In this document: positions 1 through 64,000 of the stretch, piece by piece
How the letters are laid out: every line of letters begins with the position of its first letter
Numbering within the stretch: position 1 is the stretch's first letter
Assembly (NCBI GenBank): GCA_905178155.1
Contig: CAJINV010000001.1
Coordinates: 2,780,089 to 2,844,088, forward strand
Reading direction: 5' to 3'
Source of the DNA: Amoebophrya sp. A120
Lineage: Eukaryota; Protista; Dinoflagellata
DNA: 64,000 nucleotides
Notes under the pieces: model-generated
What the model saw: only the letters and a program-made list of their open reading frames with translations
Told to the model about the DNA's origin: nothing
The model's database searches: none
Made by a program: the position numbers and the translations under genes

Positions 1-1606
1 TACCTAAAGTAAATTTCTATTTTGATTTTACATTGCAATATATAGTTCTAGACAGCATCTTTTTGTCCATTTTTGAGATTATTTGCCTTTATCTTCTGTA
101 CTTCCAAATGCGTTAGCGTCAAATTTTTTTTTTGGGGACTCATTGGCCCGCTGCAAAAATTGGGCGCCGCTGCTGCAGGCCGCTCTTGTCTGCGGCGCCT
201 GTGGTGCTGACAAAGAATGCCCATTCAGCTGGACGCGAACGTTCCGAGAGGATCCGCGCCCTTTGTGGCTAGACCCGAGGGCTCCGGTGCAGGAACAAGG
301 CCCGCCGGTGCTGTTCGCGCGCTTTGGGAGAATCCAGGGGCGCCCGCGTGTGGGGCGCAAAGCAGCCGGCGCCGGCGCCCGCCTCTTGTTGGCCCGCAGA
401 GTTGTGCGTTGGCGGTATTATTCTGGGCGCAGCGGCGCGTGAGTTAGAGTTTGGCGGGGCGCTTCGCGCCCGTGGTGCGGCCGCGGCCCTGCCCCGGCAG
501 GCTTGCGCGGCTCGCGCCAGTGCTCCGCCAGGCGCCCGTCTTGGCGCCCTTTTACGACAGGGTCTGCCCGTGTGCACGCCGGCGAATTGTACTGAGACAT
601 TGCGGCCGGCGCCCGTTGTGGTCGCCGGCGCCGGCGTGTTGCGCCGTCTTTTCGGCGGCTGCCTGTAAAGTGGTGACGGGGCCGGCGGGCCGGTCGAGAA
701 CGAAGGTCTTTCAGAATGATCTACATGGCATGTAAGTTCCCCTGCCGAGACCGACGATCGCCGTCACTCAGACGGCACGCACCTGGACGTGATGCAGAAA
801 CCAATTTTGTTTCGCACATCATTGAAGAACATTGATTGCGGGCTTCATTGACTTCAGAGGGCTTCCGCGAGTGTGTTAAATGAAAGCTATCTTCAAGGAA
901 GCCACTTGTCTTGCGCTTGCAGCAAGGAAGACAGCAGGACAGTGCCGTCATATTGTCGCAGCCATGTTCCTCCATGACTCATGTTCTGGCTTATGTGAGG
1001 CATCGCAATGCGGTTCTGTGAGAGCGAGGAGGCATATGGAGAAAAGCAAAACTCTAGAACTGCAGACCACGAGAGCTGCCGACGCAAAACAATGGACACA
1101 AAGCTATGCCGAGAGATTTAACGCCTCTTGCAGCATGGAGGCAGGCTTCGGTAGCAAGACTTGAAGCGAAGCAGAAGTATTACTGTATATTAAAGTATCG
1201 CGTACTAGTTGTAGGCACCTGTGAAACTAACTCGCGAAGCCAGAGGCCCTCGGTGGTCGAACATGCCACCGACGGACCAAGACTCCGTTGCGGGGAGCGG
1301 AGTTTTCACGCCTAACGAGTCCGCAGTCTTGCCTGTCACGGATTCTCGCACACACGCAAACTCGTGGGACACTTACGACATCGCTACTCCGCAGAACAAC
1401 AAAACATACCGAGAAAAGATGGCGGACGTAAGTACTTTTTTCGATGCGGCGCACTCCTTGAGCGATTGTTTCTGTAAATATGTTTTCTTTTGTACTTCGA
1501 ACTAGTTTTCCAGTTTAAGGAAGTTTAAGTTTGACTCATCTGCAACGCAGTGAGCAAACTGAAATCAAGCGCGAACCTGAAAATAAAATCTTACCCCACC
1601 GAACAG

Positions 1607-4600
1607 ATGCAGAAGGAGCGGAACCAGCAGGTGCGGCAGTACATCCGCGACGAAGCGGAGCAAAAGTACACGATCATCACTTTGGAGGAGAACCTGCAGG
1701 ACAAGATCCGCAAGCTGCGCGCGGCGCACGCGGAGATCGCCCGGCTGCAGGAGATCCTCCGAAAGAACGGGCTGGAGGCCGAGGTCGTGCGGGGGTGCCG
1801 CTACAATTCCGTCGGGGCCATCGACGAGGAAGTGGTCCCGGAGGAGGAGGTATGGATTGCAAATATGTCTGGGTCCGAAAGATTCCGAGATTTGTCACGC
1901 AGTTTTTCCAAGCTCCGCCAAGGCTGGAATGCAGGGCATAGCATCACAGGTTCTGCATCTGCAGCTCGTTGGTGATACCTATTCTGCATGAGAAATGGTC
2001 TCTCAGCATGGCCAGAAATGGGGTCCTTTTGCAAGTCACGCAACGCAGACTTTTGTATGATCCGCAACACGCATGACAAGTTTCTTTACATCCTTCCAGA
2101 CCCACACACTTTTGCAGTTGATAGGACGTGGAGGAGGTGTCCCACGTAACTATATCGCCGAAGGACGAGGCGGAGCGACAGCTGGATGGCACGAACAAAA
2201 CCACGAACCTCCACGGGGCGGGCGCAGCTGGGTCAGCGTCCGAGGTGGAAGGTGCCACCGCGGTGAGGAAGGTTGAAGGTAGAGACGGAATGTAGTATAA
2301 AATCAAAAATTTGCCATGTGGCCCTCTTGAAATCAAATGACTGTGCAAGAATAACGAGTTTGCCACAAAAATCTATAAGTACCAGACTATCTTCCCACCG
2401 ATGATGTTGTTGTAGCTAGTAGAAAACGAAACTCAAAATCTCTTCAGTTCTGCACCTCCCGCCCGTGGCGTCGCTCACCGCGAAGTCCGAAAGCTCGGCC
2501 ACAGCAGTCGCAAAACCGTCCGTGCCCCTCACCGCCGACGACCTGTACTACTACCCGGAGGGCAAGGCCGCAGAGGACTTTCAGCAAGTCGAGCGAGACC
2601 CCGGCGAGGAAGCCGACTCGGAATATGAGGACATCGAGGACGCGAGTGAACAGCACGGCGTCGCCGATCGTCCAGTAGAACAAGTACTCTCTTCGAGCAG
2701 ACAAGGCTCCTCGTCCGTCGGCGTTGCTTCTCTGGTCGTAGCGAAGCCCACAGCCTCCATAGTTTCTCTCGCTTCCGACGGCAGTGACCGCGTCTCGCCG
2801 TCTGCGGTGTTGACTTCCTGCGTGTTGGAAAAGAAGAACGACGAAGCTGTCTGCAAGGAGAACAGGACATTAGCTGAAAGTAGAAGTGCCTTGAACACTT
2901 CTACCTCAGGGTCCGGGTCCAATAGCAAAAAACCACCTTCAGATAACTACACGGCGAAGAAGCCGGCCCCGGGGCTGGCGCGTCCCCCACCCGCTCCGGA
3001 GAGCACACCGGATCTGCTGGAGCAAACCCGGATTTCGAATTCGGAAGTGGAAAAGATGGAGGCGTCGCTGCGGAAAAAGTACACGAACTTGAAATGTCTG
3101 CAGCGCAGCGGTGGAGACAACATCAGCCTGAGCCAGACGAGTGGTCAACAGGTGGTCTCGCCGATGTCGGCTTCCGTGGCAACCACCAAAGTGTCTCCGG
3201 AAAAGCGGCCTCATGGGACGATCAGTGCGTTGCCGAGCTTAAACATCGGAGGCGTTACAGCCAGTATAGATCTCGTCACTTTGCAGATTGATTGCTTCAT
3301 TCAATCGCGCTTGTGTGAGTGCTGTCTTTTCTGTCGTTCCATGTATATTCAGAGTTCTCGCAATGTCTGCTCGTCTTCGTCACGGGGGTAACAACTTTCT
3401 TAAGTTCAACTTCGAATTTAGATCAAACGGTTTTTTACCAATTTTTTTACAACTCTTCCAACTAGGCTCTTCCACATCTTCTTCCCGCGAGCGTGCTGCG
3501 TCTTGTCGCCCCGCGGCCTTCGGCATCTCGGTTCCCATGCACGTGCCAACATCCGCGCTGCCGTCTCCGTGCTTGCAGTACCGTTCGCTGGAACTGCCAA
3601 CGCCGAAATGGCCTGTGCCAGCAGCATATAACATGCAAAAATGTCTGGGTCTGGAAGAATGCAAGATTTGTCTATGCATATTTCTCATGACTCATCATCA
3701 TCATGCCTGTAATGCTTGACCTAGCATCGCAGACTTTTAGAGGCCTTCCTGATGTACCTTCCGCCTGAGAAATGCTCTGTCCGTGTAGCAAAAACTGTAC
3801 CCCTCTTGCTGGTCATGCAATACAAATTTTTTTAGAGTTCAAAAACAGCATGACGAGTTGCAATCTTCCAGACCCAGACACTTCTGCAGTTTATACAGCC
3901 GTAGCTGGAACGAGCACTCCGGCAGACGCCAAGCCACGGTTCGTCACGCGCCTCAGCGCCCGACCGCCGCCTAGAATGCCAACAACCGGTACAGGGGGGA
4001 GCGCCACTGCCGCCGTTGGAACCGGGCTACCCCCGGCCAATGCGACGTACTTGCCTTTGTTTGATAAAAAAAAAACCCATGAATGTGCGTACGTGTACTG
4101 AAACCGAGTTCTTGAAACCTAAGAACAGTGTACTTTTTCGTTCTGCAGCATGTTTGATGTACACATTTGACTTTCGTTTTCCCAACACCAGCGTCGTTGC
4201 TGTGGAAACGACCAAGAGCGCGACCAGTTCCGCGGCACCCAGCCCGCTCACGGCCACCGCTGTCTCGAAGCACATGGGCGTGTTGCACTACCCGCGGTTC
4301 GCCAAGCAGCCCCGAATCGCGCAGTACTCGACGAGACCCTCAAGCACAAGCCCGGCGGCGGAGACGCCGCTGGTGTTTTCCCGTGCCGTCGTACCCGCTA
4401 CGGCTCACCAAACCAGCAGCTTCCTCCCCGCCGCGCGTGCCAGCGTCACCGGCGTGCGAACCCTGGTCGGAGGAGGAGCGATTTGTCCTGCGAAGAACAG
4501 TAACACAACCCCCAACCGCAGTCCCTCGCACAATTCGAGTTCCGTCCGCAAGCTTCGGGCTGGATCTGCGGATGATGCGACGTCGGAGTTGCAGAACCTC

Positions 4601-4831
4601 CGTGCAGCAACTTCTACCGGCCTAGACTCCTCTGCAACGCGACGACTGGGCGCTTCACCTGTGGACGGTAAGGACTCCGGTGCGGAACTGCTCATGTCCA
4701 AAACGACGGCAGACTCAGCAAAGAGCAAGGAAACGGTTACGACAGCAGAAAAGGGCGGAGAGCATCAAGAGACGAAGGAGTACTTGCGAGTGGCCCGGTC
4801 AGACACCCTCGAGGCGAGTCCGGTGTCGTAA
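1607..4831 (+). CDS. Multi-exon hypothetical protein with an N-terminal coiled coil and a Ser/Thr/Pro-rich body
   Basis: ORFs 1550-1975, 2465-3391, 3772-4101 and 4016-4831 lie in series. In-frame joins were checked for introns 1850-2124 (GT-AG), ~2272-2447 (GT-AG), the element at 3627-3895 and 4047-4191 (GT-AG); one junction (~3265-3470) is unresolved. No domain recognised. Confidence 0.55.
1851..2123. mobile_element. Introner element, family A
   Basis: TAT...ATA ends, imperfect TIR tgcaaatatgtctgggtccgaaaga / tccttccagacccacacacttttgca, flanks ggagg/ggacg. Splicing GT1850-AG2124 keeps the frame (EEE|DVEEV). Confidence 0.8.
3627..3895. mobile_element. Introner element, family A
   Basis: TIR tataacatgcaaaaatgtctgggtctggaaga / tcttccagacccagacacttctgcagtttata, flanks cagca/cagcc. 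Removal gives KWPVPA|AVAGTS in frame. Confidence 0.85.
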
Positions 4832-6486
4832 GGATACTTAAAGGTTGAAGTGGCAGGTTGACATCAAGATCTGCAAAAGAGTTTTAGTGATTTTGATTTA
4901 ATGAGGACTTTTTCAGCACATGTTGATCCGGACGAGCTTGTGGGCCAGGCCTTGCCTCTGAGTCTCAAAAAAGCCTTTCCCACAAATAGAAATTCCAAAA
5001 CAAGTCGCTCTAACTCAGTAGTCTAGTATGAAATAGATACTGCAGCGTGAGCGTAAGACAAGTGTTTTTCAAGTTCATCACTGGCTTTCATGTACATATC
5101 GCGACCGTATTGTGTTTGTGACCCGGTTTGAATATTAGACAAGAAATTGCTGTAAGAGTAAAGCTGGCTGTTTGTGTGTGCGCCGTGTCATGTTTTTGTC
5201 ATGCAGGATTCGGTTTTTAACTTTAGCTTCCCTGACGGGCATGTGATGAGCTTTCCTCACAGCACGGACCCCAACTTGTTGCAGATGAATGTTGTCGGGA
5301 TCTATCATCTTTTTTGTTGATCGAAAAGAAAAATGAACTCACAGACACACATAATGATAAGCGACGACTTTTAGAAGAAGAAGCACAACTTTACAACAAG
5401 AAAGAACGCGCAATTGCAGTAGAAGAAAATACTTTGAAGATTTTTCTGGGTTTCTGGGACCTGAGACGAGGCCGGAAGGAACGCCATCTCGTCGAATTGT
5501 GACAAGTTTAATACAATTGTGCGTAGTGTTGATGTGTGTTCGTTTATTTTGAAACCGCTCTGTTTGAACGCGACGAGGTTAATGTTGCTCTCTCCGGAAC
5601 TGCGATGGTGAACAAGAGCAAACTGGCGAGCGTCCTATCTCCTAAGTTTTCTAGTCAAGAAGCGCAGGTTTCAAAAAAAGGACCGACACGAAAAGACGGT
5701 GATGGTTTGCGTCAAGACATGCCTTGCGTCAAAACATGGTTTATTGCTCCCAAAAGATGACAAGCGACGTGCAAAGTTATCTAACTGGTGGTGAAACTGA
5801 AAGCGAAAACGAATGCCACTCTCTGATTGCACCTCTAGTACGAAGCATTGTCTGACGTCGTGTTTCAACGCAGCAGGGAAGGTGTGGTTTGTGTGTGTTT
5901 CGAATCAGTGTGCAAATCAAAAAGTTGTGAACGTCAGAAAACGAGAACGGATAGTGAATTAGAATTTGTGCTATCAGACAACCGTCTCAACAGCATTGTT
6001 CCAGAAACATCAAGATGCTTTTATCCTAATCCCTTCACCCTGGTGGCCGCGCGTCTGCTCCGCTTCGGGCGATCACACAAACTACCGGACTGAACGGTTG
6101 TTGCGAATTGAATCTGTGCCGCACAGGTGCAGCAGAGAACAGGAAAATTTTATCGTGCAAGAATCAGGACACTATCCCGCTTTGGTACTTGCAGTGTCGC
6201 GTCCGTGAGCGATTCATTGTAATCCTTCCGACTGACATTTTCTGTCCAGTTTCTAGCAGGAGCAACCAAACGTGGGCTACAACTACCGGAGCAACGTGCG
6301 GGAACCAACCAGCTATCTTTCCACAGCAACATTCATATCTGCAACAACTTCCTCATTGCAACTACAACTTCAGCCTTTTTGGTCCGTACCGAGCAGCTGC
6401 GAATTGAATTTTTTCCAGCGACTATCAAACGCATTCTCCTCCGTAAGCCGAGTTCCACGAGACAAAGAAGCACCTCCTCCTGCAAG

Positions 6487-8173
6487 ATGACGAGCGACGC
6501 GGGAGTATCGAAATCAAAAAAAGAGAAGAAGGAAAAGAAGAGCAAGAAGGAGAAGAAAGAAAAGGACAAAAACAGCGACCATCCAAGTCCCTCCGCCTCA
6601 CCTGGGGACGCGGTAAATGAAATTTTGTTATGATTTTGTTAAAGGAGCTTCGCCTTATTCTTATGAAAGAAACTCAGTAAGCGAGGTCATCTAATGGATT
6701 TTCTGCACTTTACTGAACAAGAGAACGTGAACTTGTTCTTTCACCAAACCCGCAGCATTAACCAAAAATCTCAGGCACCGTCACTTCCGCCCGGTCTCGC
6801 CGCCGCTGGCTTAGCCGGCGCGTATCCACCGTGGGGCGTTGCAGCCGCACCCGGGTGGGACCCGTGGGGACAGGGATGGCATCCCGCCGCCGCTTCGGGG
6901 CACCACTGGGCCCCTCATATGGACCCGAACGCCGCCGCCATGATGGCTGCCGCCGCGGCGCACCAGGCCGCCGCAGCAGCCGGGCACCACCTGGTGCCGC
7001 CGCACGACGCGGCAAATGCGCTCTCGGGTGCGTTGGAAAAGGCGCTGAGCAGCCACCTGAGTGGGAGCTCGGAACGCAAAAAGAAGAAGAAGAAAAAGAA
7101 GCGCAGAAGCCGTTCGTCCGATTCGGAGGAGGAATCGTCGGAGGAAATAAAAGTCCGCACCATCGCCAATCCCTTCGCTCGCTACGGCCACGAATCCCAG
7201 CCACCACCGCAGCAGGGAGCGCAGATGCCAAGGAGCGGAGATTACACGAGCGAAAAGCTGGAGGCGATAGGAATCCACGAAAATCCTATGCGATTGTCTT
7301 CGATCAGGGCGACTTATCATTATCAGCGGAAGATGTCAGTGTCATGCGTGTTTGAGGACTCTAATGATCTGTTAACACCGAGATCTAGATCACAGGTTAC
7401 GTGAAATGTCTACCACCTCTCACCACCTCCTTGGGCTTGGACTTATGAACTGGAGTTCAATCCCAGTTTATTCGCTGAAAGCCGCCACAATGGTAATGAT
7501 AATTGGTTTGCATCCTATACCAGCAGAACTAGTCGAAGGCCTCCTCGAATGGGTGGATGAAAATAGGGTGAAAACTTTTTTTAGCTTTTTTTTGTCCACT
7601 TCAATCATGGGTAGACCACGATTTCCAACAACAGCGTCGGTTACTTAGTTCCTGCTGATAGTTCGGTGGAGGTCGTTCTTGTACCAAATTGCAATAGAAA
7701 AAGCCGAGCATGTGCGTCGTTTGGCAGCGTCTCATAGTTGGTTCCAGTCCCGACAGATACATTCCACAGTTTTTACTGGACAGCGCAATGCTGGCACAGT
7801 AAAATCTTTCAGTAAAGAATTCTTTGGTATAAAACATCTTTGTGCAAAACGAGATGGAACCTCCAGTGCGAGTGAGTAAAGGCATTTGCGCACCATGCAA
7901 GTATTGACGAGCTTCGACCGTGCAGATCGTACTGCTGCTGCAGCCGGAAGGATCTCAGTAGTAGATAGATCTCTATACATACCTACGTACACAACTGTCC
8001 GCCTCGCGTTTTTTCACGGGAGAAGTTACAAGCGCACTGGTGATTGTAGCTGGAGGAAGGTTTCCTATGTATTGATGAGCACGACGGCGGTTCAGCAAAA
8101 CAAGTTGTGCGGCGGGCCTTCATTGTCATTCGTGAAGCCAACAAATTTTGCTTTGAAACTGGAGGAGAAATAA
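6487..8173 (+). CDS. Multi-exon hypothetical Lys-rich protein, probably nuclear
   Basis: ATG6487 MTSDAGVSKSKKEKKEKK..., a GT-AG intron at ~6612-6774 leading into the Ala/His/Pro-rich, KKKKKKKRRSRS exon, then several short downstream exons. The 3' structure is uncertain. Confidence 0.45.
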
Positions 8174-8578
8174 GTACTGAGTGCCGAGGTAGTTGTGGAC
8201 TGCTAACGTTGAATCGCAATCGGGGTGCCACCGCGAGCATGTTAGAAATCCGAGATGAAAATCATAAGTAGACCGCATCCTGTGCCTGCTGCATTTTTAG
8301 TCTGTGCGACTGATGCAAGTCTTCATGCCATGCCCATGCTTGTAGCTGTAAGTGTGCCTAATATGGCCAGACGCATATATCTCTATTATGGCGCACGCTT
8401 AGCGTGAGACCGACCAAGCTGCCTGTACTAGGGACAAAAGATTTTGACGTTTAGGCTCTTATTTATCTCTAGTACGTAGTTCTTGTAGCTGCTACACCTT
8501 TGTACATAGTCGGTTGTAGCTACTCCACGTCCTCATGTTTGTGTTGCGTATTTCCCGGAAGATGACCACGCGTCAAAA

Positions 8579-10453
8579 ATGTCATCGAAATTCCCCATCA
8601 ATACGAACCTCTGCAGATCGATCAAGACGCCTTCGTACGGCTTCGATGCCTCGTACGAAACTGGGACGAAAGTTGTACTATAGGAAGAAACAAGTTGTGG
8701 GAAAAATGTAACACAGTTCGTCGTGGTCCACCACTAAAATTCGAATGTTTTTTCTGCAGCTGCAATCAAGTTGTGCTTGTGTGTGCTTCAGTTGTTTTGC
8801 AGCCACACCACTGCAAAGCCAGAGCCGTTGAGCTTTTGCATTATTGGCATCTGAATTGCCATTGCAACGAGCAGCTGACGCCGTAAGATTCCTCGAAAGT
8901 AAAACTTGTTCCCTGTGCTCCTTTCTTTGCCCTTCAATACCGCACGGTGGAGTACCAGCACAAAATCATGGTAAAAGGCCCGGTTGGGGACGTCGCGAAC
9001 CCGGCCAACGTGCTGATCGCGCGTATACGCGATATGCTCAAGCACCCGATCCTGGGAGCGCCGAGACCGGGGAAGAAGGCACAGCCAACGCTAGAAGAGA
9101 AAGAGCACCTGGAGGACAGTACACGTTTGTTATACGCGGTTTTCTTCTGAATCTGATTGATTTACTTATTCCGAGCTGCACCTTCCTGCCTGTTCATGCG
9201 AGTACTAGATTGGACGTTTCCGCTTCGCTATCGTGCTTGAAGAGATTTGTAGTTGTGCCGACATTTCTATCGGTACCACGTTGATGTAGTTACTCATAAG
9301 TTCAAAAAAAATGACACCAGTGCGCGCACTGGAGATGCAGGCACGAAACAACTACCAGCAAGAGAACCAGAATCAGAGAATGAGACAGCGATACGACGAA
9401 AGAGACGGAAAAGGCGGAAAGAGGTATACATAGTAATCATCTGCGTATAAAAATCCTTTTCCAGCACCTTCATGGACGGCTTTCTTCATGGTCATTGATT
9501 TGGTTTTTGGAAAAAGTTAGTGTCGTAGATGTACAAAGTAAACGTTCTTCCTCTCATCTTACCCCGACTCGTTTAGGTATGACGGCTACCACGACCGTCC
9601 GTACGGCAAGTGGGGCCGCGCTGCCGCCTCGCCAGAGGTGATCGGGCCGAGTTTATCGGAGCAGCAAGAGAAGCTGTCCCAGCGGGGAGGCAGCGGCAAG
9701 TACAATGGCGGAAAATACGGCAAAGGCGGAGGAGGACGGCACAAGGACCACCAGCGAAGTATTGGAGACTACAACCACAGCAACGGCGGTGGAGCATCAA
9801 ACCAGCAGAACCTAGCGCTGACCAACGTCGTCGACCCCTCCATTGACGCGCGACACGCCCCCCAGTTCGTGCCAGCCACGGCCGCACAACACTCGTCCAC
9901 CTTTCCTCCCGGAGGAGAGAGCGTGCATCCCCCGCACCAGATCCATATGGGCGGCGCAGGTGTTGTGCCACCAGCACACCAGCAGCAACCCGGGGTAGTG
10001 ATGATGCAGCAGCACCAGCAGCACAGTATGAACACCGAGCAGCCGCAGCGCGAATCCACGCCAACGACCACATCGAATGGGCAGGCCATGCCGTACGGCT
10101 TCGGAAATACCACGGTGAGAGGACAAACGACGCCACGGAACCACATACACAGCAACCTCCCCGGCGGCGGCGGACAGGGGCACCAGTCCTTTGCCACCAA
10201 TGGCGGGTTTGTTCATCCACAACACCATGTACTTCCGCACGACCAGGTAGGACATCATCTTCCGCAGCACCACCCGCCACCAATGGCGCACTTTGGTGGA
10301 CCTCCTCCACCAGAGATGACCGGCCCGCCGCATCACCAGGGCGGGTATCGTGCGCACCAACAGGGTGGATACCACCAGGCACCTAGTGGCGGTGGTCCAT
10401 ACGGAAAGGGCTTTGCACCGGTTACCTTCGCGGATGTTCGGGGGGCGTGCTAA
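8579..10453 (+). CDS. Multi-exon hypothetical protein with a Gly/His/Gln/Pro-rich low-complexity C-terminus
   Basis: Short + strand exons (8579-, ~8760-8882, 8946-9120) followed by long ORF 9638-10453. No family recognised. Confidence 0.45.
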
Positions 10454-11558
10454 CGGAGCAGTCTTGAGCGAGGACTACATAGGATTTTTCTAGTAGTGCG
10501 GTGCCTGTGCAAGTAACATACATGGAGGACCATTAACACGCAGCACTACAACCTGACGAGCGACCTTTTGGGATTGGAAACGACCAATGGAAACGAATAT
10601 AAATAGTTTTTTCCTCGAAAACGAAAACGAAATGAACCTGATGAACCAGCGATGAGTATTCGCCCGGCGACCGCGCGACTGTTGCGACGTCAATTGTACG
10701 CCTGCACGGCAACTACGTCCAAAACTCAACGAATACTTCGTTATTTTCATCTGAGAGCGTCTTCTTTCGGCGACAAGGGCAGAAGCAGTAGCGCATGTTA
10801 TCTAGTACAGCGATATAATTGTGGCGCTTTTCATTTAAGACGAACGACTACGACCACTTTCTGCTTGCGGCGAAAAGTACTCTGCGCTCTACGGTGGCTG
10901 ACGGCATCCGCGACTCTCCTGCGGTGGTCCACAGCAGCTACTTACTCTTAAAGCAGCACCACTACCTCTTGAGCACGCAGGACATAGACTCAGGGAAAGT
11001 TGAAACACTTTTAAGCAGTGCGAGGACCACGTCAGTGTTACTGAGACTTTAAGATGGAGCACACCAGGACTCGACGGGCTATCGGGACGCTCTCCCCGCA
11101 CTGATTACGTCTTGTCGCTGCTCAGATTGAGCGTCAACATTTACATCGAAGAGGTGAGCTGTGCTCCACGCGGTTTCCCTTCTGATTTGGACGGTTTTCT
11201 TTTTTTGTGTTCGCAGAATTCAGTTACTTTTTCGCTGCAGAGAAGGCACTGCATCTTCACAGTTGTGCCGTTTTACGAAGAGAATTCGTTGTTGGGGCAG
11301 ATGAGCGTTAGCACGAGGGTCAGAAATTATAAAACTCAAGTACTTGTTTTTGATAGGAGAGAAAGGTAGAAGTGTCTGATACATACAAGAAAGAGGAAGA
11401 CTTCTCACGTTCGAGGTATCTGAATGAACGTCTGAAAGAGCAGTAGAAATTTTACGTCACATCTTGGCTCAGCGAGGTTGTTGCTGACCAGGCTCAGGAA
11501 TAGTAGTAAGTAAAAGCAATCCCGAGTCTTGATGTGTTGATCGCGCCGGGGGACAAGG

Positions 11559-14500
11559 ATGAAAACTTGGCAAATCCAGCCGGTCCCGACGATGCGCGGC
11601 GTCCCGTTCAGCTTCTTCGCCGGCGCCTTGCCAGTCCTCACACGGTCGCAGCACCTTCTGCAGCGCGAGGGCGTTCGTTCAGCAGGAGCAGACACGCCCT
11701 TGTCTGTTGTAATCTCTTCAGGTCCAGACTCTTTTTTGGAACAAGCCGCGACCTTGTCTATTGCAGCTAGGGTGCTGGAAAAGCATCAGGCTATAGAGAC
11801 AGCAGGAGATACTTCAGCACTCCCATCCGCTAGTACTAGTACAGCAGCAACGAGCGACGAATTTTGCGATTCTCATTTCGGCGCCGGGCTTTTACGCCGC
11901 TACGATGAAAATCCCGTCGTCCTATGCGGTCCCAAGAAGAAAAATAATGGACCAGCAGAAGGTGAAGGACACGACGTAAGCACACCTTCGAGCAGCGACG
12001 ACACTGAAGCTGCAGCCTCATATCTACAGTGCAGCGGGCCCAAGCTGAAGCTCGAGGGAAGCAAAATCGTAGAGCTCGGTAAGGGCGCTTACTGTTGGGG
12101 ACGAAACTTGACCTTCGTGAAACAAGGAAAACACGGCGACGCCGTTAGCGCGGCAAGTTCCGATGACTGGCGCTGGGTGCTAGAGGCCAACTGTGACTGG
12201 CAGATAGATCCTGCGTCCAACCTGCGGCTTCTGATATCCAACAAAATGTACTATTTTTGCAGTCCTTCTACTACGGAAATCTACTTTCCCAACGTCTTGC
12301 TGCTAGCTAGGCATGTTGATAATGCAGTTTGGCGAATTTCATCAAGCCGTTATGATAAAAACTTTCAAAAGAAAGGAAGCACTTAAAACAAGCTCCTCCT
12401 TTGAATACTTTTTTTATCTGGATACCGAAACCGCTACCAGTACTACGATGGCCCGGTACCAGCAGGCGACCCGGAGGTGTATCTTCCTGTACCACGAGAA
12501 ATTCTCGATCAAAGCAAAGGGGGAGCAGCACAGGAAGGCTCGTCACTCGTGCACGAGCAGGCATTCCGGTCCCACTTTGATAGTGATAGGAAAAGCGCGA
12601 CGGGAAGAAACACCGTCGGAGATCTTCACGGCGCGTCGAGGTCACTTTCTCAAGCGACGAGAGGACAGCACGACAGTGCAGCGCAGCACAGCGGGAGCAC
12701 AAGAACAGAAGAGCATCAATCTGAACAAGTGTCAGATACCTTGTTTGTCCTCTCCTACTTTGAAGACGCCTGGAACCCGAGCGAAGGTCTCCCGCAATTG
12801 TTTGCCGTTCACCTCACCCAGCTGCGCGCGTTCCAACAGCTGCGCGGTTTGAATGGCAAAGACGTACTAAACCTGAAAGCCGCAGGGACACAAGAAGAAG
12901 CTTCGCTCGGTGTAGCTCACGGGGATCTTCTCGTTCTAGAGCGAGACCCCGGTCGCCGACATGTTTCGAAGCCCCACGTCGTGCCCTACATGTTTCGCAG
13001 GATGGTGAACGGGACGTATGTATCCTGAGGGCATAAAATCCCGCCGTTCCCATATTGAAAGGCAAAACTTGTGATGCAGGAGACCATCGGTGGCCACAAT
13101 GAATCACAAATCGAGTGCAGAGGAGGTATGCCTACGCGCCGCATTATGGAAGCGATTTGGCACCATCCGCGTGCAGCTGTCGGGCCTACAGGTTAGGCGG
13201 CTGCAGCCATACTAAGCAACTAGATGCGAACGCCCCGCCACCGGCCGAGGATGTGGCTGCAGTTCTTTACTGCAAGACAGCTCGTTAAGTAATTTGTGTA
13301 TCGTTCTTACGCAAGACGTCAAGCCTCAGAAGGAGCTTTGTCTGAAGAAGGGGGACGGATGTTTCATTTTGATACTGTGTACGGTCCGACGAGACGCCGT
13401 TGACACATCAGACAGGAGAAACTGCGAAATCTAGTACAACGGCGGGCGCGTTTCTTTCTCTGCAGCCAACCGAGCCAGTAGACACACGACCATCTGCGCC
13501 GCTCGCCGCGCCAATAAACCAGCAGCAAAGCGGTCCACGGCACCGGCTACAGCACGGAGAGCGAGGCGGAGCCTATTTGGAAGTAGAGCAGCACGGTCGT
13601 GCGCCGGAGCTTTCGGCGCAACCTGAACACCGGACCCGTTGGACGGGAAAGAACGTTTTTTTCGTAATTGGCACGGACGAGGAATGTTCTCTCGGGATTG
13701 ACTGCCGTGAGTACCCAAAGGACGCGGCAAAGCCTGGCTGTACAGGCAGCCCTACTCCAGAAACATCAGGCACCGGCCGAAGTACTAGTACAAGCGTCGA
13801 TACACAACAACCACACGACTTCCCGCGCTTTTCGGAATGCAGGGGAAAGGGGCCTTTCCTGGATTCTGCAAGCCGGCACGTGATACAAGCATTCCAGCCG
13901 TCAACTACATCACCTGCGACATCCGTAGTGGATTCTGCAAGCCGGCGCGTGATACAAGCATTCCAGCCGGCAACATCTGCGACATCCGTAGTAGGGGCAG
14001 CAGCAGCTGCCGGGGGACGGGAAGTAGATCAAAGCTGGAGTGGAGGCAGTGACTCAAGTGCTGCGGTACTCTCCTCTGCTTCATCTCGGGTTTCTGGTAT
14101 GGAAGCAAATAATCTTCTTCACGACCCATCCTCGTCGTCGTGTCTGATTCTTCTGTACAATCGCCACAGCCATCGTCGAGAGGCGGAGAACCAGGAGGAC
14201 GCAAAGTTCACGCTGGAAAGCAGCTTGAACTTGCAGGAGCACGCGTTGAAGACGAAAAATGTTGCCCGCGAGCGGCGTGAGGCAGAGTTTTTCCACACTC
14301 TGCGAGCGATCGCCGAAGAGGCCGAGGCAGAGCACGCAGCAAATGGCGCGAGGACTGCTATGGGATCACTCGCTGCGATGGGGCGTTCTACGGAGGTCGA
14401 GCGGGAAGATGTTGCAAAGAACGCAAAAGAGGCGGGGGCGGGGGCCCTCGGCAGGACGACATCCTGTGTGGTGGAAGACTATAATCCCGATCCTGACGTA

Positions 14501-15935
14501 CTGCCGCTAGCGCAACAGGTGCAGAAATTAGCTAGTGCTTCCATGCTGGTGGGCCCCCACGGCGCGGTGTATGCGTGGGCCGCATTAAGCGAGTACAGAA
14601 CTCCTCCTTCCTCTTATGTGCATGGCATCTGCAGCGACAGAAGCAACAGCTTCCGCACGACAAATCTACACGCGTAGAGTAGTACTGTTTCGGGTTCTCG
14701 AAGCTTATCATCCAGAAAACACTGCCAGAAGGCACAGCTTGGATTTGGTATTTTGCATGACTTTGCGTAACAGCCATCGGCGGCTGTTTGCAAAAGGAAA
14801 GACAAATCGCGAGGCAAAGTGTTTCGCACTAATTCTGTTTAGCGTGACAAATGAGAGGGAGGGGGAGTGGTGTGCTCTCTTCATACTCGTTGTTGATGCC
14901 GTCGCCGTGCGCGGTTCTGGTCGAGATACTGGGCATGCAGTACAAGGTATGCATGGGAGTGTCATGTTGGGAATTCTGAAAATGTAAAAGTAAATCATTT
15001 TCTTTTGCGATGCATACAATCTCAATCAGTATCCTTTGGAACTGAACCCGCAATTTCGGGCAATTTTTAAGTGGCGCATGACAAATTTTCCAGGCACGGA
15101 ACGCCAATATGTCGTGCTCCTGTTGAGAGAAAAAGCTAAAGCAAGGTTTTTTTGTCATGCCTGCAGCAACCTATCCATGGCGCATGCTGATCCCAGTGAG
15201 TCAGAGTCTTACAATCTGCCTCAGTTGCCTCGAATGCAACACAGACATATGCGTGTGCTGCATTTCGTGCAAGTGCATTACAAGTTGATTTCCAACCTTA
15301 CGCTTCTATACAAGGGCCATCGGAACGTGGCGCTGTTGCGGAACCTGCAGCATGTGAACTACGTGCCAGCCTGGGCACCCAAGTGGGGAACCGATTCCTT
15401 CTCGTATGACACAAGCGAGCTACTATCCACTGCAAGTATGTCTGGGTCTGGAGCGTTATGATGCTAGTAGTACAAACTTGCATGAGTCAGAAACTTACTC
15501 CAGTACTTACGCAGCCACGAATGAAAAGTCGCGTTTTTGCATGCCACAGTGAGGAAGACGGACCGCTCGGGGTTACGTCGCAGTAATGAGAATGACGATG
15601 ATGATACTGATGATGATGACAAAGAGGGAACCCTAGTATCCCCTAAAATGCATCACAGAGTCTAGGGGAGTTGCGATCCGGCTGCATTATATTTGCATAT
15701 TCATATTGCATTTCCATGCAGATGGAGGGCGCAAGCCAATACAGTTACCTTACCATACCGTGCGAGAACATCAATGCAAATCTGGCAATCCTCTTCCAGG
15801 CCCAGACATCTTTGCATTTCATAGCTGCGCACCGAGTACAAAAAGTGGCGCACTTTGTTGCACGAATGCCAGCAAAGCGGCGGACCTCCCAAGCCCGTCC
15901 AGAGCAACGGGGGCAACGACGGGTCCGACCAGTAA
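11559..15935 (+). CDS. Glycosyltransferase family 61 (DUF563)-like protein, multi-exon
   Basis: The spliced C-terminus reads ASMLVGPHGAVYAWAAL|MPSPCAVLVEILGMQYK|GHRNVALLRNLQHVNY...TSEL|RTEYKKW...*, matching the GT61 pattern HGA..n..fm.p...viEi....y..la. The start and upstream exons (11559-13028, possibly earlier) are uncertain. Confidence 0.6.
13861..13992 (+). repeat. In-frame tandem duplication (69-bp and 63-bp units) inside the GT61-like exon
   Basis: ggattctgcaagccggc(a/g)cgtgatacaagcattccagccg... occurs twice and encodes DSASRHVIQAFQP... / DSASRRVIQAFQP... Confidence 0.9.
14587..14894 (+). other. Non-canonical intron of a different type (no TAT...ATA ends)
   Basis: Needed to join ...WAAL to MPSPCAVLVEI. 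It has a short IR (cgagtacagaa / ttcatactcg), a 2-nt repeat TT, and no GT-AG register at this junction. Boundaries are good to about +/-2 nt. Confidence 0.5.
14948..15310. mobile_element. Introner element with degenerate TIRs
   Basis: TAT...ATA ends and a perfect 5-bp TSD CAAGG, which supplies a GT-AG register. Removal gives MQYK|GHRN. Confidence 0.8.
15424..15823. mobile_element. Introner element, family A (400-bp variant)
   Basis: TIR tgcaagtatgtctgggtctgga / tccaggcccagacatctttgca, flanks gctac/gctgc. Removal restores TSEL|RTEYKK. Confidence 0.85.
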
Positions 15936-17221
15936 ATGAAAAAACAGGTCGTGCGCTCGCCGGTAAGATTCAACCACAATCAAACACCGCTACTAGCCGA
16001 ATAAACAAAGCCAGCCGGGTAGACGAAAGATGTTCTAGCTGTTGAAGCTGATGAGAACCGGCTTCGGTGAAGATATTACATATTTGGACCATAACATGTA
16101 CACAAACGTATAGCCATAGTTGTAGAAGCGGCGGGCGCTCCTGTACGTACAACGGTTCTGTGGGATGCTCAAGCACAGGGCGAGAGCTATCTGCGAAGCG
16201 AGGACTTGTTTTAAGAAAAAACTAGAATACAAGAAACGCCTTATTACCATGCTACCGACTGAGCAATCCTTCCCAAGGAATACGTGAGTGAGGAAGGAAG
16301 CAAAATGTAAGGACATGCACATGCACAATTGTAAAATCTGATCAACGTCTACTTCTACTGTCCTCGGCAATATGATCTATCAATTCGGATTCTCCCAGGA
16401 ATATCACTGATTTTAGGTTTCGTTCTTCCATGGAGGTAGAAACAAAAGCCCACTGAAAGCAACGGCTCGTCTACCGAAATTGATTGGGCTGGGCATGGCA
16501 TTTAGGGTAGGATGAAGAGCAAGAAGCAAAAGGATGCTGATGTCGTCCTTTAGTTGAGAAGTATATTTGATTAGCTGAATTATATAAGTTAGTTTAGCGC
16601 CCCTGCAAGGCGCCCGGTAGTACAAAGGCCCAAGTTCTAGTGGGCCTGGCGCAGAGCCCAGGAAAAAAAAGACAGACACGAAAGCGTCGCAGCCAGCCGC
16701 AGATGGGCGCGCCGGCCGTAGCGTAGGGCTCGCGCAACACGTCCGCTCGACGGCGTTCTGGCGTGTCGGCGGAGGGTCTTCCCTACATCCGCCTGTCTGC
16801 GCCAAGCGTTTTTGGAGGCGCTGGTGGTCCAGGCCGCCGAAGTGTCTGCTTCCTCCCTGGGCAGCAGACAAAGCCGATCCCGCGACCACTTGCATCCAGC
16901 GGGTGTTGTATTGCTAGGAAATATTGCAGGATGTTGGCGCACCCTTGGCCTGCGTGCGGCAGCGTGCCCGTTTGTTGTTCTTTTTGCGGACGAATTCCAA
17001 TTCGACAACGACAGCGTGGAGCGAAGTCTTTGGCTGCGTTCGGATAGAATTGCCACGGTTCTTTGGCGACTGGCAGGGTTTGAATCGTCAGACGAGTAAT
17101 ATGGAGCTTCTTCATTGTTTCGTAAACGACTCCCAGTTTGTTTGGCAGTAGCGGAAAAAACAGCTATACTAGAAGCTCACCTTCGCCGCCCACATAGCTC
17201 CTCCAACAAAAAAGCAAAAAA

Positions 17222-19217
17222 ATGGGTTGCTCCCAGTCCAAGAAGCCGTCTCTCAGCTCGGTCGTCCCGAACGAGGATGGTGGCTCCCCTGTGAAAACCG
17301 CCAATAAAAGTGAAGTTGCGGCGAAGGTCGGCTGCAGCAAAACCATCAAGCTTGACTCCTGGTTGACCCGAGTTCCGGTAGTGGACTGGGAGAAAAGCGA
17401 TGTGCACCGGTGGCCCGCGCGATCGGTAGATTGGGGGGACATGGAGAGATGGGAAGCCACTCTCAACGAAGACCTGGCACGTGAGGGAAAAGCAGCTGAT
17501 GTCGCGAGTGGAGGCAAGGAAAGGAAAGCTGCGCTTGCGGTAGAACTTTGTGTTTAGATAGAAGCAATTCAAAATAAACCTTTTGATTGAGATTCGTCGT
17601 GGTTGCAGAGAATTGAGATGCTGTGCATCACTTTAAGAAAATCACTCTCTCTCAGGGCCGCGAGGAAGAAGTCTTGGGGCGGTTGCGAAAGGAGTGCGGC
17701 GTAGCTTTCCAGTCAGACGATTTCTTGAAGAAGGCGCTGCGAACTCATCTGTAAGATCGTTGAGCACTTTTTGTATAAGAATGTTGTGTTTCAGGTTCCT
17801 ATGTTAGTTTACGTGACATAGCAGCTTCACATGTGTTGCGACGCAGAAGTGTTTTGACACTGACAAAAGAAGCCAAAACGCTTGAGCATCTCCTTTTCGG
17901 AAGTTCCTTGAACCTCTCGTCAGGTATCTTCAAGCCGATGAAGCTCGTGCAAGTTCCTCTTCAACGGCGGCAACCGCAGCGGATGTGCCGCGCGTGGCAC
18001 CGAGTAATATGATGACCTTCGCCCCATTCCCGATGTTCTCCGAAGTCGCGAAAGCCGACACTGCGAAACTAGATGCACTGGTCGCGGAGTGCCGGAAGGT
18101 GCCGATCATTTGGACGCCCTTGCCCACTGATGTGATCAAGCGAGACGAGGTTCCGGTTTTACACAGCAGCAGTTGTAGCTCTTCATCTTCAAAGTCAAAC
18201 TCGAACGCCCGCCCGGCGGAGACACTCCTAGAAGCTGTGGGAAGCAGTGAAATAATAAAACCCACGCGGAACAACACTAGTTCAGCCAGTAACTCTAACT
18301 CTTCTGCAAAAGAGGAGAACAAGACGATGACCACGGGCCTGACTTGTTCTAGTAGCGAAATAAATATACCTGGCAAGCCACTAGAAGATCCTGCTGTCGC
18401 TTCCACAAGCACGGTTTCCTCCTCCTCCTCCTCGTCTAGGAGCAAGGGCTCGGGAAAATCTGCTGGTAAAACTGCTGCGCAGTACAAGGCATACTACTCT
18501 TCGAAGAAAGGTAGTAAAGGCAAGAGCAACGGGAAGAAGCCCGGGGGAAAAAAAGGAATGTCGGATAACAAGGGGACAAAATCTGGGCCGGTGGTAACCT
18601 TTGCAAACAAGACACCGAATGATGAAGAAGACCACGAGGCGACGAAAAACAAAAACACAACTGTGCCACCGCCAGGTGGTCAACGTGTACCTACAACAGG
18701 CAAAGAACCCAAGATTGTCTCCTCCACTTCCACGCTGGCAACCCCGAGCAGGACCACTGGAATATTAAAATCGTCGCGCTTGAGAACGTTCGAAGAGAGG
18801 CGGCACAAAATGCTACCGAAGTTTGACCAGACCTACGCGCAGCGGTTCGAGAAGCTGACTCTGGAAGAGAGGCGGAAGAAGATAGCGTTGCGGAAAGCTT
18901 TTCTATTCCGCCTGCCGAAGAAAAGCAAACCGATTTTGCACGACCCGGACCCGGAATTCGGCTGTAAACCAGGCCGATTTTTTCTGTTCGGAAAAGAAGA
19001 CGACGTTTCGCCGAATAGATTAAAGTCGCCCGGACTGGATTCTAGCAGCTCCTCTTCCTCGTCTGGTAGTAGCAGCAGCAGCAGTGGGAGAAGTTCCTCG
19101 AGTTCTAGTAGTAGCAGTTCATCCGCCTCTAGTTCCGACACGAGTTCTTCTTCTTCCTCGAGCGGCGAGTCTTCCTCCTCTTCGAGTGGCAAAGGATCGC
19201 CGGCGCAGCCGAAGTAG
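17222..19217 (+). CDS. Hypothetical Ser/Lys-rich protein with an N-terminal MGCxxS acylation motif
   Basis: MGCSQSKK start (myristoylation plus palmitoylation consensus) and a long exon 17985-19217 with poly-Ser tracts. Internal exon junctions are uncertain. Confidence 0.5.
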
Positions 19218-20038
19218 GCTAGCAAGTCGCGAGGTAGGAGGACAACGGTTTTTGTTCACGCGTAAGAAGTATTTTGTGGGCATTCACAGTGAAGTGCTTG
19301 GGTGTGTTTCAAACTGTTTCTTGAATTGACAAAAAAAGCCCGAGAATAGAAGTCATTCTGTAAACAGTAACGGTTTCTCTGGAACTGGATGTAAAATCGG
19401 CATTATCAGAAGTTTCGAGGTGGAATAAAGAAGACATCGTTGGACAATTTTTGAAGGCCTTTGCAAAAAGGGCAGAAGGAATACGCCAGGTAACGAACAA
19501 TTCATGAAATAAGCTCGTGGCTTGCTGTCTAAGTCTATCGACGAGATGTGGGAGGGCAAAATGACTGCAGAGAACGTTTTCTGCACTTTGTGGCAAAGTT
19601 ATGCATCTGCACTGTTCTTTGTCCTACCAGTTACAGTTTATGCTGTTGGTCTTTGAAAAGTTGGGGAGAAAGAACGAAAAGGGGCCCAGTCGACTCGCGA
19701 AAGAAAAGTATTATTTAAAGTACATGATTCTTTTTGTGGTACGATGCAACCACGGACATCAAAAAGCGAAAAGCAAACCGGTCGTGATACAACATTTTTG
19801 CCGCTTATTCATGAAATTCACACCCCATTTCATTTTGGATTTTGGTTTTGCATTTTTATGTTGCGTAGCGCCTGCGCTTGTTTGAATTGACGTCTTTGTA
19901 CCATACAAACAGTTTATCGCAGCTTTTGGTTTTGCTCCCGCTTCACTATCAAATCCTGGGCCAGATTTCTCTCAAAAATCTTCTTGTTCTACGATAATAA
20001 TTTTTACCAGTGACAGGAAATAAAGCAATACATAAATC

Positions 20039-21660
20039 ATGGCGACGACGTTTCTGTCCTCGTTGTTTCAGACAAAGGACGAGCTGGTTCGGGATCTTGA
20101 CTTTGTCAGTGCGTGTGACGACGAGGTGGAGTCCGATGAACTGAAGGAAAAATTTATCCTATGCAAAAACGTCCCCACACCAGAGTCAAGATGGGGATCT
20201 CGCAACACAAATCTAGAAGCTTTGGGAGTCACGCATGACAAGTTCCTCTCTGCATTGTAGTGCAGTCTAGCAAGTGCAGCTACATCCCAAACCCATCTAC
20301 CCATCCTGTTTACAGCATTACAAATTCCAAAACACGACTAAAAAAGCCTCTCCTGGCGATGCGCATTACAAATGTTCCTGTCATTGCAAATCTGCATGAC
20401 AGCTCTGGTGCGGGGACATTTTTACTCAGGATAAAATTTGCCCGCATCAAGATGCGCATCGAACCCGTGCACCGGCTGGAGGAGCGAGCAACGGCGATGA
20501 AATACATTCAAGAGACGATCTACGACACCAAAAAGTGGCGGAAAGTGTACAACGGGCTTCGGCTACTGGAGAGGGTAAGCATGTACACGACGGTCGCTTC
20601 TACTTTTTCACAAATTATATCTCATTCTCTTTGTTCGCATCGATCATGATAGGGGGACCGGACCCACCAGTGCAGCCATTATTCCTGGTCTACATGATTT
20701 TCACTTTCTTGCAGCAGGCTGCAAATTGTCACGCAGAATACAACTCGCACACGACACGCCTCAGCCAATAACTTACGTGCGCTATTTCGCATAGGTTTCC
20801 GAGTTTTTCCCATTGCCATACACAAAGAATTGTACCTTCAGGTGATGCAAATTCAAATCCTGGCCGAGGAGCAGCGAGAAGGGCGTCACTTCGACGTGGT
20901 CCAGCAATGCAGCTTGCTGATGAATTTTTCGCACGAAGACAGCCGTGTGACGAATCTGGTGCGCCAGCGGGCAAAGCACGTGCGCGAGCGGTGTCTCGAC
21001 TTGCTGAACTTGACGGACACCAGTTCCGCCGCGGCGGGAAATAGTAGTAGTACTGCTGCCGCGGCGGGGGCAAGCACTAGTTCGTCCTCTACTGCGTCAC
21101 CGAGTGCGCAGCCCTGGTCTTCCATGAACAAAAGCAGCAGTGCAGCGTCTCCGGATGCAGGAGCTACTCGGAGCAGCCAAAACGGCTCAACGAACCTGCT
21201 GGACGACGACTTCAACGTGCAACAGTCGAACCCCTCCGCGGCACGGGGCAGCAGTTCTCTGGCAAATGCCAATAACGACCTCCTTGGCGGAGGTGCAGCT
21301 CCCAGTCCGGAAAACAAGTTCGCCCAGTCGGGCGGTCCTGCAGGTTCTTTACAACCCGGCCCAAACCGCGTGTACGCGAATTTTTACCAAAGCGACAAAC
21401 GCGGCGCGGCGCTGCAGAACAGTACTGGGAGTACGATCTGCTACACAAAGCACCGAGAGGACACCAGCAGCGAGGAGGACGACGACGACAAACCGCGCAG
21501 CAGCACCGGCGGCCCGGCCTATCCCCTCGGAATGGTACCGCCGCCCCCAGGAGGGGGAGCAAGCGCCGGATCATTCGCAACCACGGCTAGTAGTGCTGGT
21601 CCTGCTGTTCCCCCACCTCCGAGCAGCGCAACTACCGTTACGGATCTCATCGACTTGTGA
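20039..21660 (+). CDS. ENTH/VHS-like (epsin-like) trafficking adaptor
   Basis: Spliced product ...LKEK|FARIK...KKWRKVYNGLRLLER|VMQI...DSRVTNLVRQRAK resembles the ENTH helices (WRxVYKxLxLL, VRxxAK). The disordered tail has clathrin-box-like NLLDDD, DLL and DLIDL. GT-AG intron 20575-20841. Confidence 0.65.
20155..20433. mobile_element. Introner element, family C
   Basis: TIR tatcctatgcaaaaacgtccccacaccagag / ctctggtgcggggacatttttactcaggata and a perfect TSD AAATT. No GT/GC-AG register for exact excision. Confidence 0.9.
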
Positions 21661-22228
21661 GATGGGCTGTCGGTTTGTACTTTGTGTAGGAACTGTCGAT
21701 TCCTACTTTCTTCGCCAGGGGAGCCCGATGCAGGTCCTCCTCCCTGGTGTCGTGTGTGTGAGTCGACATGCAAGTGCGCTTACGTTGAAGATGATGTCCG
21801 GCTTCACGTAGAGTCACAGATCTGTGTAGGTATCGTAATGACGACACCAGACAAGACACACGTTAAAAGAAGTGTCTATTGCAGCTGGAGCATGTGCATG
21901 TTGCGCAAACAGAAAAGCCGCGAAGGTGGAATAGAAACTGAACAAGAGTCTTGATCTCAGATTGCCGAGGATCCCTCTTTGTTCCATTGTTTTATGTCAT
22001 CTGCGCAAGGTGTTTGACCGAAAATTGGAGGAGGTCGCAAGAGTTTGAGTTGGGCTGTACCTCCGAGGATGTTTCACTAGTTTGTGCGTACAGGCACCGG
22101 CGCCATTTTCTCTTTTCTATGCGTGCCGCACAGCGCAAAACGAGAGTGCCCCGAGACAAGATCTGCCTACCTCGTTCGAAAAGGCGAGGCCTGTTCTTGA
22201 GCCAAACTTAGTCAATTACTTTGCAACC

Positions 22229-23686
22229 ATGCCGAATACGAAGAACGCCGGGCGTCAGCCCAAGGTAAAGAAAAAGAAAGGCAGCGACAAGAAAACCGCA
22301 ACAGCCGGAAGCGCCAGCTCCACTGCACCAGTGCACCAGAAAAAGAAGCAGACAGGAGGAAACACTGCAGGAGCGGCCGCTGTAGGCACTGGCTCTGCAT
22401 CTTCGTCGTCCACTGCGTCTGTTGGAGCGAATTTCAGTTCGATTCAGCTTCCGGGACTTGAGCGAGATGCCATTCAGCTTCCGACCAAAGTAGTCAAAAA
22501 AGCTGAAAAAATCGCCAGTGATATGCTGGAATTCGCTTACTCGTGGGAGGGAGGCGGTATGTAAATTGAGATGCTGTAGTTAGACGTTTTTACGCTCTTT
22601 CCGCACCCTTGGCTTTGGCACGGTAAAAAGTTTGTATACCCTTGGCTTTGGCACGGTAAAGAGTGTTGCACGAAGTAGGTGACGAGGAGAAAAGTTTCTC
22701 TGCCATACACTCCAGACAAGAACTAGACCACGATCCATACAGGTTCTTCTCCCCTCGAGTCAAATAGTTGCTTTCATCAAATTTGAATACCATCGACGAC
22801 TTATCAGGCACCTCCTTGGGAAACGCTTTGTGGGAGGACCATCTCTTTGCGCACATTGACGCAGTCCGGAAAGAAGGTCGGATGGCCATCATGAGCTTGC
22901 TCGCCGCTCCGCCGTCTGGGAAAAATTACTCGGAACTCAGTGCTGACGAAAAGGATGCGAGGGACGTAGAACGGGAAAAGGTAAGTAGATACTGTGAATA
23001 CACCAAAGCACTTTTGATAATGTCCTTCTACCTGGCGCCGTGGGGTTTGTTTATCAAAAAGTCTTTACGACTACTATCCTTTTCTTGTGGCGCCATCTAC
23101 CACAAGCATATCGACGGCAATATTATGAATTCTGATTTTTTGCATTTGCTCCATCCAGGTGGACCACTCGCAACTTGGATACTTGCTCGGCATTGCGTTA
23201 TTCTTGGGGAGTGAAGACGGCCTCGCCCTTCTGGCGGACAATGACCTTTTAGAGGAGGACGAGGAGGCTGTGCAGGGGCTCTTCGACACCTTCGCCTTAA
23301 TTTTGACACAGATTCTACGGATGGCCGGGTGCAGACAGGCCAACAGTAAAAGCGCCGAGGAGATGAACGTGGAGTGCTCCTCGTCCTCTTCTGCGCGGGC
23401 CCGCCAGCGCTTGGGGCTGCGTTCCGAGCAGGACGAACAGACCCTGCTTGCGTTTCTCTTCAAAGTGCAAAAGGAAATCATCGATGAGTTCGGGGAGGAA
23501 ATCCTGCCCACGAAGATGGTTCAGAAAGTGGCGAAAGAAAAGAAGGACCAGCCCGTTCTTTTCGAACTTGTGGAAGTAGCACCCGATGAAGATGATGAAG
23601 ATGGCAGCGACGACATGGTGCCGATTGACCCAGAAGAAATGGCTGCCGCCTTGGCCGACCCGAATGGTGGCTGCGCCCAGCAGTGA
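22229..23686 (+). CDS. Multi-exon hypothetical protein with a basic N-terminus and an acidic C-terminus ending CAQQ
   Basis: Exons in ORFs 22082-22564, 22768-22980 and 23159-23686, with a GT-AG intron at 22981-23158. Terminal CAQQ* fits a CaaX prenylation motif. Confidence 0.5.
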
Positions 23687-24223
23687 GAAGTCCGGATCGG
23701 GCTAGTCACACAGGGGGAACGCAGGACGAGCAGAGAACCACCAAGTGGCAGTAAGAAGTTCTTGTTCCACCAAAGAATAAAAACAGGGCAGAAGAAGTCT
23801 TCAGTCAGAATGTTGACCGCCGCCCGCGTCTCTCTTCTGATCCTTCTCTGCGTTCAATTTTGTTCTGTGTGACAAGTTGCAGTTGGGTAAAGATTTTGCT
23901 ATTTTTTCGAGTGGAGCGGAATTTGATAGTACTTCAATTTATGCAGTTACTAAAACGTGCTGCGAATTTGTCGAGAAAAATCCAAAAACAGATCATAGCA
24001 AGTTCTTGCTCGGTGAAAAAATCAAGGCATTGGTCCCGACAACAAGAAAAGTCTGGGCACCCTGCATGCCAGGGTGCTGTTTGAACGGCGTTGCTACGTC
24101 TCAAAAGAGTATGAAAACAAAGATGATCGATCTGGTCTCTCTGTCGTCATCCGCCTCTTTGCCGCGCAGTCAAAGCAGTCCCATTCTATGGTAGTGTAAT
24201 TCATCGGCTTCAACATCGTCGGC

Positions 24224-25796
24224 TTGCTCAGTGCGGTGGGGCCGTTATCTTCTGGAATAGTGATCGCGACGGGGACGTGTCCTCCGATTACCATGCCGAG
24301 GCTGCCATCGACCATCCCTGCGTTTTGTACAAGGGCACCCTCCTCAGTCCCCCACGGCCCGCGCCTGTGGTGCGTTACGTCCTCGCCTAAAGCGCAGCTC
24401 ACCGCCGTGCTGGTGTTCCTCTCAACGTTTTTCCTGTCCGCGGTCGGTTCGGAATTTTCGGACACACACAATGAGGAGGTCGCTGTCGACCCGTCCGCTT
24501 CGATCAAAACGGAGCAGCGCATCGTGTTTGCGAGCAGTACTTTTACTTACGTCTCAAAATACCTATTTCATCTAGGATCTGATTCGTATGCAAACATGTT
24601 TCATGCATGACAAGGATATCATAATCAAACATAACCTTACAGCGGCCGACGGGTTGCGAGAGCAGGTCGAGGCTTTGCTCCACGAAAACAGGCTGCTCAC
24701 CGCAAAACTCCGGAATCATGAGCAGACCTACCGACTACAAAAAGCTGGGGCGAACGATAAGAAAAAAGAACCGGCTCTTGCGTCTGTGACCGCCAGTACT
24801 TCTTCCGCTCCTACATCCTTCATTGAGTACATGGTCACGACTTCGAGCGGCAATACTACCCAACCAGCGGTGGAAGAATACCAAAACCAAGGAACGGGTT
24901 CATCCGCGAGTCCAGCTTTTTCGGCTGCGCAAAAAACTACGAATGGGAGAGAAGATGAAGAGGAAGAAGCGACTGAGGTGAGCAACCTCCTGGATTTATT
25001 GGTGCGCAACGAACAGATCCGGGTTGCGGCCGAGCTGCGGCTGGAGGAAGCGGCGTCTAAAAGAAAACTCGCGGAACACCGCGAGCGGGTGGCGCAGCGG
25101 GAACTGGACAACGTCGACCAGGTGAGCAAGGGCGTGGTGGACATGCTGATGCAGCAACTGAAGAAGACGACGAGCTTGTTCTTTTCCTGGCTGGAGGAAG
25201 CCGGAAACGATTTCGTCGACACGTTGATTACCCACATGATCCAAGAGTTCAACCTGCGGGACAAGAACGGAGATTTGGTCCTGGACAAGGGCGAATGCCC
25301 GAAGCCGCCGGATGGCGCCGACCTGAATGAGGATGACAAACTCACCCCGGTGGAAGCGCTGGCGTATTTGCTCCAAAACATTACGCAGGACGCGGGGAAT
25401 GTGGTCCCGGGGGAGGCGACGACAAAGGACAAGGCGCAGTCGGGCCAGGGCAGTCTGTTGGAACTGGCCCAACATCAGAGTAGTTGGCGGACGTTTTGGT
25501 CTGATTGTTGGAGGAACAGCATGTGCGGCGTCGATGAGGCTGAGGCTTCCTTCGAAGAGGCTGGGGCTTCCTCCGAAACTGGCGAGACTGAGTCTTCCGT
25601 GGGAGATGTGCGGCGTCGAGAGTCTTTCTCCGATCTTTGCGGGATGTGCGGTTGTCCCGAGCGTCCCGACCGCAAAACCGAGATGGAAGAGCTGGAAGAA
25701 TGGGACCGGCGAAGATACCGTCCGCCACCATATGGATATGAACCCTTTCCCCTTGACCCTATGGATGCTGGAGCGCGGTCAATGAGAATGAATTGA
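24224..25796 (+). CDS. Hypothetical membrane-anchored coiled-coil protein
   Basis: Hydrophobic segment LTAVLVFLSTFFLSAV. GT-AG intron 24537-24642 joins IVFAS|TADGLR in frame. Start uncertain. Confidence 0.5.
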
Positions 25797-26613
25797 AACG
25801 GAGTGCGAAAAAACTGCAGCACCCTCATGTTTTATCCATCATGATTCGCGAGCAAAGAATTCTACTTACTTGTACCGGAGCGACTGTACTTGTCTTTTCC
25901 GAATAGATCAAAGACACTTGTTTTCTGCTGAATGACAGGGAGCAAAGAAAGGTTTGATCCGGGATGCTCGGACGCGGACCAGTGTGTTGCAGGTCGTCCT
26001 TGCTGAGCCGCTATTTGCCAATGGCAGTTGTAGTGTTGGCGGTTCTTTCTCGTCTGTTCTGCCTGCAATTGTTTGCAGCTTGTGCGGATAACGAAAGCAC
26101 ATGCCACAACTGTTGTAATGTCAGAGGGAACCAGGGACAGCACAGCGCAGAGCTGCACAGCTGTGGGAAGGGAAGAGGACGAGAGAGATACTGATACAGA
26201 ACTCCACTGAAGATTGACCGTGGGAGCACGGCGGTGCAGATGAGGAAAACTACGAGTGTAAAAAAATATGCACCGGGCAAGCGCGGGAAAAAGTTTTTTT
26301 TATTGCTCTACAAAAAGAAACTGCCTGCCAGCGACGAAAGAAGTAGATCCAAGACCGAAGAGCGCGCTATTAACATGCGCAATATCAGAACAAGAATGAC
26401 CCAACGTTGATATGGATATCTCTTGGTTCTCTCCTGCTCAAAAATACGTTCATCAGTTGGAACAAGCGCGGCCACCAGCAGCACGACGTGAGGACCCGAG
26501 CGTAAACACGGGATCGGCCCCCAGCCTTCCGCCAAGCGATTCAACCTCCCGTAGAGGCGCAACCATCATAAATTGCCTAGCACCGTAAAAAAACCCGGCA
26601 TCGCCACTTCAAG

Positions 26614-29600
26614 ATGGACCTGTTAAACGAAACCGCGCGCATCTATGGCGTTCTCAACTGTTACATTCTCAACTGTTACATGAATTTGTGATGCAAGAAT
26701 GGCAAAAGTGATAGGAGAGATCTTGCGCGTCTTGCATGACAGATTTGGCGCCGATTATCGGCCTGCTTGGCCCTCTGAGAATTTGTCATGCGAAGCAGCT
26801 TGATGGTGTAGATTCTGTAGGCAATTCTGCATGACAAATCATGTAACAGTTGAGAATGTAACGTTTGAGAACGCCATAGCATCTGGGTGGAGAACCACCC
26901 GACACTCGGGTGGTGCGCGGCGCGCGTTGACGGGGTAGATGACGACGGCAACTACATCGCGGTAGACGAAGAGGTATGCATTGAAAAAGTATCGTACTAG
27001 TAAGACTAGCATTACAAATATTTCCAGAAGGAAAAATGAAATTTGTAATGCTGCATGAGCTAAGGAACCAGATTTGTCATGCATAACAGCAATTAAGAGT
27101 GCGATACTTTTGCGCTGCATAACAGGGGCAGCAGTTCAAGGTCCCCCAGGACAAAGCCACGAGCGTCGATCCCTCGTGTCTGAAGGGCGTCCAGGACTTG
27201 CTCACCCTGGGGGATTTCAACGAGGGCTGCCTGCTGCAGAATATCCGGCTGCGGTACTTCGAGGACAAGATCTACACGGGGATCGGCGCGCCCATTCTGG
27301 TGTCGCTGAATCCCTACCAGAAGCTGACGACGCTCTACTCACCCGAAACCATGGCAGAGTACCGCAGACTGTCTTCGGTATCATGCACTTTTTAGTTCTT
27401 GTTACAAGTGTTCTTCGTCATCGTCGTGTTTTTGCCGCTACTGCGGTTGAACATTTTTTCAGGTACAAATGGATTCATTCTACTAACTTAAACTCGTTTT
27501 ACCATATCAATTGTACTCTTTGACGACCTTGTTGAGCATCCTGTTCACAAAAGATGCTGCGTTACTACATAGGTCCGCAAGCAAAACCGCGACCTGAGTG
27601 TGGCCCCGCATCTGTTCAGCGTTGCTTCGGAGTGTTACGACACGATGCTGGAGGAGCGGTTGAATCAGTCCATCATCATCACGGGCGAGTCGGGCGCAGG
27701 CAAAACTGAGGCGACAAAGCGGATTTTGAACTACGTCGCCAACATCCAGACACCAGCGTCCGCAACGGCAACTTCTGCTGGAACCACGGCAGCTTCATCG
27801 CCCGCGGTTGGCTCTTCCGCCTCGTCTTCCTCCACAGGAGGAGGCCCTGCGAGTTCTAGTTCTAAGCGGAGTATCGAAGACCAGGTGTTGAAGAGCAACC
27901 CGATTCTGGAGGCGTTTGGGAATGCCAAAACGGTCCGGAACGACAACAGTTCGCGTTTCGGCAAGTTCATCGAGATTCAGTTCGACGCGCAGGGCAAACT
28001 GCGGACGGCGAACATCCGGAACTACTTGCTGGAAAAGTGCCGTATGAAATGCAAATATGTCTGGGTCTGGATGAGTACAAGGTTTGTCATGCATATTTTC
28101 CATGCGTCGTGACGTGAACGTGATGTCTGTGATGCATGCCTAGCATCACAGATTCTGCGAGAGCTTTCTGATGCTCCTACCGCATGAGAAATGCCGTCTT
28201 TGCGTAGCAACAACTGGACCTCTTATTTTCCTGTTCATGCAAAAATACAGATTTTATGTAGAATCCAATGGCAGCATCACAAGTTGTTGCACCCTTCCAT
28301 ACCCAGACACATTTACATTTGATATGCCGGATCACAGCGCAACAGGCGAACGAGCGGAACTACCACGCCTTTTACTTTCTGCTCGCCGGGGCGCCGGAGA
28401 AACTGTTGGCGCAGCTGCATCTAACGTCCGAATCCGTGCCAGAGGATTTCGACTTCGTCTCCGTCTGCAGCGTCATCGAGGGTGCGGAATTCTCCGACGA
28501 GGAAGAATTTTTGAACGTGCAGGACTGCCTGCACCGGCTGAAGTTCAGCAAGGACGAGATCGAAACGCTGTGGAAGTGCTGCGCGGCGGTTCTGCTGCTG
28601 GGGAACGTGGATTTTCTGGAGACCCCGGTGGACGGCTCGGAGGACAACGTGGAGATTGCGGACCACGAGAGTGTCTGTCCGCCCATCTGCGACTTGCTCG
28701 GGATACAAGTGGACGCGTTGCGCGGGGTGCTGCGGTCGAAGAAGTTTTACGACCCGATCTCCAAGGCGATGTTCACGTCGCCGCTGCGGGTGGAGCAGGC
28801 AAAGCAGGTGAAGTTGTCGATCGCGAGAACGCTCTATTCCCGCATGTTCGACTGGATTGTCTCCCGGATAAACAGCAGCATGCAAGAGGAAAACAAAGCA
28901 CAGGGAACGTCAAATTCTGGCGGTGCAGCGACTCCATCAGGTGGAAATCCAAGCGCCGCGGGCCGCGCGTCCGCCACTGGGAGCAGTTCGTCTACCGGTC
29001 GCGGGGCGGCAGCGAGGCAGGCCGCGCAGGATGCTAGCGGGCACAAGGTCGGGCTGCTGGACATCTACGGGTTCGAAGTGTTTGAATGGAACTCGTTCGA
29101 GCAGCTGTGCATCAATTTTGCGAACGAGAAGCTGCAGCAACACTTCAACAGTCACATGTTCCGCATGGAGCAGAAGCTGTACACGGAGGAAAACATCAAC
29201 TGGAATCACATCACGTGTATGCATTGCAAAACTATCGTACTAGTATAAATCGCATGACAAATAAGTTTTCCAGAAGGAAAAATGGAATTTGTCATGCAGA
29301 TTCAGGTAAGAGAGGAAGACTAGATCTGTAATGCAAGGCTGTCATTTATACGAGTGCGATACTTTTGCTGAGGATAACGTGGCTGGACAACCAGGAAGTA
29401 ATCGACGCACTGGAGAAGAAGCCGAACGTATCAAAAGGAAAAATCCCCCCTCCCCATATCAAAACGGAAATCTGTGATGCAGATTTGTTGTCACAAATAA
29501 GGTTTGTCATGCTACACGGGAAAAGATGCGGAGGCGGACTGTAGTGCTGGGTGGCGTGGGGGAGCCTTGCATCTTCAGCATGATAGGAGGCAGCTGAGAG

Positions 29601-32600
29601 TGGGAAACAGCATGACAAATTGCCTGCAAACGAGACCACGACTGCGGCTCTTGGCCTTCTAGCGTGACAAGTCGATTTGGTACCTCAAATCCTGCATCAC
29701 AGATTTCCATTTCGATATGGGGAGGGGGGATTTTTCCGTTTGATAGAACGGCGTGTTTCCCCACCTGGACAGCACGTGTCTCGGGCCGAACGCCACCGAC
29801 GCCGCGTTTCTCCAGGCGTTGTACACGAAGCCGGCGAAGCCCAACATCATTTACAACCCCTCGAAGCAGAAAACGGACCTGTTCGGGGTCGCGCACTACG
29901 CCGGCGAGGTTTTGTATTCCGTCGACGGGTTTTTGGACAAGAATTATGAGAAACAGACGGACGAAGCGCTGGAAATTCTCCGGGAAAGCAAGAACGACCT
30001 GATAAAGAAGTTCATGGAGTTTTCCAGTTCTGGCACTGCTGGTGGAGCGGATAACTCCTCCTCTTCTGCTGCAACTTCTTCTGCCGGCGCAAGCAGATCC
30101 TCGACCGCGGGGCGCGGATCCGTCGGCATGCGCGGAAGCCGGTCGATGACGAGCGGGGCCCGGGGCAGCGCCAGTGCGACGGACAAAATCAAGGGCCCCC
30201 AGGGGACCGTGTCCAGCACGTTTCGCGAACAGCTGGACGCGCTGGTGGCGGACCTGAACAAAACGCATCCGCGTATCCTGCGTAAAAACGTACCCACACC
30301 ATAGTCAAGATGGGGAATCGGCTAGACAAATCCACAAGTTTTGGCTGTTTAGCATGACAAATTTGGACTCGTATTGTAGTGCTGTTTGAGCTAGCTCAGG
30401 AGCATCACAGATCTAGCATACCATGCTGATTGGAGCATGACAAATTGCAAAACACGACTATAAAATGCTTCTCATGGGGCTCCGCATGAGAAACATTTTC
30501 AGCATGCATGTCCCTATTGATGGGTTTTATCTTTCTCTTCCTCAGGAATGTATGGATATATGTAGAAAAGAGGTAAATTTAAATGAAGAGAAAGATAAAA
30601 AAGAAAAAAGACTGATTGGACTCAGACAAGCTTCTTTGTTTTTCAGTGCCACTTGTTACACCCGGAATACGCTCAAGTGCCAACAGGGCGAGAGCCCTGC
30701 AAGACCGGGCGTCAAAATAAGTCCAGACGGGAAAAACGCCAAAGATACCCGCGCCTTCTGCTTAACTGTGTGAAATATTGTGTCGGCCCGGTTCTGCTCA
30801 GACAGGCTGGATCCCGTAGATCAGATTTCACATGTTAAGTAACGCACACCGGCCTCCTAGCAAAAAACTAATGATGAATTTATATGAGCAAAGTGATGAA
30901 GATAGAGCGCAGCGGCTTACTGCGCAGCGTCGGTTCGTGCACGTGTGTCGCCCTTCGTTCGTTGCTTCCAGGAGCATGATCGCAAATTCGTACGCTCCTC
31001 CTGCTTTGAAAAAAAAAATCCGATCTTCCCGTCTGCCCCCATCTTCCCATGTAGAGTTAGGTCTCTGCCCTTTTATTGCTTCTCTCGTGTAGATGTGTTG
31101 TTGTTTTACCTGACTCGCCTTCTTAGCGCTAGCCCGCGTAGCCCGCGTCCTTGCAGGGGCAGCTGTTTTTTTTCCGCCTTGCCAGCGGGTTTTGTCGCGG
31201 GGAAGAAAGCAATCTGGGTTCAACGGTCCCCGCCCCCCCATCATCGTGGGTTCGACGGCCCCCGCCCCAAAGGAGACCACTTAGAAATATTTTTTTTGTA
31301 GAGTGCAAATTTTCACTGCGATCAACCGTTCACCATCGGCTGAAGCTGCACATGCATCCGGAGTAGTTTTGAAAAATTAACTTTATTGCCCGCGGCTTAC
31401 GGGTTTCGTCTAAAGGTTCTTCGTCAGGGTGCGCGGTTTCTATTATTGGCGTTCGGCTTGGTCGCACCCTATGGCTAGTATCTGAGATCAGAAGACCATT
31501 TATTTCGGGGGACAGTAGCGCGCGAAAAAAGTTCGTCGCGGGGGCACCCCGCATGGTTCGTTTTTATATGCTTTCCGCACCATGCATCGATGGCCGGGGG
31601 TTCGGTCGTGTTTCCCGCTGGGCTTTTCAAACGCGGGTTTGCAAAGCCCGTTTGCATAGGGCGTTCCCAGTATCCGCGTTTACATAGATCCCGGATATCG
31701 CCCCCTATGGGCAACTATCTCCCTAGACAGTGGCTCCTCCCTATCTTTACTACCGTCAGGTGCAGCGGCTTTCTGCACATAGCGCCTAGTCTCGACCCAT
31801 ATCGACCCCCCTTGCTATTCGTCCCACAGCATAGCAACGTCCGCCGCGGCTTACGGCTATAGACGTTAACTATATCGTGGGGATTTTCTATGCGTGTGTC
31901 CGGTCCGAGTTCGAAAAAGGGTTCAGGGGTGACCCCCCTGTATGCATGCGGATTTATGCTTCCGAAGGGTTTAGGGTTTTGATTTGTATGGACCAATGCG
32001 GCGCGCACATCGAGTTTCCTGGCAGTGTCGACCTGCTGTACACGGCGTAACCCCCGGCGGAAATAGACCGGAAAACGCATCTGAAACTGAAACTGAAACT
32101 ATGAGAAAGAGGGGCCTAATCAAAAAAAAAAAAAGATTTGCATTACAAGTATGGGGTGGGTACGTTTTTACTCAGGATACCGCGGTACATCCGCTGCATC
32201 AAGCCCAACGCGAACAAGGCTATGACCTGCTCAAACGTTACAATCTCAAATCGGTTACCATAGAATCTGGAATTTGTGTTGCATGATGGGCATGACAGAC
32301 TCGCACAGCGTTCCACCTTTTGCAATACAAATTTCGACAGAATGTAGTGGGCTTTCGAGACCCGGAACTTGTCATGCGCAACCCTATGAGAGTTGGCTGG
32401 ATCATGCTCATCATGCAAGACAAATCTCAGATTCTATTGTAACGCTTGAGATTGTAACGCCTGAGCGGGTTATAAAGGCGGCGCACGACTTTGACTCGAT
32501 CGACGTGTTGCGGCAGTTGCGGTGCGCGGGAATGCTGGAAGCAATACGGATTCGGCGCGCGGGGTACAGTGTGCGTCGACCGTTTCGGGAGTTTCTCATG

Positions 32601-35600
32601 AAGTACGGCCGCCTGCATGCGCAGTTGAAGGTATAGCTTTAGAGACGACGTGGAGCTGATTTGTGTACTAAGTTGTGATTCAGTTTCTGTGTTAGTTTGT
32701 CTCTGTACTAAATGAAAAATAGTAAATTTCCCGATCCACCATTGCATGGAGCACGAAAAAGAACTCGAAAAAATCGAGGTCAAAGGCGCAAGCGAGGCGG
32801 ACCACAAGGGCCTGTGTACGAAGCTTCTGGAATATCTCGAGACCAAGCTGAACACCAAGGAAAAGATTGGCGAACACAGCTGGCAGATCGGGCGGAGCAA
32901 GGTTTTTTTAAAGGAAGATTTGCAGAAGCTGCTCGAATCAGAGCTGAACGCGGTGATAACGGAGTTCTGCGTGAGAATTTCCAAGATGTACCGCGGCTAC
33001 GCCTGCCGATCGAAATATCGAAAGCAGCGAAAAGCCGCGGTCGACATCCAGGCCTTCTGCAAGTGCCTACTCGCCGTCCGGCGGTGTCAAGCAGAGCTGC
33101 AGAAGAAGCGCGCAGCGACAAAGCTGCAGGCGAAGGCCAGGGGCTGGAAGGAAAGACGGATTTTTTCAAAGACCAAGAAGTCGATCCTGCAGGTGCAAAC
33201 GCGTTGGCGGGGCGTGCTGGTCCGGATTCATCTTGGTGACTTTCGCACGCTGAAAGACAAGCGCGACGCCGAGCGAGCGAGACAGAAGATCCAGCGACAG
33301 CAGGAAGACGCAGAAAGAAAAGCCTTGCAGGAGAAGGTTCGAGAACAAGAATTGCAGCTGGAAGAATCGAAGAAACAAGCCACACTAGAGGCAGAAGAAA
33401 GGATAAAAAAAGAAGCGGAGCAACGGGAGAAGCTGGAGAAGGTAAAGATTTCTTTACGATTCCAAGTTTTTTTTCTGGCTTTCCTGAACGTGCGCTCGGC
33501 CTGTCATTGCTGACTTGCATTCATAAGTACTTTCTTCTAGTCTCTTGCCCACTAATGAAAAGTTCCCCGAGTAAATGGACACTTGCCGATCCGAATTCCA
33601 AAAATTTCAAACAAAACAGGAAAAGCAACTTGCAGCGGATCGAAAGCGGCAAGAGCAGGAACAAGCTGCCGCTGCGAAACTGCTTGAAGAGAAAAAGGCT
33701 TTCGAGGAACAGGAAGCGCAGCGGAAGAGAGAGTTCGAGAAGGAGCGCGAGAAGCTGAAACAGGAGCAGGCCAAACTCCGGGAGGAGCGCTCCGCCGCGG
33801 AAAAAGAGACCGGCTCGACGATTCGGCAGCTGCAGGGTGAAGTCACACGACTACAGGCGGATCTAGAGTTTTCGCAGGAGACTTCGGAGAAGTACAGGAA
33901 AGACGCGGCGATGTACCGGGAGGAAATGGAGAAAGCCGCGGATGTGGCGACCACGAACAGTAAGAAGCAACAAGAAGAGTTGAAAGACGTTCGTCGGCAG
34001 CTCGTCGACCTGCGGGACCAGGTGCGCACTTTGGACGACGAGAAGCAGCGAAAAACCGAGGAAGCCGCGAACGCGCAGCTCATGCTGGAGGCGAAAGAGA
34101 CGGAACTGCAGCTGAGCTCGACGGAGCTCCGGAAACTCACCCAGGAACAGGGTAGCAAAGAGCAGCGAATCACGGAACTGGAAGACGAACTGACGCAGCA
34201 AAGTAACTCCGCAGACGACAAAGTCCGCGATTTGGAGCGGGCTTTGGAGGAGGCGAAGTTCAACAACGAGACGTTGGAACGCAGTAAAAAGACCCTGCAG
34301 GAGCTTTGCAGCACCAACGCGGACGAAAGTCGCAGCAGGATCGCGGATCTGGAGGCCGCGGTAAGGAAATTGAAAAACGAAATTGACGACGCGAACAAAG
34401 CCCGCGACGACATGCAGATCGAACTGGAGTTCAACCAGAAAAAACTCGAAGACTTGCGAGAAAAGCTCCTCGCGCAGGCCACCGCCCCGACGGCCGCGAA
34501 GCAGGACACAACCACTGTGACGACCGGCAGCGGCGGGAAATCCTCACCGGAGAACGACGAGTCCCGGCCGACCATCGCGAACCACATGGAATTTTTGGCC
34601 ATGTTGGAGAAGGACAAAAAGAGCATCGAAGTTGGGGAAGTCGTGCTTGAGGAAGAGGACGGTACGCCGGCATCCGCTGCCTCGGGAACCACGGACCAGG
34701 CCATGCTGCGGAAGCAATTGCAGGAACGGAACCGGAAGCTGGCGGAACATCACGCAGCCTACACGGATCTGAAAGCGGAGTACGACATTAAGCGCGAGGA
34801 GAATCGAAGGTATAGAAGTAGTTCGAAAAAATTTCATGTAGGACATCAAGTTCGGGCCTGCAAGAAAATTCTTACAGTTCTGAGGGAGCCGCGACTCTAT
34901 GTCGTAAGTCGAGCGTTATTGATTCAAACGAATCACTCAGGTACGTCAACGAACTCGCCCAACTCCGCAACGGGAAAGCGCAGTTGGAAATGAAGCTTTC
35001 TGGCATGGTCAGTGGCGACGAGATGAAGGCCTTGAGAGCGGAGAAAACTGACCTCGACGCGGCCAACGCCCGACTAACTTTCTCCGTCACGAATTTGGAA
35101 AAGCAAAAGGCCTTTTGCGAAACGAAAATCGAGAAACTGGAAGAGGAAATCGAGGAAAAGCGGAAAGCCAACAAGGAGCTGGCAAACAAACTCCAATTGG
35201 CACAATTAAAAATGGCCAACAGCGAGGCTGACGCCGCTTCCCCCTCGGAAACTGGACCCCACGGGTCCTCCTCCTCTTCGGCGACCCACCAGGACGCGCT
35301 CACCGAGCGGGCCGACCGCGCGGAACGGGGGTACCAGGAGATGAAGAAGGTAAATCAGCAGTTTCGCGAGCAACTAGAGTTGCAAATGAAGGACCTGCGA
35401 ACGAAAAACGAGGAATTACGAGCCGTGCGCCTCGAAAAGATCCGCTTGCAGCGCGACACCGAGGAGGCGCAAGCGGAACTGCAGGGGGCACAGGAGGAAC
35501 GGGATAAGCTGGAGGGGACGAACAAATACTACCTGGCGAAAGTGAACGAGCAGCGGGAGGAGCTCAGCAAAATTCGGCAGGAAAACAAGATGATGCAAAA

Positions 35601-35742
35601 TGAACGACTGTCGGAAAAGTTGGAATACGAGAAGAAATCGTTACTCGTGGACCAACTGAAGGCGCGGAACGAGGAGCTCGTGTTAGAAACCTCGCAGCGC
35701 GGGACCGACATACTAGCGAAAACGCTGGGCGGCGGAACGTGA
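26614..35742 (+). CDS. Myosin heavy chain (motor domain, IQ motifs, long coiled-coil tail), about 12 exons
   Basis: P-loop [40 protein letters not shown]...[13 protein letters not shown]...[44 protein letters not shown]-like LQAKARGW and VQTRWRG, and a heptad-rich tail to stop 35742. Confidence 0.95.
26644..26878. mobile_element. Introner element, family D (myosin intron 1)
   Basis: ~50-bp TIR tatggcgttctcaactgttacattctcaactgttaca / tgtaacagttgagaatgtaacgtttgagaacgccata and a perfect TSD GCATC. Removal restores ETARI|WVEN. Confidence 0.95.
26975..27121. mobile_element. Introner element, family B
   Basis: TIR tatgcattgaaaaagtatcgtact / agtgcgatacttttgcgctgcata. Flanks agagg/acagg give a GT-AG intron at 26974-27125. 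Confidence 0.9.
28043..28324. mobile_element. Introner element, family A
   Basis: TIR tatgaaatgcaaatatgtctgggtctgga / tccatacccagacacatttacatttgata and a perfect TSD TGCCG. Removal restores LLEKC|RITAQQ. Confidence 0.95.
29218..29376. mobile_element. Introner element, family B
   Basis: Homologous to 26975-27121 with a perfect TSD ACGTG. Removal restores HIT|WLDNQ. Confidence 0.95.
29429..29745. mobile_element. Introner element, family E (long TIR)
   Basis: ~55-bp TIR tatcaaaaggaaaaatcccccctccccatatc... and a perfect TSD GAACG. Removal restores EKKPN|GVFPHLD. Confidence 0.95.
30274..32179. mobile_element. Introner element, family C, expanded to 1.9 kb by a nested insert
   Basis: TIR tatcctgcgtaaaaacgtacccacaccata / tatggggtgggtacgtttttactcaggata and a perfect TSD CCGCG. 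The ends align with 20155-20433. Removal restores KTHP|RYIRCIKPN. Confidence 0.95.
30509..32134 (+). mobile_element. Non-coding poly(A)-tailed insertion nested in the introner (retroposon-like)
   Basis: Absent from the family-C copy at 20155-20433. It ends in (ctgaaa)3...A13 at 32122-32134, with no credible ORF and no TSD. Confidence 0.65.
32221..32474. mobile_element. Introner element, family D-related
   Basis: TIR tatgacctgctcaaacgttacaatctcaa / ttgagattgtaacgcctgagcgggttata and a perfect TSD AAGGC, which allows a GC-AG register. Removal restores PNANK|AAHDFD. Confidence 0.95.
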
Positions 35743-36444
35743 GACGCCCGGAATTTTTGCGGTTTCACAATAAATAAAACCCAAATGAATTGCAGAAAAC
35801 CCGTTTCTATACGTATAGCTCATCTCACTACTACAGAAGTTTCAATACGCAAAAGTGCGCGGATATCCCTTTGTATGATTGATACAAGACCTTCGAACTG
35901 AAGGTGGGACACCAGCACAAGCTCTGCGCTTACTTAGTTTCAAAACGAAGAGAAAGCCGATCAGCCTGCTGGTCGTGGTTTTGTTGAGGGATGTGACCTC
36001 CTTTATGTGAAAAGTGGCCTAGAAGTGTTCGTGTTGATGTTGATACTTACATACCTCGTTCCATTCGCAAAAGGTCCAAACATAGAGAAGCTCGAGTGGA
36101 TTTTTCACAGCCGGTCCAAACTTGTTGATGGAGCATCGCAAAACTGATCAAAAAAGCACCTCTTTGGAATAAGTAGCCACCACAAAGTCAAAGCAAAGCA
36201 CTGGCTGTACTTACGGAGTTTTGTTACTCTAACTTCTACAACACTTCTGCTAACTTTCAAAACGATCAAGGATCTTCAGTGTCGTATTCTTTGCTTGCGA
36301 GATCGAACGGCACAGACATCATCATCATAAGCATTCCAACAAAGGTCATTTTCGCGCTTGGAAGCGATACTTACAACGAAGTCTCTTGACGTGGTTTCCC
36401 TGGAATTCGTTCATACAACTTCTGGTGTAATTTTTTCACATTCA

Positions 36445-38740
36445 ATGGCAATCGCGGTGCTGAACAACGACCGTGCGGCGGCCGGCAACAGTACGCAAAA
36501 GGAGGACGTCGTCTTCCGCGTCGCCTTGCTCGGAAATGTTTCCGCCGGAAAAACGACTCTCATCAACGCACTGCTTCGCGATCGTTACGGAGAAGTCTCG
36601 AAAAAGCGCTGCACTGCGGGGATCAACTTTTTCCACCTGGACCTGCTGGCAGGACAATCGCAATCGCCAAATGCGGACGCCGGCGCTGCAGCGCCCTCGG
36701 GTCGTGGAGCGGCCTCCTCCTCTGCACGCGGCACAGGAGGAGCAGGCCACAGCTTGTCGCTCGAGGACGAGCTTGACCAGATTGACGTGCAGTTAATTCA
36801 CCAGAAAATCACCCAGGCAAACGAAGTGCTGCGGGCAGACCCGAAAATTGAAGAGAAGCACTTTCATGTTTCTACAACCGAGCCCCTGGTTACCGTCGAT
36901 GCAGACTTGCGATCGCGGGCGTCCTCGGTGAAACTGGTGCTCATTGACGTGCCAGGGTTAAACGAACAGGGCAGTGCAGAAACGTACAAAAAATATGTGC
37001 GGGAGGAACTTTTTCCGACTCTGGACAAGGTCATCGTCGTGATGGACGTCGACCAGGGAGTGAACTCGACGGAACAAGTTGGGTTGCTCAACTTCGTGCA
37101 GGAATGTATCCGAAGTGTCTCGGCAGTTACACACCATTGGAATAACCCCCTGGTCATCGTCAACAAGGTGGACGATCCTGCAGATGCGGTGCACGACGAG
37201 ACGAAAAGCATGATCCAGGAAATCGAAGCCGAAGTGGCAAAAATTTTCGGGGACTACACAGCGCTGCACCGGTGCATTCCTCTTTCTGCTGAGCTCGGCT
37301 GTATCTACAGAGTTGCCGCCGGCCTCAACTTGCAAGATTTTAAAAAGTCTGCTGTCTGCCAGGATGAAAGGTAAAAATTTTCGAGTGCTGTACTTACGTC
37401 GATTCGTAGCGGTCGTGGCAGGCATCCAGTCAGTAACTGCATCTGATGAAGACGATCATGTCACGAATGAAGAATGAATGCTTTCTGATCAACAGCAGTG
37501 CGCTACGAGCAACAGAAATTTCCTGAAAAGGTATCTAAACAAGATCGGACCACTCGAAATTGGTGTAGCGAAGTGGCGAAAACTGATGAAAGACAAGAAA
37601 ATCGTCGAGGTGCACAAGATTCTCAGCGACAGGAGCGAGTCGAGGCAGCGGCTGAAAGATGCGAATTTCCTTGCGTTAAGTGATATGCTGGAGCACGACC
37701 TAGGAGCAGACGCGCAAAAAGGTTTACTGCAACGACAGGTCGACTACAAGCTTGGAACACTTTCGCACAGTCATACTCGACCTGATCGCGCCGTTGCGAA
37801 CCTGTTGGAATGCGTGCAATCCAGGCGGGTGGTCGACACGCCATTGTCCAACTTGGAAGTGAAGGGGGCATTCAAAACCTGTTGGAACGAGCTGCGGAAA
37901 GACGCGCTGCAGGAGCTTGAAGAACAGCGAAAGACCGAAAAACTCATCCTCTGCATCAAGCAGCTCGAAGAGTTCGGAGACGAAAGGTACCTGCGCAAGT
38001 TGTTTGCCTCGGATGGAGCAGCAGCTTCCGACATGCAAGCCGTTGTTGCCGCTACGCGCGCAGAGTTGCGTCAATGGATCATTGATCTGCTCAAGGCCAA
38101 GCTTGTCATCTTGGAGAACGTTACGCAGAAGATAGCGCACAACGCATCTTCCCCCCACATAAACGGGAAGATTCCGGAGACCATACCAGAAGGGTGGGCG
38201 AGTTGCGATTTTTCAGCGTCCGTTTTTCGTCTCGCAAACCTGATCCGGTCAACTCGCCTTGCAGACGGGGCTTCAAACGGAGCGCTTTCGAAGTTCTGCG
38301 GAACCGTGGTCGTCCGTATGGATCGCCTTTGCAGCAATTTGGAAACTTTCCAAGCAATCCGCAGAAACATGACTAACGGAAACACGACGACCCCAACACA
38401 ATCCCATCCTTATGGCGTTCTGCCGTGGGCGTCGGGAACATATGATCCGAATGCCTACGAGTGGTCCGCCAGTAAATGGCCCTTTCCGGAACCCACAGCT
38501 TGGGGAGCGGCAGATGTTGGTGTCGCGGGTTGCAGAGAAGCCCAAATTGAAGACATTCACGACGACATTACCGACCCGCGTCACTGGGGGCACTTCGAGT
38601 ACCGTTGCGGGACATTGTTGCAGAAGATCTGCTCCTCGAGTAGCAGTGCTGGGTATCTAGACGAGCCTGATTCTGAGCCGACCGGAGGCGGTGCCAGCTC
38701 TGCTTCTGGCCCAGGAGCAAAGCGACGCCGCATCGGCTGA
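36445..38740 (+). CDS. Dynamin-like P-loop GTPase (Dynamin_N type)
   Basis: G1 GNVSAGKT, G2 Thr in KRCTA, G3 LIDVPG and G4 VNKVD. GT-AG intron 37371-37530 joins QDER|YLNKIG. C-terminal KRRR. Confidence 0.8.
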
Positions 38741-39296
38741 AAACAGTGCCTCGCAAGAATTAGCTCGCTTTTAATGCAATAGCGAGCACATTTACACCAG
38801 AAGTAGCTCGCTTTCAATCCAATCCCGAGCAGATTTACAAGTCGGTTCCAGATTCCTGGGTTGAAAAGATTCTGACTGACAATAGCAATTGGTAGCGTGG
38901 TCGTCATCCGCAAGATGGCTCAACAAAAAATGTGACAGATTTACTTATCGTCAAATACATTCTGCGGGACCGGGAACGGGATTTTCTACGTGTTCCCAAC
39001 ATCGTTCTTCAGCACTTGTTCTTCCTGAAAAAATAGGCCTTTGCACCAACCCGCAAGAGTCAACAGTACGTGGATATGATGTGAGAGTTCGAAAGAGAGA
39101 GAGACAAAGATCGCACGACTAGCACAGCCTCCCTGGTCACTGTGATATCAACAGGACAACAGCTCTCTGAAGCAGTGCGATGCCGTGCCGATACGAACTT
39201 GTAAATTACATCAAAAAAAACTGAAATCGAATCCATCACTTAGGCTACATACTAGCCACAGGCCGGCAGTACCTGCGGTCCCGAAGCCTAGGCAAG

Positions 39297-40619
39297 ATGT
39301 CCACCTACCGCAGCCTGTGCTCCCTGTCTGCCTTCCTCGCATGTGTCTACTCTCCAGTCTCGCCGGCACTTGCGCTTAGCCTCTTGAAGAAGAGCCTGCT
39401 GCGTAAAAACAAGAGGCTCCAGCAGCACAAGCATAAAAGCAAAAATAAGCATAAATCCGACCTCGAACCCCAACCCGGCGATGAAGAATTTGACAAGAAC
39501 GACCCGAACAGTTACCGGTCTCTCACCTCCGCCGAGACCACCTTCCGCAAGAAGAGCGCGTGCGCCGCGGACTATGTGCGGACCTTCTACAACCCACTAC
39601 CGTCCGGCTTTCGCATCGCGGAGGCCGAGCGCAGCCAGGTTGACAGCCTCGGTGGGGACAGCACCTACGGCGAGATTCTCCCGGACTCCCTGGCGCAAAT
39701 CCTGTGGTTGATGCACATCGGCCCGGATGACGTCTTCTACGACTTGGGCTCCGGGATCGGGAAAACGGTGATTCAGGCCGCGATGACCACCCCCGCAAAG
39801 AAAGTCGTTGGTGTGGAAGTCGCGGACTCGCGGTTTTCGGTTGCGGAAAAGGCCCTGCAGACCCTGAAGAAGGACGTGGCGCAGCGCACCAAGGACGAGC
39901 AGATCGTGGCGCTCCAGCAGCAACTCGCGGTGCTGAAAGCCACCGGCGTGTCGGAAGACGAAAGAAACAAAGCCGCCAATGGAAATGCCATGCCCATGGC
40001 CTCCGAGGTGACGGACCAGCTCACCGCGGCGGGGAAGCGAAACGACGCGAACGCGGCCAAATGCGGGTACGTGAAGGACAACGACCTGCTACGGGGGACG
40101 AAGCCGGTCGCGTTCGCGAACCTGGGCGGGTCGGGCGCGACCGAGCAGTTCTCCATGTACAGCGGGGCGACGGAGAAGAACATGGACAAGGTGAAATTTT
40201 TGAACGAAGACTTCACGAAGGTGAACATGCAAGACGCCACGGTGATTTTCTCCGCCACGGTTTTGTACCAGCCCGCACTGCTGGCGAAGATCTGCAACAA
40301 CCTCGGCCCGAACGTGAAGCAGTTTGCGTCCATGTCGGTGTTGGAATTGGTGCCCGAGTGCGACCGGCGACTGTGTTTGCTGTACCACACGGAGCTGCCG
40401 ATGAGCTGGGGCGACACCCCGGTCCGGGTCTACCGCATGAAGCAATCGAAAACGTACGGCGACAAATTTTGCAAAACGTCGCACGTGGCCGGGCCGGGCG
40501 GAATCTTGATGCAGATGCCGGAAAGCGATCCGATCCCGGTCAGCTATTGGGGCGGGAAACACTCTGCGGAGTTTGTGCAACAGGAGAAGATGCTGGAGCG
40601 GGAAGCATACCCCTCGTGA
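39297..40619 (+). CDS. DOT1-like (H3K79-type) class I SAM methyltransferase, intronless, with a predicted signal peptide
   Basis: STYGEI, motif I DDVFYDLGSGIGKTVIQAA, post-I GVEVADSRF and DFTKVNMQDATVIF are DOT1-family signatures. Confidence 0.85.
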   Translation: MSTYRSLCSLSAFLACVYSPVSPALALSLLKKSLLRKNKRLQQHKHKSKNKHKSDLEPQPGDEEFDKNDPNSYRSLTSAETTFRKKSACAADYVRTFYNPLPSGFRIAEAERSQVDSLGGDSTYGEILPDSLAQILWLMHIGPDDVFYDLGSGIGKTVIQAAMTTPAKKVVGVEVADSRFSVAEKALQTLKKDVAQRTKDEQIVALQQQLAVLKATGVSEDERNKAANGNAMPMASEVTDQLTAAGKRNDANAAKCGYVKDNDLLRGTKPVAFANLGGSGATEQFSMYSGATEKNMDKVKFLNEDFTKVNMQDATVIFSATVLYQPALLAKICNNLGPNVKQFASMSVLELVPECDRRLCLLYHTELPMSWGDTPVRVYRMKQSKTYGDKFCKTSHVAGPGGILMQMPESDPIPVSYWGGKHSAEFVQQEKMLEREAYPS

Positions 40620-40739
40620 GAAATAAAGCCTGCGGGTACTATTGCTGAAATAAAAAGCGTTCATCGAAAAAGTAGAAGTCGCTTTGCAAAAAAGTAAAGG
40701 AATTTGAGTCGGACAAGAGTTCGAACTTTTTGAAATTTC

Positions 40740-41375
40740 GTCAATCGTCCAAGACGAGAAGGAGAATCATGAAGAACACATTTTTAAACAAGAAACATGG
40801 CGAAGATCGGATGGAAAACAAAATTTAGGTTCGAACAAAACCACAGAATCTCAGAGCAACCATCATACATCACGACGAAAACTAATTTCTCAAAAATTTC
40901 ACTTACCATCCGATGGATAACATTCATCAGGCAATTCGAATCGACACATGATGACCATGACCGAAAAAATCTTCGAATGGATCCATCATAATGATTTCAT
41001 TTTCGGATGGAAATTTTTCTTCATCATGATAATTTCTTATATAATTGATGTCATCATCCATTTCTTTCTTTCTTGTCATGGATGAGATAATATTCTAAGA
41101 TGGATCAATTTCATTCTCATCATCAGAATAGGAAAAAAATGATGAAGAATATCATCTTATTGTATTTCGAGATGTCATTCTTTCATCCATACATCCATAT
41201 TTGTGTCTTTCATCTTGATTCAATTCTGGATCTCATATTATTCATTCATCCATAGGATATATTTCTGTCAAAAATTTCTGAATCTTTGAAAATTCAAAAT
41301 AGATGATATTCATCGAAGAAATTTTGTATTGATTTCGAGAATGCAAGATCTATAACTCCTATTGCTGAGCTGCGG
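40740..41375. other. AT-rich, ATC/GAT-rich left flank of the strand-switch complex
   Basis: Abrupt compositional change after the last + gene, with many catc/gatg/gatc words and no credible ORF. Confidence 0.6.
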
Positions 41376-41428
41376 AAGTTAAAATTTTGCGCCGGGAAAG
41401 AAAATCGCCCACGTCGATTTTTTTTTTG

Positions 41429-42353
41429 CATCAACGGGATCGGCCCCCAGTGTCATCAAAAGCAAAAAAATCATGATCCCCGAAAAAAAATTAAAAAAAA
41501 GCGGTGGCGCCCTGTTTTTCCTGCGCCCGGGGTAGTCTGGGGCGTTTTCTTCGTTCGTCCCTTGGCCCGAAGGATCCCGGAGGTCGGCGTCTTCCTTGGG
41601 AGTTCTCCGGTCGTTGGTGTTTGTTTTTTTATGCGACAAAAAATCTCAAAAATCCGGCGCCTGAAAAAACCAATGGGATTTTGCCTGTATGAGAAAAAAA
41701 GCCGCGAATTAATCTTGCGACAAAAAATTTCGGGCAGTTTTCTCTTGGTTCAAATTCCCATTGGTTTTTACAGGGCCGGTTTTTATGCGACAAAAAATCC
41801 GGCTTCGATATGCCATGGGGGTGTCGACCCCCTGTCGACCCCCTGTCGCAAAATTAATTTAATTTTGCCCGCTTCTCATGTTTTGCGTGTGATTTTGGGT
41901 GGTCTGGTGTTTTTGCGTCTCGGGGTCGGCGTCTTCAACACACCCAATTTGGATTTTTTGTCGCATCGGTGTCGCAAAATTAATTATTTTTTGTCGCAAA
42001 ATTAATTCCCGACTCTTTTTTCTTTATGGGGCTGGCAGGATATTTAGGCCGGGTCCACCCCGCAGCAGTGTGTGGACTCCAGGGCACACGCCCCCACAGG
42101 GCTCATTGGTGTGGAGTTCTAGCGGGGCGTGGCAGGCCATCCCATCTTTCTTGTGTTTGCGAATTCGTGTCCTGATTGCCTGACCACATTGAAAGGGGTG
42201 CTTGGGTGTGGGATTTCCCTTGTTGCTTTCGCTTCCAGCTTTCCCTGCCTTGTTGGATGGTTCAAATTTTTTTCAAAAAATTTTTTTTGGAAAAAGAGCA
42301 CGGGAGTTATGATTTTTTTTCCGCCGAGCCCACTGGGGCCCGATCCCGTTGAT
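41429..42353. repeat. Foldback (MITE-like) module with nested inverted repeats
   Basis: Outer IR atcaacgggatcgg(c/g)ccccagtg...aaaaaaatcat at 41429-41481 vs 42301-42353. Inner IR 41660-41681 vs 41752-41774. gcgacaaaaaat / tgtcgcaaaatt motifs occur in opposite orientations. Confidence 0.6.
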
Positions 42354-42431
42354 TTGCAATTTGCGAACTTTCAAAAGCTCGCGCGATTTGGGAAGTCGCC
42401 CAACGCCCAACAACGCCCAACAACGGCCAAC

Positions 42432-42707
42432 GAAATACTTTGCAATCCCCACGGCCGACGGCCAACGAAATACTTTGCAATCCCCGAAATATTTTGCAAC
42501 AATATTTTGCAATCCCCGAAATGTTTTGCAATCCCCGTAATATTTTGCAATCCCCGAAATATTTTGCAATCCCCGAAATATTTTGCAATCCCCGAAATAT
42601 TTTGCAATCCCCGAAATATTTTGCAATCCCCAAAATATTTTACAATCCCCAAAATATTTTATTGCAATGCCCAAAATATTTTGCAATCCCCAAAATATTT
42701 CGCAATC
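42432..42707 (+). repeat. 19-bp minisatellite (ttttgcaatccccgaaata), about 14 copies
   Basis: Directly visible head-to-tail repeats without spacers. Confidence 0.95.
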
Positions 42708-43534
42708 GGGAAGCACAAGGAAGCAGGGGAAAAGCGGAAAGCAGGGGGAAAGCGGGAAGCAGGGGAAAAGCGGGAAGCACGGGGAAAGTGGGAAGCGTGG
42801 GGGAAGCGGGAAGCATGCACGGGGAAGGCGTGCGGCAAGCACGGGGAAAGCGGGGCGCAAGGGGAAAACAAGACGCACGGGGAAAGCGGGAAACATCGGC
42901 CCGCGGGGAAAGCCGCGCCCTAGCACCAGGCGAACAGCTGCCCACCACCCTCCCCCGGCGCCCTCCCTCATCTGTTCACGAGAACACTGGCAGAGGGCGC
43001 CGCCGTCCGCCGCCTCTTGGGGGCAAGCACAGGAAAAGCGACCGACCCGAGAGCACGGGGAAAGCGGGCGGGAAGCACGGGGAAGGCGGGAAACACGAGG
43101 AAAGCGGGGGGCACGGGGAAAATGAGCACGGGGAAAGCGTGAAGCACGGGGAAAGCGGGAAACATCGGCCCACGGGGAAAGCCGCGCCCTAGCGCCAGGC
43201 GAACAGCTGCCCACCCAGCACCCTCCCCCGGCGCCCTCCCTCTGTTCACGAGAACACTGGCAGACGGCGCCGCCGTCCGCCGCCTCTTGGGGGCAAGCAC
43301 GGGAAAAGCGACCGACCCGAGAGCACGGGGAAAGCGGGCGGGAAGCACGGGGAAGGCGGGGAACACGAGGAAAGCAGGGAGCACGGGGAAAATGAGAAGC
43401 ACGGGGGAAGCGGGAAACGCGAGGAAAGCGGGGAGCATGGGGGAACCACGGGGAAAATGAAAAGCACGGGGAAAGCGGGGGGCACGGGGAAAACGGGAAA
43501 CACGGGGAAAGCGGGAAGCACGGGGAAAGCGGGA
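42708..43534 (+). repeat. G-rich satellite: ~18-bp gcacggggaaagcgggaa units plus a ~270-bp higher-order unit
   Basis: The block aaacatcggccc...tgttcacgagaacactggcag...ctcttgggggcaagcac recurs at ~42891 and ~43160. Confidence 0.9.
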
Positions 43535-43852
43535 NCGGAACGAGATCCGGAGGCAGAGCAACCGGGCGCCCTGTCACTCGCCCCAAGTAACTTGCAAGGC
43601 CAGGCAGGTTATGATGGGCCCTACTGATAAGAAATTTCGTCTATTTTTCTCCGATTTTTTTGAAATTTTTTTTTTTGAAAATTTTTTGGAATTTTTCGTT
43701 TAGATTTTCACTGAAAAGTTTTTTGCTATACAGGGTGTGAGGGCCATTTCTATACCGATTTCGCCTGCTCAGCTCGATTTTCAAGTCGAAAATCGACTAG
43801 CAGGCTGCTTCGACCTGTTTTAGGTCCTCTTTGTTCTATTCTGGGGCTGTTA

Positions 43853-43957
43853 GGGCGCTTGGCCCAACGGTTAAGGCCCCTAGGTCGTCGTCGACACCCG
43901 ATTTCGATCACTTTTATCATAGGTTCGAATCCCGATGGTATCGTCGATTCGAACCTA
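43853..43957 (+). ncRNA. tRNA-derived Pol III-type unit 1
   Basis: A-box TGGCCCAACGG (43860) plus TTAAGGC and B-box GGTTCGAATCC (43922). No anticodon arm. Confidence 0.5.
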
Positions 43958-44076
43958 GGTGATCGCTTTCGATTTCACATCATCGATCGCGAATTCCCAT
44001 GCTGTGGTCACCGCACAATGCGAAACAGCACGGAATCCGCCTCGATCGATGAGAGGATGCGAACTCGACGCGCGTG

Positions 44077-44192
44077 ATCGTCTTCTCTCGCTCGGCCTAT
44101 TGGCCGAGCGGTTAAGGCCCCCGGTTGTTTGTCCCAGTCCCTTTTCACCCTTCATCGACCTCGGGTTCGATTCCCGAAGACGGTGATTTTTT
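44077..44192 (+). ncRNA. tRNA-derived Pol III-type unit 2 (most complete)
   Basis: Acceptor-like stem ATCGTCT/AGACGGT, A-box TGGCCGAGCGG (44101), T-arm TCGGG-TTCGATT-CCCGA and a T6 terminator at 44187-44192. The anticodon arm is replaced by a stem with a pyrimidine-rich loop. Confidence 0.6.
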
Positions 44193-44327
44193 GCGCAGTG
44201 TAGTGCGGTCAAGAAAAGCACTAAGAAACCGCGGAGCCACAGCGTCGTGGTGCGACAGCTCTATGCTCCGTGGTCGGCGCAAAAAAAGCTATCGTGTTTG
44301 ATACGATGCTTCCGGCCTGTTCTTACT

Positions 44328-44420
44328 CGCTCGGCCATTTGGCCGAGCGGTAAAGGCACCTAGTTGTTACTTCGAGTCCCTTTTCACCCTTCATGGGATG
44401 ACGAGGTAGAAGTAACAATT
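44328..44420 (+). ncRNA. tRNA-derived unit 3 (A-box, no B-box)
   Basis: TGGCCGAGCGGTAAAGGC, and shares the 20-mer agtcccttttcacccttcat with unit 2. Confidence 0.4.
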
Positions 44421-45230
44421 GTCACCGCGATCACCATATCAAACACGACGGGGAGAACCGGAAAAGTAGGAGGGGAGAAGCGTGTTCTTTTTCTATTTGA
44501 TCACTGTGGTCGAATAGTAAAAGAAACAACACACGACCCGCGGCTGTTGCTGCTATGTGAATACTAGGCTTTTTTCCTCGGCCATACCGCCGAGCGGTGT
44601 CTGCCTTTCCTCCGTGATCGCAAACACTTTTTCCGATCTGCCAGGCGACACACAGATCGGCACTCGGCCGCACATTGACAGCAGCGGCTGTCGTAAAGGT
44701 TGGGACTCGTAACCTTGCGATGCGAAAATTTGTCATGCAAAAACTTCTGTTTTTGCATGACAAATATTAGATCGCAGGTTGCAGCGATCCCAACCCGATC
44801 GCGGAAGCCGCTGCATAGTGCGGCTGCGAGGGTTTCGGAGTTGCGGAAGGGTTCGTAAGTACTCCGCTTTACAGCCCTGTATAGCAGAAAAGTTTTCAAG
44901 GAAAAGACGAAGACCGGGCGGAAGAGCACATCAAGGTAAGAAAATAAGATGTCGGCGTGATGATTTTGAAGCCCGGAAGGTCAGCGGAGCACCGGCGGAG
45001 ATGATTATGAAAAAAACGTGACTAGTAGCTATGCGGTCTGTATTGTGTAGCTCTATCGTGCTACGTGTTTGTTTTTTTTCGATAGTTGCTACGTTTTTTT
45101 ACCACGATGCGGTTGTTTTTTGTTCTGAAAAAATGAGAGGTTTTTGTTTATTTCAGGAGCGGATGGCGGAGCGACGGTTGTTTTCAAGTTCTGAAATAGC
45201 AGTGCCTCTACCGGTGAAGACGAAGATCGT

Positions 45231-46289
45231 CAGGCGGACGACCCGGGGCGGGGCAACGCGCTAAACGACCGCTATATTCTGGCTAAATTGAAAAGCCGGA
45301 AGCGCACGGACCCAATGCCCGCGGGCGCGCTTCCGGGCGTGGAACCAAAAGAAGGCGCGCGCCCTTGCGATCGCGGGCTCCGGCCCATCCCTCCGTAGGC
45401 GGCGGAAGCGAACGGGCCGGGCCATCCGGGGCCCGCACTGCGGCCGCGGCACGGCTTCGGAGCGTCCCCGGCCCGCGCGCGACGGGCCCGACCCCGCGGG
45501 CCCGGTATTGCAAATGCCGCGTGGCCGGCCAGCCTCACGCGCAGGCCTTTTCGGGAAACGCCGGAGATATCTAGCGGGCCTCCGGCTAAATGCTCTGCTA
45601 AATTGCCTCCGGCCTCGCTAATTCGCGGCCGCTTTTCGGCTCGGGAGGCCAAAAAAAATCCATCTAAATATCCATCTAAGTATCCATCTAAGTGCTCTGC
45701 TAAATTGGGTCCCCCGGGAGGGGGCCGGAGGGCCCGAGGGGGCCCCGGGGCCAAAATCCTTCCCGTTTTCCCAGTGTCCAACATTTAGCCGGATACTTAG
45801 CCGGATACTTAGCCAGAATTTAGCTGGAATTTAGCGGAGCACTTAGCTGGATACTTAGCTGAATTTCTTTTGGGAATTAGCTCCAATTTAGCCGGATTTT
45901 AGCCGGATCCTGGCCGACGATTTCCGCCAGCATTTACCCTGTCGCCCAGGCGGCGGCAGGATGAATGCTGGAAGAAATATCGGCCAAGTGGGCCGGCCTC
46001 TTGGGAATTTAAAAACCCCAGCGCAAAAACCTTGCGAGTCTTTAAAACTCAAAACGGCCAAGGGCGGCACCCCGGGGCGAGGCGCTGCCGAAGCACTGGC
46101 GCCGCGGGCCGCGCGCGCAGCTGCGCCAAACACCCGCCGCCCGGCTGCTCCACGCATGGGGGGAAGGGTGCGCTGGCGCGCCCGAGCAGCCCGGCCCCAA
46201 GGAAGAAAAAACCTGCGCGGGCTGCGCAAAAATTTAGCCAGGTCATAGCCGGAATATAGCCGGAATCCCCGCCCCGGGCCGTCCGCCTG
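45231..46289. mobile_element. Non-autonomous hAT element (MITE), 1059 bp
   Basis: 23-bp TIR CAGGCGGACG(A/G)CCCGGGGCGGGG (22/23 identity), 8-bp TSD AAGATCGT/AAGATCGG, and internal inverted arrays of ctaa / ttag motifs. Confidence 0.9.
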
Positions 46290-46545
46290 AAGATCGGGGA
46301 CCAATCGAAGAAACAACTATCATGATATTTGTTTTGCAGAGCCAGGACCTAAATCTAGTGTCTACATGAAACTAATATAACTAAAAACATACATAATGAA
46401 GTAACTAAAACACACAATCCCACTAGTATAACTACAGGGCCCGTTTTTTTTTGGAATGTAGATAGTGCGCCATAAAGTCATACTATTCTTTCCACACCTA
46501 CACCGCGGATCATCATAGTAGACAAAAAGCAAACCCACTCCTTCT

Positions 46546-48646
46546 GTGGTCATCTTCTATTGTTTCGGCAGCGACGAGAAGATGAACAAAGAGGAGAAGA
46601 AGGCCGAGGCGGAACAAGAAAAGAACGAGGAATGCAAAAAATTCTTCACAGCAAAAGCCTACTTGGCACCACGCAAGTTGTGGAAGCTGTGCTACCTGTT
46701 ATGCGAGACGGCTTTCGAGTACGCACGCGAGTACTTCGCGAACCCGAAACTCACCTTGGTCCACTACCGGGTGGAGATCGACGGAACCACGACGCAGAGC
46801 ATGCTGTTTGAAAACAGTGTGAGGGGGAGGATTAAGATCTTCGCGCATGTGATGGCGTCGATCGTCGCGATTACCTTCTGCTGCGGAAGCCTGATGAACA
46901 TCGGGTCGGTGTTTGTGCCAACGCACACCGTGCTATATCCTTCGTCGCAGAACTTCGGGGCGAAAGTAAAGGGACAAAAGAGCTGCTTTCGCGGTTGGAG
47001 TGAAAGAAGCATGGGAGGTGGCGGACCAGGTGCTGACGTTTCACAACCCGGAAATTTTTTTCGGGCGTTTCGGGCAGCAGTGCGTGCAAATTTGGAGTCC
47101 AGTGACGGACTCGGGTGGAAGCACAATAAATACGCTCTTCTTCATCGGCGGAATTTTTATGATGGGCAAGCACCTGGCCAATGTGGTGCTGTGGACACAG
47201 AGGTGTAAGGTGCACCAAGCAGCACTAGTAACCCGCCAAATAGCCGAGATGTATCTCGGGATGCTCAATCTGGATCCGAAAGGATGGCAGAAGAGACTGC
47301 GGCTGCAAGTACTGTTTTTTTTGATTTTTGTAATGCATTTCAGTACTATGATCGCATGCTTATTTGCATGACAAATGTGCACTTCAAATCAAAAGCCAAC
47401 TACTTCTAATCTACAGGTGCACAGTGTGAAACTGCTGTCCGAAAAAATACACAACTCGCTCGACGGCGTTGCTCGGTGGATTGCGCCATGGGACAAGAGC
47501 GAACCGATGGCGAAAGACCAAGCCTTTAACAACTTCTTGGACAGACGCGAGATAAACTACAAGAAGAAAAAGTTCCTCCGCGGATGCTCGGTGAAGCAGC
47601 GGATGTTGATAGTGCCGAAGGACGGAAGAACCGCTGCGCTGCGTGGATTACATAGTTTGTATCGCGGCTGGCGGGCGCCAGTCTGGACCCGCTGGCTCAC
47701 AGTGCGGCAAGCCCTCGGACAAATGCTGTTGTGCTGCAGTATGTTTTTGGCGAGGATCTTCTACGGACTAGGAGAGCGGGTCAGTTTTGGGGCGGAAAAG
47801 ATACTGGAGCACGGGTTCAAGCTGGACATGTCGAAGGAAAGCGGTATAGCATAAATCTGTAATGCAAATTCTTAGAAATGCAAACGCTTTTACATGTGTA
47901 AAGACACTTCGTGGCAGCATGATTTGTAATGCAATCTGTAAGCCAGTATGTGATTAAAAAAGTGCACCACCATGCAAAATAAATCCAATTATCTCCAGGC
48001 ACACAGTTCATTTTTCTCATCGTCTCGCGGTTTCTGCACATGATTCTGAAGCCGATTGAGCATTATAATGCTGCAATGCTCAAAAACGACCTTCACGAAC
48101 GCACCCGCACTAGTTTGAGGAGCCGCTTCTTGGAGGATCTGCAGGAGGTTTATTTATATCTGTCCGACCTGGATGCGGTTTACGACGACATCGCCTATCT
48201 GATGTGCGGAATCGGAATCGGCGAGGTGATATTCGACGACGCACAAAAAGACTTAGTATTTCTTTATACTTTTTGCAAAATTTGTCATGCATAATTCGCG
48301 TCGGAACAATGAACGTTACATCATGTGCATATATAAACTCACTCAGATCGAGCTTGCACGGATTTCCGCCCAGCAGATGTTGTTCATCAGCCGAGTTATT
48401 TTGTGGCACCGGGATGGCAAACGAGACCTGCGCGAAGAGTGGATCCAAAAGGCAAAAGCAAACCTCGAAGCGGAAATGCAGAACTTGAAAGAAATGGACT
48501 TTGCGGTGTACGTCCAAGAAGACCCTGGCAGCATCTCCCTGCACAGCGTTCAGCGGTGGATGATGAATCAACCGGAGGAGATTCGCAAGCAGCAGATGCA
48601 GAAACTGACTGAGTACTTGCAGGTCGTTAATCGCAGTAGCAAAAAC
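46546..48646 (+). CDS. hAT-superfamily DDE transposase, intron-containing, truncated by an assembly gap and possibly inactive
   Basis: Ordered motifs EIDGTT (D1), VTDSGG (D2), RCKVHQAAL (CxxH) and WTRWLT (RW). GT-AG introns 47309-47416, 47844-47998 and 48256-48346 keep the frame. A frame change at ~46967-47000 is either a 34-nt atypical intron or a frameshift. The catalytic E was not seen before the gap. Confidence 0.75.
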
Positions 48647-48746
48647 NNNNNNNNNNNNNNNNNNNNNNNNNNNNNNNNNNNNNNNNNNNNNNNNNNNNNN
48701 NNNNNNNNNNNNNNNNNNNNNNNNNNNNNNNNNNNNNNNNNNNNNN
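48647..48746. other. Assembly gap (100 N)
   Basis: Run of N. The true distance and contiguity are unknown. Confidence 1.
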
Positions 48747-48748
48747 TT

Positions 48749-49762
48749 CAGGAAGACAGGCCCGGGCGACCTAACGTTTCTAATTGGAAGATAAAAGCGG
48801 GCTAATTTGATGGCCTTTCGAACCCAAGGCCAAAACCAAAGGAGAAGGCGAAAACAGGACGGGGAAGGAAGGTGGCGGCCGAAACATTGGCAGCTGGCTG
48901 AATGAAGACCCAGAGAGAAGAAAAACGGCCCCCGCCGCGGACATTTCGAAAGCCAAAAAAGGAAACCCAAAAGGCAGGCCGGCGGACCCCGAATGCGGTT
49001 GCTTGAGATCCAAGTCCCCACACCGGGTTTCTAATTTGTCGTCTAATTTACCTCCGGCGAACCCCCTCCGGAGTCTGCTAAACTGCTACCCGAATCCAGA
49101 GCCCCCCCATTCTAACCTGCCTGCTAACCTGCATCTAATTTTTTTTGGCCCCTTCTAATTTGTCGTCTAATCGTGTTCTAACTTGCATCCCCCTGTGCAC
49201 ACCAGGGTCGGAAATTCCAATGGGATTTCGTTGATGAAAAAAACATCAACGAAATCCCATTGGAATTCCCTACCCGTACGCAGTTAGATGCCAGTTAGAA
49301 CAGGTTAGCCGACCAATTAGATGCGGTTAGCTGACGGGTTAGAAGACCCGTTTCGGATGGGCGAAGAACTTGCTTTGCAAGTTAGAAATGCAAATTAGAA
49401 ATTTGGCCTTGCCGTTTAGTGCCCACCTTCCTGGGCAATTAGATCACCCAAACCCAACCACATCCGGGTGATCTAATTCGGGAAGCGACATGAGCAAGTC
49501 CCCCGGGAGCTCGAACAACACAACACTCACCCGAAAAGGAAACACCCACAACAAACCAAAGACAATCCCCCCGCCCGCCTTTATACCCAAAAACACGCCG
49601 AATTTTTATATTTTAAAACCCCCAAAGAAGCGGAGCGGCAGCCGGCTCCTGCCAAGCATGCCACCCGGCGCGCAACACATGGCAGAGACAACGGCGCCGA
49701 TACAAATTAGCCATTTTTTAGCAGCCAATTAGGGCGGGAATTCGCCCGGACCTGTCTGCCTG
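48749..49762. mobile_element. Second hAT-type MITE (1014 bp), diverged relative of 45231-46289
   Basis: 21-bp TIR CAGG(A/C)AGACAGG(C/T)CCGGGCGA (19/21 identity) and the same ctaa/ttag foldback layout. The TSD cannot be tested because the left flank is in the gap. Confidence 0.75.
49213..49267. repeat. Perfect 24-bp hairpin with an A7 loop
   Basis: aattccaatgggatttcgttgatg-aaaaaaa-catcaacgaaatcccattggaatt. Confidence 0.95.
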
Positions 49763-50183
49763 AAAACGGGGAAAGCGGGAAGCATCGGCCCACGGGAAAA
49801 GCCGCGCCCCCGCACCAGGCGAACAACTACCCAACACCCCCCCCCGGCGCCCTCCCTCTGCTCACGAGAACACTGGCAGAAGGCGCCGCCGTCCGCCGCC
49901 TCTTGGGGGCAAGCACGTGAAAAGCGAGAGCACGGGGAAAGCGGGAAGCACGGGGAAGGCGCATGCAAAACACGAGGATGGAAAGCGGGCGGGAGGCACG
50001 GGGCGGGAAACACGGGGAAAGCGGGAAGCACGGGGGAGCCGGGAAGCAGCAGCCCGCCCCACGGGGAAAGCCGCGCCCCAAAACCATGCGAGCAACTGCC
50101 CGCCCAACACCCTCCCCCGGCGCCCTCCCCCTGTTCACGAGGAGACGGGCAGACAGAGGGCGCCACCGTCCGCCGCCTCTTGG
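49763..50183 (+). repeat. Second block of the G-rich satellite, same orientation as 42708-43534
   Basis: Same cacggggaaagcggg units and the ...cacgagaacactggcag...ccgccgcctcttgg block. Confidence 0.9.
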
Positions 50184-50456
50184 AAGCTGCGCGCGAGGGG
50201 GGGCGGGGGCGGCGCAGATTGCATGCAAGCTAACGCGTGGGGCGCCGCTGCTGTCCGGGGGTGCGGGGGGAGGGTGGTGGGCCCCTGCGCCTACAAAGCT
50301 AGCAATGCCCCGCTCCGGCGCCCGTCCTCTATGTATCCACGCGCGCGGCAGGGGCCCCAACAGGCCTCTGCTCTGCAAGGCTGCGCGCGGGAAAAGAAGG
50401 GGTGGGGGCGCCAAGGCGTGCAGGGAGGAGCGGCCGGCGCGGGGCGCGCCGGCAGG

Positions 50457-50513
50457 CTTAGGGTTTAGGGTGATTTCTAGGGCCATGCGGGGCTTAGGGC
50501 TTAGGGTTTAGGG
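50457..50513 (+). repeat. Interstitial telomere-like repeats (T/C)TTAGGG
   Basis: cttagggtttaggg...cttagggcttagggtttaggg, five near-perfect units plus one degenerate unit. Confidence 0.6.
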
Positions 50514-50879
50514 CCATGCGGGGCGCACCGGCGCGGCCGCGCATGGCGCGGGCTCTTCTCCTGCTTTCTTCCCCCGTCCAGTGGCGCCCGCCCGCTGCAG
50601 CGCTTGGCGTTCTTGGGCCTAAAGCTTTCCGCCTAGGGCGCGCGCCCAATGCGGGCGAGGTTTCACGCTCGCACAACGACGGGGGCGGGCCACGGGCTCC
50701 ATGGCGCTCCACATTGGTTCTTTCAACAAGAAACGGCGCAGATGCTTGGTCCCACCCTGCATCGGAAATCTTTCCCCTTGCCCATCCTCTGGCGTTTTTC
50801 TTTCCCCCCTGTCCACTCGTTCGCCCTCCCACTGCGCGACATAAGCTGCGGCCTTGTAATTTCTTTCTCCCGAGATATC

Positions 50880-51560
50880 TCCATGATCCGAATCCCAATG
50901 ATGAGATTCATCGGAATCTTAATCCTTCCTGTTATTCTATCATTCTGATGGAATCAAAAAAATGAATCCAAATTTAGATGGATTATTTTTATTTTCATGG
51001 AGAAAATAAATATATCATTCTTTTTTCTTGTATATCTGGATATATCATTGATTTTTCGAGAGCCGAAGATATCCATCATTCAATTCTCACATCAATTCAT
51101 CTCTATCACCATCAATTTTGAAAAATTTTGACTATTTTTAGAGTCATTTTCTATTGCAATAATTTCTAATTCTTCAAACGACAACCAACAATAAATTCAT
51201 GAATTTGCAACGATTATTTCCATAAAAATTCAGGAAAAAAATCAAATTCTTTCCTTCAAAATAATTGCTTCAATATTCACTCTCAAAGATCACAGATCAG
51301 ATCTATATCACCCCAGAATGATACACATCCAAAATCCAGAAAACAAAATTTCGATCTCGATGAATTTTTGGATATTATCATTTGCAATTCATCGAGAAAC
51401 AGAATGAGTCAACAAACAGAAAATTAGGATCTGACTTTGAATGCATCGGGAATATCCATTCGGGTGTGTTGATTCGTTGCATGTTAGAGGAACACATATT
51501 GGTTTGATTACTTTTCGTTTTTCATTTGAAGATTTCTGTTTCTTTCCTGTCTCCTATGTT
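50880..51560. other. AT-rich, ATC/GAT-rich right flank of the strand-switch complex
   Basis: Composition mirrors 40740-41375, with no ORF. Confidence 0.6.
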
Positions 51561-51814
51561 GTTGTCCTCATCGTCTAGTCAATGTCTTGTTTGCTCGCCG
51601 AAGTGTCCGTCGACTTCTTGCAATTGATATATAAAGCGACCAGTATAAGTCAAAGCCTTCGTACAAACGTGGATCTCGTTAAACTTCCAAACTACAGCTC
51701 GAGCGGCTTTCACATTGCAAGAGATCCTTTCGATAGAAATCATCGCCACCAGATTCGGTCTTGGACATCACAGTTGTTCTGGCAAGGCTTTCTCGTGTGA
51801 TGTCGCAAGAACCT

Positions 51815-53695
51815 TCAACCGCTCTTTTTCCTGGCCGCGAAAGCAATAGCGACGGCAACGAGCCCGAGCAACACGAGGGCTATTACATCGCCGGAGAGCA
51901 ATCCCAGCAGAACGAGCGACGTCGTCACCAAGAGCACACACACGAGGGCGCGGAACGTGCTTTCCGGCATGTACCGGGCAAGTCGATTGCCGAGGTGGGT
52001 ACCCAGAAACCCGGCGAGGATCGGCAGGAGATAGAGCAGCAGGCCGTAGTGCGTGACTTGAATGTGTTGGTGCACGAAGGCGAGCCGCACGTAGGACTCG
52101 GCGATGACGGACAAGGGAAAGAGACACCGTGCGAACGCGGAGGGAAAGTCGGCCGCGGGAAGCGCCAGCATGAGTAGCATGTGTGGTGGACCGCCGAGAC
52201 CGACCATCCCCAGGAAGAACCCGCTCACCAAACCGGTCAGGACCAGGCTAACCCGCACGTAAGGCTTCAAGTGCATGCCTCCCAGAAGTGTCGGCGACGG
52301 ACACGGAGGGCAGTTTGATGATGGATGTGGTTCATCTCCTGAAGACAGCTTCCCTTCATCTGTGACTACTACTGCAACAGCATTTTCTGTTTTCCCTTCA
52401 TCTTTCTTGCCTTCGGCTGCATTCTGTGGAAATGCGCGAAGTTCAGGAGCATCGCAGCGATTTTGTTCTTCCAGCACTTCATCACCACGACTCGTGGCGC
52501 GTACAACTTCGTGAATGCGACAAGAATTGTCACACTCCCCGTTGTAGCCCTGCGATATTTTTTCGCAGGACTTCTTGGCTTCTGAGTGGAATTTCATCGG
52601 GTGCAACAGCTCGTGGGTCTCCTGCAGAGGACTCCGGTCCCCCGCCAGGCAAGCGGGTTTCGCGATCGTGACGTCTTCTAGTTGTATCACGTTAGTACTA
52701 GAATTCGCGGAAAATAGATTTTGTGCTCCCGCTGCACCAGAGGAGACCGGTGTAGAGACATCAGACGAGGCGCCATCACTCGCTGCTGAAGGTGAGAACG
52801 CCAATGTCGATAAGGTACGGACGGCGTTTGTTCTCGGCGTACTTTGTTGCGTACTCCACGTCAGGGCTGTGTCGAGGTGGTCAAAGGGGGTCCCGCTCGT
52901 ATTGATTTCCATCTCAACCTCGGACTTCGTAGCAGGTGTGGATGTGGAGGTTAGTGCGCCTGAAGCGATAGGGTCAACATTTTCGTCGCAGCCAGCGACG
53001 CTATCGTTCTTATCAGAACCGATAATTGCGTTGCTCTTGTCCTCCTTCTCGCTTTTGTTCCGCTTTCTATACTGTTCCAACAGAAACCAGAGGGCTGCGA
53101 GCCAGAAAAACACATGCGCCAGGAGTGTGCGGATAACGTCGGCGTCGACCTGCCTGTAGACCAGCGCACCCGTCGGCGAGGCCGCCAGTGTGGGAACCGC
53201 CACGAGCACTGCGTACCGCCACACTTCGGGAGCCGCCTTCCGCTGCAGGTACACCAGGTAGGTGCCTTGGAAAATCTGCAGCAAGGTGATGAGCCCGACG
53301 AAAAAATCGTATTCTGCAAACGGGTTGTTGTTTCGAGTGTCTTGAGGCTGCACTGCTTCTGCGCCACGACTCGCGGCTATCACGGAGTTGTTACTACCTT
53401 GTGGACCAGAAGTGAGCGCCGAGACTACACTAGTACTGTCGCCGTTGCTGCTGCTTGTGGTCCCGGTACTTGGAGCTGCGGTGCTTGGAGCTAACGGAAT
53501 AGAAGATGTACTACTGCTAGTGCCGGCGGATGCGTTCGTTTCCCAAATGACATAGCCCAGGTTCCAGCAACACAACATAAAAAGAGTGTCTCCCACACCG
53601 GTCACACCGCGCACGAAGGACGCTCCGAATGCAGTCACAACCACTGGCAGCAAAAATCCCGCGGGAGATATTTCGTCGCTAATTAGGGGGACCAT
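51815..53695 (-). CDS. TauE/SafE (TSUP) family sulfite exporter-like membrane protein
   Basis: Two-repeat signature GASFVRGVTGVG ... GLVSGFFLGMVGLGGPP, multiple TM segments and long low-complexity loops. Confidence 0.8.
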   Translation of the reverse strand: MVPLISDEISPAGFLLPVVVTAFGASFVRGVTGVGDTLFMLCCWNLGYVIWETNASAGTSSSTSSIPLAPSTAAPSTGTTSSSNGDSTSVVSALTSGPQGSNNSVIAASRGAEAVQPQDTRNNNPFAEYDFFVGLITLLQIFQGTYLVYLQRKAAPEVWRYAVLVAVPTLAASPTGALVYRQVDADVIRTLLAHVFFWLAALWFLLEQYRKRNKSEKEDKSNAIIGSDKNDSVAGCDENVDPIASGALTSTSTPATKSEVEMEINTSGTPFDHLDTALTWSTQQSTPRTNAVRTLSTLAFSPSAASDGASSDVSTPVSSGAAGAQNLFSANSSTNVIQLEDVTIAKPACLAGDRSPLQETHELLHPMKFHSEAKKSCEKISQGYNGECDNSCRIHEVVRATSRGDEVLEEQNRCDAPELRAFPQNAAEGKKDEGKTENAVAVVVTDEGKLSSGDEPHPSSNCPPCPSPTLLGGMHLKPYVRVSLVLTGLVSGFFLGMVGLGGPPHMLLMLALPAADFPSAFARCLFPLSVIAESYVRLAFVHQHIQVTHYGLLLYLLPILAGFLGTHLGNRLARYMPESTFRALVCVLLVTTSLVLLGLLSGDVIALVLLGLVAVAIAFAARKKSG

Positions 53696-54457
53696 GGATG
53701 GCAATGGTTCTTCACACTAGTAGACCCCACAGTTATCAAGGTACTACTTTATTGAACTTGAAGAGCTCTTGCGCGAGCAAAAAGACGGCGACTACACCTG
53801 CTCGACGCGGATACTACGTGAATGTAAAGGTGGGACAAAGTCTAGCCGGTAGACATTAGTACGAGGAAAATCAAAATGAAAATGGCAATGGGGGGCTTGG
53901 AGGAGCTGCTGAAAGGAATAAAACATACATCCTTGATAACGAAAAGTTTCGCATGGCATCCACCAAGAGAGCTGCAACGACTACGAGTCAGTGTTAGCGT
54001 ACGCAGGGACAATCGGACGAAAACATTAGAGAACGTCAACGTAGTGAAAATCGAACGCAACCGAACATTTTAGAATCAGAAAAGCAATACAACTTCTGTC
54101 ATGATGACAGAAGCATAAGCAACCGAACTTTCAAAACCGGAAAAGCCGAAGTCATTTTTGTTTACTACATTTCGATGCCGTGGTAGGCTCTCGTCAACCG
54201 AAATACTATTTACTCCTTAGGCTTAGTCTTGCACTTGCTGTTTCACTACCGACGCAGCATGTAGTACGGGGGAAGCAAACTCGATCAACTTGAAGCCGAT
54301 GAGTCCGAATGAACGAACTCTTTTCATTTAACCGATGGCACTTGAAAAAAAACCTGTCGCGATCATCGCCGTATATTTTCGTGTTACAGCATGTCTTCGT
54401 GGGGTTACTTATTTTGCATGTGTAGTTAATTCGTTTTTAGTGTTTCTTTCATCGCCT

Positions 54458-57400
54458 CTAGTCCCACCGTTCCTCGATAAACCTATGTCGCGCTATGTTT
54501 TTGTCCTCATCAATAGTGTCTGTTTCTATGCCTATGAGTCTCAGGGTTTCGCGGAGACCGCCCTGATGCATGACGAGGTCCATGATTTCTCGCTTGTCGG
54601 TCAAAGCCAGCACGTCGGGCGTTCTCTCGGTCACCAACTCTCGCAGCCGCACTCGTGTTTCGTCAATCAGCTTGGGGGAAAAAAGCTGCCGCAGGTCGGA
54701 GAGGCTCAGGCTAGAGTCGTCGCTTATCCGGTCCAGGCCGTGCTGCCTGTGTATCATTTGAAAAGCGAAGATTGTACGGGCATGCGCGGCCTGTTAAGGA
54801 CATTCATAGTAGTCGTGCAACGTGAAAGAGAAAATGGAGCGGCAAAAAATCTTACTTGCCACTTACCTGACGATTGTTTTCAAGACTTTGCGCATCTGTT
54901 TCAAGCTTTTGTTCGTGCCATCCCCAGCACTATCCTCGGTTTGCATCGGAACCACAGTGGACACAATTTCTCGGGGGGACACAACGAAGGCGTGGTTTCC
55001 GAATTGAACTGTCACTTCCAACCCGGAATGGGAATCGTCCACACAGGGCCTGCGGGTGTCAGTGCGAATCGCGGCTGCGGCAGTTGCTTTCTGTTCGAGC
55101 ACATTTTGTTCACTAGCAGAATCTCGTCCTTTATTGAAGATCGAGCCGGGTCCGCGAGTCACTTCCTGCACCGTCCCCTGCTTCCCCGCAGCAATACATT
55201 TGACCGGTTTTTTGCTGCTCGGTTGGTTGCAAACAGACGTCGTCAGGGTGACGGGCTCGCCGATGGCAAACATGAATGTAGAGCCCGCAACTGCGGTGAA
55301 GAATCTGTAGTCGTAGTGCGAAATTGCATCAGAACGAATAGGCAAGTCGTCAAACTGCTTGTCAGTAGTTGCAAGCGACAGCGCAAATCAGTGAAAAAAA
55401 AATGGCATAATACGTCCACTCCAAGGTGTGCAGTGCCCACGGACTCAAGTGCACAATTCGCTGCAACGGGCGTAGCATCTGCTGCTCGTAGGCGAAAACC
55501 ACCTCAATCGCTTCCTGCCACACGTGCCAGAGATCGGACGCGGTGAGCCGCAGCGGCCGGGAGAGTAACCGCATTGACAACGCGTCCACCAGATGTTGCG
55601 GGGCGCAGGGGACGTGATTCGTCGTCGCGCTAGAGGTCGTGACTGGTTCATCTCGTGAGTCATTCAGTATCCTGCTGCACCGGTTGTCTCCGAGCAAACG
55701 TGCCACAATTCTGATGTCATTTGCCATCTGGGGCAGCAAAGTCGCAATCGAATCGCTATGTCGCTGCGCCTCCTTCCTCCAATCAGACAAGTCGACAAAG
55801 AGGGTAGCCCGGCTCCGCGGCAGGTCGGTTTTGCTACTGCGGAATTCAAAAAGAATGTCGAGGTACTCCACTAGCCGGGACGAAATTTGCGTCAGGGAGC
55901 TCAGATCTTCCGGTCGGTCAATTTCTATTGTCGTGTCGACAGAGATTTTTGAGTTGAAATTGCCCTTTTCTCTGTTATTTTCTGTTCCGAAAGGAGCTCG
56001 ACCAATAGTACCGCGTCTGCTCATCATCTTCACCATTTTTGCTTTGTAAGCCTTTGCCACCAAGCGCAACGCCATCTGGAACTCGGAAATGTAGTCCGTA
56101 ATCTGCTGCTGCACTTCGACCGCGATGTCGGGGAAGGCGAATTGGAACGGGACCGGGGTCCACACGTGCTGGAAGTGGGATTTTTGGGATAACGAGATTC
56201 CCTCTTGGTACAAGACCTGGCGCAACAGCTCTAAATTTCCCTGGTCGAAGTAACCCTGTAGAACGCGCTGCAAGCGGTTTTTCGTCGGGCCGAAGCTCAG
56301 CGCTGGCGGGGCGTCGTCGTGCTTCGGGTCCCCGCGGCCTTGGTGGAGAAGCTTCGCAAGAACAGGCCCTGGTGCTTGTTTCTGGTGTGGGTCTGCAGGC
56401 GAAGTAGAAGCACTACCACTAGCAGTTTGTTGGTCTGCATGCGCAAAATCATGTTGTATTTCCTGTTGCTCTTGTCCAATCTCTTCGGAGTAGTGCTGTC
56501 TCAGCTTGAAAAACTCGTGGACCACCTGCTCGGGCCGGGTGCTTTCGGCGACGATGCGCGAGTAGGACAATGCAGAATCGAAAGACGCGAGGAAATCCAG
56601 GTTGAGTCCCTTCGGAGCCTTTTCCAGCAGCCGCTGCATGGCAGGGGAGGAGGCGCCGTCAAGGATGGCTTTCTGCCTCTTCACCGGGTCCTGCGACAGG
56701 TTTTCCTGCGACAACCGGTCCTGTGCGGCTGGCCCGCTTGTTCCACCGGTGGCATTTTTCCCTTGCTTCTTCCTTTGTTCTTTCAAAAACTTGCGCTCTT
56801 CGCGCAAAATACGGATGAAGAATTTTGTCCACGTACCGTACACGGGAAACTTCACTGCGCGCTCGACGACGTAAACGAGGATGTCGACAATCAGGTTGGG
56901 ATCTAGGCGAAGGAGATCCAGTTTTACCGTTGAAGACTGCACTCGCGCGGCGGCTTCTTGCGTCCCCTGTGGCTTGTTTGATTGATGATCCCGCGAAAGA
57001 GAAGGATGTAGTTCAGCACTTTGAATAATTTCTCGCTTGATCGCATTTGGGTCGTCTATTTCATCCTCAAACTGGGAAGTTCCGGCGGCTGCAAACGGAT
57101 CAACATAATTTTTCGGCTTTTGCGCCGTCGGATCGTGACCAACCGTGTATGCCGCGGCTCCCATTGCCGCGTACCGCCTGCGGGTCCTGGCGGCTTTCGC
57201 CAGCTGGTCGGTGTAGGTTTGATCGTTTGAACCCCCAGCAGCAGCATTTTTCCTACTTCCTTGGTCCACGGACGAGGGAATTCTCCAGGTGTCTTTCTGC
57301 ATGAGCAAGCCGCCCCAGCTTCGGCTTACTTCCACGGGCACCGTCGCGAAATCTGTGCTCACAGTCTCGTGCACTCTGTGCTGAATGGACGTTTTGTCTT

Positions 57401-60400
57401 GCAAGGAGTTCGGATCGTAGTCGCTCATGCGCGGCCACAAACCCCCCGCCTCCGCGATATAGTCGGGAATGACGATTTTTTTCTTGCTTCTCTTGAAAGT
57501 CGCGACCTTCGGCGCTCGGTGCCGGTTCAGATCAAGGGTTTGGGTCGGAGGCGCACCACTGGAGGAAGAAGAATCGATTGACGATCGTGAAGATGCAGCG
57601 TTCTCAGCAGGTTGTCCTCGCGACGAGGCTGAAGGTTTCGGCGATGTTGTACTAGTTGTGCTCGTGGTTGGTAAAATTTTTGATTCCGTTTTCAATTTCG
57701 GCAGCTCGTCATCTGTCATCCAGGGAGTTGTTGTTTGATCCAATTTTACTACCACGCCCGGACAACAGCCAGAAAACACCACGCGGATCAGCGTCTGCAA
57801 GACCCGGGGGTCCACCCACCAGCGGAGAAGGGCAAGAATGCCCGAGGCGACCTGTCCCTGCACGGCGTGGTGGCGCAAGATCGATGCCCACTGCGCCTGC
57901 AGTTTCTTATCGTTGTCATGCGGCATCAGTTCCATCGTGATTGCGCGGACCAACCACTCGTAGACGAAGGAATACTGCTCATTGGATCCGGCGGTGGTGA
58001 ACTGCAGGTCTTTCCGATTTCCCTCCAGCCGCCGGAGCGCGGCCTCCACGCGGCGCAGTTCGTTGCGCGCCTTGTCGTCGCGCGATAGCCGTAGTGCCTC
58101 CAGCTGCTCGGTGACGGGGTCCGGACCCGCTGGGCAGTGCTTTTCCGCCTCAGCGTCGTCAAGCGGAAAGCTGCCCGGGTAATCCGGGTCGGAAGGGGGA
58201 ATGTCGGGGTCAAGTTCGAAAGGATTTGGTTTTTCATCTGCCGGTTCTGGTGTGCGGTTCAGTGTTTCTGCCACCTTCCTTTTTATTTTTGCGTGGTCCT
58301 GTTTTGCGTGGTCTTGCTCAACGGGATCTTCATTCTGCCGTTTTTCTTTATTCCAGTTTTCGTAGTGTCTTGCGTCTGCAGCTGACATTGCGACAGTCAC
58401 TGACCCGAACTGCATAGTCACCATGTCCTGCTTTGACAAAATTTTCTCTGCGTCAGCTTTACGTGCGGCCGCAGAACTATAAGGCTGTTTTTGTGCTTGT
58501 CGTGCGGCGGTGCTGTCGGAAGGAGCAGCAGCTCCAGCTCCTGCGTTCTTCATGGGTTCTTGCTTCTGTCTACCGCTTCCCTTTCCCCGTTTCTTGCTCT
58601 TCGTTCTAAGCTCTCTTTCTCGCGCTATTCTCTTTATGATCGACCCCGGATTTTCGACCTCGCGATCCAGGTCGACGCCGAAAAGCAAGGCCCGAAAGCG
58701 CGGCGCGCCAAGCAGGCATGCAAGACGATTGCGCGAGTTCAGGTTGATCAGATTTCGTTTGGCCGGCAGCAGGTTGGCGGATGCTGGAATCGATCTCTGT
58801 CCCCTCGGGTCGGAGGTACTAGTACGTGCAGTTCCAGCAGTTGTGCCACTGACTGTTACAGTTCCATCTGCGTGTCGTGCCTGGCCCTTTTTCAACAACG
58901 CAATCCGCTTGAGAAACGACTGCAACAGCCTCCCCTGAATGGGCTTCGTGTGCGATTCCGGCGCATTTCCGACCGGGTGGTCGAAGAGCAAGCGGCGAAG
59001 CGCCTGCTCATCCAGGGAGAGCGCTTTGCTCGCATGCGTCTTGATCCACGTGTCGCTGCGCTCGGGCAGGCGTGGTTTATTCATCTCTGCCGACCCCGAG
59101 AGTTGTGCCAGATGTGGTTCATTCCCTTCGCCCCGGAGGGGAGCCACACAAATATCGGCGCCTAGCGCCAGGTGACTTGTCGGGAGTAGAAAAGACCAGC
59201 CGGCGTCAGTCGGAAGGAGCCACGGTTGCTCCGTCGAAGACACGTAAGACGAACCATGATCTCCCGCACTGCAGTAGTTCTGACGCTCAAGAGAATCTAC
59301 TACGGGACGATCTGCAAGAACACCAGATGAAGCCTGTGCGCTGCTTGATCCCCCGACTACGTTTTCGCCTTTTATTCTACTCTCCGGGTCCGGACGAAGT
59401 GCGGATGCGTGTAGCGAGGTGTGAGTCTCCGTTGTTTCTACTGGCGACGGTACTATTGGCCGCTGATTTATTCGACCTACAGACGAACCACGAGCGAGGA
59501 ACCCCGCACATTCCTGCACACTACTGGCCACTTCCAGCTGCGTACTGAGTAACGGCGGATCGTGCCTTTTCTTTGCTTCCACCTCGGCGCGACAGCTTTT
59601 CCGATCGGCGTTCACCGTCGCTTTCACATCGTAATAGGCGGTTGGGTAGTTTTCTGGAAATACATGCTCGGATGAAAAAAGACCACTTCTATCCGGTTTT
59701 TCCACCCCGACGGGGAAGAACCGCCACCAGTTGAGCAGCTGCATGTTGTCCGTGCCGAAGGAGTTTCTCAGCTCCTTCTTTGTCAATTTCCGGAACGCTT
59801 CGTCACTGATTTGAATTTTCGGCACGCGCAGCAGCGAAAACTGGTGTTCATTTTTGTCCTCACCTTGATTTTGATCTTCATCTCCCGGGATCGTAACCGC
59901 GGCGATCATCGCTTCCTGATCAGGATTCAAAAAGGAAAACGTCCAGGGGACATCGGCAATCCGTTCGTGATCCTTTTCCGCCAACGCGTCCCCGAATTTC
60001 TGCCAGCTAACCGCTTCGAGGTTCACTTCGACCAGGATGGAAAAAACGCTCACTTCACTGAGCCCCAAGAGCGGCGAGGACGCCTGGCGCATCAAATCGG
60101 AGCAAGAGAAGGGGCCGGCAAAGTTCTCGGCGAGTTCCATGATTCGGCGATGGGCAAAATCCGCCCAGGTTTCGGCACCAGAAGGAGGCGTGGCAGATGT
60201 TTTTGTGTGCTTCTTGTTTTCGTCGATCTTCTCTGTTTTCATTCTGGTGAACCGATTTTCCGCTACCTCTTCCGACCACTCAGAGCCCTCTTGCACCAGC
60301 GGCACTTCTGTGCGCCCGATGCTTGCCTGTAAGTCGTACAGTGGCGTGCCAACTCGGTCGGGAATCATTGCGACCACGTAGTCGTAGTGCGAGGCGTTTT

Positions 60401-63400
60401 TCTCGTTCTCGAGGAGAATCTCGTCAGTTTCGTCTTTCGCGTTTTTCGGCAGGCGGTTGACCAGCCGAAGCGCCACATCCAGGGCGTCCCTTTCTGACAC
60501 GAGCCCGACCCAGGGATCCTTGTCCTTCCCCGTTGCGGCCAGCAGAATGACTTCCGGAACCAGTCGGTCCGTAGAAATCGGTTTTGTCGGAGTTCCCCTG
60601 GTCGTGTCTGGATCCTCGTCAGTTACAGATACAGTTACTTTTCCTCTGCTACTTTTGGCGACCAAATCCGCGATCTTCGCCCCCGTTGTGTCTTTGATAG
60701 TCGTCGGAATGTGTGGCAGACCGGTTTTCTTGTCGGTTGTAAGGATGCAAATACTGTTGCTATTCTGGGGAAACAAGTCGCTCTTCTCGACGAAGTCATA
60801 CGAACCGCCTCCCGACGCAGTAGTAGTTCGAGCGCGCGCACTAGTTTCCGTCCGACTCCAGAACTCAGTCAACACGTTGATATCGTCGGTTTCTGGCCTT
60901 CTAACGTGCCCCGCAGATTGACTCCAGAACTCCGTTAGCAGACCCCACCGGTGAGCATTTTTCGCAAAGGGCAGCAGCGGCTTGGGGAGCGCGTTCCTGA
61001 CTCCGACGCGGTCCACTTTCGCGAGAGACAGCCACCGCTGGTACCGCGGTTCATCTCCGGCGGCTTTTTGGGACGAGTCTGTTGTTTCGGTTTCTGCAAA
61101 ATACTGGTACATCAGTGGTTCGCTTTCGTCGTAGGGCGACCACCAGGTCCACGCATGCTTTTCCCTTGCCGTTTCGGACAGCCACAGCAGGGAGTTATTC
61201 GAATTCGGGAAATTGGTCGGTAGCGGAAGGTTCGGGAGGTGCCGGATTAATTCATGCGTGGACGAGCTGGCGGCGGAATCATGTTTGTGCAGCCACTTCT
61301 GCACGTTGCTCATAATCAAGCAGCACATAAGCGTAAGTGAGATGTGATAATTCTTCTGGAGAACACTGAGCGCCACCGTTGTAGCGAGACTAACCGGAGA
61401 TTCCGCTTCCGGTTCGTTTTTATCAGAAGTCTTTTTTGCCAATTCTGTTCGGAGTTCCTGTAGTTGCTGTTTTTTCTCCTCCCGCCGTCTCGCTTTCCGA
61501 TCTTTCGGCAGTGGATTATAGTTAGGTCGACCCCGCAACAATGCGCCGCCGGCCACACGCACGGGCGCGGCGTCACGATCGTTGGAAGCGCTGGCGTCGG
61601 AAGACGTAGTGGTAAAATCGCCATCAAGTCTGGCATCACTGCTCTGTCGTGATGGGCCAGAAATGAACTTTGTGTGGATCACACTCCTAGTCGTGTCCCA
61701 CAATAACCTCGGTAACGCCAGTGTGTTCCTGGATGCGAAATCTAGCGTAGCTGAGGCCGTGTCTTTCGCGCCCGGCCAGGCTGTGCTCCTGGTCCAGTGA
61801 AGGAAATTTGACAAGTTTTCGGACAATCTTCGTAGTTCAAGGCCTATTCCCTCGCCGTCCATATCCTCCAACCCAAACAACCACTCTGCTTCGTCCGTGG
61901 GTGTTGTTTTCGGTTTCTGCTTGCCAGCGTCCCATATTTCGCCGTCGGCCCCAGCAGTGTTGGTGTGCACCGTCGCAGAACCCCCGGAAGCAGCGGGCCT
62001 TGTTTTACTTCGGGAAGCCGGTGACTTTGCCGGCTGTTGCGGTCGCGGCTGCTTCGTTTTCCGTGACCCCTCGCAGCTCTTGCTCTGCTTACTAGCAGTA
62101 CGTGTACGACTGGTAGACGAGGCTCTTTTATCATCTGCAGCTCGATGTCGATCCCATTCCCATTTTGCCACCGCATCTGCAGTCGCAGGCACGAGCGGCG
62201 CGGCCTGTGCTTCATCAGCACAAGGCGGTGCTCCGATCTTCCAGATACAACCAGACACAAGCGTTCCCGCTTGTTTGGCGTCCGTGCCAATAGGTGTATG
62301 TCCTGCGGGTGGCGCGGGCTGGCTAGATGACATCGATTGCGCCCTCTGTCGTTCCTCGCTCGCAGGTGTTTCTTCCCCGACCCGCAACCTCTTCAGCATG
62401 GCCGTTATACCAGAAATGGCTCCGGATAGTATCGTTGGGGTCTGATGCGATGCAGCTGCGGGCTGCGCCATTTCTTTTGGATCCCTTCCGTCTACCAGTT
62501 TCCCTGCGTCAGCAGCGTGATGTCTGCTAGCCTCTTCCTCATAACATGCCCTCCGGTTTTGGTCCTCAGCTTCTTTTTCCCAAGGTGCAACTCCGCTCTT
62601 GATCGCGTCTGTGGTCCTCTCGTGAAGATGAACGTCGCACTCGCACGCAGAGTCAGAAACATTAACTGCCGCACCTCGTCCATTTGCGTGCTCTTCGCTT
62701 CCAGGCTCTTTGTCCTGGCCCCCGGCGCTTGATGTACTGTAATCGAACACACTCCGAGGGAGCAGCTCCTGCACAACTCCCCGGTGCTGTTGTCCATGCC
62801 TTTCATGTCCAGCGGCAGCGGCCTGGAGGAGACGACTGCTCGACGGTGATAGGGAACATGAAGACCCGCCGCCGCCGTCGCTGTCCGTTGAAGAGCCGTC
62901 CGAAAGACTATCCTCGTCCTCTTCGGACCTCGTGGTGAACACGCCCTCGCGAAACTCGTCATAACCGTCCTCATCTGAGGAAGTGGAGGACTCCGAATCT
63001 TCGGCAATGTCATCGTCGTAGATCGTTGTCTCGCTGGGCAGCGGCATGGGAATCACGTGCACCGTCGCGGGCTCGTCGGGAAAGGAGACCGATTTCCTCG
63101 TTCTGATGGTGGAAGAAGAAGATTCGCTGATGGTTCGTCTCAGCGACGGAGGGGACCGCGACACGGATTTCTTCACAAGAAGGGCAGATGCAGATCCACC
63201 ACCCGGAGTGGAGATGCTTGCGAGAAGCAGCATAGCCAGTTTCGCTGCATGATTTTTGGGCTTATTCTTCCCTGCTATCGAGGCAACAGGTCGTAGTTCT
63301 GGTAGCTGCCGTGGTAGACGAGCGATGGCCTCTTGATGATATCCCAGAGCAGGCGGGCGTCTCGATCTTGTGATCGGCAGCTGCTTCATTTCGTTTGGCG

Positions 63401-63455
63401 GCAGCATTTCGCAAGCTTTGTGCGACAATGCCGGCGAGAAAGTCATAAGGACCAT
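54458..63455 (-). CDS. Very large hypothetical protein (8.1-kb ORF plus probable 3' exons)
   Basis: 2697-aa uninterrupted ORF 63455-55362. Same-strand ORFs 55345-54863 and 54757-54458 are likely further exons. No domain recognised. Confidence 0.7.
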
Positions 63456-64000
63456 AGTAGAGTTGCGTGTGTAAACTGCAACCTTGTCGGTCAGATGAAA
63501 TCAATCCACTGATAAGCAGATCATACCTTTTGAAGGTTTATTGCAAAAAAAGCTCTAGGAAGAAAAAACTAAAACTCTACACACGGCGACCATACCACGA
63601 ATGTGAGATCTGGATTTCCTGTAAGTTCTTCACAATCACGAAAAATGAGCGAATGAGCTTGAGCAATGGTTCTCATCGGGAAGCAGGAGATCTTCAGTTA
63701 GCTCGGCCAGGTCGGGTGGACATCGACATCTTGATATTAATAGGTGGAATGTAAACCGCGGGCTGTCACCAGCTTGAACCTGAAATGCACGAGTTGATCA
63801 TCTTCTATCTCCACGAGGAACTTGAAGTTGTCACCAGAACAACGGCACATCACGCAATGGATCTTTTTACGCACGCCGCTATCGTGAAGGGCTCGCCACG
63901 CTTAGCAAGTCTGTCAGGAGGAGCGCTGCCACAAGTAGTAGATCTTCTGCTTCGAGGTGGATTTTACAGTTGTTCATACAGGTTCAGGTTGGACAAGTTC

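Follow-up and report, generated by a model that had tools for sequence, protein, structure and literature searches.

Introns derived from small repeated elements have already been described in Amoebophrya sp. A120. According to the accessible text of Farhat et al. 2021 (PMC7789003), this organism carries ~30,000 repeated non-canonical introns and has no detected U1 snRNA. Its introners have inverted repeats that start with TAT, seven variable bases and AAA, direct repeats of 3–5 nt at variable position, non-canonical borders and repeated copies, and they are removed from transcripts. The same text counts 1954 families without a clear splicing signature, and contains no rule for the position of the cut or for the mobiliser. 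In the accessible part of the dataset of Gozashti et al. 2025 (PMC12130899), A120 family 38 is an intron-making TIR element labelled Ginger and annotated '5-bp TSD, TA/TA Termini', with five copies of ~810 bp that carry Copia/Gypsy-like ORFs. The majority of the remaining A120 families are classed as 'TIR DNA, Unknown'.

The elements analysed here belong to the same organism and are the same elements as those of Farhat et al., with the TAT start, seven variable bases and AAA, direct repeats at the borders, non-canonical borders, repeated copies and removal from transcripts. They differ from that description in the 5-bp length of the repeat at the TAT boundary, in a motif common to the families and in a single register for all joints. 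The signature is that of family 38, whereas the elements of the window are non-coding and 147–400 bp long. With IS3EU/GingerRoot (PMC10045372, PMC6839031) they share TA..TA (TAY..RTA) ends, TIRs and the lack of a base-specific target, but not the usual TSD of 6 bp. Their 5-bp length fits Ginger2/TDD, which has an integrase-type enzyme and a TSD of 4–5 bp (PMC10045372), and not Ginger1 (4 bp), whereas the TG..CA ends of Ginger1 and Ginger2 are absent. Non-canonical junctions in introns derived from TIR/TSD elements are also known from the nonconventional introns of euglenids and from Fritillaria (reviewed in PMC11282704). Euglenid stems lie at fixed offsets from the intron ends, but both offsets and consensus differ from those in A120, where the stem runs from +2 to -5 with a free acceptor.

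Already published, in the accessible sources, are the A120 introners with their TAT starts (PMC7789003) and the TA/TA and 5-bp signature for one Ginger-labelled family (PMC12130899). Nothing was found in the accessible text on uniformity across the clan, on the motif common to its families, or on a single register that fits all joints at near-random target 5-mers; figures 3 and S19–S25 of Farhat et al. 2021, or Roy et al. 2023 (Curr Biol), may show part of this.

Elements in the window

The window, which is the whole stretch of 64,000 nucleotides that was analysed, comes from A120, a marine parasite; a myosin exon was identical to the annotated A120 protein P0001. An earlier note on this DNA had reported twelve TAT...ATA elements in four genes between 1851 and 32474, with a flanking repeat that was perfect in eight and 4/5 in four. 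All twelve were present and both counts were reproduced, and two decayed members within the same span, at 8654–8939 and 13021–13374, were added. Gene 1 contains two elements, a gene with a weak GT61 match another two, and the myosin gene seven, while 20155–20433 is the only one in its gene. The features are as follows, with left and right flanks; no strand is assigned to the elements.

1851–2123: TIR introner, family A, gene 1; flanks GGAGG/GGACG; intron 1850–2127 (GT..AC)
3627–3895: TIR introner, family A, gene 1; CAGCA/CAGCC; right-hand fifth base kept in transcript
8654–8939: decayed member, TAC..ATA; CCTCG/CCGCA; TIR lost, without motif; skip of element+5
13021–13374: decayed member; GTATG/CTGTG; skip of element+5
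14948–15310: TIR introner, family F, gapped TIR, gene with GT61 match; CAAGG/CAAGG; GT..AG in the shared register
15424–15823: TIR introner, family A, same gene; GCTAC/GCTGC; left-hand fourth base kept in transcript (CT..TG)
20155–20433: TIR introner, family B; AAATT/AAATT
26614–35742 (start approximate), plus strand: host myosin gene with the seven elements below; exon identical to A120 P0001
26644–26878: TIR introner, family D; GCATC/GCATC
26975–27121: TIR introner, family E; AGAGG/ACAGG; GT..AG in the shared register
28043–28324: TIR introner, family A; TGCCG/TGCCG; four copies of the internal motif
29218–29376: TIR introner, family E; ACGTG/ACGTG
29429–29745: TIR introner, family C (its TIR clusters with B); GAACG/GAACG
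30274–32179: family B introner with nested insert; CCGCG/CCGCG; single skip of 1911 nt
30509–32133 (boundaries approximate): nested insert of ~1.6 kb with an A run at its end; loose end at 30508 in metagenome run X9
32221–32474: TIR introner, family D; AAGGC/AAGGC

A rescan of the window (TAT..ATA, inverted repeat of at least 16/24, direct repeat of at least 4/5) recovered 11 of the 12 elements and two further matches inside a tandem array; element 14948 was missed because of its gapped TIR. The same scan gave a mean of 0.13 matches in 30 shuffles of the window. The longest feature, 30274–32179, is an element of ~285 bp carrying the nested insert, in whose six frames no Pfam match was found.

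Removal from transcripts and position of the cut

Among the joints listed for assembled transcript-like contigs, exactly the element plus 5 nt was skipped at 11 of the 12 elements and at both decayed copies, which gives 13 joints in all; the remaining element, 20155–20433, had no joint among those listed. The contigs come from one sample (X3 = X5), and their RNA status is a program's guess that is backed by skipped GT-AG introns. The DNA-like run X1 contained none of these joints and was continuous through 3859–20184; excision at the DNA level was rejected, since the elements are retained in X1. Metagenome run X9 yielded no empty-site joint, and the raw-read RNA runs were uninformative here, since X10 placed just 5 reads and X11 just 116, on repeats.

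The spliced myosin translation (801 aa) was identical to a stretch of P0001. Wherever the 10 aligned homologues cover the six element junctions, they have no additional residues there, and the single repeat copy is therefore ancestral. Intron-less orthologues with both TSD copies, which the earlier note had named as evidence against its proposal, were not seen among these homologues at the covered junctions. It had relied on the restored frame after removal of the element and one TSD, but the frame alone cannot separate +5 from +2 or +8; the transcripts do. At 1851, GT..AG splicing of element+2 was considered and rejected, as the in-frame AG directly after ATA was unused in the assembled transcript.

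All 13 joints fitted one splice register, N/TAT...ATA-NNNN/, in which the slashes mark the cuts. Reading the register this way assumes that it is single and shared, with 6 of the 13 joints informative: two force at least four bases after the element (k>=4), two force at most four, and k=4 is the sole value within the allowed range of every joint. The other seven cannot be positioned within the repeat. At k=4, two of the 14 elements in the window had GT..AG borders, as did 6 of the 201 oriented elements, a number that rises to 10 if any register is allowed, so that these are not the canonical GT..AG borders of U2 introns; the canonical A120 donors seen had GTA in 10 of 11 cases. In the accessible parts of the published data, T stands at +2 in 9/9 'predominant' A120 non-canonical sites (Farhat Table S4, PMC7789003), and xT donors make up 892/1322 of the family 1 tally as summed here (PMC12130899). 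In A25 the ends are TTA and the donors TT. Copy 8654, which has lost stem and motif, was still cut at +5, as was 14948, which is not predicted to pair in the exact register; this speaks against the stem being strictly required. Selection of GT at the target site was rejected, because the excess of G in the window (9/14) is flat over 201 elements. The direction of TSD mismatches (41 cases) was uninformative. It is likely that these introners are removed at fixed distances from the element ends, and not at the usual GT-AG signals.

Elements in related contigs

The comparison was extended to ~590 kb of related contigs, loci picked by the TIR of one family (953 inverted repeats, 589,726 bp). A perfect 5-bp flanking repeat was present at 264 of 404 TAT boundaries, against 4 of 2825 other boundaries, and at none of 66 TGT boundaries; a perfect repeat of 6 bp was found at 0/404 TAT boundaries. 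The concentration of 5-bp repeats at TAT ends, which the earlier note had expected beyond the window, was thus observed in these contigs. In total 377 elements were called (299 with a perfect and 78 with a 4/5 repeat), compared with 11 matches in shuffled loci (698 kb). Five bp was the dominant length in every TIR cluster. Target 5-mers were near random with near-flat base composition (fifth base, chi-square P=0.28), and orientation relative to the gene was about even (31:39, 5:6, 9:10 and 4:5). Being short and non-coding, with TIRs, a TSD of constant length and both orientations, the elements are probably of MITE type.

Grouping of 360 elements by TIR gave 11 clusters and 18 singletons. The ends common to the families read TATS-N6-AAA, while TIR positions 16–30 are family-specific. 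An internal 9-base motif, YTGTVATGC, was present in 346 of the 360 (1052 matches, versus 6.75 in shuffles), and in 170 of 181 elements when the bait family was left out. Its copies are first met ~30–50 bp inside each end, in an orientation near the end that differs among families, and show no strand bias; in the GCATBACA sense the motif is absent from 40 of 201 oriented elements. A role as sense-strand branch point was rejected for lack of strand bias, and internal stem pairing was rejected because family B copies have the motif in a single orientation. Rfam gave no match.

The single signature proposed for about six unrelated families is indeed shared and holds outside the window, but the families are related to each other by end grammar and internal motif. 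Judged from their sequences, the dozen families of small mobile introns are likely to form one transposon clan. Not every A120 introner belongs to it, since the TSD lengths called automatically and published for 56 of the 58 A120 families vary from 2 to 11 or NA (5 in six families by our reading of an unlabelled column), and family 65 is Mutator-like with a TSD of 8–9 bp in the accessible part of the published dataset.

Search for a mobilising enzyme and proposed reading of the locus

No transposase was found, whether in the window, in long copies or across the ~590 kb of loci. This includes the ORFs of the 1.9-kb element 30274–32179, a six-frame Pfam search with X read through that covered four long copies as well as the nested insert (nothing relevant), and integrase, RT, hAT and mariner motifs in loci and window (no convincing match). 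The multi-kb copies with the same ends and a transposase gene, which the earlier note had proposed to look for, did not appear in these loci: the long TAT...ATA copies proved to be short elements whose middles are unique or nested, or else ends paired by chance. The TIR patterns matched nothing in the viral contigs or prokaryote genomes searched. According to the accessible text of Farhat et al. (PMC7789003), a Repbase-domain search found no A120 transposase, and general mobilisation by transposase was concluded against. The earlier idea that one transposase type moves all families agrees with the uniform signature, the two orientations and the near-random 5-mers, but no such enzyme was found in window, loci or long copies.

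We propose, with a rough probability of 0.6, that the elements form a single clan of non-autonomous DNA transposons. A DDE transposase of integrase type (Ginger/IS3EU-like), with its gene elsewhere, would move them, and the element ends would determine the fixed register at which they are spliced. The integrase type is suggested by family 38, which has Copia/Gypsy-like ORFs and the same signature and is taken as a clan member on its annotation in the published dataset (5-bp TSD, TA/TA Termini), and by TA..TA ends, which typify IS3EU/GingerRoot. The enzyme would cleave at the invariant TA ends and cut the target with a 5-nt stagger, and the YTGTVATGC copies would be putative sites to which the enzyme or a helper binds. 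An intron starting one base before the element would bring the element's TA to the canonical donor positions +2/+3, so that the non-canonical borders of A120 look like NT..NN. With the intron ending four bases past the element, the paired ends may act as a ruler by which any 5-mer is exactly restored, and insertions into exons would be nearly harmless. Tentatively, then, A120 may host an undescribed integrase-type transposon lineage (TAT ends, 5-bp TSD, subterminal motif) behind most of its introner introns, with a U1-lacking splicing machinery that uses this ruler to remove the copies. It would cut one base ahead of the paired ends and four bases behind them, heeding neither the G of GT nor AG, and each insertion would be exactly erased from the mRNA. 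A splicing system able to clear away a transposon without a trace, whatever its target site, would clearly exemplify a mutual fit between host machinery and transposon, and the register would fix the intron borders in A120 gene models. End signature, motif and proposed fixed register make both the cutting of these introns and their mobiliser directly testable.

Subterminal repeats bound by the enzyme are typical of hAT transposons, and a subterminal motif is repeated in these elements. Clan and splicing could be as proposed and the mobiliser a hAT5-like transposase. The accessible text of PMC12730594 states that hAT5 makes 5-bp TSDs, the length found here, so the exclusion of hAT by TSD length in the earlier note fails; family 135 also has hAT5/hAT6 terminal HMM matches in the accessible part of the published dataset. 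We nevertheless regard this as quite improbable: hAT5 belongs to the animal Blackjack lineage in the same text (PMC12730594), the Repbase-domain search of Farhat et al. found no A120 transposase, and the sole family with signature and coding homology in the accessible data, family 38, points to a Copia-like integrase. More than one kind of transposase might instead be at work, or an enzyme outside all described families, with TAT, A run and motif kept by selection for splicing or by a host DNA-binding protein. This is unlikely, although the family-specific TIR positions, the varying orientation of the near-end motif, the match of TA to canonical +2/+3 and the persistence of the motif in GT-AG introns (47207–47416, 47844–47999) and outside TAT elements favour it; selection for splicing alone does not fix the TSD at 5, as 2 or 8 also keep the frame at some register, and 5 bp is dominant in every cluster while the motif lacks strand bias.

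The cut itself might depend on the match between the two copies of the direct repeat, or vary by intron, rather than follow a fixed distance from the ends. The seven joints that cannot be placed within the repeat agree with this, as do the sites called variable relative to the hairpin in the accessible text of PMC7789003; it is doubtful all the same, since exactly +5 is still removed where the repeat copies agree at no more than 3/5 positions, with a site of removal that fits k=4, and NT donors dominate the accessible Farhat Table S4 (PMC7789003). Spread at the RNA level by reverse splicing would require no transposase, and none was found here (window, loci, long copies) or in the accessible text of Farhat et al.; it is hardly credible, being contradicted by the equal orientations in genes and by the site-specific 5-bp duplications.

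Further copies of the motif lie at 44698–44795 and in an array in L032, without clear TAT ends, and the two GT-AG introns named above have retained it.

Elements and their flanking repeats

All twelve introns beginning with TAT and ending with ATA that the earlier note listed are present, the flanking repeat (TSD) being perfect in eight and 4/5 in four. An inverted-repeat scan of the window recovered 10 of the 12, each with these ends and with 5-bp flanks that match at four or all five bases. The other two, a 1906-bp element above the scan length limit and 14948-15310, which has a gapped terminal inverted repeat (TIR), were verified separately. A stricter scan returned 11 elements and 2 tandem-array matches; the mean over 30 shuffled windows was 0.13. 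Transcripts skipping the element plus 5 nt revealed two further copies:

8654-8939, decayed member
13021-13374, decayed member

One introner of family B (a label of this analysis) holds a nested 1.6-kb insert (30509-32133) with an A run at its end. A 220-bp part of this insert matches L060, a locus outside the window, and the host intron still leaves as a single 1911-nt skip.

At least 154 loci (589,726 bp non-redundant, single assembly prefix) were retrieved by the TIR pattern of one family, with long flanks in only about half of the retrieved rows. They have element families in common with the window; no unique sequence was shared in the best 25 matches. Every boundary of 953 inverted repeats was tested, presupposing neither ends nor TSD length. 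At the TAT boundaries (n = 404), perfect flanking repeats of 2, 3, 4, 5 and 8 bp numbered 39, 8, 2, 264 and 1, respectively, and repeats of 6, 7, 9 and 10 bp were absent; at all other trinucleotide boundaries 5-bp repeats numbered 4 of 2825. The single insertion signature proposed in the earlier note therefore also holds outside the window. A targeted search of the loci called 377 elements, against 11 in shuffles, and the 360 shorter than 450 bp, together with 14 window copies, formed 11 TIR clusters and 18 singletons.

A codon model oriented 201 of these 360 elements, with agreement within loci in 175 of 182. Both orientations occur in the loci, and target 5-mers were near flat among the oriented elements. 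These data fit an enzyme that cuts DNA with a 5-nt stagger and inserts at random; they also fit splicing that is indifferent to the target sequence.

Splicing and its register

The transcript-like contigs X3 and X5 skip exactly the element plus 5 nt at no fewer than 11 of the 12 elements, all but 20155 among the joints listed. Both come from one sample, and their RNA nature is a guess of the tool, backed by the skipping of ordinary GT-AG introns. None of the element joints was present in the DNA-like run X1. A myosin exon in the window is 100% identical to the annotated Amoebophrya sp. A120 protein P0001, which contains the spliced myosin (801 codons without a stop). The earlier note named intron-less orthologues that keep both TSD copies as evidence that would refute it. 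The alignment shows the opposite: wherever the 10 aligned myosin homologues cover the six element junctions, they have no additional residues there, so the ancestral state is one copy of the 5-mer.

The register was read from joints where the two repeat copies differ, so that the transcript reveals the retained base. With k as the number of left-copy bases kept, k ≥ 4 is required at 1851 (elements are named by their start) and 15424, k ≤ 4 at 3627 and 8654, k ≥ 3 at 13021 and k ≥ 2 at 26975, whereas seven joints are unconstrained. Assuming one common register, and with minor splice forms hidden in contigs, k = 4 is the sole value compatible with all 13 joints. The intron then consists of the left copy's last base, the element and the right copy's first four bases. 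The two window elements able to be GT..AG are so precisely at k = 4. An in-frame GT..AG intron would be possible at 1851, with an AG made up of the final A of the element and the G that follows, but in the assembled transcript the intron ends three bases further on, giving GT..AC. Since ordinary introns start with GTA (10 of the 11 seen), the element's TA mimics positions +2 and +3.

Among the 201 oriented elements, donors at k = 4 were AT (59), GT (55), TT (44) and CT (43), with an AG acceptor in 22. Published tallies agree with this register, both hinging on aligner placement of ambiguous borders: T stands at +2 in all 9 predominant non-canonical A120 sites (PMC7789003, Table S4), and 892 of 1322 donors of the published introner family fam1 are xT (dataset row of PMC12130899, summed by us). 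In the loci, 7 of 12 mismatches at the intron's last base (the right copy's fourth) are to C; with the AC end of 1851, this weakly hints at AC as a favoured acceptor. An inferred non-canonical intron in a GT61-like gene (14585-14891) starts with TTAAG and misfits the TAT/k = 4 pattern.

Kinship of the families

The families can no longer be called unrelated, as they were in the earlier note, since they share an end pattern, TAT-S-N6-AAA(AA), followed by a family-specific block, and an internal motif, YTGTVATGC. Within the window, 13 of the 14 elements carry this motif, with 36 copies in their 3.9 kb versus 10 in the 58 kb outside them; the 360 locus elements have 1052 copies versus 6.75 in shuffles. 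With the bait family set aside, it is present in 170 of 181 elements. Of a further 452 copies beyond the called elements, 374 are close to a locus edge or to a TIR-like end that the search had not called. The outermost copy lies about 30-50 bp from the element end, in family-dependent orientation and without bias towards the gene strand. The simplest reading is a putative double-stranded DNA binding site, for a transposase or a host protein.

The motif was absent from three inspected non-TAT inverted repeats. It occurs without clear TAT ends in a satellite-like array of motif-bearing units (L032:1740-2110) and, as two inverted copies, in a palindrome of about 100 bp (44698-44795) inside a 1.2-kb inverted-repeat element (43705-44905; TATACAGGG...CCCTGTATA near its ends). 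Three GT..AG-looking introns (47207-47416, 47844-47999 and 24537-24642; joint seen only for the last) carry it without a clear TIR and are possibly old introners turned canonical.

Mobilising enzyme and published record

No transposase was found in the roughly 0.65 Mb of window and loci. The best lead to the enzyme is already published: the A120 family fam38 has TIRs and ORFs resembling Copia/Gypsy proteins and is annotated as Ginger, '5-bp TSD, TA/TA Termini', although the text of that paper credits it with neither the ends nor the homology of true Ginger elements and states that several other A120 introners resemble it (PMC12130899). Ginger has TG..CA ends, unlike TAT...ATA, whereas IS3EU/GingerRoot shares the TA ends but usually makes a 6-bp TSD (PMC10045372, PMC6839031). 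The exclusion of hAT in the earlier note, based on an 8-bp TSD, fails because hAT5 makes 5-bp TSDs (PMC12730594). Given one clan, we consider an integrase-type enzyme the probable mobiliser (about 0.6-0.65).

The observation is real and more coherent than first supposed, but part of it was already in print, namely the elements themselves and half of their signature. For A120, the elements, their TAT-N7-AAA starts and direct repeats of 3-5 nt, including a 5-bp example, have been described, and U1 was not detected (PMC7789003); the 5-bp TSD with TA/TA ends was published for one family (PMC12130899). Farhat's statement that the commonest A120 repeats place four bases before the 5' end (PMC7789003) may partly anticipate the register. 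The interest of the observation lies in the uniform 5-bp rule, the common motif and a testable splice register; a clan-wide 5-bp rule, such a motif and a fixed register were not found in the consulted text of the Amoebophrya introner papers (PMC7789003, PMC12130899) or of related work (PMC10045372, PMC6839031, PMC11282704, PMC12730594, PMC9860276, PMC11453091).

Two further genes lie in the window:

36457-38740, dynamin-family GTPase gene
39297-40619, DOT1-type methyltransferase ORF

A distinct TIR element (41430-42353; ATC...GAT ends, 4-bp flanking repeat TTGC) sits in a repeat whose empty form is found in locus L025. Gene-free stretches next to assembly gaps (42420-43535, 45650-45920, 49746-50330 and 50455-50515) contain repeat arrays with units of 18-19 bp and 11-12 bp, a repeat of about 270 bp common to two regions, and TTTAGGG-like runs.

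What the first reader, a model, noticed from the sequence alone, without database searches (positions are those of the whole stretch)
14948..48346. Shared motif GCATNACARAT in both orientations across unrelated introns
Seen: GCATGACAAAT or ATTTGTCATGC occurs at 15076, 26781, 26829, 27072, 29252, 29287, 29610, 30352, 30435, 47366 and 48280, with many one-base variants (gcattacaaat, gcatcacagat). It is present in most introner families, in the ordinary GT-AG introns of the transposase, and as a perfect 17-bp hairpin at 44728-44765. I did not notice it in exons. Inference: both orientations suggest a dsDNA-binding site (transposase subterminal site or chromatin protein) or pairing arms that fold the intron. 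Its presence in TIR-less introns suggests those are decayed introners.
Basis: partly seen in the sequence, partly recalled or inferred. Interest (0 to 1): 0.72.

Follow-up and report, generated by a model that had tools for sequence, protein, structure and literature searches.

The report
Shared binding motif of Amoebophrya introners
Five otherwise dissimilar families of transposon-like introns in what is likely the plankton parasite Amoebophrya all carry one 11-base motif in both orientations near their ends, absent from exons and ordinary introns, which likely marks where the still-unidentified enzyme that moves these elements grips the DNA.

Summary
The motif is real: GCATNACARAT occurs 26 times against 0.27 expected. 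Nineteen copies lie in TAT...ATA, 5-bp-duplication introners (all five families), one in a weak-repeat element of that build, four in three predicted introns of a frameshifted DDE-like gene, two in a 170-bp foldback; none in 33 kb of exons, 14 kb of intergenic DNA or 17 host GT-AG introns. So it marks mobile elements, not introns in general. The outermost copy lies 36-60 bp from all 20 ends scored; same-direction pairs 30-33 bp apart recur. Family B has one orientation only, so pairing arms are not the general role. Best reading (0.55): a subterminal binding site for the introner mobiliser, as in hAT elements; no binding protein was shown. 'Decayed introner' holds for 14948 and probably 13021, not for the transposase-gene introns. 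The introners are published (Farhat 2021); I did not find the motif in the texts searched. This scan noted it before on other DNA of this genome (e1-10628542, e1-10628275, e1-10626161).

The parts
1851..2123 (+). Family A introner (TAT...ATA, duplication 4/5), 3 sites at up to 2 mismatches
3627..3895 (+). Family A introner (duplication 4/5), 4 sites
13021..13374 (+). Probable decayed introner: TAT...ATA, duplication 3/5, similar to family E outside the motif (z 8.4), 2 sites at 2 mismatches
14569..14867 (+). Predicted GT-AG intron of a glycosyltransferase-61-like gene, starts G-TAT, no ATA end or duplication, 3 sites (two at 1 mismatch); origin open
14948..15310 (+). Weak-repeat introner: TAT...ATA with perfect CAAGG duplication that supplies GT and AG; exact motif at 15076, 4 sites in all
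15424..15823 (+). Family A-type introner (duplication 4/5) with no site at up to 2 mismatches: the exception
20155..20433 (+). Family B introner, 5 sites, all on +
26644..26878 (+). Family C introner in the myosin gene, sites at 26684(-), 26734(+), 26781(-), 26829(+)
26975..27121 (+). Family D introner, sites 27009(+), 27041(-), 27072(-)
28043..28324 (+). Family A introner, 5 sites
29218..29376 (+). Family D introner, sites 29252(+), 29287(-), 29324(-); no sense-strand copy near its 3' end
29429..29745 (+). Family E introner, 5 sites
30274..32179 (+). Family B introner, 6 sites all on +, carrying a motif-free poly(A)-ended insert at 30508-32133
32221..32474 (+). Family C introner, 5 sites; absent from an RNA-like contig that joins the upstream exon to 32475
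44660..44835 (.). Imperfect foldback with the motif pair (44728 -, 44755 +) as a perfect 17-bp central stem; no TAT...ATA ends seen; lies in a pile of repeats
46582..48646 (+). Frameshifted gene (break near 47002, ends at an assembly gap) for a protein with D...D...CxxH...TRW order shared with Amoebophrya A25 and AT5 proteins; transposase-like by motif order only
47309..47416 (+). Predicted GT-AG intron A of that gene, sites 47326(-, 2 mismatches) and 47366(+, exact); AT5 gene models lose similarity at the same codon
47844..47998 (+). Predicted GT-AG intron B, sites 47855(-) and 47922(-)
48256..48346 (+). Predicted GT-AG intron C, exact site 48280(-)

Best explanation
The motif GCATNACARAT is a repeated internal signature of the TAT...ATA introner elements, present in all five families here in either orientation, and is likely the subterminal DNA site bound by the protein that mobilises them. 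Shown: the motif, its confinement to mobile elements, its place 36-60 bp from element ends, recurring same-direction pairs 30-33 bp apart. Inferred: one multimeric transposase, or a small related set, would grip the TAT-N7-AAAA tips with its catalytic sites and the motif array with its DNA-binding domains, as hAT transposases do; any sequence holding both could then be copied around, which would explain families alike in tips and motif but unlike elsewhere. Motif-bearing GT-AG introns would be elements whose duplication happens to supply GT and AG (14948, 26975) or remnants. The copies in the introns of the transposase-like gene are not explained by this; self-regulation or old insertions are guesses.
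For: Enrichment and confinement: 19 copies in 2,895 bp of introner against 0.035 in shuffles, 0 in exons, intergenic DNA and host GT-AG introns. GCATGACA is the commonest 8-mer shared by all five families once 30 bp of each end are trimmed (16 copies), while with the motif masked cross-family similarity among the five is a single pair at z 7.2 against z 13-71 within most families. Outermost site centre 36-60 bp from 20 of 20 ends in the 10 elements that have sites. 10 of 33 neighbouring gaps are 30-33 bp and all 10 are same-direction, against 11 of 23 other gaps (Fisher p 0.005, copies not independent); with one copy per family, p for the fixed 30-33 window is at most 0.025 in 24 of 24 combinations. 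Sites are kept as copies diverge: 106/128 columns identical against 313/485 elsewhere when sites are defined on a third copy. A copy pair sits in a foldback that is not a known intron. Three other inverted-repeat elements in the window each carry their own repeated motif in both orientations (no shuffle control). Elements are repeated elsewhere: DNA-run depth 14,785-81,734 in the highest introner bins against about 43-59 in unique bins. hAT precedent: subterminal repeats bound by BED domains (PMC10368747, passages); hAT5 makes 5-bp duplications (PMC12730594, passage).
Against: No binding protein is identified. The nearby transposase-like gene has no Pfam match, no solved relative and only low-confidence models (pLDDT 40 and 45); its element ends were not found, so it cannot be tied to TAT...ATA elements. 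With the spacing window chosen freely, only 14 of 24 one-per-family combinations reach p 0.05 or less. Helical phasing from the ends is not significant once families are collapsed (p about 0.36). Element 15424 has no site at up to 2 mismatches. Exact copies survive in 14948, whose terminal repeats match poorly, and in introns of the transposase-like gene that look old, which fits selection after insertion better than a role in transposition only. Sites lean to the sense strand (29 of 44, p 0.049, not independent). Farhat et al. argue against general transposase-mediated mobilisation because they found two putative transposases in A25 and none in A120 (PMC7789003, passage of section 16).
Confidence: 0.55

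Rival explanations
1. The motif is bound on DNA by a host protein that marks these elements in chromatin and would help the spliceosome, which lacks a detected U1, find non-canonical introns during transcription; elements that carry it are tolerated in exons.
For: Same DNA geometry as the best reading. Exact copies persist in the weak-repeat element 14948 and in GT-AG introns of the transposase-like gene. U1 was not detected in A25 or A120 (PMC7789003, passage). Non-canonical introns need it and 17 host GT-AG introns lack it.
Against: The GT-AG introns that carry it do not need a rescue signal. A copy pair lies in a foldback outside any known intron. Element 15424 interrupts a reading frame yet has no clear site. 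No candidate protein.
Confidence: 0.2
2. The motif is read on RNA, as a branch-point-like site (GCA-TNAC matches the yUnAy pattern, recalled consensus) or by an RNA-binding splicing factor; antisense copies exist because the elements are inverted repeats that can insert either way round.
For: A sense copy lies 36-56 nt from the right end in 8 of 10 elements with sites; the variable fifth position falls where the branch-point consensus varies; sense copies outnumber antisense 29 to 15.
Against: Both family D copies have no sense copy of the consensus near the 3' end, and 29218 has no AG acceptor to fall back on. Four of five sites in the transposase-gene introns are antisense. Host GT-AG introns lack it. 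Same-direction pairs and left-end copies are unexplained. The U2 alignment of Farhat et al. is a figure I could not see.
Confidence: 0.1
3. Opposite copies act as pairing arms that fold the intron RNA and bring its ends together.
For: In families A, C, D and E opposite copies do pair in the folding ensemble (probabilities mostly 0.6-1.0); perfect stem at 44728.
Against: Family B has only + copies and no motif-motif pairing (0.0 to 0.18); none in the three decayed elements or the three transposase-gene introns. Pairing needs complementarity, not one sequence shared across families. The recurring 30-33-bp pairs are all same-direction.
Confidence: 0.07
4. The motif is a relic of a common ancestor of all families, multiplied by internal duplication, with no present function.
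For: Families A, B, D and E share the TAT-N7-AAAA tip, so they are related at some depth.
Against: Sites are better kept than their surroundings; nothing else in the interiors is shared across families; number, order and direction of sites differ by family while distance to the ends is similar.
Confidence: 0.08

Closest known systems
Introner elements of Amoebophrya sp. A120 (Farhat et al. 2021, PMC7789003; Gozashti et al. 2025, PMC12130899)
   Same: TAT start, run of As about ten bases in, short direct repeats, non-GT-AG ends, many families, 150-400 bp. The elements here fit that description.
   Different: The passages, sections 11 and 12 and supplement text that I read describe terminal and direct repeats only, no internal motif shared across families. 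In the rows of Gozashti's table that I read (file 8, parts 15-16) most A120 families are 'TIR DNA, unknown'.
Subterminal repeats of hAT transposons (Hermes, Ac, Tol2; PMC10368747) and hAT5 with 5-bp duplications (PMC12730594)
   Same: Short motif repeated just inside the terminal repeats, in more than one orientation; 5-bp duplication as in hAT5; a D...D...CxxH...W protein in the window.
   Different: The motif is 11 bp against 4-6 bp, is spread through the whole small element and is shared across families; no BED domain or hAT profile match was found; binding is untested.
Subterminal tandem repeats of Mutator-like elements (Muta1; PMC5225508)
   Same: 9-15-bp repeats inside the ends, inherited by non-autonomous derivatives with unrelated interiors; CxxH and W shared with hAT.
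   Different: MULE repeats are tandem with 3-4-bp spacers inside long terminal repeats and duplications are 8-9 bp; here sites are dispersed and duplications 5 bp.
Spliceosomal branch point yUnAy (consensus recalled, not from a call)
   Same: TNAC core with a free second position; a sense copy 36-56 nt from many 3' ends.
   Different: Both orientations, many copies, absent from host GT-AG introns, missing at the 3' end of family D.

Membership tests
Amoebophrya A120 introner elements | Terminal inverted repeats starting TAT, with a run of As about ten bases in | tested here: met
   11 elements with TAT...ATA and 17-23 of 24 matching; As at that place in families A, B, D, E, not C (PMC7789003 section 11)
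Amoebophrya A120 introner elements | Direct repeat of 3-5 nt at the boundaries | tested here: met
   5/5 in 8 of 13 elements, 4/5 in 4, 3/5 in 1
Amoebophrya A120 introner elements | Repeated in the genome | tested here: met
   2-4 copies per family in the window for A-D; DNA-run depth hundreds of times the unique level in introner bins (summed contig depth, not a copy number)
Amoebophrya A120 introner elements | Removed from mRNA | tested here: met
   32221-32474 is missing from an RNA-like contig (the run's RNA status is the tool's guess); removing element plus 5 nt gives an open myosin frame
hAT subterminal repeat system | Short motif repeated near both ends | tested here: met
   Outermost site 36-60 bp from 20 of 20 ends
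hAT subterminal repeat system | Motif bound by the transposase (BED domain) | not testable with these tools
   Needs a binding assay; no BED match in the window gene or its relatives
hAT subterminal repeat system | Autonomous partner with the same ends and motif | tested here: inconclusive
   Ends of the element around 46582-48646 not found; region is a nested pile with a gap; no whole genome held; metagenome scan gave one chance hit
hAT/MULE-type DDE transposase (gene 46582-48646) | D...D, CxxH and conserved W in order | tested here: met
   IDG/LDG, TDSGGS, RCxxHQ and WTRWL kept between window, AT5 and A25 proteins; CxxH and W shared by hAT and MULE per PMC5225508 (passage). Third catalytic residue not placed.
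hAT/MULE-type DDE transposase (gene 46582-48646) | Profile or fold match to a known transposase | tested here: inconclusive
   No Pfam or PDB sequence match; models too poor to test
Decayed introner (three transposase-gene introns) | Remnant TAT...ATA ends, 5-bp duplication or family similarity | tested here: not met
   No ATA end; duplication 3/5, 2/5, 0/5 and end match 3-7 of 20, within the range of host introns; one marginal similarity, z 5.2, to B30274
Decayed introner (14948-15310) | Remnant TAT...ATA ends and 5-bp duplication | tested here: met
   TAT...ATA, CAAGG/CAAGG; terminal similarity weak (z 2.7)
Branch point | Sense copy near every 3' splice site | tested here: not met
   Missing in both family D copies, 15424, two transposase-gene introns and 17 host introns at up to 1 mismatch

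The most novel reading that the evidence does not exclude
The motif is an intron licence tag: a DNA code, first a transposase site, now kept by the host and read by a chromatin-bound protein that tells a U1-less spliceosome where a non-GT-AG intron lies. It would be why tens of thousands of transposon copies can sit in exons, and the diverged DDE-like protein family found only in Amoebophrya would be the mobiliser that was reported missing.
Probability: 0.15. Interest if true: 0.85.

Novelty: new variant of a known kind. Interest (0 to 1): 0.5.

Why it matters
How Amoebophrya introners move and how they are spliced without GT-AG or a detected U1 are both left open in the papers read. One motif shared by all families turns nearly 2,000 reported families into one system and gives a bait: a pull-down names either the missing transposase or a host factor that recognises non-canonical introns. 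It also gives a marker for finding old introner-derived introns that now read GT-AG. The elements are published and subterminal repeats are a familiar transposon feature, so the surprise is moderate.

Tried and rejected
No whole genome is held, so no genome-wide count. No listed holder run is on record as RNA. Two raw RNA runs barely mapped (2 and 114 reads). The RNA-like contigs of X1 and X3 do not cover 43772-49765, so the transposase-gene introns and the foldback could not be checked; this blank is not evidence of silence. In one search the DNA run crowded the RNA joints out of the table. A pairwise conservation test (motif 141/165 against 390/579) was dropped: defining sites on one of the two copies inflates identity about that much; the third-copy test replaced it, and its p is overstated because columns are reused. 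Core against wobble positions: 22/152 against 15/57, p 0.07, not significant. Helical phasing from the ends: pooled p about 0.003, collapsed by family about 0.36. The apicomplexan TGCATGCA box (recalled) has 0 copies in introners. ARAGORN found no tRNA; Rfam gave three below-threshold miRNA-like hairpin hits. Protein searches: exon 47417-47842 none; A25 stretch none; Atlas no usable hit; folds uninformative. Metagenome scan: one hit, L001, from a short coincidental peptide in an unrelated ORF. Viral contigs: one inverted pair, L002, with no element around it. My first exon model of the transposase-like gene (intron from 47203) was wrong; the AT5 relative moved it to 47309. The literature search for the motif string listed 15 of 346 papers, none on dinoflagellates.
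Full report
Observation. All eleven coordinates hold the exact 11-mer, and the pair at 44728/44755 brings the total to 13, eight on + and five on -. The stem at 44728-44765 is a perfect 17 bp.

Setting. The window holds 11 elements with TAT...ATA ends and terminal repeats, most flanked by a 5-bp duplication. Removing each with five more bases opens the reading frames, for example of a myosin. An RNA-like contig lacks the 32221 element, and DNA-run depth shows the elements are repeated many times elsewhere. This fits the introner elements of Amoebrophrya A120 as described by Farhat et al. (PMC7789003; I read the abstract, passages, sections 11 and 12 and supplement passages). The organism is inferred from that fit and from protein relatives found only in Amoebophrya AT5 and A25. 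No whole genome was available, so all counts are for this window. With the motif masked the elements fall into five families, A to E; cross-family similarity among them is one pair at z 7.2. Families A, B, D and E share the tip TAT-N7-AAAA, so 'unrelated' means unlike in the interior.

Where the motif is. On my annotation, whose exons are mostly predicted from frames, the 26 matches divide as 19 in TIR introners (2,895 bp; shuffle mean 0.035), 1 in the element at 14948, 4 in three introns of the transposase-like gene and 2 in the foldback. There are none in 31,549 bp of host exons, 1,711 bp of transposase-like exons, 14,183 bp of intergenic/UTR DNA, the 1,626-bp nested insert, or 17 host GT-AG introns. 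Four of those 17 are shown by contig joints. At two mismatches the host introns have 4 hits against 1.37 expected (p about 0.05), the decayed class 9 against 0.53, the transposase-gene introns 5 against 0.43. Without any seed, GCATGACA is the commonest 8-mer held by all five families. Ten of 11 introners carry sites; 15424 does not. But it is a mark of mobile elements, not of introns as such.

Geometry. The outermost site is centred 36-60 bp from 20 of 20 ends in the ten elements with sites. Ten of 33 neighbouring gaps are 30-33 bp, about three helical turns, and all ten are same-direction pairs, against 11 of 23 other gaps. Taking one copy per family, a fixed 30-33 window (a spacing that note e1-10626161 reported on other DNA) gives p at most 0.025 in 24 of 24 combinations; with the window chosen freely, 14 of 24 reach 0.05. 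Phasing from the ends, also claimed in that note, did not survive collapsing by family. Sites are better kept than their surroundings in family A: 106/128 against 313/485 columns when defined on a third copy (p overstated). I dropped a pairwise version of this test as biased.

Pairing arms. In folding, opposite copies pair in families A, C, D and E, as expected of inverted repeats. Family B has five and six copies, all on +, with no pairing between them, and neither the decayed elements nor the transposase-gene introns pair their copies. Pairing can be a side effect but not the general role.

RNA signal. GCA-TNAC resembles a branch point (recalled consensus), and 8 of 10 elements have a sense copy 36-56 nt from the right end. 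Family D has none there, four of five sites in the transposase-gene introns are antisense, and host introns lack it. The sense lean is weak (29 of 44, p 0.049; 12 of 19, p 0.36). I could not see the published U2 alignment, which is a figure.

Decayed introners. 14948-15310 has TAT...ATA and a perfect CAAGG duplication that supplies GT and AG, so this GT-AG intron is an introner by build; DNA depth in its bin is about five times the unique level. 13021-13374 has TAT...ATA, a 3/5 duplication and similarity to family E. 14569-14867 has sites and a G-TAT start only, and GTAT starts 6 of the 17 host introns too. The three transposase-gene introns have no ATA end and duplication and end-match scores within the range of host introns. 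Both AT5 gene models lose similarity at the codon of intron 47309, which hints, by inference, that this intron is old.

The transposase-like gene. It has a frameshift near 47002 and ends at a gap. Its only relatives are two AT5 proteins and one A25 protein. They share, in order, two aspartate motifs, CxxH and WTRWL; CxxH and a conserved W are common to hAT and MULE transposases (PMC5225508, passage). There is no Pfam, PDB or Atlas match and both models are poor. Its element ends were not found. It is a candidate mobiliser and no more.

The hairpin. It is the centre of an imperfect foldback of about 170 bp (z -11; alignment) in a pile of inverted-repeat elements between about 41.3 and 50.9 kb. 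I saw no TAT...ATA ends. Three neighbours carry their own repeated motifs in both orientations (TGCGACAAA, ATTTAGC/AGCCGGA, AATTAGA, no shuffle control), so 'terminal repeats plus an internal motif array' is a common build here.

Mechanism. The best fit is a subterminal binding site for the mobiliser (0.55). In hAT elements, short subterminal repeats are bound by BED domains of a multimeric transposase and are needed well beyond the terminal repeats (PMC10368747, passages); hAT5 makes 5-bp duplications (PMC12730594, passage). Shown here: distribution, geometry, conservation. Inferred: protein binding, the binder's identity, any role in transposition. The main rival is a host DNA-binding protein that tags non-canonical introns (0.2), favoured by exact copies in weak-repeat and old-looking introns. 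Farhat et al. doubted general transposase mobilisation for lack of a transposase in A120.

Novelty. The elements are known. I found no internal shared motif in the parts of PMC7789003, PMC12130899 (passages; 14 supplement files searched for the string, 0 hits; file 8 parts 15-16 read), PMC12005148 (passages) or PMC11282704 (passages) that I saw. Supplementary figures of Farhat et al. and Roy et al. 2023 (seen only as a reference) were not read and may bear on this. Earlier notes of this scan report the motif on other DNA of the same genome; they are unchecked leads, not independent support. What this window adds is the negative control of host introns, the one-orientation family, the split verdict on decayed introners and a candidate DDE-like family. 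New variant of a known kind; interest 0.5.

Noticed in passing
window 30508-32133: A 1,626-bp insert ending in poly(A) sits inside a family B introner, six bases before its last motif copy; contigs of X1 and X5 show copies without it. Looks like a retroposed piece; the 1.9-kb element must still be removed from the myosin message.
   Followed up: partly
window 41300-50858: Nested pile of inverted-repeat elements (41430-42353, 43705-44905, 45225-46295, 48747-49764), each of three with its own repeated internal motif; contigs show other copies ending at 50858 and a form skipping 43533-49928.
   Followed up: partly
window 43727-44883: Element with TATACAGGG...CCCTGTATA ends and several repeats that resemble tRNA A and B boxes by eye; ARAGORN and Rfam call nothing there.
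   Followed up: partly
window 46582-48646: Diverged DDE-like protein family found only in three Amoebophrya strains, with no Pfam match; could be among the transposases reported missing from A120.
   Followed up: yes
window 30303-30359: 114 raw RNA reads of run X9, which maps to no exon here, match this piece of family B at 90-99 percent: a family B relative in another strain or species under the same label.
   Followed up: no
13 TAT...ATA elements across the window: Cutting one base before TAT and four after ATA gives GT in 8 of 13 donors but AG in only 2 of 13 acceptors; the cut position itself was not tested.
   Followed up: partly
families A, B, D: Three A copies, both B copies and both D copies lie the same way round relative to transcription; small numbers, but it hints at an orientation rule for splicing.
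   Followed up: no
window 26509-26522 and 41435-41448: The word CGGGATCGGCCCC from the end of the 41430 element recurs just upstream of the myosin start.
   Followed up: no
window 50460-50512 and 31966-31980: A few TTTAGGG-like telomere words inside repeat elements.
   Followed up: no
window 55365-63500 (-): A single 2,712-codon open frame with no introner, against the + orientation of the genes upstream.
   Followed up: no
window 5185-5204: One near-exact motif copy beside a second TGTCATG in intergenic/UTR DNA, with no element seen around it.
   Followed up: partly

Follow-up and report, generated by a model that had tools for sequence, protein, structure and literature searches.

What is the stretch of about 1.2 kb at positions 43705-44905, in which tRNA-like pieces recur in tandem between inverted repeats in the genome of Amoebophrya sp. 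A120, a syndinian dinoflagellate and marine parasite? The window, by which we mean the whole stretch of 64,000 nucleotides that was analysed, contains on the + strand a myosin exon of 292 aa with 100% identity to an A120 protein and also dynamin-like and DOT1 exons, and on the - strand TauE. The cassette, as we call the 1.2 kb, lies in a repeat-rich stretch (~40700-51700) that has the DOT1 gene on one side and, on the other, a point where the gene strands switch convergently; because + strand genes extend to at least 47330 and - strand genes begin at 51815, the switch is at most ~7 kb away, and a + strand gene sits between it and the cassette. No open reading frame of more than 138 codons overlaps the cassette, and no coding exons flanking it were found. 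Repeat arrays (19-bp, 18-bp and 270-bp) occupy 42423-43534 and 49758-50183, with ~80% identity between the two places, and a single-exon reading frame at 55362-63455 on the - strand (2697 aa) has neither a Pfam match nor an exact counterpart in the protein collection. The answer we favor, and to which we give roughly even chances, is that 43724-44886 (1.16 kb) is a non-autonomous DNA transposon carrying four tandem, folded-back tRNA-derived units.

The units are arranged as follows.

43841-43965, + strand: unit 1, with a partly complementary 5' strand, D arm/A box at 43860-43877, B box at 43922-43932, and a decayed inverted copy (43940-43965) that pairs over the B box
44077-44192, + strand: unit 2, the most complete, with an acceptor-like stem (44077-83/44178-84), a hairpin covering the D arm (44089-97/44102-10), A box at 44101-18, T arm at 44161-77, and a run of six T at 44187-92
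44314-44420, + strand: unit 3, with a hairpin over the entire D arm, A box at 44340-57, no intact B box, a 12-bp stem (44362-73/44409-20) and an enclosing helix (44293-303/44437-47)
44577-44640, + strand: unit 4, degenerate, with a 6-bp hairpin and a partial D arm

An earlier note on this DNA, made from the sequence alone, had described three tandem D-arm/A-box units about 240 bp apart, and this is what we found: they start at 43860, 44101 and 44340 (spacings 241 and 239), and the A-box pattern has 3 matches in the window against 0.37 expected, a count reached in 2 of 100 shuffles. The fourth, degenerate A-box unit suspected near 44577 is also present, 247 from unit 3; the four align in register, and their profile finds no fifth in the window. 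Pairwise identity among them (57, 39, 37, 34, 34, and 30 of 67 positions) forms a gradient of decay. Two units had been credited with a T arm and B box, which is correct for the B boxes (exact at 43922 and 44164) but only partly so for the T arms, the T stem of unit 1 pairing incompletely; unit 1 also has an antisense B box at 43945-43955. Units 3 and 4 retain the D arm only, without a B box, and the B-box pattern at one mismatch is not enriched in the window (4 found versus 4.9 expected).

The D and T arms are of tRNA ancestry, as had been proposed. The 18-nt D arm of unit 2 recurs at 152 public loci, of which 52 are prokaryotic and 100 viral. At 128 of them it belongs to a tRNA called by ARAGORN, beginning at tRNA position 8 in 110 cases and at position 9 in 18; by isotype the matching tRNAs are 72 Ser, 31 Met, 17 Leu and 8 others. 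Accessible text on tRNA-Ser and tRNA-Leu gives the same six letters at positions 8-13 as in the units' D arm (PMC8869645). The distance from D arm to T loop is 65 and 64 nt in two units, compared with 54-59 nt in most Ser tRNA genes, and when the spacing of one Ser(CGA) gene (L034) is counted back from the T loop, CGA stands at the anticodon position in units 1 and 3. Profile scores for Ser, Leu and Met support the T arm of units 1 and 2 only and do not fix the isotype; judging from these sequence features, the parent was likely a class II tRNA gene (Ser/Leu), with Ser as the isotype that we infer.

The units are, however, not tRNA genes, and none of them forms a cloverleaf. The claim that they lack an anticodon arm proved right: with loops of 7-69 nt scanned, a 5-bp anticodon stem is impossible in all three of the better-preserved units apart from two exceptions, one of which takes up the T-stem strand of unit 2 while the other is a long-range pairing in unit 1. 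When a D stem is imposed on unit 2, its folding energy goes from -42.1 up to -25.3 kcal/mol (a cost of ~17), whereas the top half of acceptor and T arm (7+5 bp) lies 2.8 kcal/mol above its best fold. As anticipated in the earlier note, which expected a pseudogene call or no match, ARAGORN finds 0 genes and Rfam gives 0 matches at gathering score, units 2 and 3 reaching 16.5 and 17.9 bits with the tRNA model (cut-off 29). Nor are they ordinary intron-containing tRNAs, since relaxed ARAGORN settings with introns return mismatched structures only. Split, permuted or multi-intron tRNA genes whose parts are joined after transcription could be envisioned from the fact that unit 2 holds all tRNA arms but the 5' anticodon strand, and from the CGA of units 1 and 3, whose placement depends on the spacing of one Ser gene; but with no anticodon stem, the cost of the forced D stem and the mismatched ARAGORN structures, we consider this extremely unlikely.

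With class II tRNA genes and SINE heads the units have in common a T arm, a B box and a D arm that equals positions 8-25 in many tRNAs for Ser, Met and Leu. They differ in that they have neither an anticodon stem nor a SINE tail, are longer by 7-10 nt and have the D arm covered by an inverted copy of itself. Such an inverted copy upstream of the D arm was found in 0 of the 152 public loci. Dada transposons came into question since tRNA positions 8-13 are their insertion site, in the alveolate Perkinsus as well, and the D-arm hairpins of the cassette are centred just before tRNA position 8; as described in the available portions of the reports (PMC3706591, PMC8869645), Dada elements are 4.7-11 kb long, encode a transposase, lack terminal inverted repeats (TIRs) and split a tRNA gene with a 6-7-bp target site duplication (TSD). 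The cassette has no transposase reading frame, possesses a TIR and shows no 6-7-bp TSD inside a small RNA gene, and we thus rejected this identity.

A further feature is a 20-mer common to two units.

44136-44155, + strand: 20-mer in unit 2, containing a run of four T
44375-44394, + strand: the same 20-mer in unit 3

It occurs in the window only at these two places, in agreement with the earlier note, whose caveat about an internal TTTT also applies. The note's picture of a free, guide-like loop fared less well. In unit 2 its mean unpaired probability is 0.70 when the unit is folded alone and 0.42-0.52 when more of the surroundings is included. In unit 3 the value is 0.50, since 10 bases of the 20-mer are paired to sequence further downstream in a hairpin resembling a variable arm. 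Units 2 and 3 are identical at 59 of 69 positions (10 mismatches, ~85%), and when 10 mismatches are scattered at random over 69 nt, 19.8% of the trials leave an identity run of at least 20, so that an unchanged 20-mer is unremarkable for a duplication of this degree of identity (P about 0.2). Units 1 and 4 lack it. The one point that speaks for it is that in unit 3 it is unaltered relative to unit 2 though its pairing partner there is imperfect. The proposed target search yielded no complement in the window other than its own opposite strand, the best other duplex being -22.9 versus -36.0 kcal/mol. With identity at chance level, half of the sequence paired in unit 3 and no target within the window, a guide-like role finds no support; by position the 20-mer probably runs from the last part of the old tRNA's anticodon loop through the 3' strand of the anticodon stem into the variable arm, to go by one example. 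Its complement may match large-subunit rRNA in part. Two matches among metagenome contigs had dissimilar flanks and were taken as chance, and viral contigs gave 0 matches to the 20-mer, 0 to the hairpin-plus-D-arm pattern and 0 to the TIR.

The promoter boxes of each unit had been reported to sit beside their own complements as self-masking promoter hairpins. The local hairpins over the boxes are real, but the name misleads: both kinds of box work as duplex DNA, so the hairpins cannot silence the promoter and could mask only an RNA. The D-arm hairpin is present in 4 of 4 units, with 88.9% of cells paired and one double-sided change, values matched by chance in 37 and 114 of 500 shuffles; its retention hints at selection, with covariation that is not significant in this alignment of four rows. 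The upstream strands do not discriminate their own unit's D arm from the others (16.5 versus 16 and 16; 28.5 versus 27.5 and 22). The 3' strand of unit 3 may be an inverted duplication or, since it stands at the position of the T arm, a remodelled T arm.

Because unit 2 alone carries the full set of Pol III signals, the main rival explanation is that the units, and chiefly unit 2, are functional Pol III small-RNA genes similar to RUF6, VA or vault RNAs, either borne by a mobile element or domesticated. Viral VA, EBER and vault RNAs are Pol III RNAs with internal A and B boxes. The candidate RNA would run for ~110 nt from near 44077 to the six T at 44187, or for ~65 nt if the internal four T terminate, and would combine a tRNA-like top half, suited to RNase P/Z-type processing, with a remodelled core. 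In unit 2 both the A box and the B box are exact, the terminal stem measures 7 bp (pair probability 0.75-0.88) and is followed after three bases by T6, and the 5-bp T stem has no mismatch; the 5' hairpin is kept in four paralogues, and a T-run recurs 41-52 nt beyond each A box. An alveolate precedent exists in Plasmodium RUF6, for which the accessible text gives 135 nt and canonical A and B boxes (PMC9670795). The likeness to RUF6, VA/EBER and vault RNAs extends to internal A and B boxes, a length of 100-135 nt, a terminal stem and a T-run (unit 2 only), but here no Rfam sequence matches, the units are tandem inside a TIR element, and they are known from sequence alone. Moreover, the B box is absent in units 3 and 4 and the terminal T-run in unit 1, the 20-mer is neither specially conserved nor consistently exposed and has no target in the window, covariation among the four units is not significant, and the T arm of unit 2 is formed in only 12-17% of the predicted ensemble. 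We regard Pol III genes as a possible but unlikely explanation.

Evidence for a transposon comes from the ends of the cassette, where the 31-bp inverted repeat said to bracket the region was recovered at 43705-35/44875-905 with 27 of 31 positions complementary.

43714-43722, + strand: left direct repeat of 9 bp, candidate TSD (11 bp with one mismatch as 43713-43723)
43724-43735, + strand: left TIR, perfect over 12 bp and imperfect further inward, the inner part of the 31-bp inverted repeat
44875-44886, - strand: right TIR, the sole partner of the left arm in the window
44888-44896, + strand: right direct repeat, identical to the left copy (11 bp as 44887-44897)

The direct repeat abuts the 12-bp TIR directly and is centred on a palindrome. 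A palindrome within the arm of an inverted repeat always reads as a direct repeat, and the candidate TSD thus rests on one diagnostic base: the central base (G/G) agrees when the two copies are read as direct repeats but not when they are read as inverted ones, which fits a duplication and is what a staggered cut at a palindromic target would be expected to give. Taken as sequence, TIR and flanking direct repeat fit a transposon insertion with a candidate TSD, and TSDs of 4-10 bp are typical for hAT, Kolobok, P and MuDR elements according to the portion of text available (PMC3706591). The cassette resembles non-autonomous TIR transposons (MITEs, and MULE- or hAT-type elements with captured cargo) in its short TIR, candidate 9-11-bp TSD and lack of coding sequence, and likewise in the nest of similar elements around it. 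It differs in that its 1.16 kb hold a cargo of tandem self-folded tRNA units and in that no cognate transposase has been reported for A120 in the sections at hand.

A decayed tandem array of SINE heads or tRNA pseudogenes, made palindromic by local template switching and with the inverted repeat as just another foldback, would account for the A-to-B spacing, which is workable in two units (65 and 64 nt), and for hairpins that occur throughout, also outside the tRNA parts; tRNA-derived repeats are abundant by RepeatMasker in another dinoflagellate, as far as the accessible part of that report goes (PMC3229502). Yet no poly-A or simple-repeat tail and no per-unit TSD are visible, the direct repeat adjoins the TIR without a gap, and elements of the same kind lie nearby, and we see little probability in such an array.

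The surroundings also bear on the transposon reading. The window contains five inverted-repeat pairs of the cassette type, while 30 block shuffles together yielded 2, or 0.07 per shuffle. Three more inverted-repeat-bounded segments of ~1 kb lie within 5 kb of the cassette (41430-42353, 45225-46295 and 48747-49764). The segment at 45225-46295 (1.06 kb when taken as 45231-46289) folds with z -11.3, has complementary CAGG-type ends and an 8-bp flanking repeat (7/8), and is like a non-autonomous hAT element; its end is similar to that of 48747-49764. The segment at 41430-42353 (0.9 kb when taken as 41431-42352) is flanked by a 6-bp exact direct repeat, and no other sequence examined favors the + strand so clearly in its G-U pairs (22/217 versus 5/168). 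The earlier interpretation stands as to tRNA origin, finds no support as to the guide loop, and did not consider the marks of a transposon-like insertion among elements of the same kind, in a genome whose mobile introns have equally strong folds.

The cassette is predicted to fold nearly throughout, with z of -15 on the + strand (25 shuffles) and -21 on the - strand (15 shuffles), and beyond the units the predicted fold contains the following.

43763-43805: hairpin of 18 pairs
43981-44051: spacer hairpin of 22 pairs
44188-44285: multibranch spacer with a 9-bp closing stem
44486-44524: spacer hairpin of 15 pairs
44681-44814: long hairpin with an 11-nt motif on each arm (z -9.0)

Folding of this strength is not special here, as introners fold about as strongly: fold z ranges from -1 to -16 in nine introns of introner type and one element near the cassette, all within the window. 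G-U pairs in the cassette (12/267 versus 11/295) show no strand bias, which fits inverted duplication at the DNA level and does not exclude selection on RNA, since the test is uninformative for known introns too. The 11-nt stem motif has 13 exact copies in the window, and 34 with one mismatch, on both strands (e.g., 26781, 26829, 27072, 29252, 29287, 29610, 30352, 30435, 47366, and 48280); it lies inside introners of apparently different families, often as paired arms, and most inspected copies are in introner-type introns. This distribution makes it a candidate for a shared recognition stem, and we found it not described for A120 in the accessible text of PMC7789003.

That text (Farhat et al. 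2021, PMC7789003), in the portions available, describes A120 introners with 8-20-nt inverted and 3-5-nt direct repeats, tens of thousands of spliced non-canonical introns, which account for >60% of all introns, and no detected U1 snRNA. The cassette is like these introners in its ends joined by an inverted repeat, its strong foldback and the 11-nt internal stem motif; it departs from them in lacking TAT-N7-AAA, the introner start motif present at the myosin-gene introners and absent from the cassette ends, in a flanking repeat of 9-11 bp rather than 3-5 nt, in its location outside a coding gene, and in a length ~5x the mean of 240 nt given there for A120 non-canonical introns. A myosin gene intron at 30273-32180 (1.9 kb), closed by a 31-bp introner-type inverted repeat, is itself far above the mean length and may hold nested insertions.

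Alternatively, the whole 1.2 kb could be one structured Pol II segment, such as a large non-canonical intron, a 5' leader or a lncRNA, which would be excised or matured in whatever way the remaining non-canonical introns of Amoebophrya are. The cassette ends pair over ~29 bp plus an 8-bp outer helix, the surrounding + strand gene block has signals that resemble splice acceptors (43692, 43719) and a splice donor (44933), and both the 1.9-kb intron of the window's myosin gene and the reported share of non-canonical introns (>60%; PMC7789003, as accessible) offer precedents. A canonical-looking GT...AG intron at 44933-45157, immediately right of the cassette, suggests that a + strand transcript passes there. 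Nonetheless, no flanking coding exons were found, and there is no introner start motif and no G-U strand bias, and we judge a Pol II segment improbable; it would overlap with the TIR element if the element were also spliced.

The proximity of the strand switch raises the additional idea that the units are DNA-level TFIIIC boundary sites, for which tRNA clusters at trypanosomatid strand-switch regions and yeast ETC sites are precedents. A convergent switch within ~7 kb and two exact B boxes would suit such a role, but a + strand gene intervenes before the switch, the hairpins and the TIR with its direct repeat are left unexplained, and a literature search on TFIIIC in dinoflagellates returned nothing on the subject as judged by titles; we hold this to be very unlikely.

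Other identities were set aside as well. Rfam matches to miRNA, CRISPR and snoRNA models are far under gathering scores and reflect generic hairpins, and a telomerase RNA was rejected because inspection by eye showed no template for the A120 telomere repeats. The cassette may bear some resemblance to spliced-leader RNA and U1. A single SL gene is reported for A120 in the available part of PMC7789003. The + strand gene at 46579-47330 has as the sole homologue found the Amoebophrya AT5.2 protein P0123 (37% and 52% identity in two parts), and because the homology switches frame near 46995, the gene is frameshifted, or the assembly is in error, or a tiny intron is present. Its motif order D..D..CxxH recalls hAT/MuDR-type transposases, an identification that gained no support from Pfam, PDB, profile or fold comparisons (models with pLDDT 38.6 and 39.4).

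If the cassette is a TIR element with tRNA cargo, its history might be as follows. A tRNA gene would have been captured and its anticodon stem lost; the fragment would then have been duplicated at a period of ~240 bp, and local inverted copies would have been gained, covering the D arm by pairing and in unit 1 the T arm too. Insertion would have followed at an AT-rich palindrome, with a DDE transposase encoded elsewhere as the probable agent. Its foldback would be of the same compact-hairpin style as that of A120 introners, and is predicted to keep enzymes that process tRNAs from recognizing the tRNA-like arms of a read-through transcript. Recruitment of Pol III by unit 2 may persist, but the sequence can be explained without any functional product. 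We infer the mobility, the order of events, the isotype and the role of the hairpins, whereas the repeats, the folding potential, the lack of a cloverleaf and the descent of the D and T arms from tRNA are evident from the sequence.

Several observations argue against a TIR element. There is one copy of the cassette in 64 kb, and the accessible text of Farhat et al. (PMC7789003) mentions putative transposases in A25 only and none in A120. The D-arm hairpin is kept in four units and unit 2 retains every Pol III signal; the ends are unlike the A120 introner consensus, and the 20-mer is unchanged in unit 3. As for sequencing runs, two contain all sampled cassette words and are possibly the window's own source. 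Compared with 43560-45260, two 151-nt pieces from one run had 1 and 0 differences, too close for covariation, and three further runs, searched with no positive control, gave 0, 0, and 1 partial reads. A more speculative extension, which we think decidedly improbable, is that the element rebuilt a Ser tRNA gene into Pol III RNAs that act in trans on introner mobility or non-canonical splicing. In this extension such RNAs would keep the tRNA top half for processing, with the D arm locked and the anticodon stem dropped, and would cooperate with the introner-motif hairpin.

We found no description of such units in Amoebophrya in the full-text literature, a scope that mostly leaves subscription papers aside; the accessible parts of PMC12005148, PMC11282704 and PMC3229502 cover only tRNA counts, introners and RepeatMasker tRNA-derived repeats. 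If unit 2 is silent cargo, the cassette would be an oddity in the evolution of repeats. Were it transcribed, it would represent a type of Pol III RNA that our literature search did not find for syndinians. A TIR element that combines a long duplication and a tandem tRNA cargo with the introner stem motif would be, in addition, a concrete lead on what still moves in the A120 genome.
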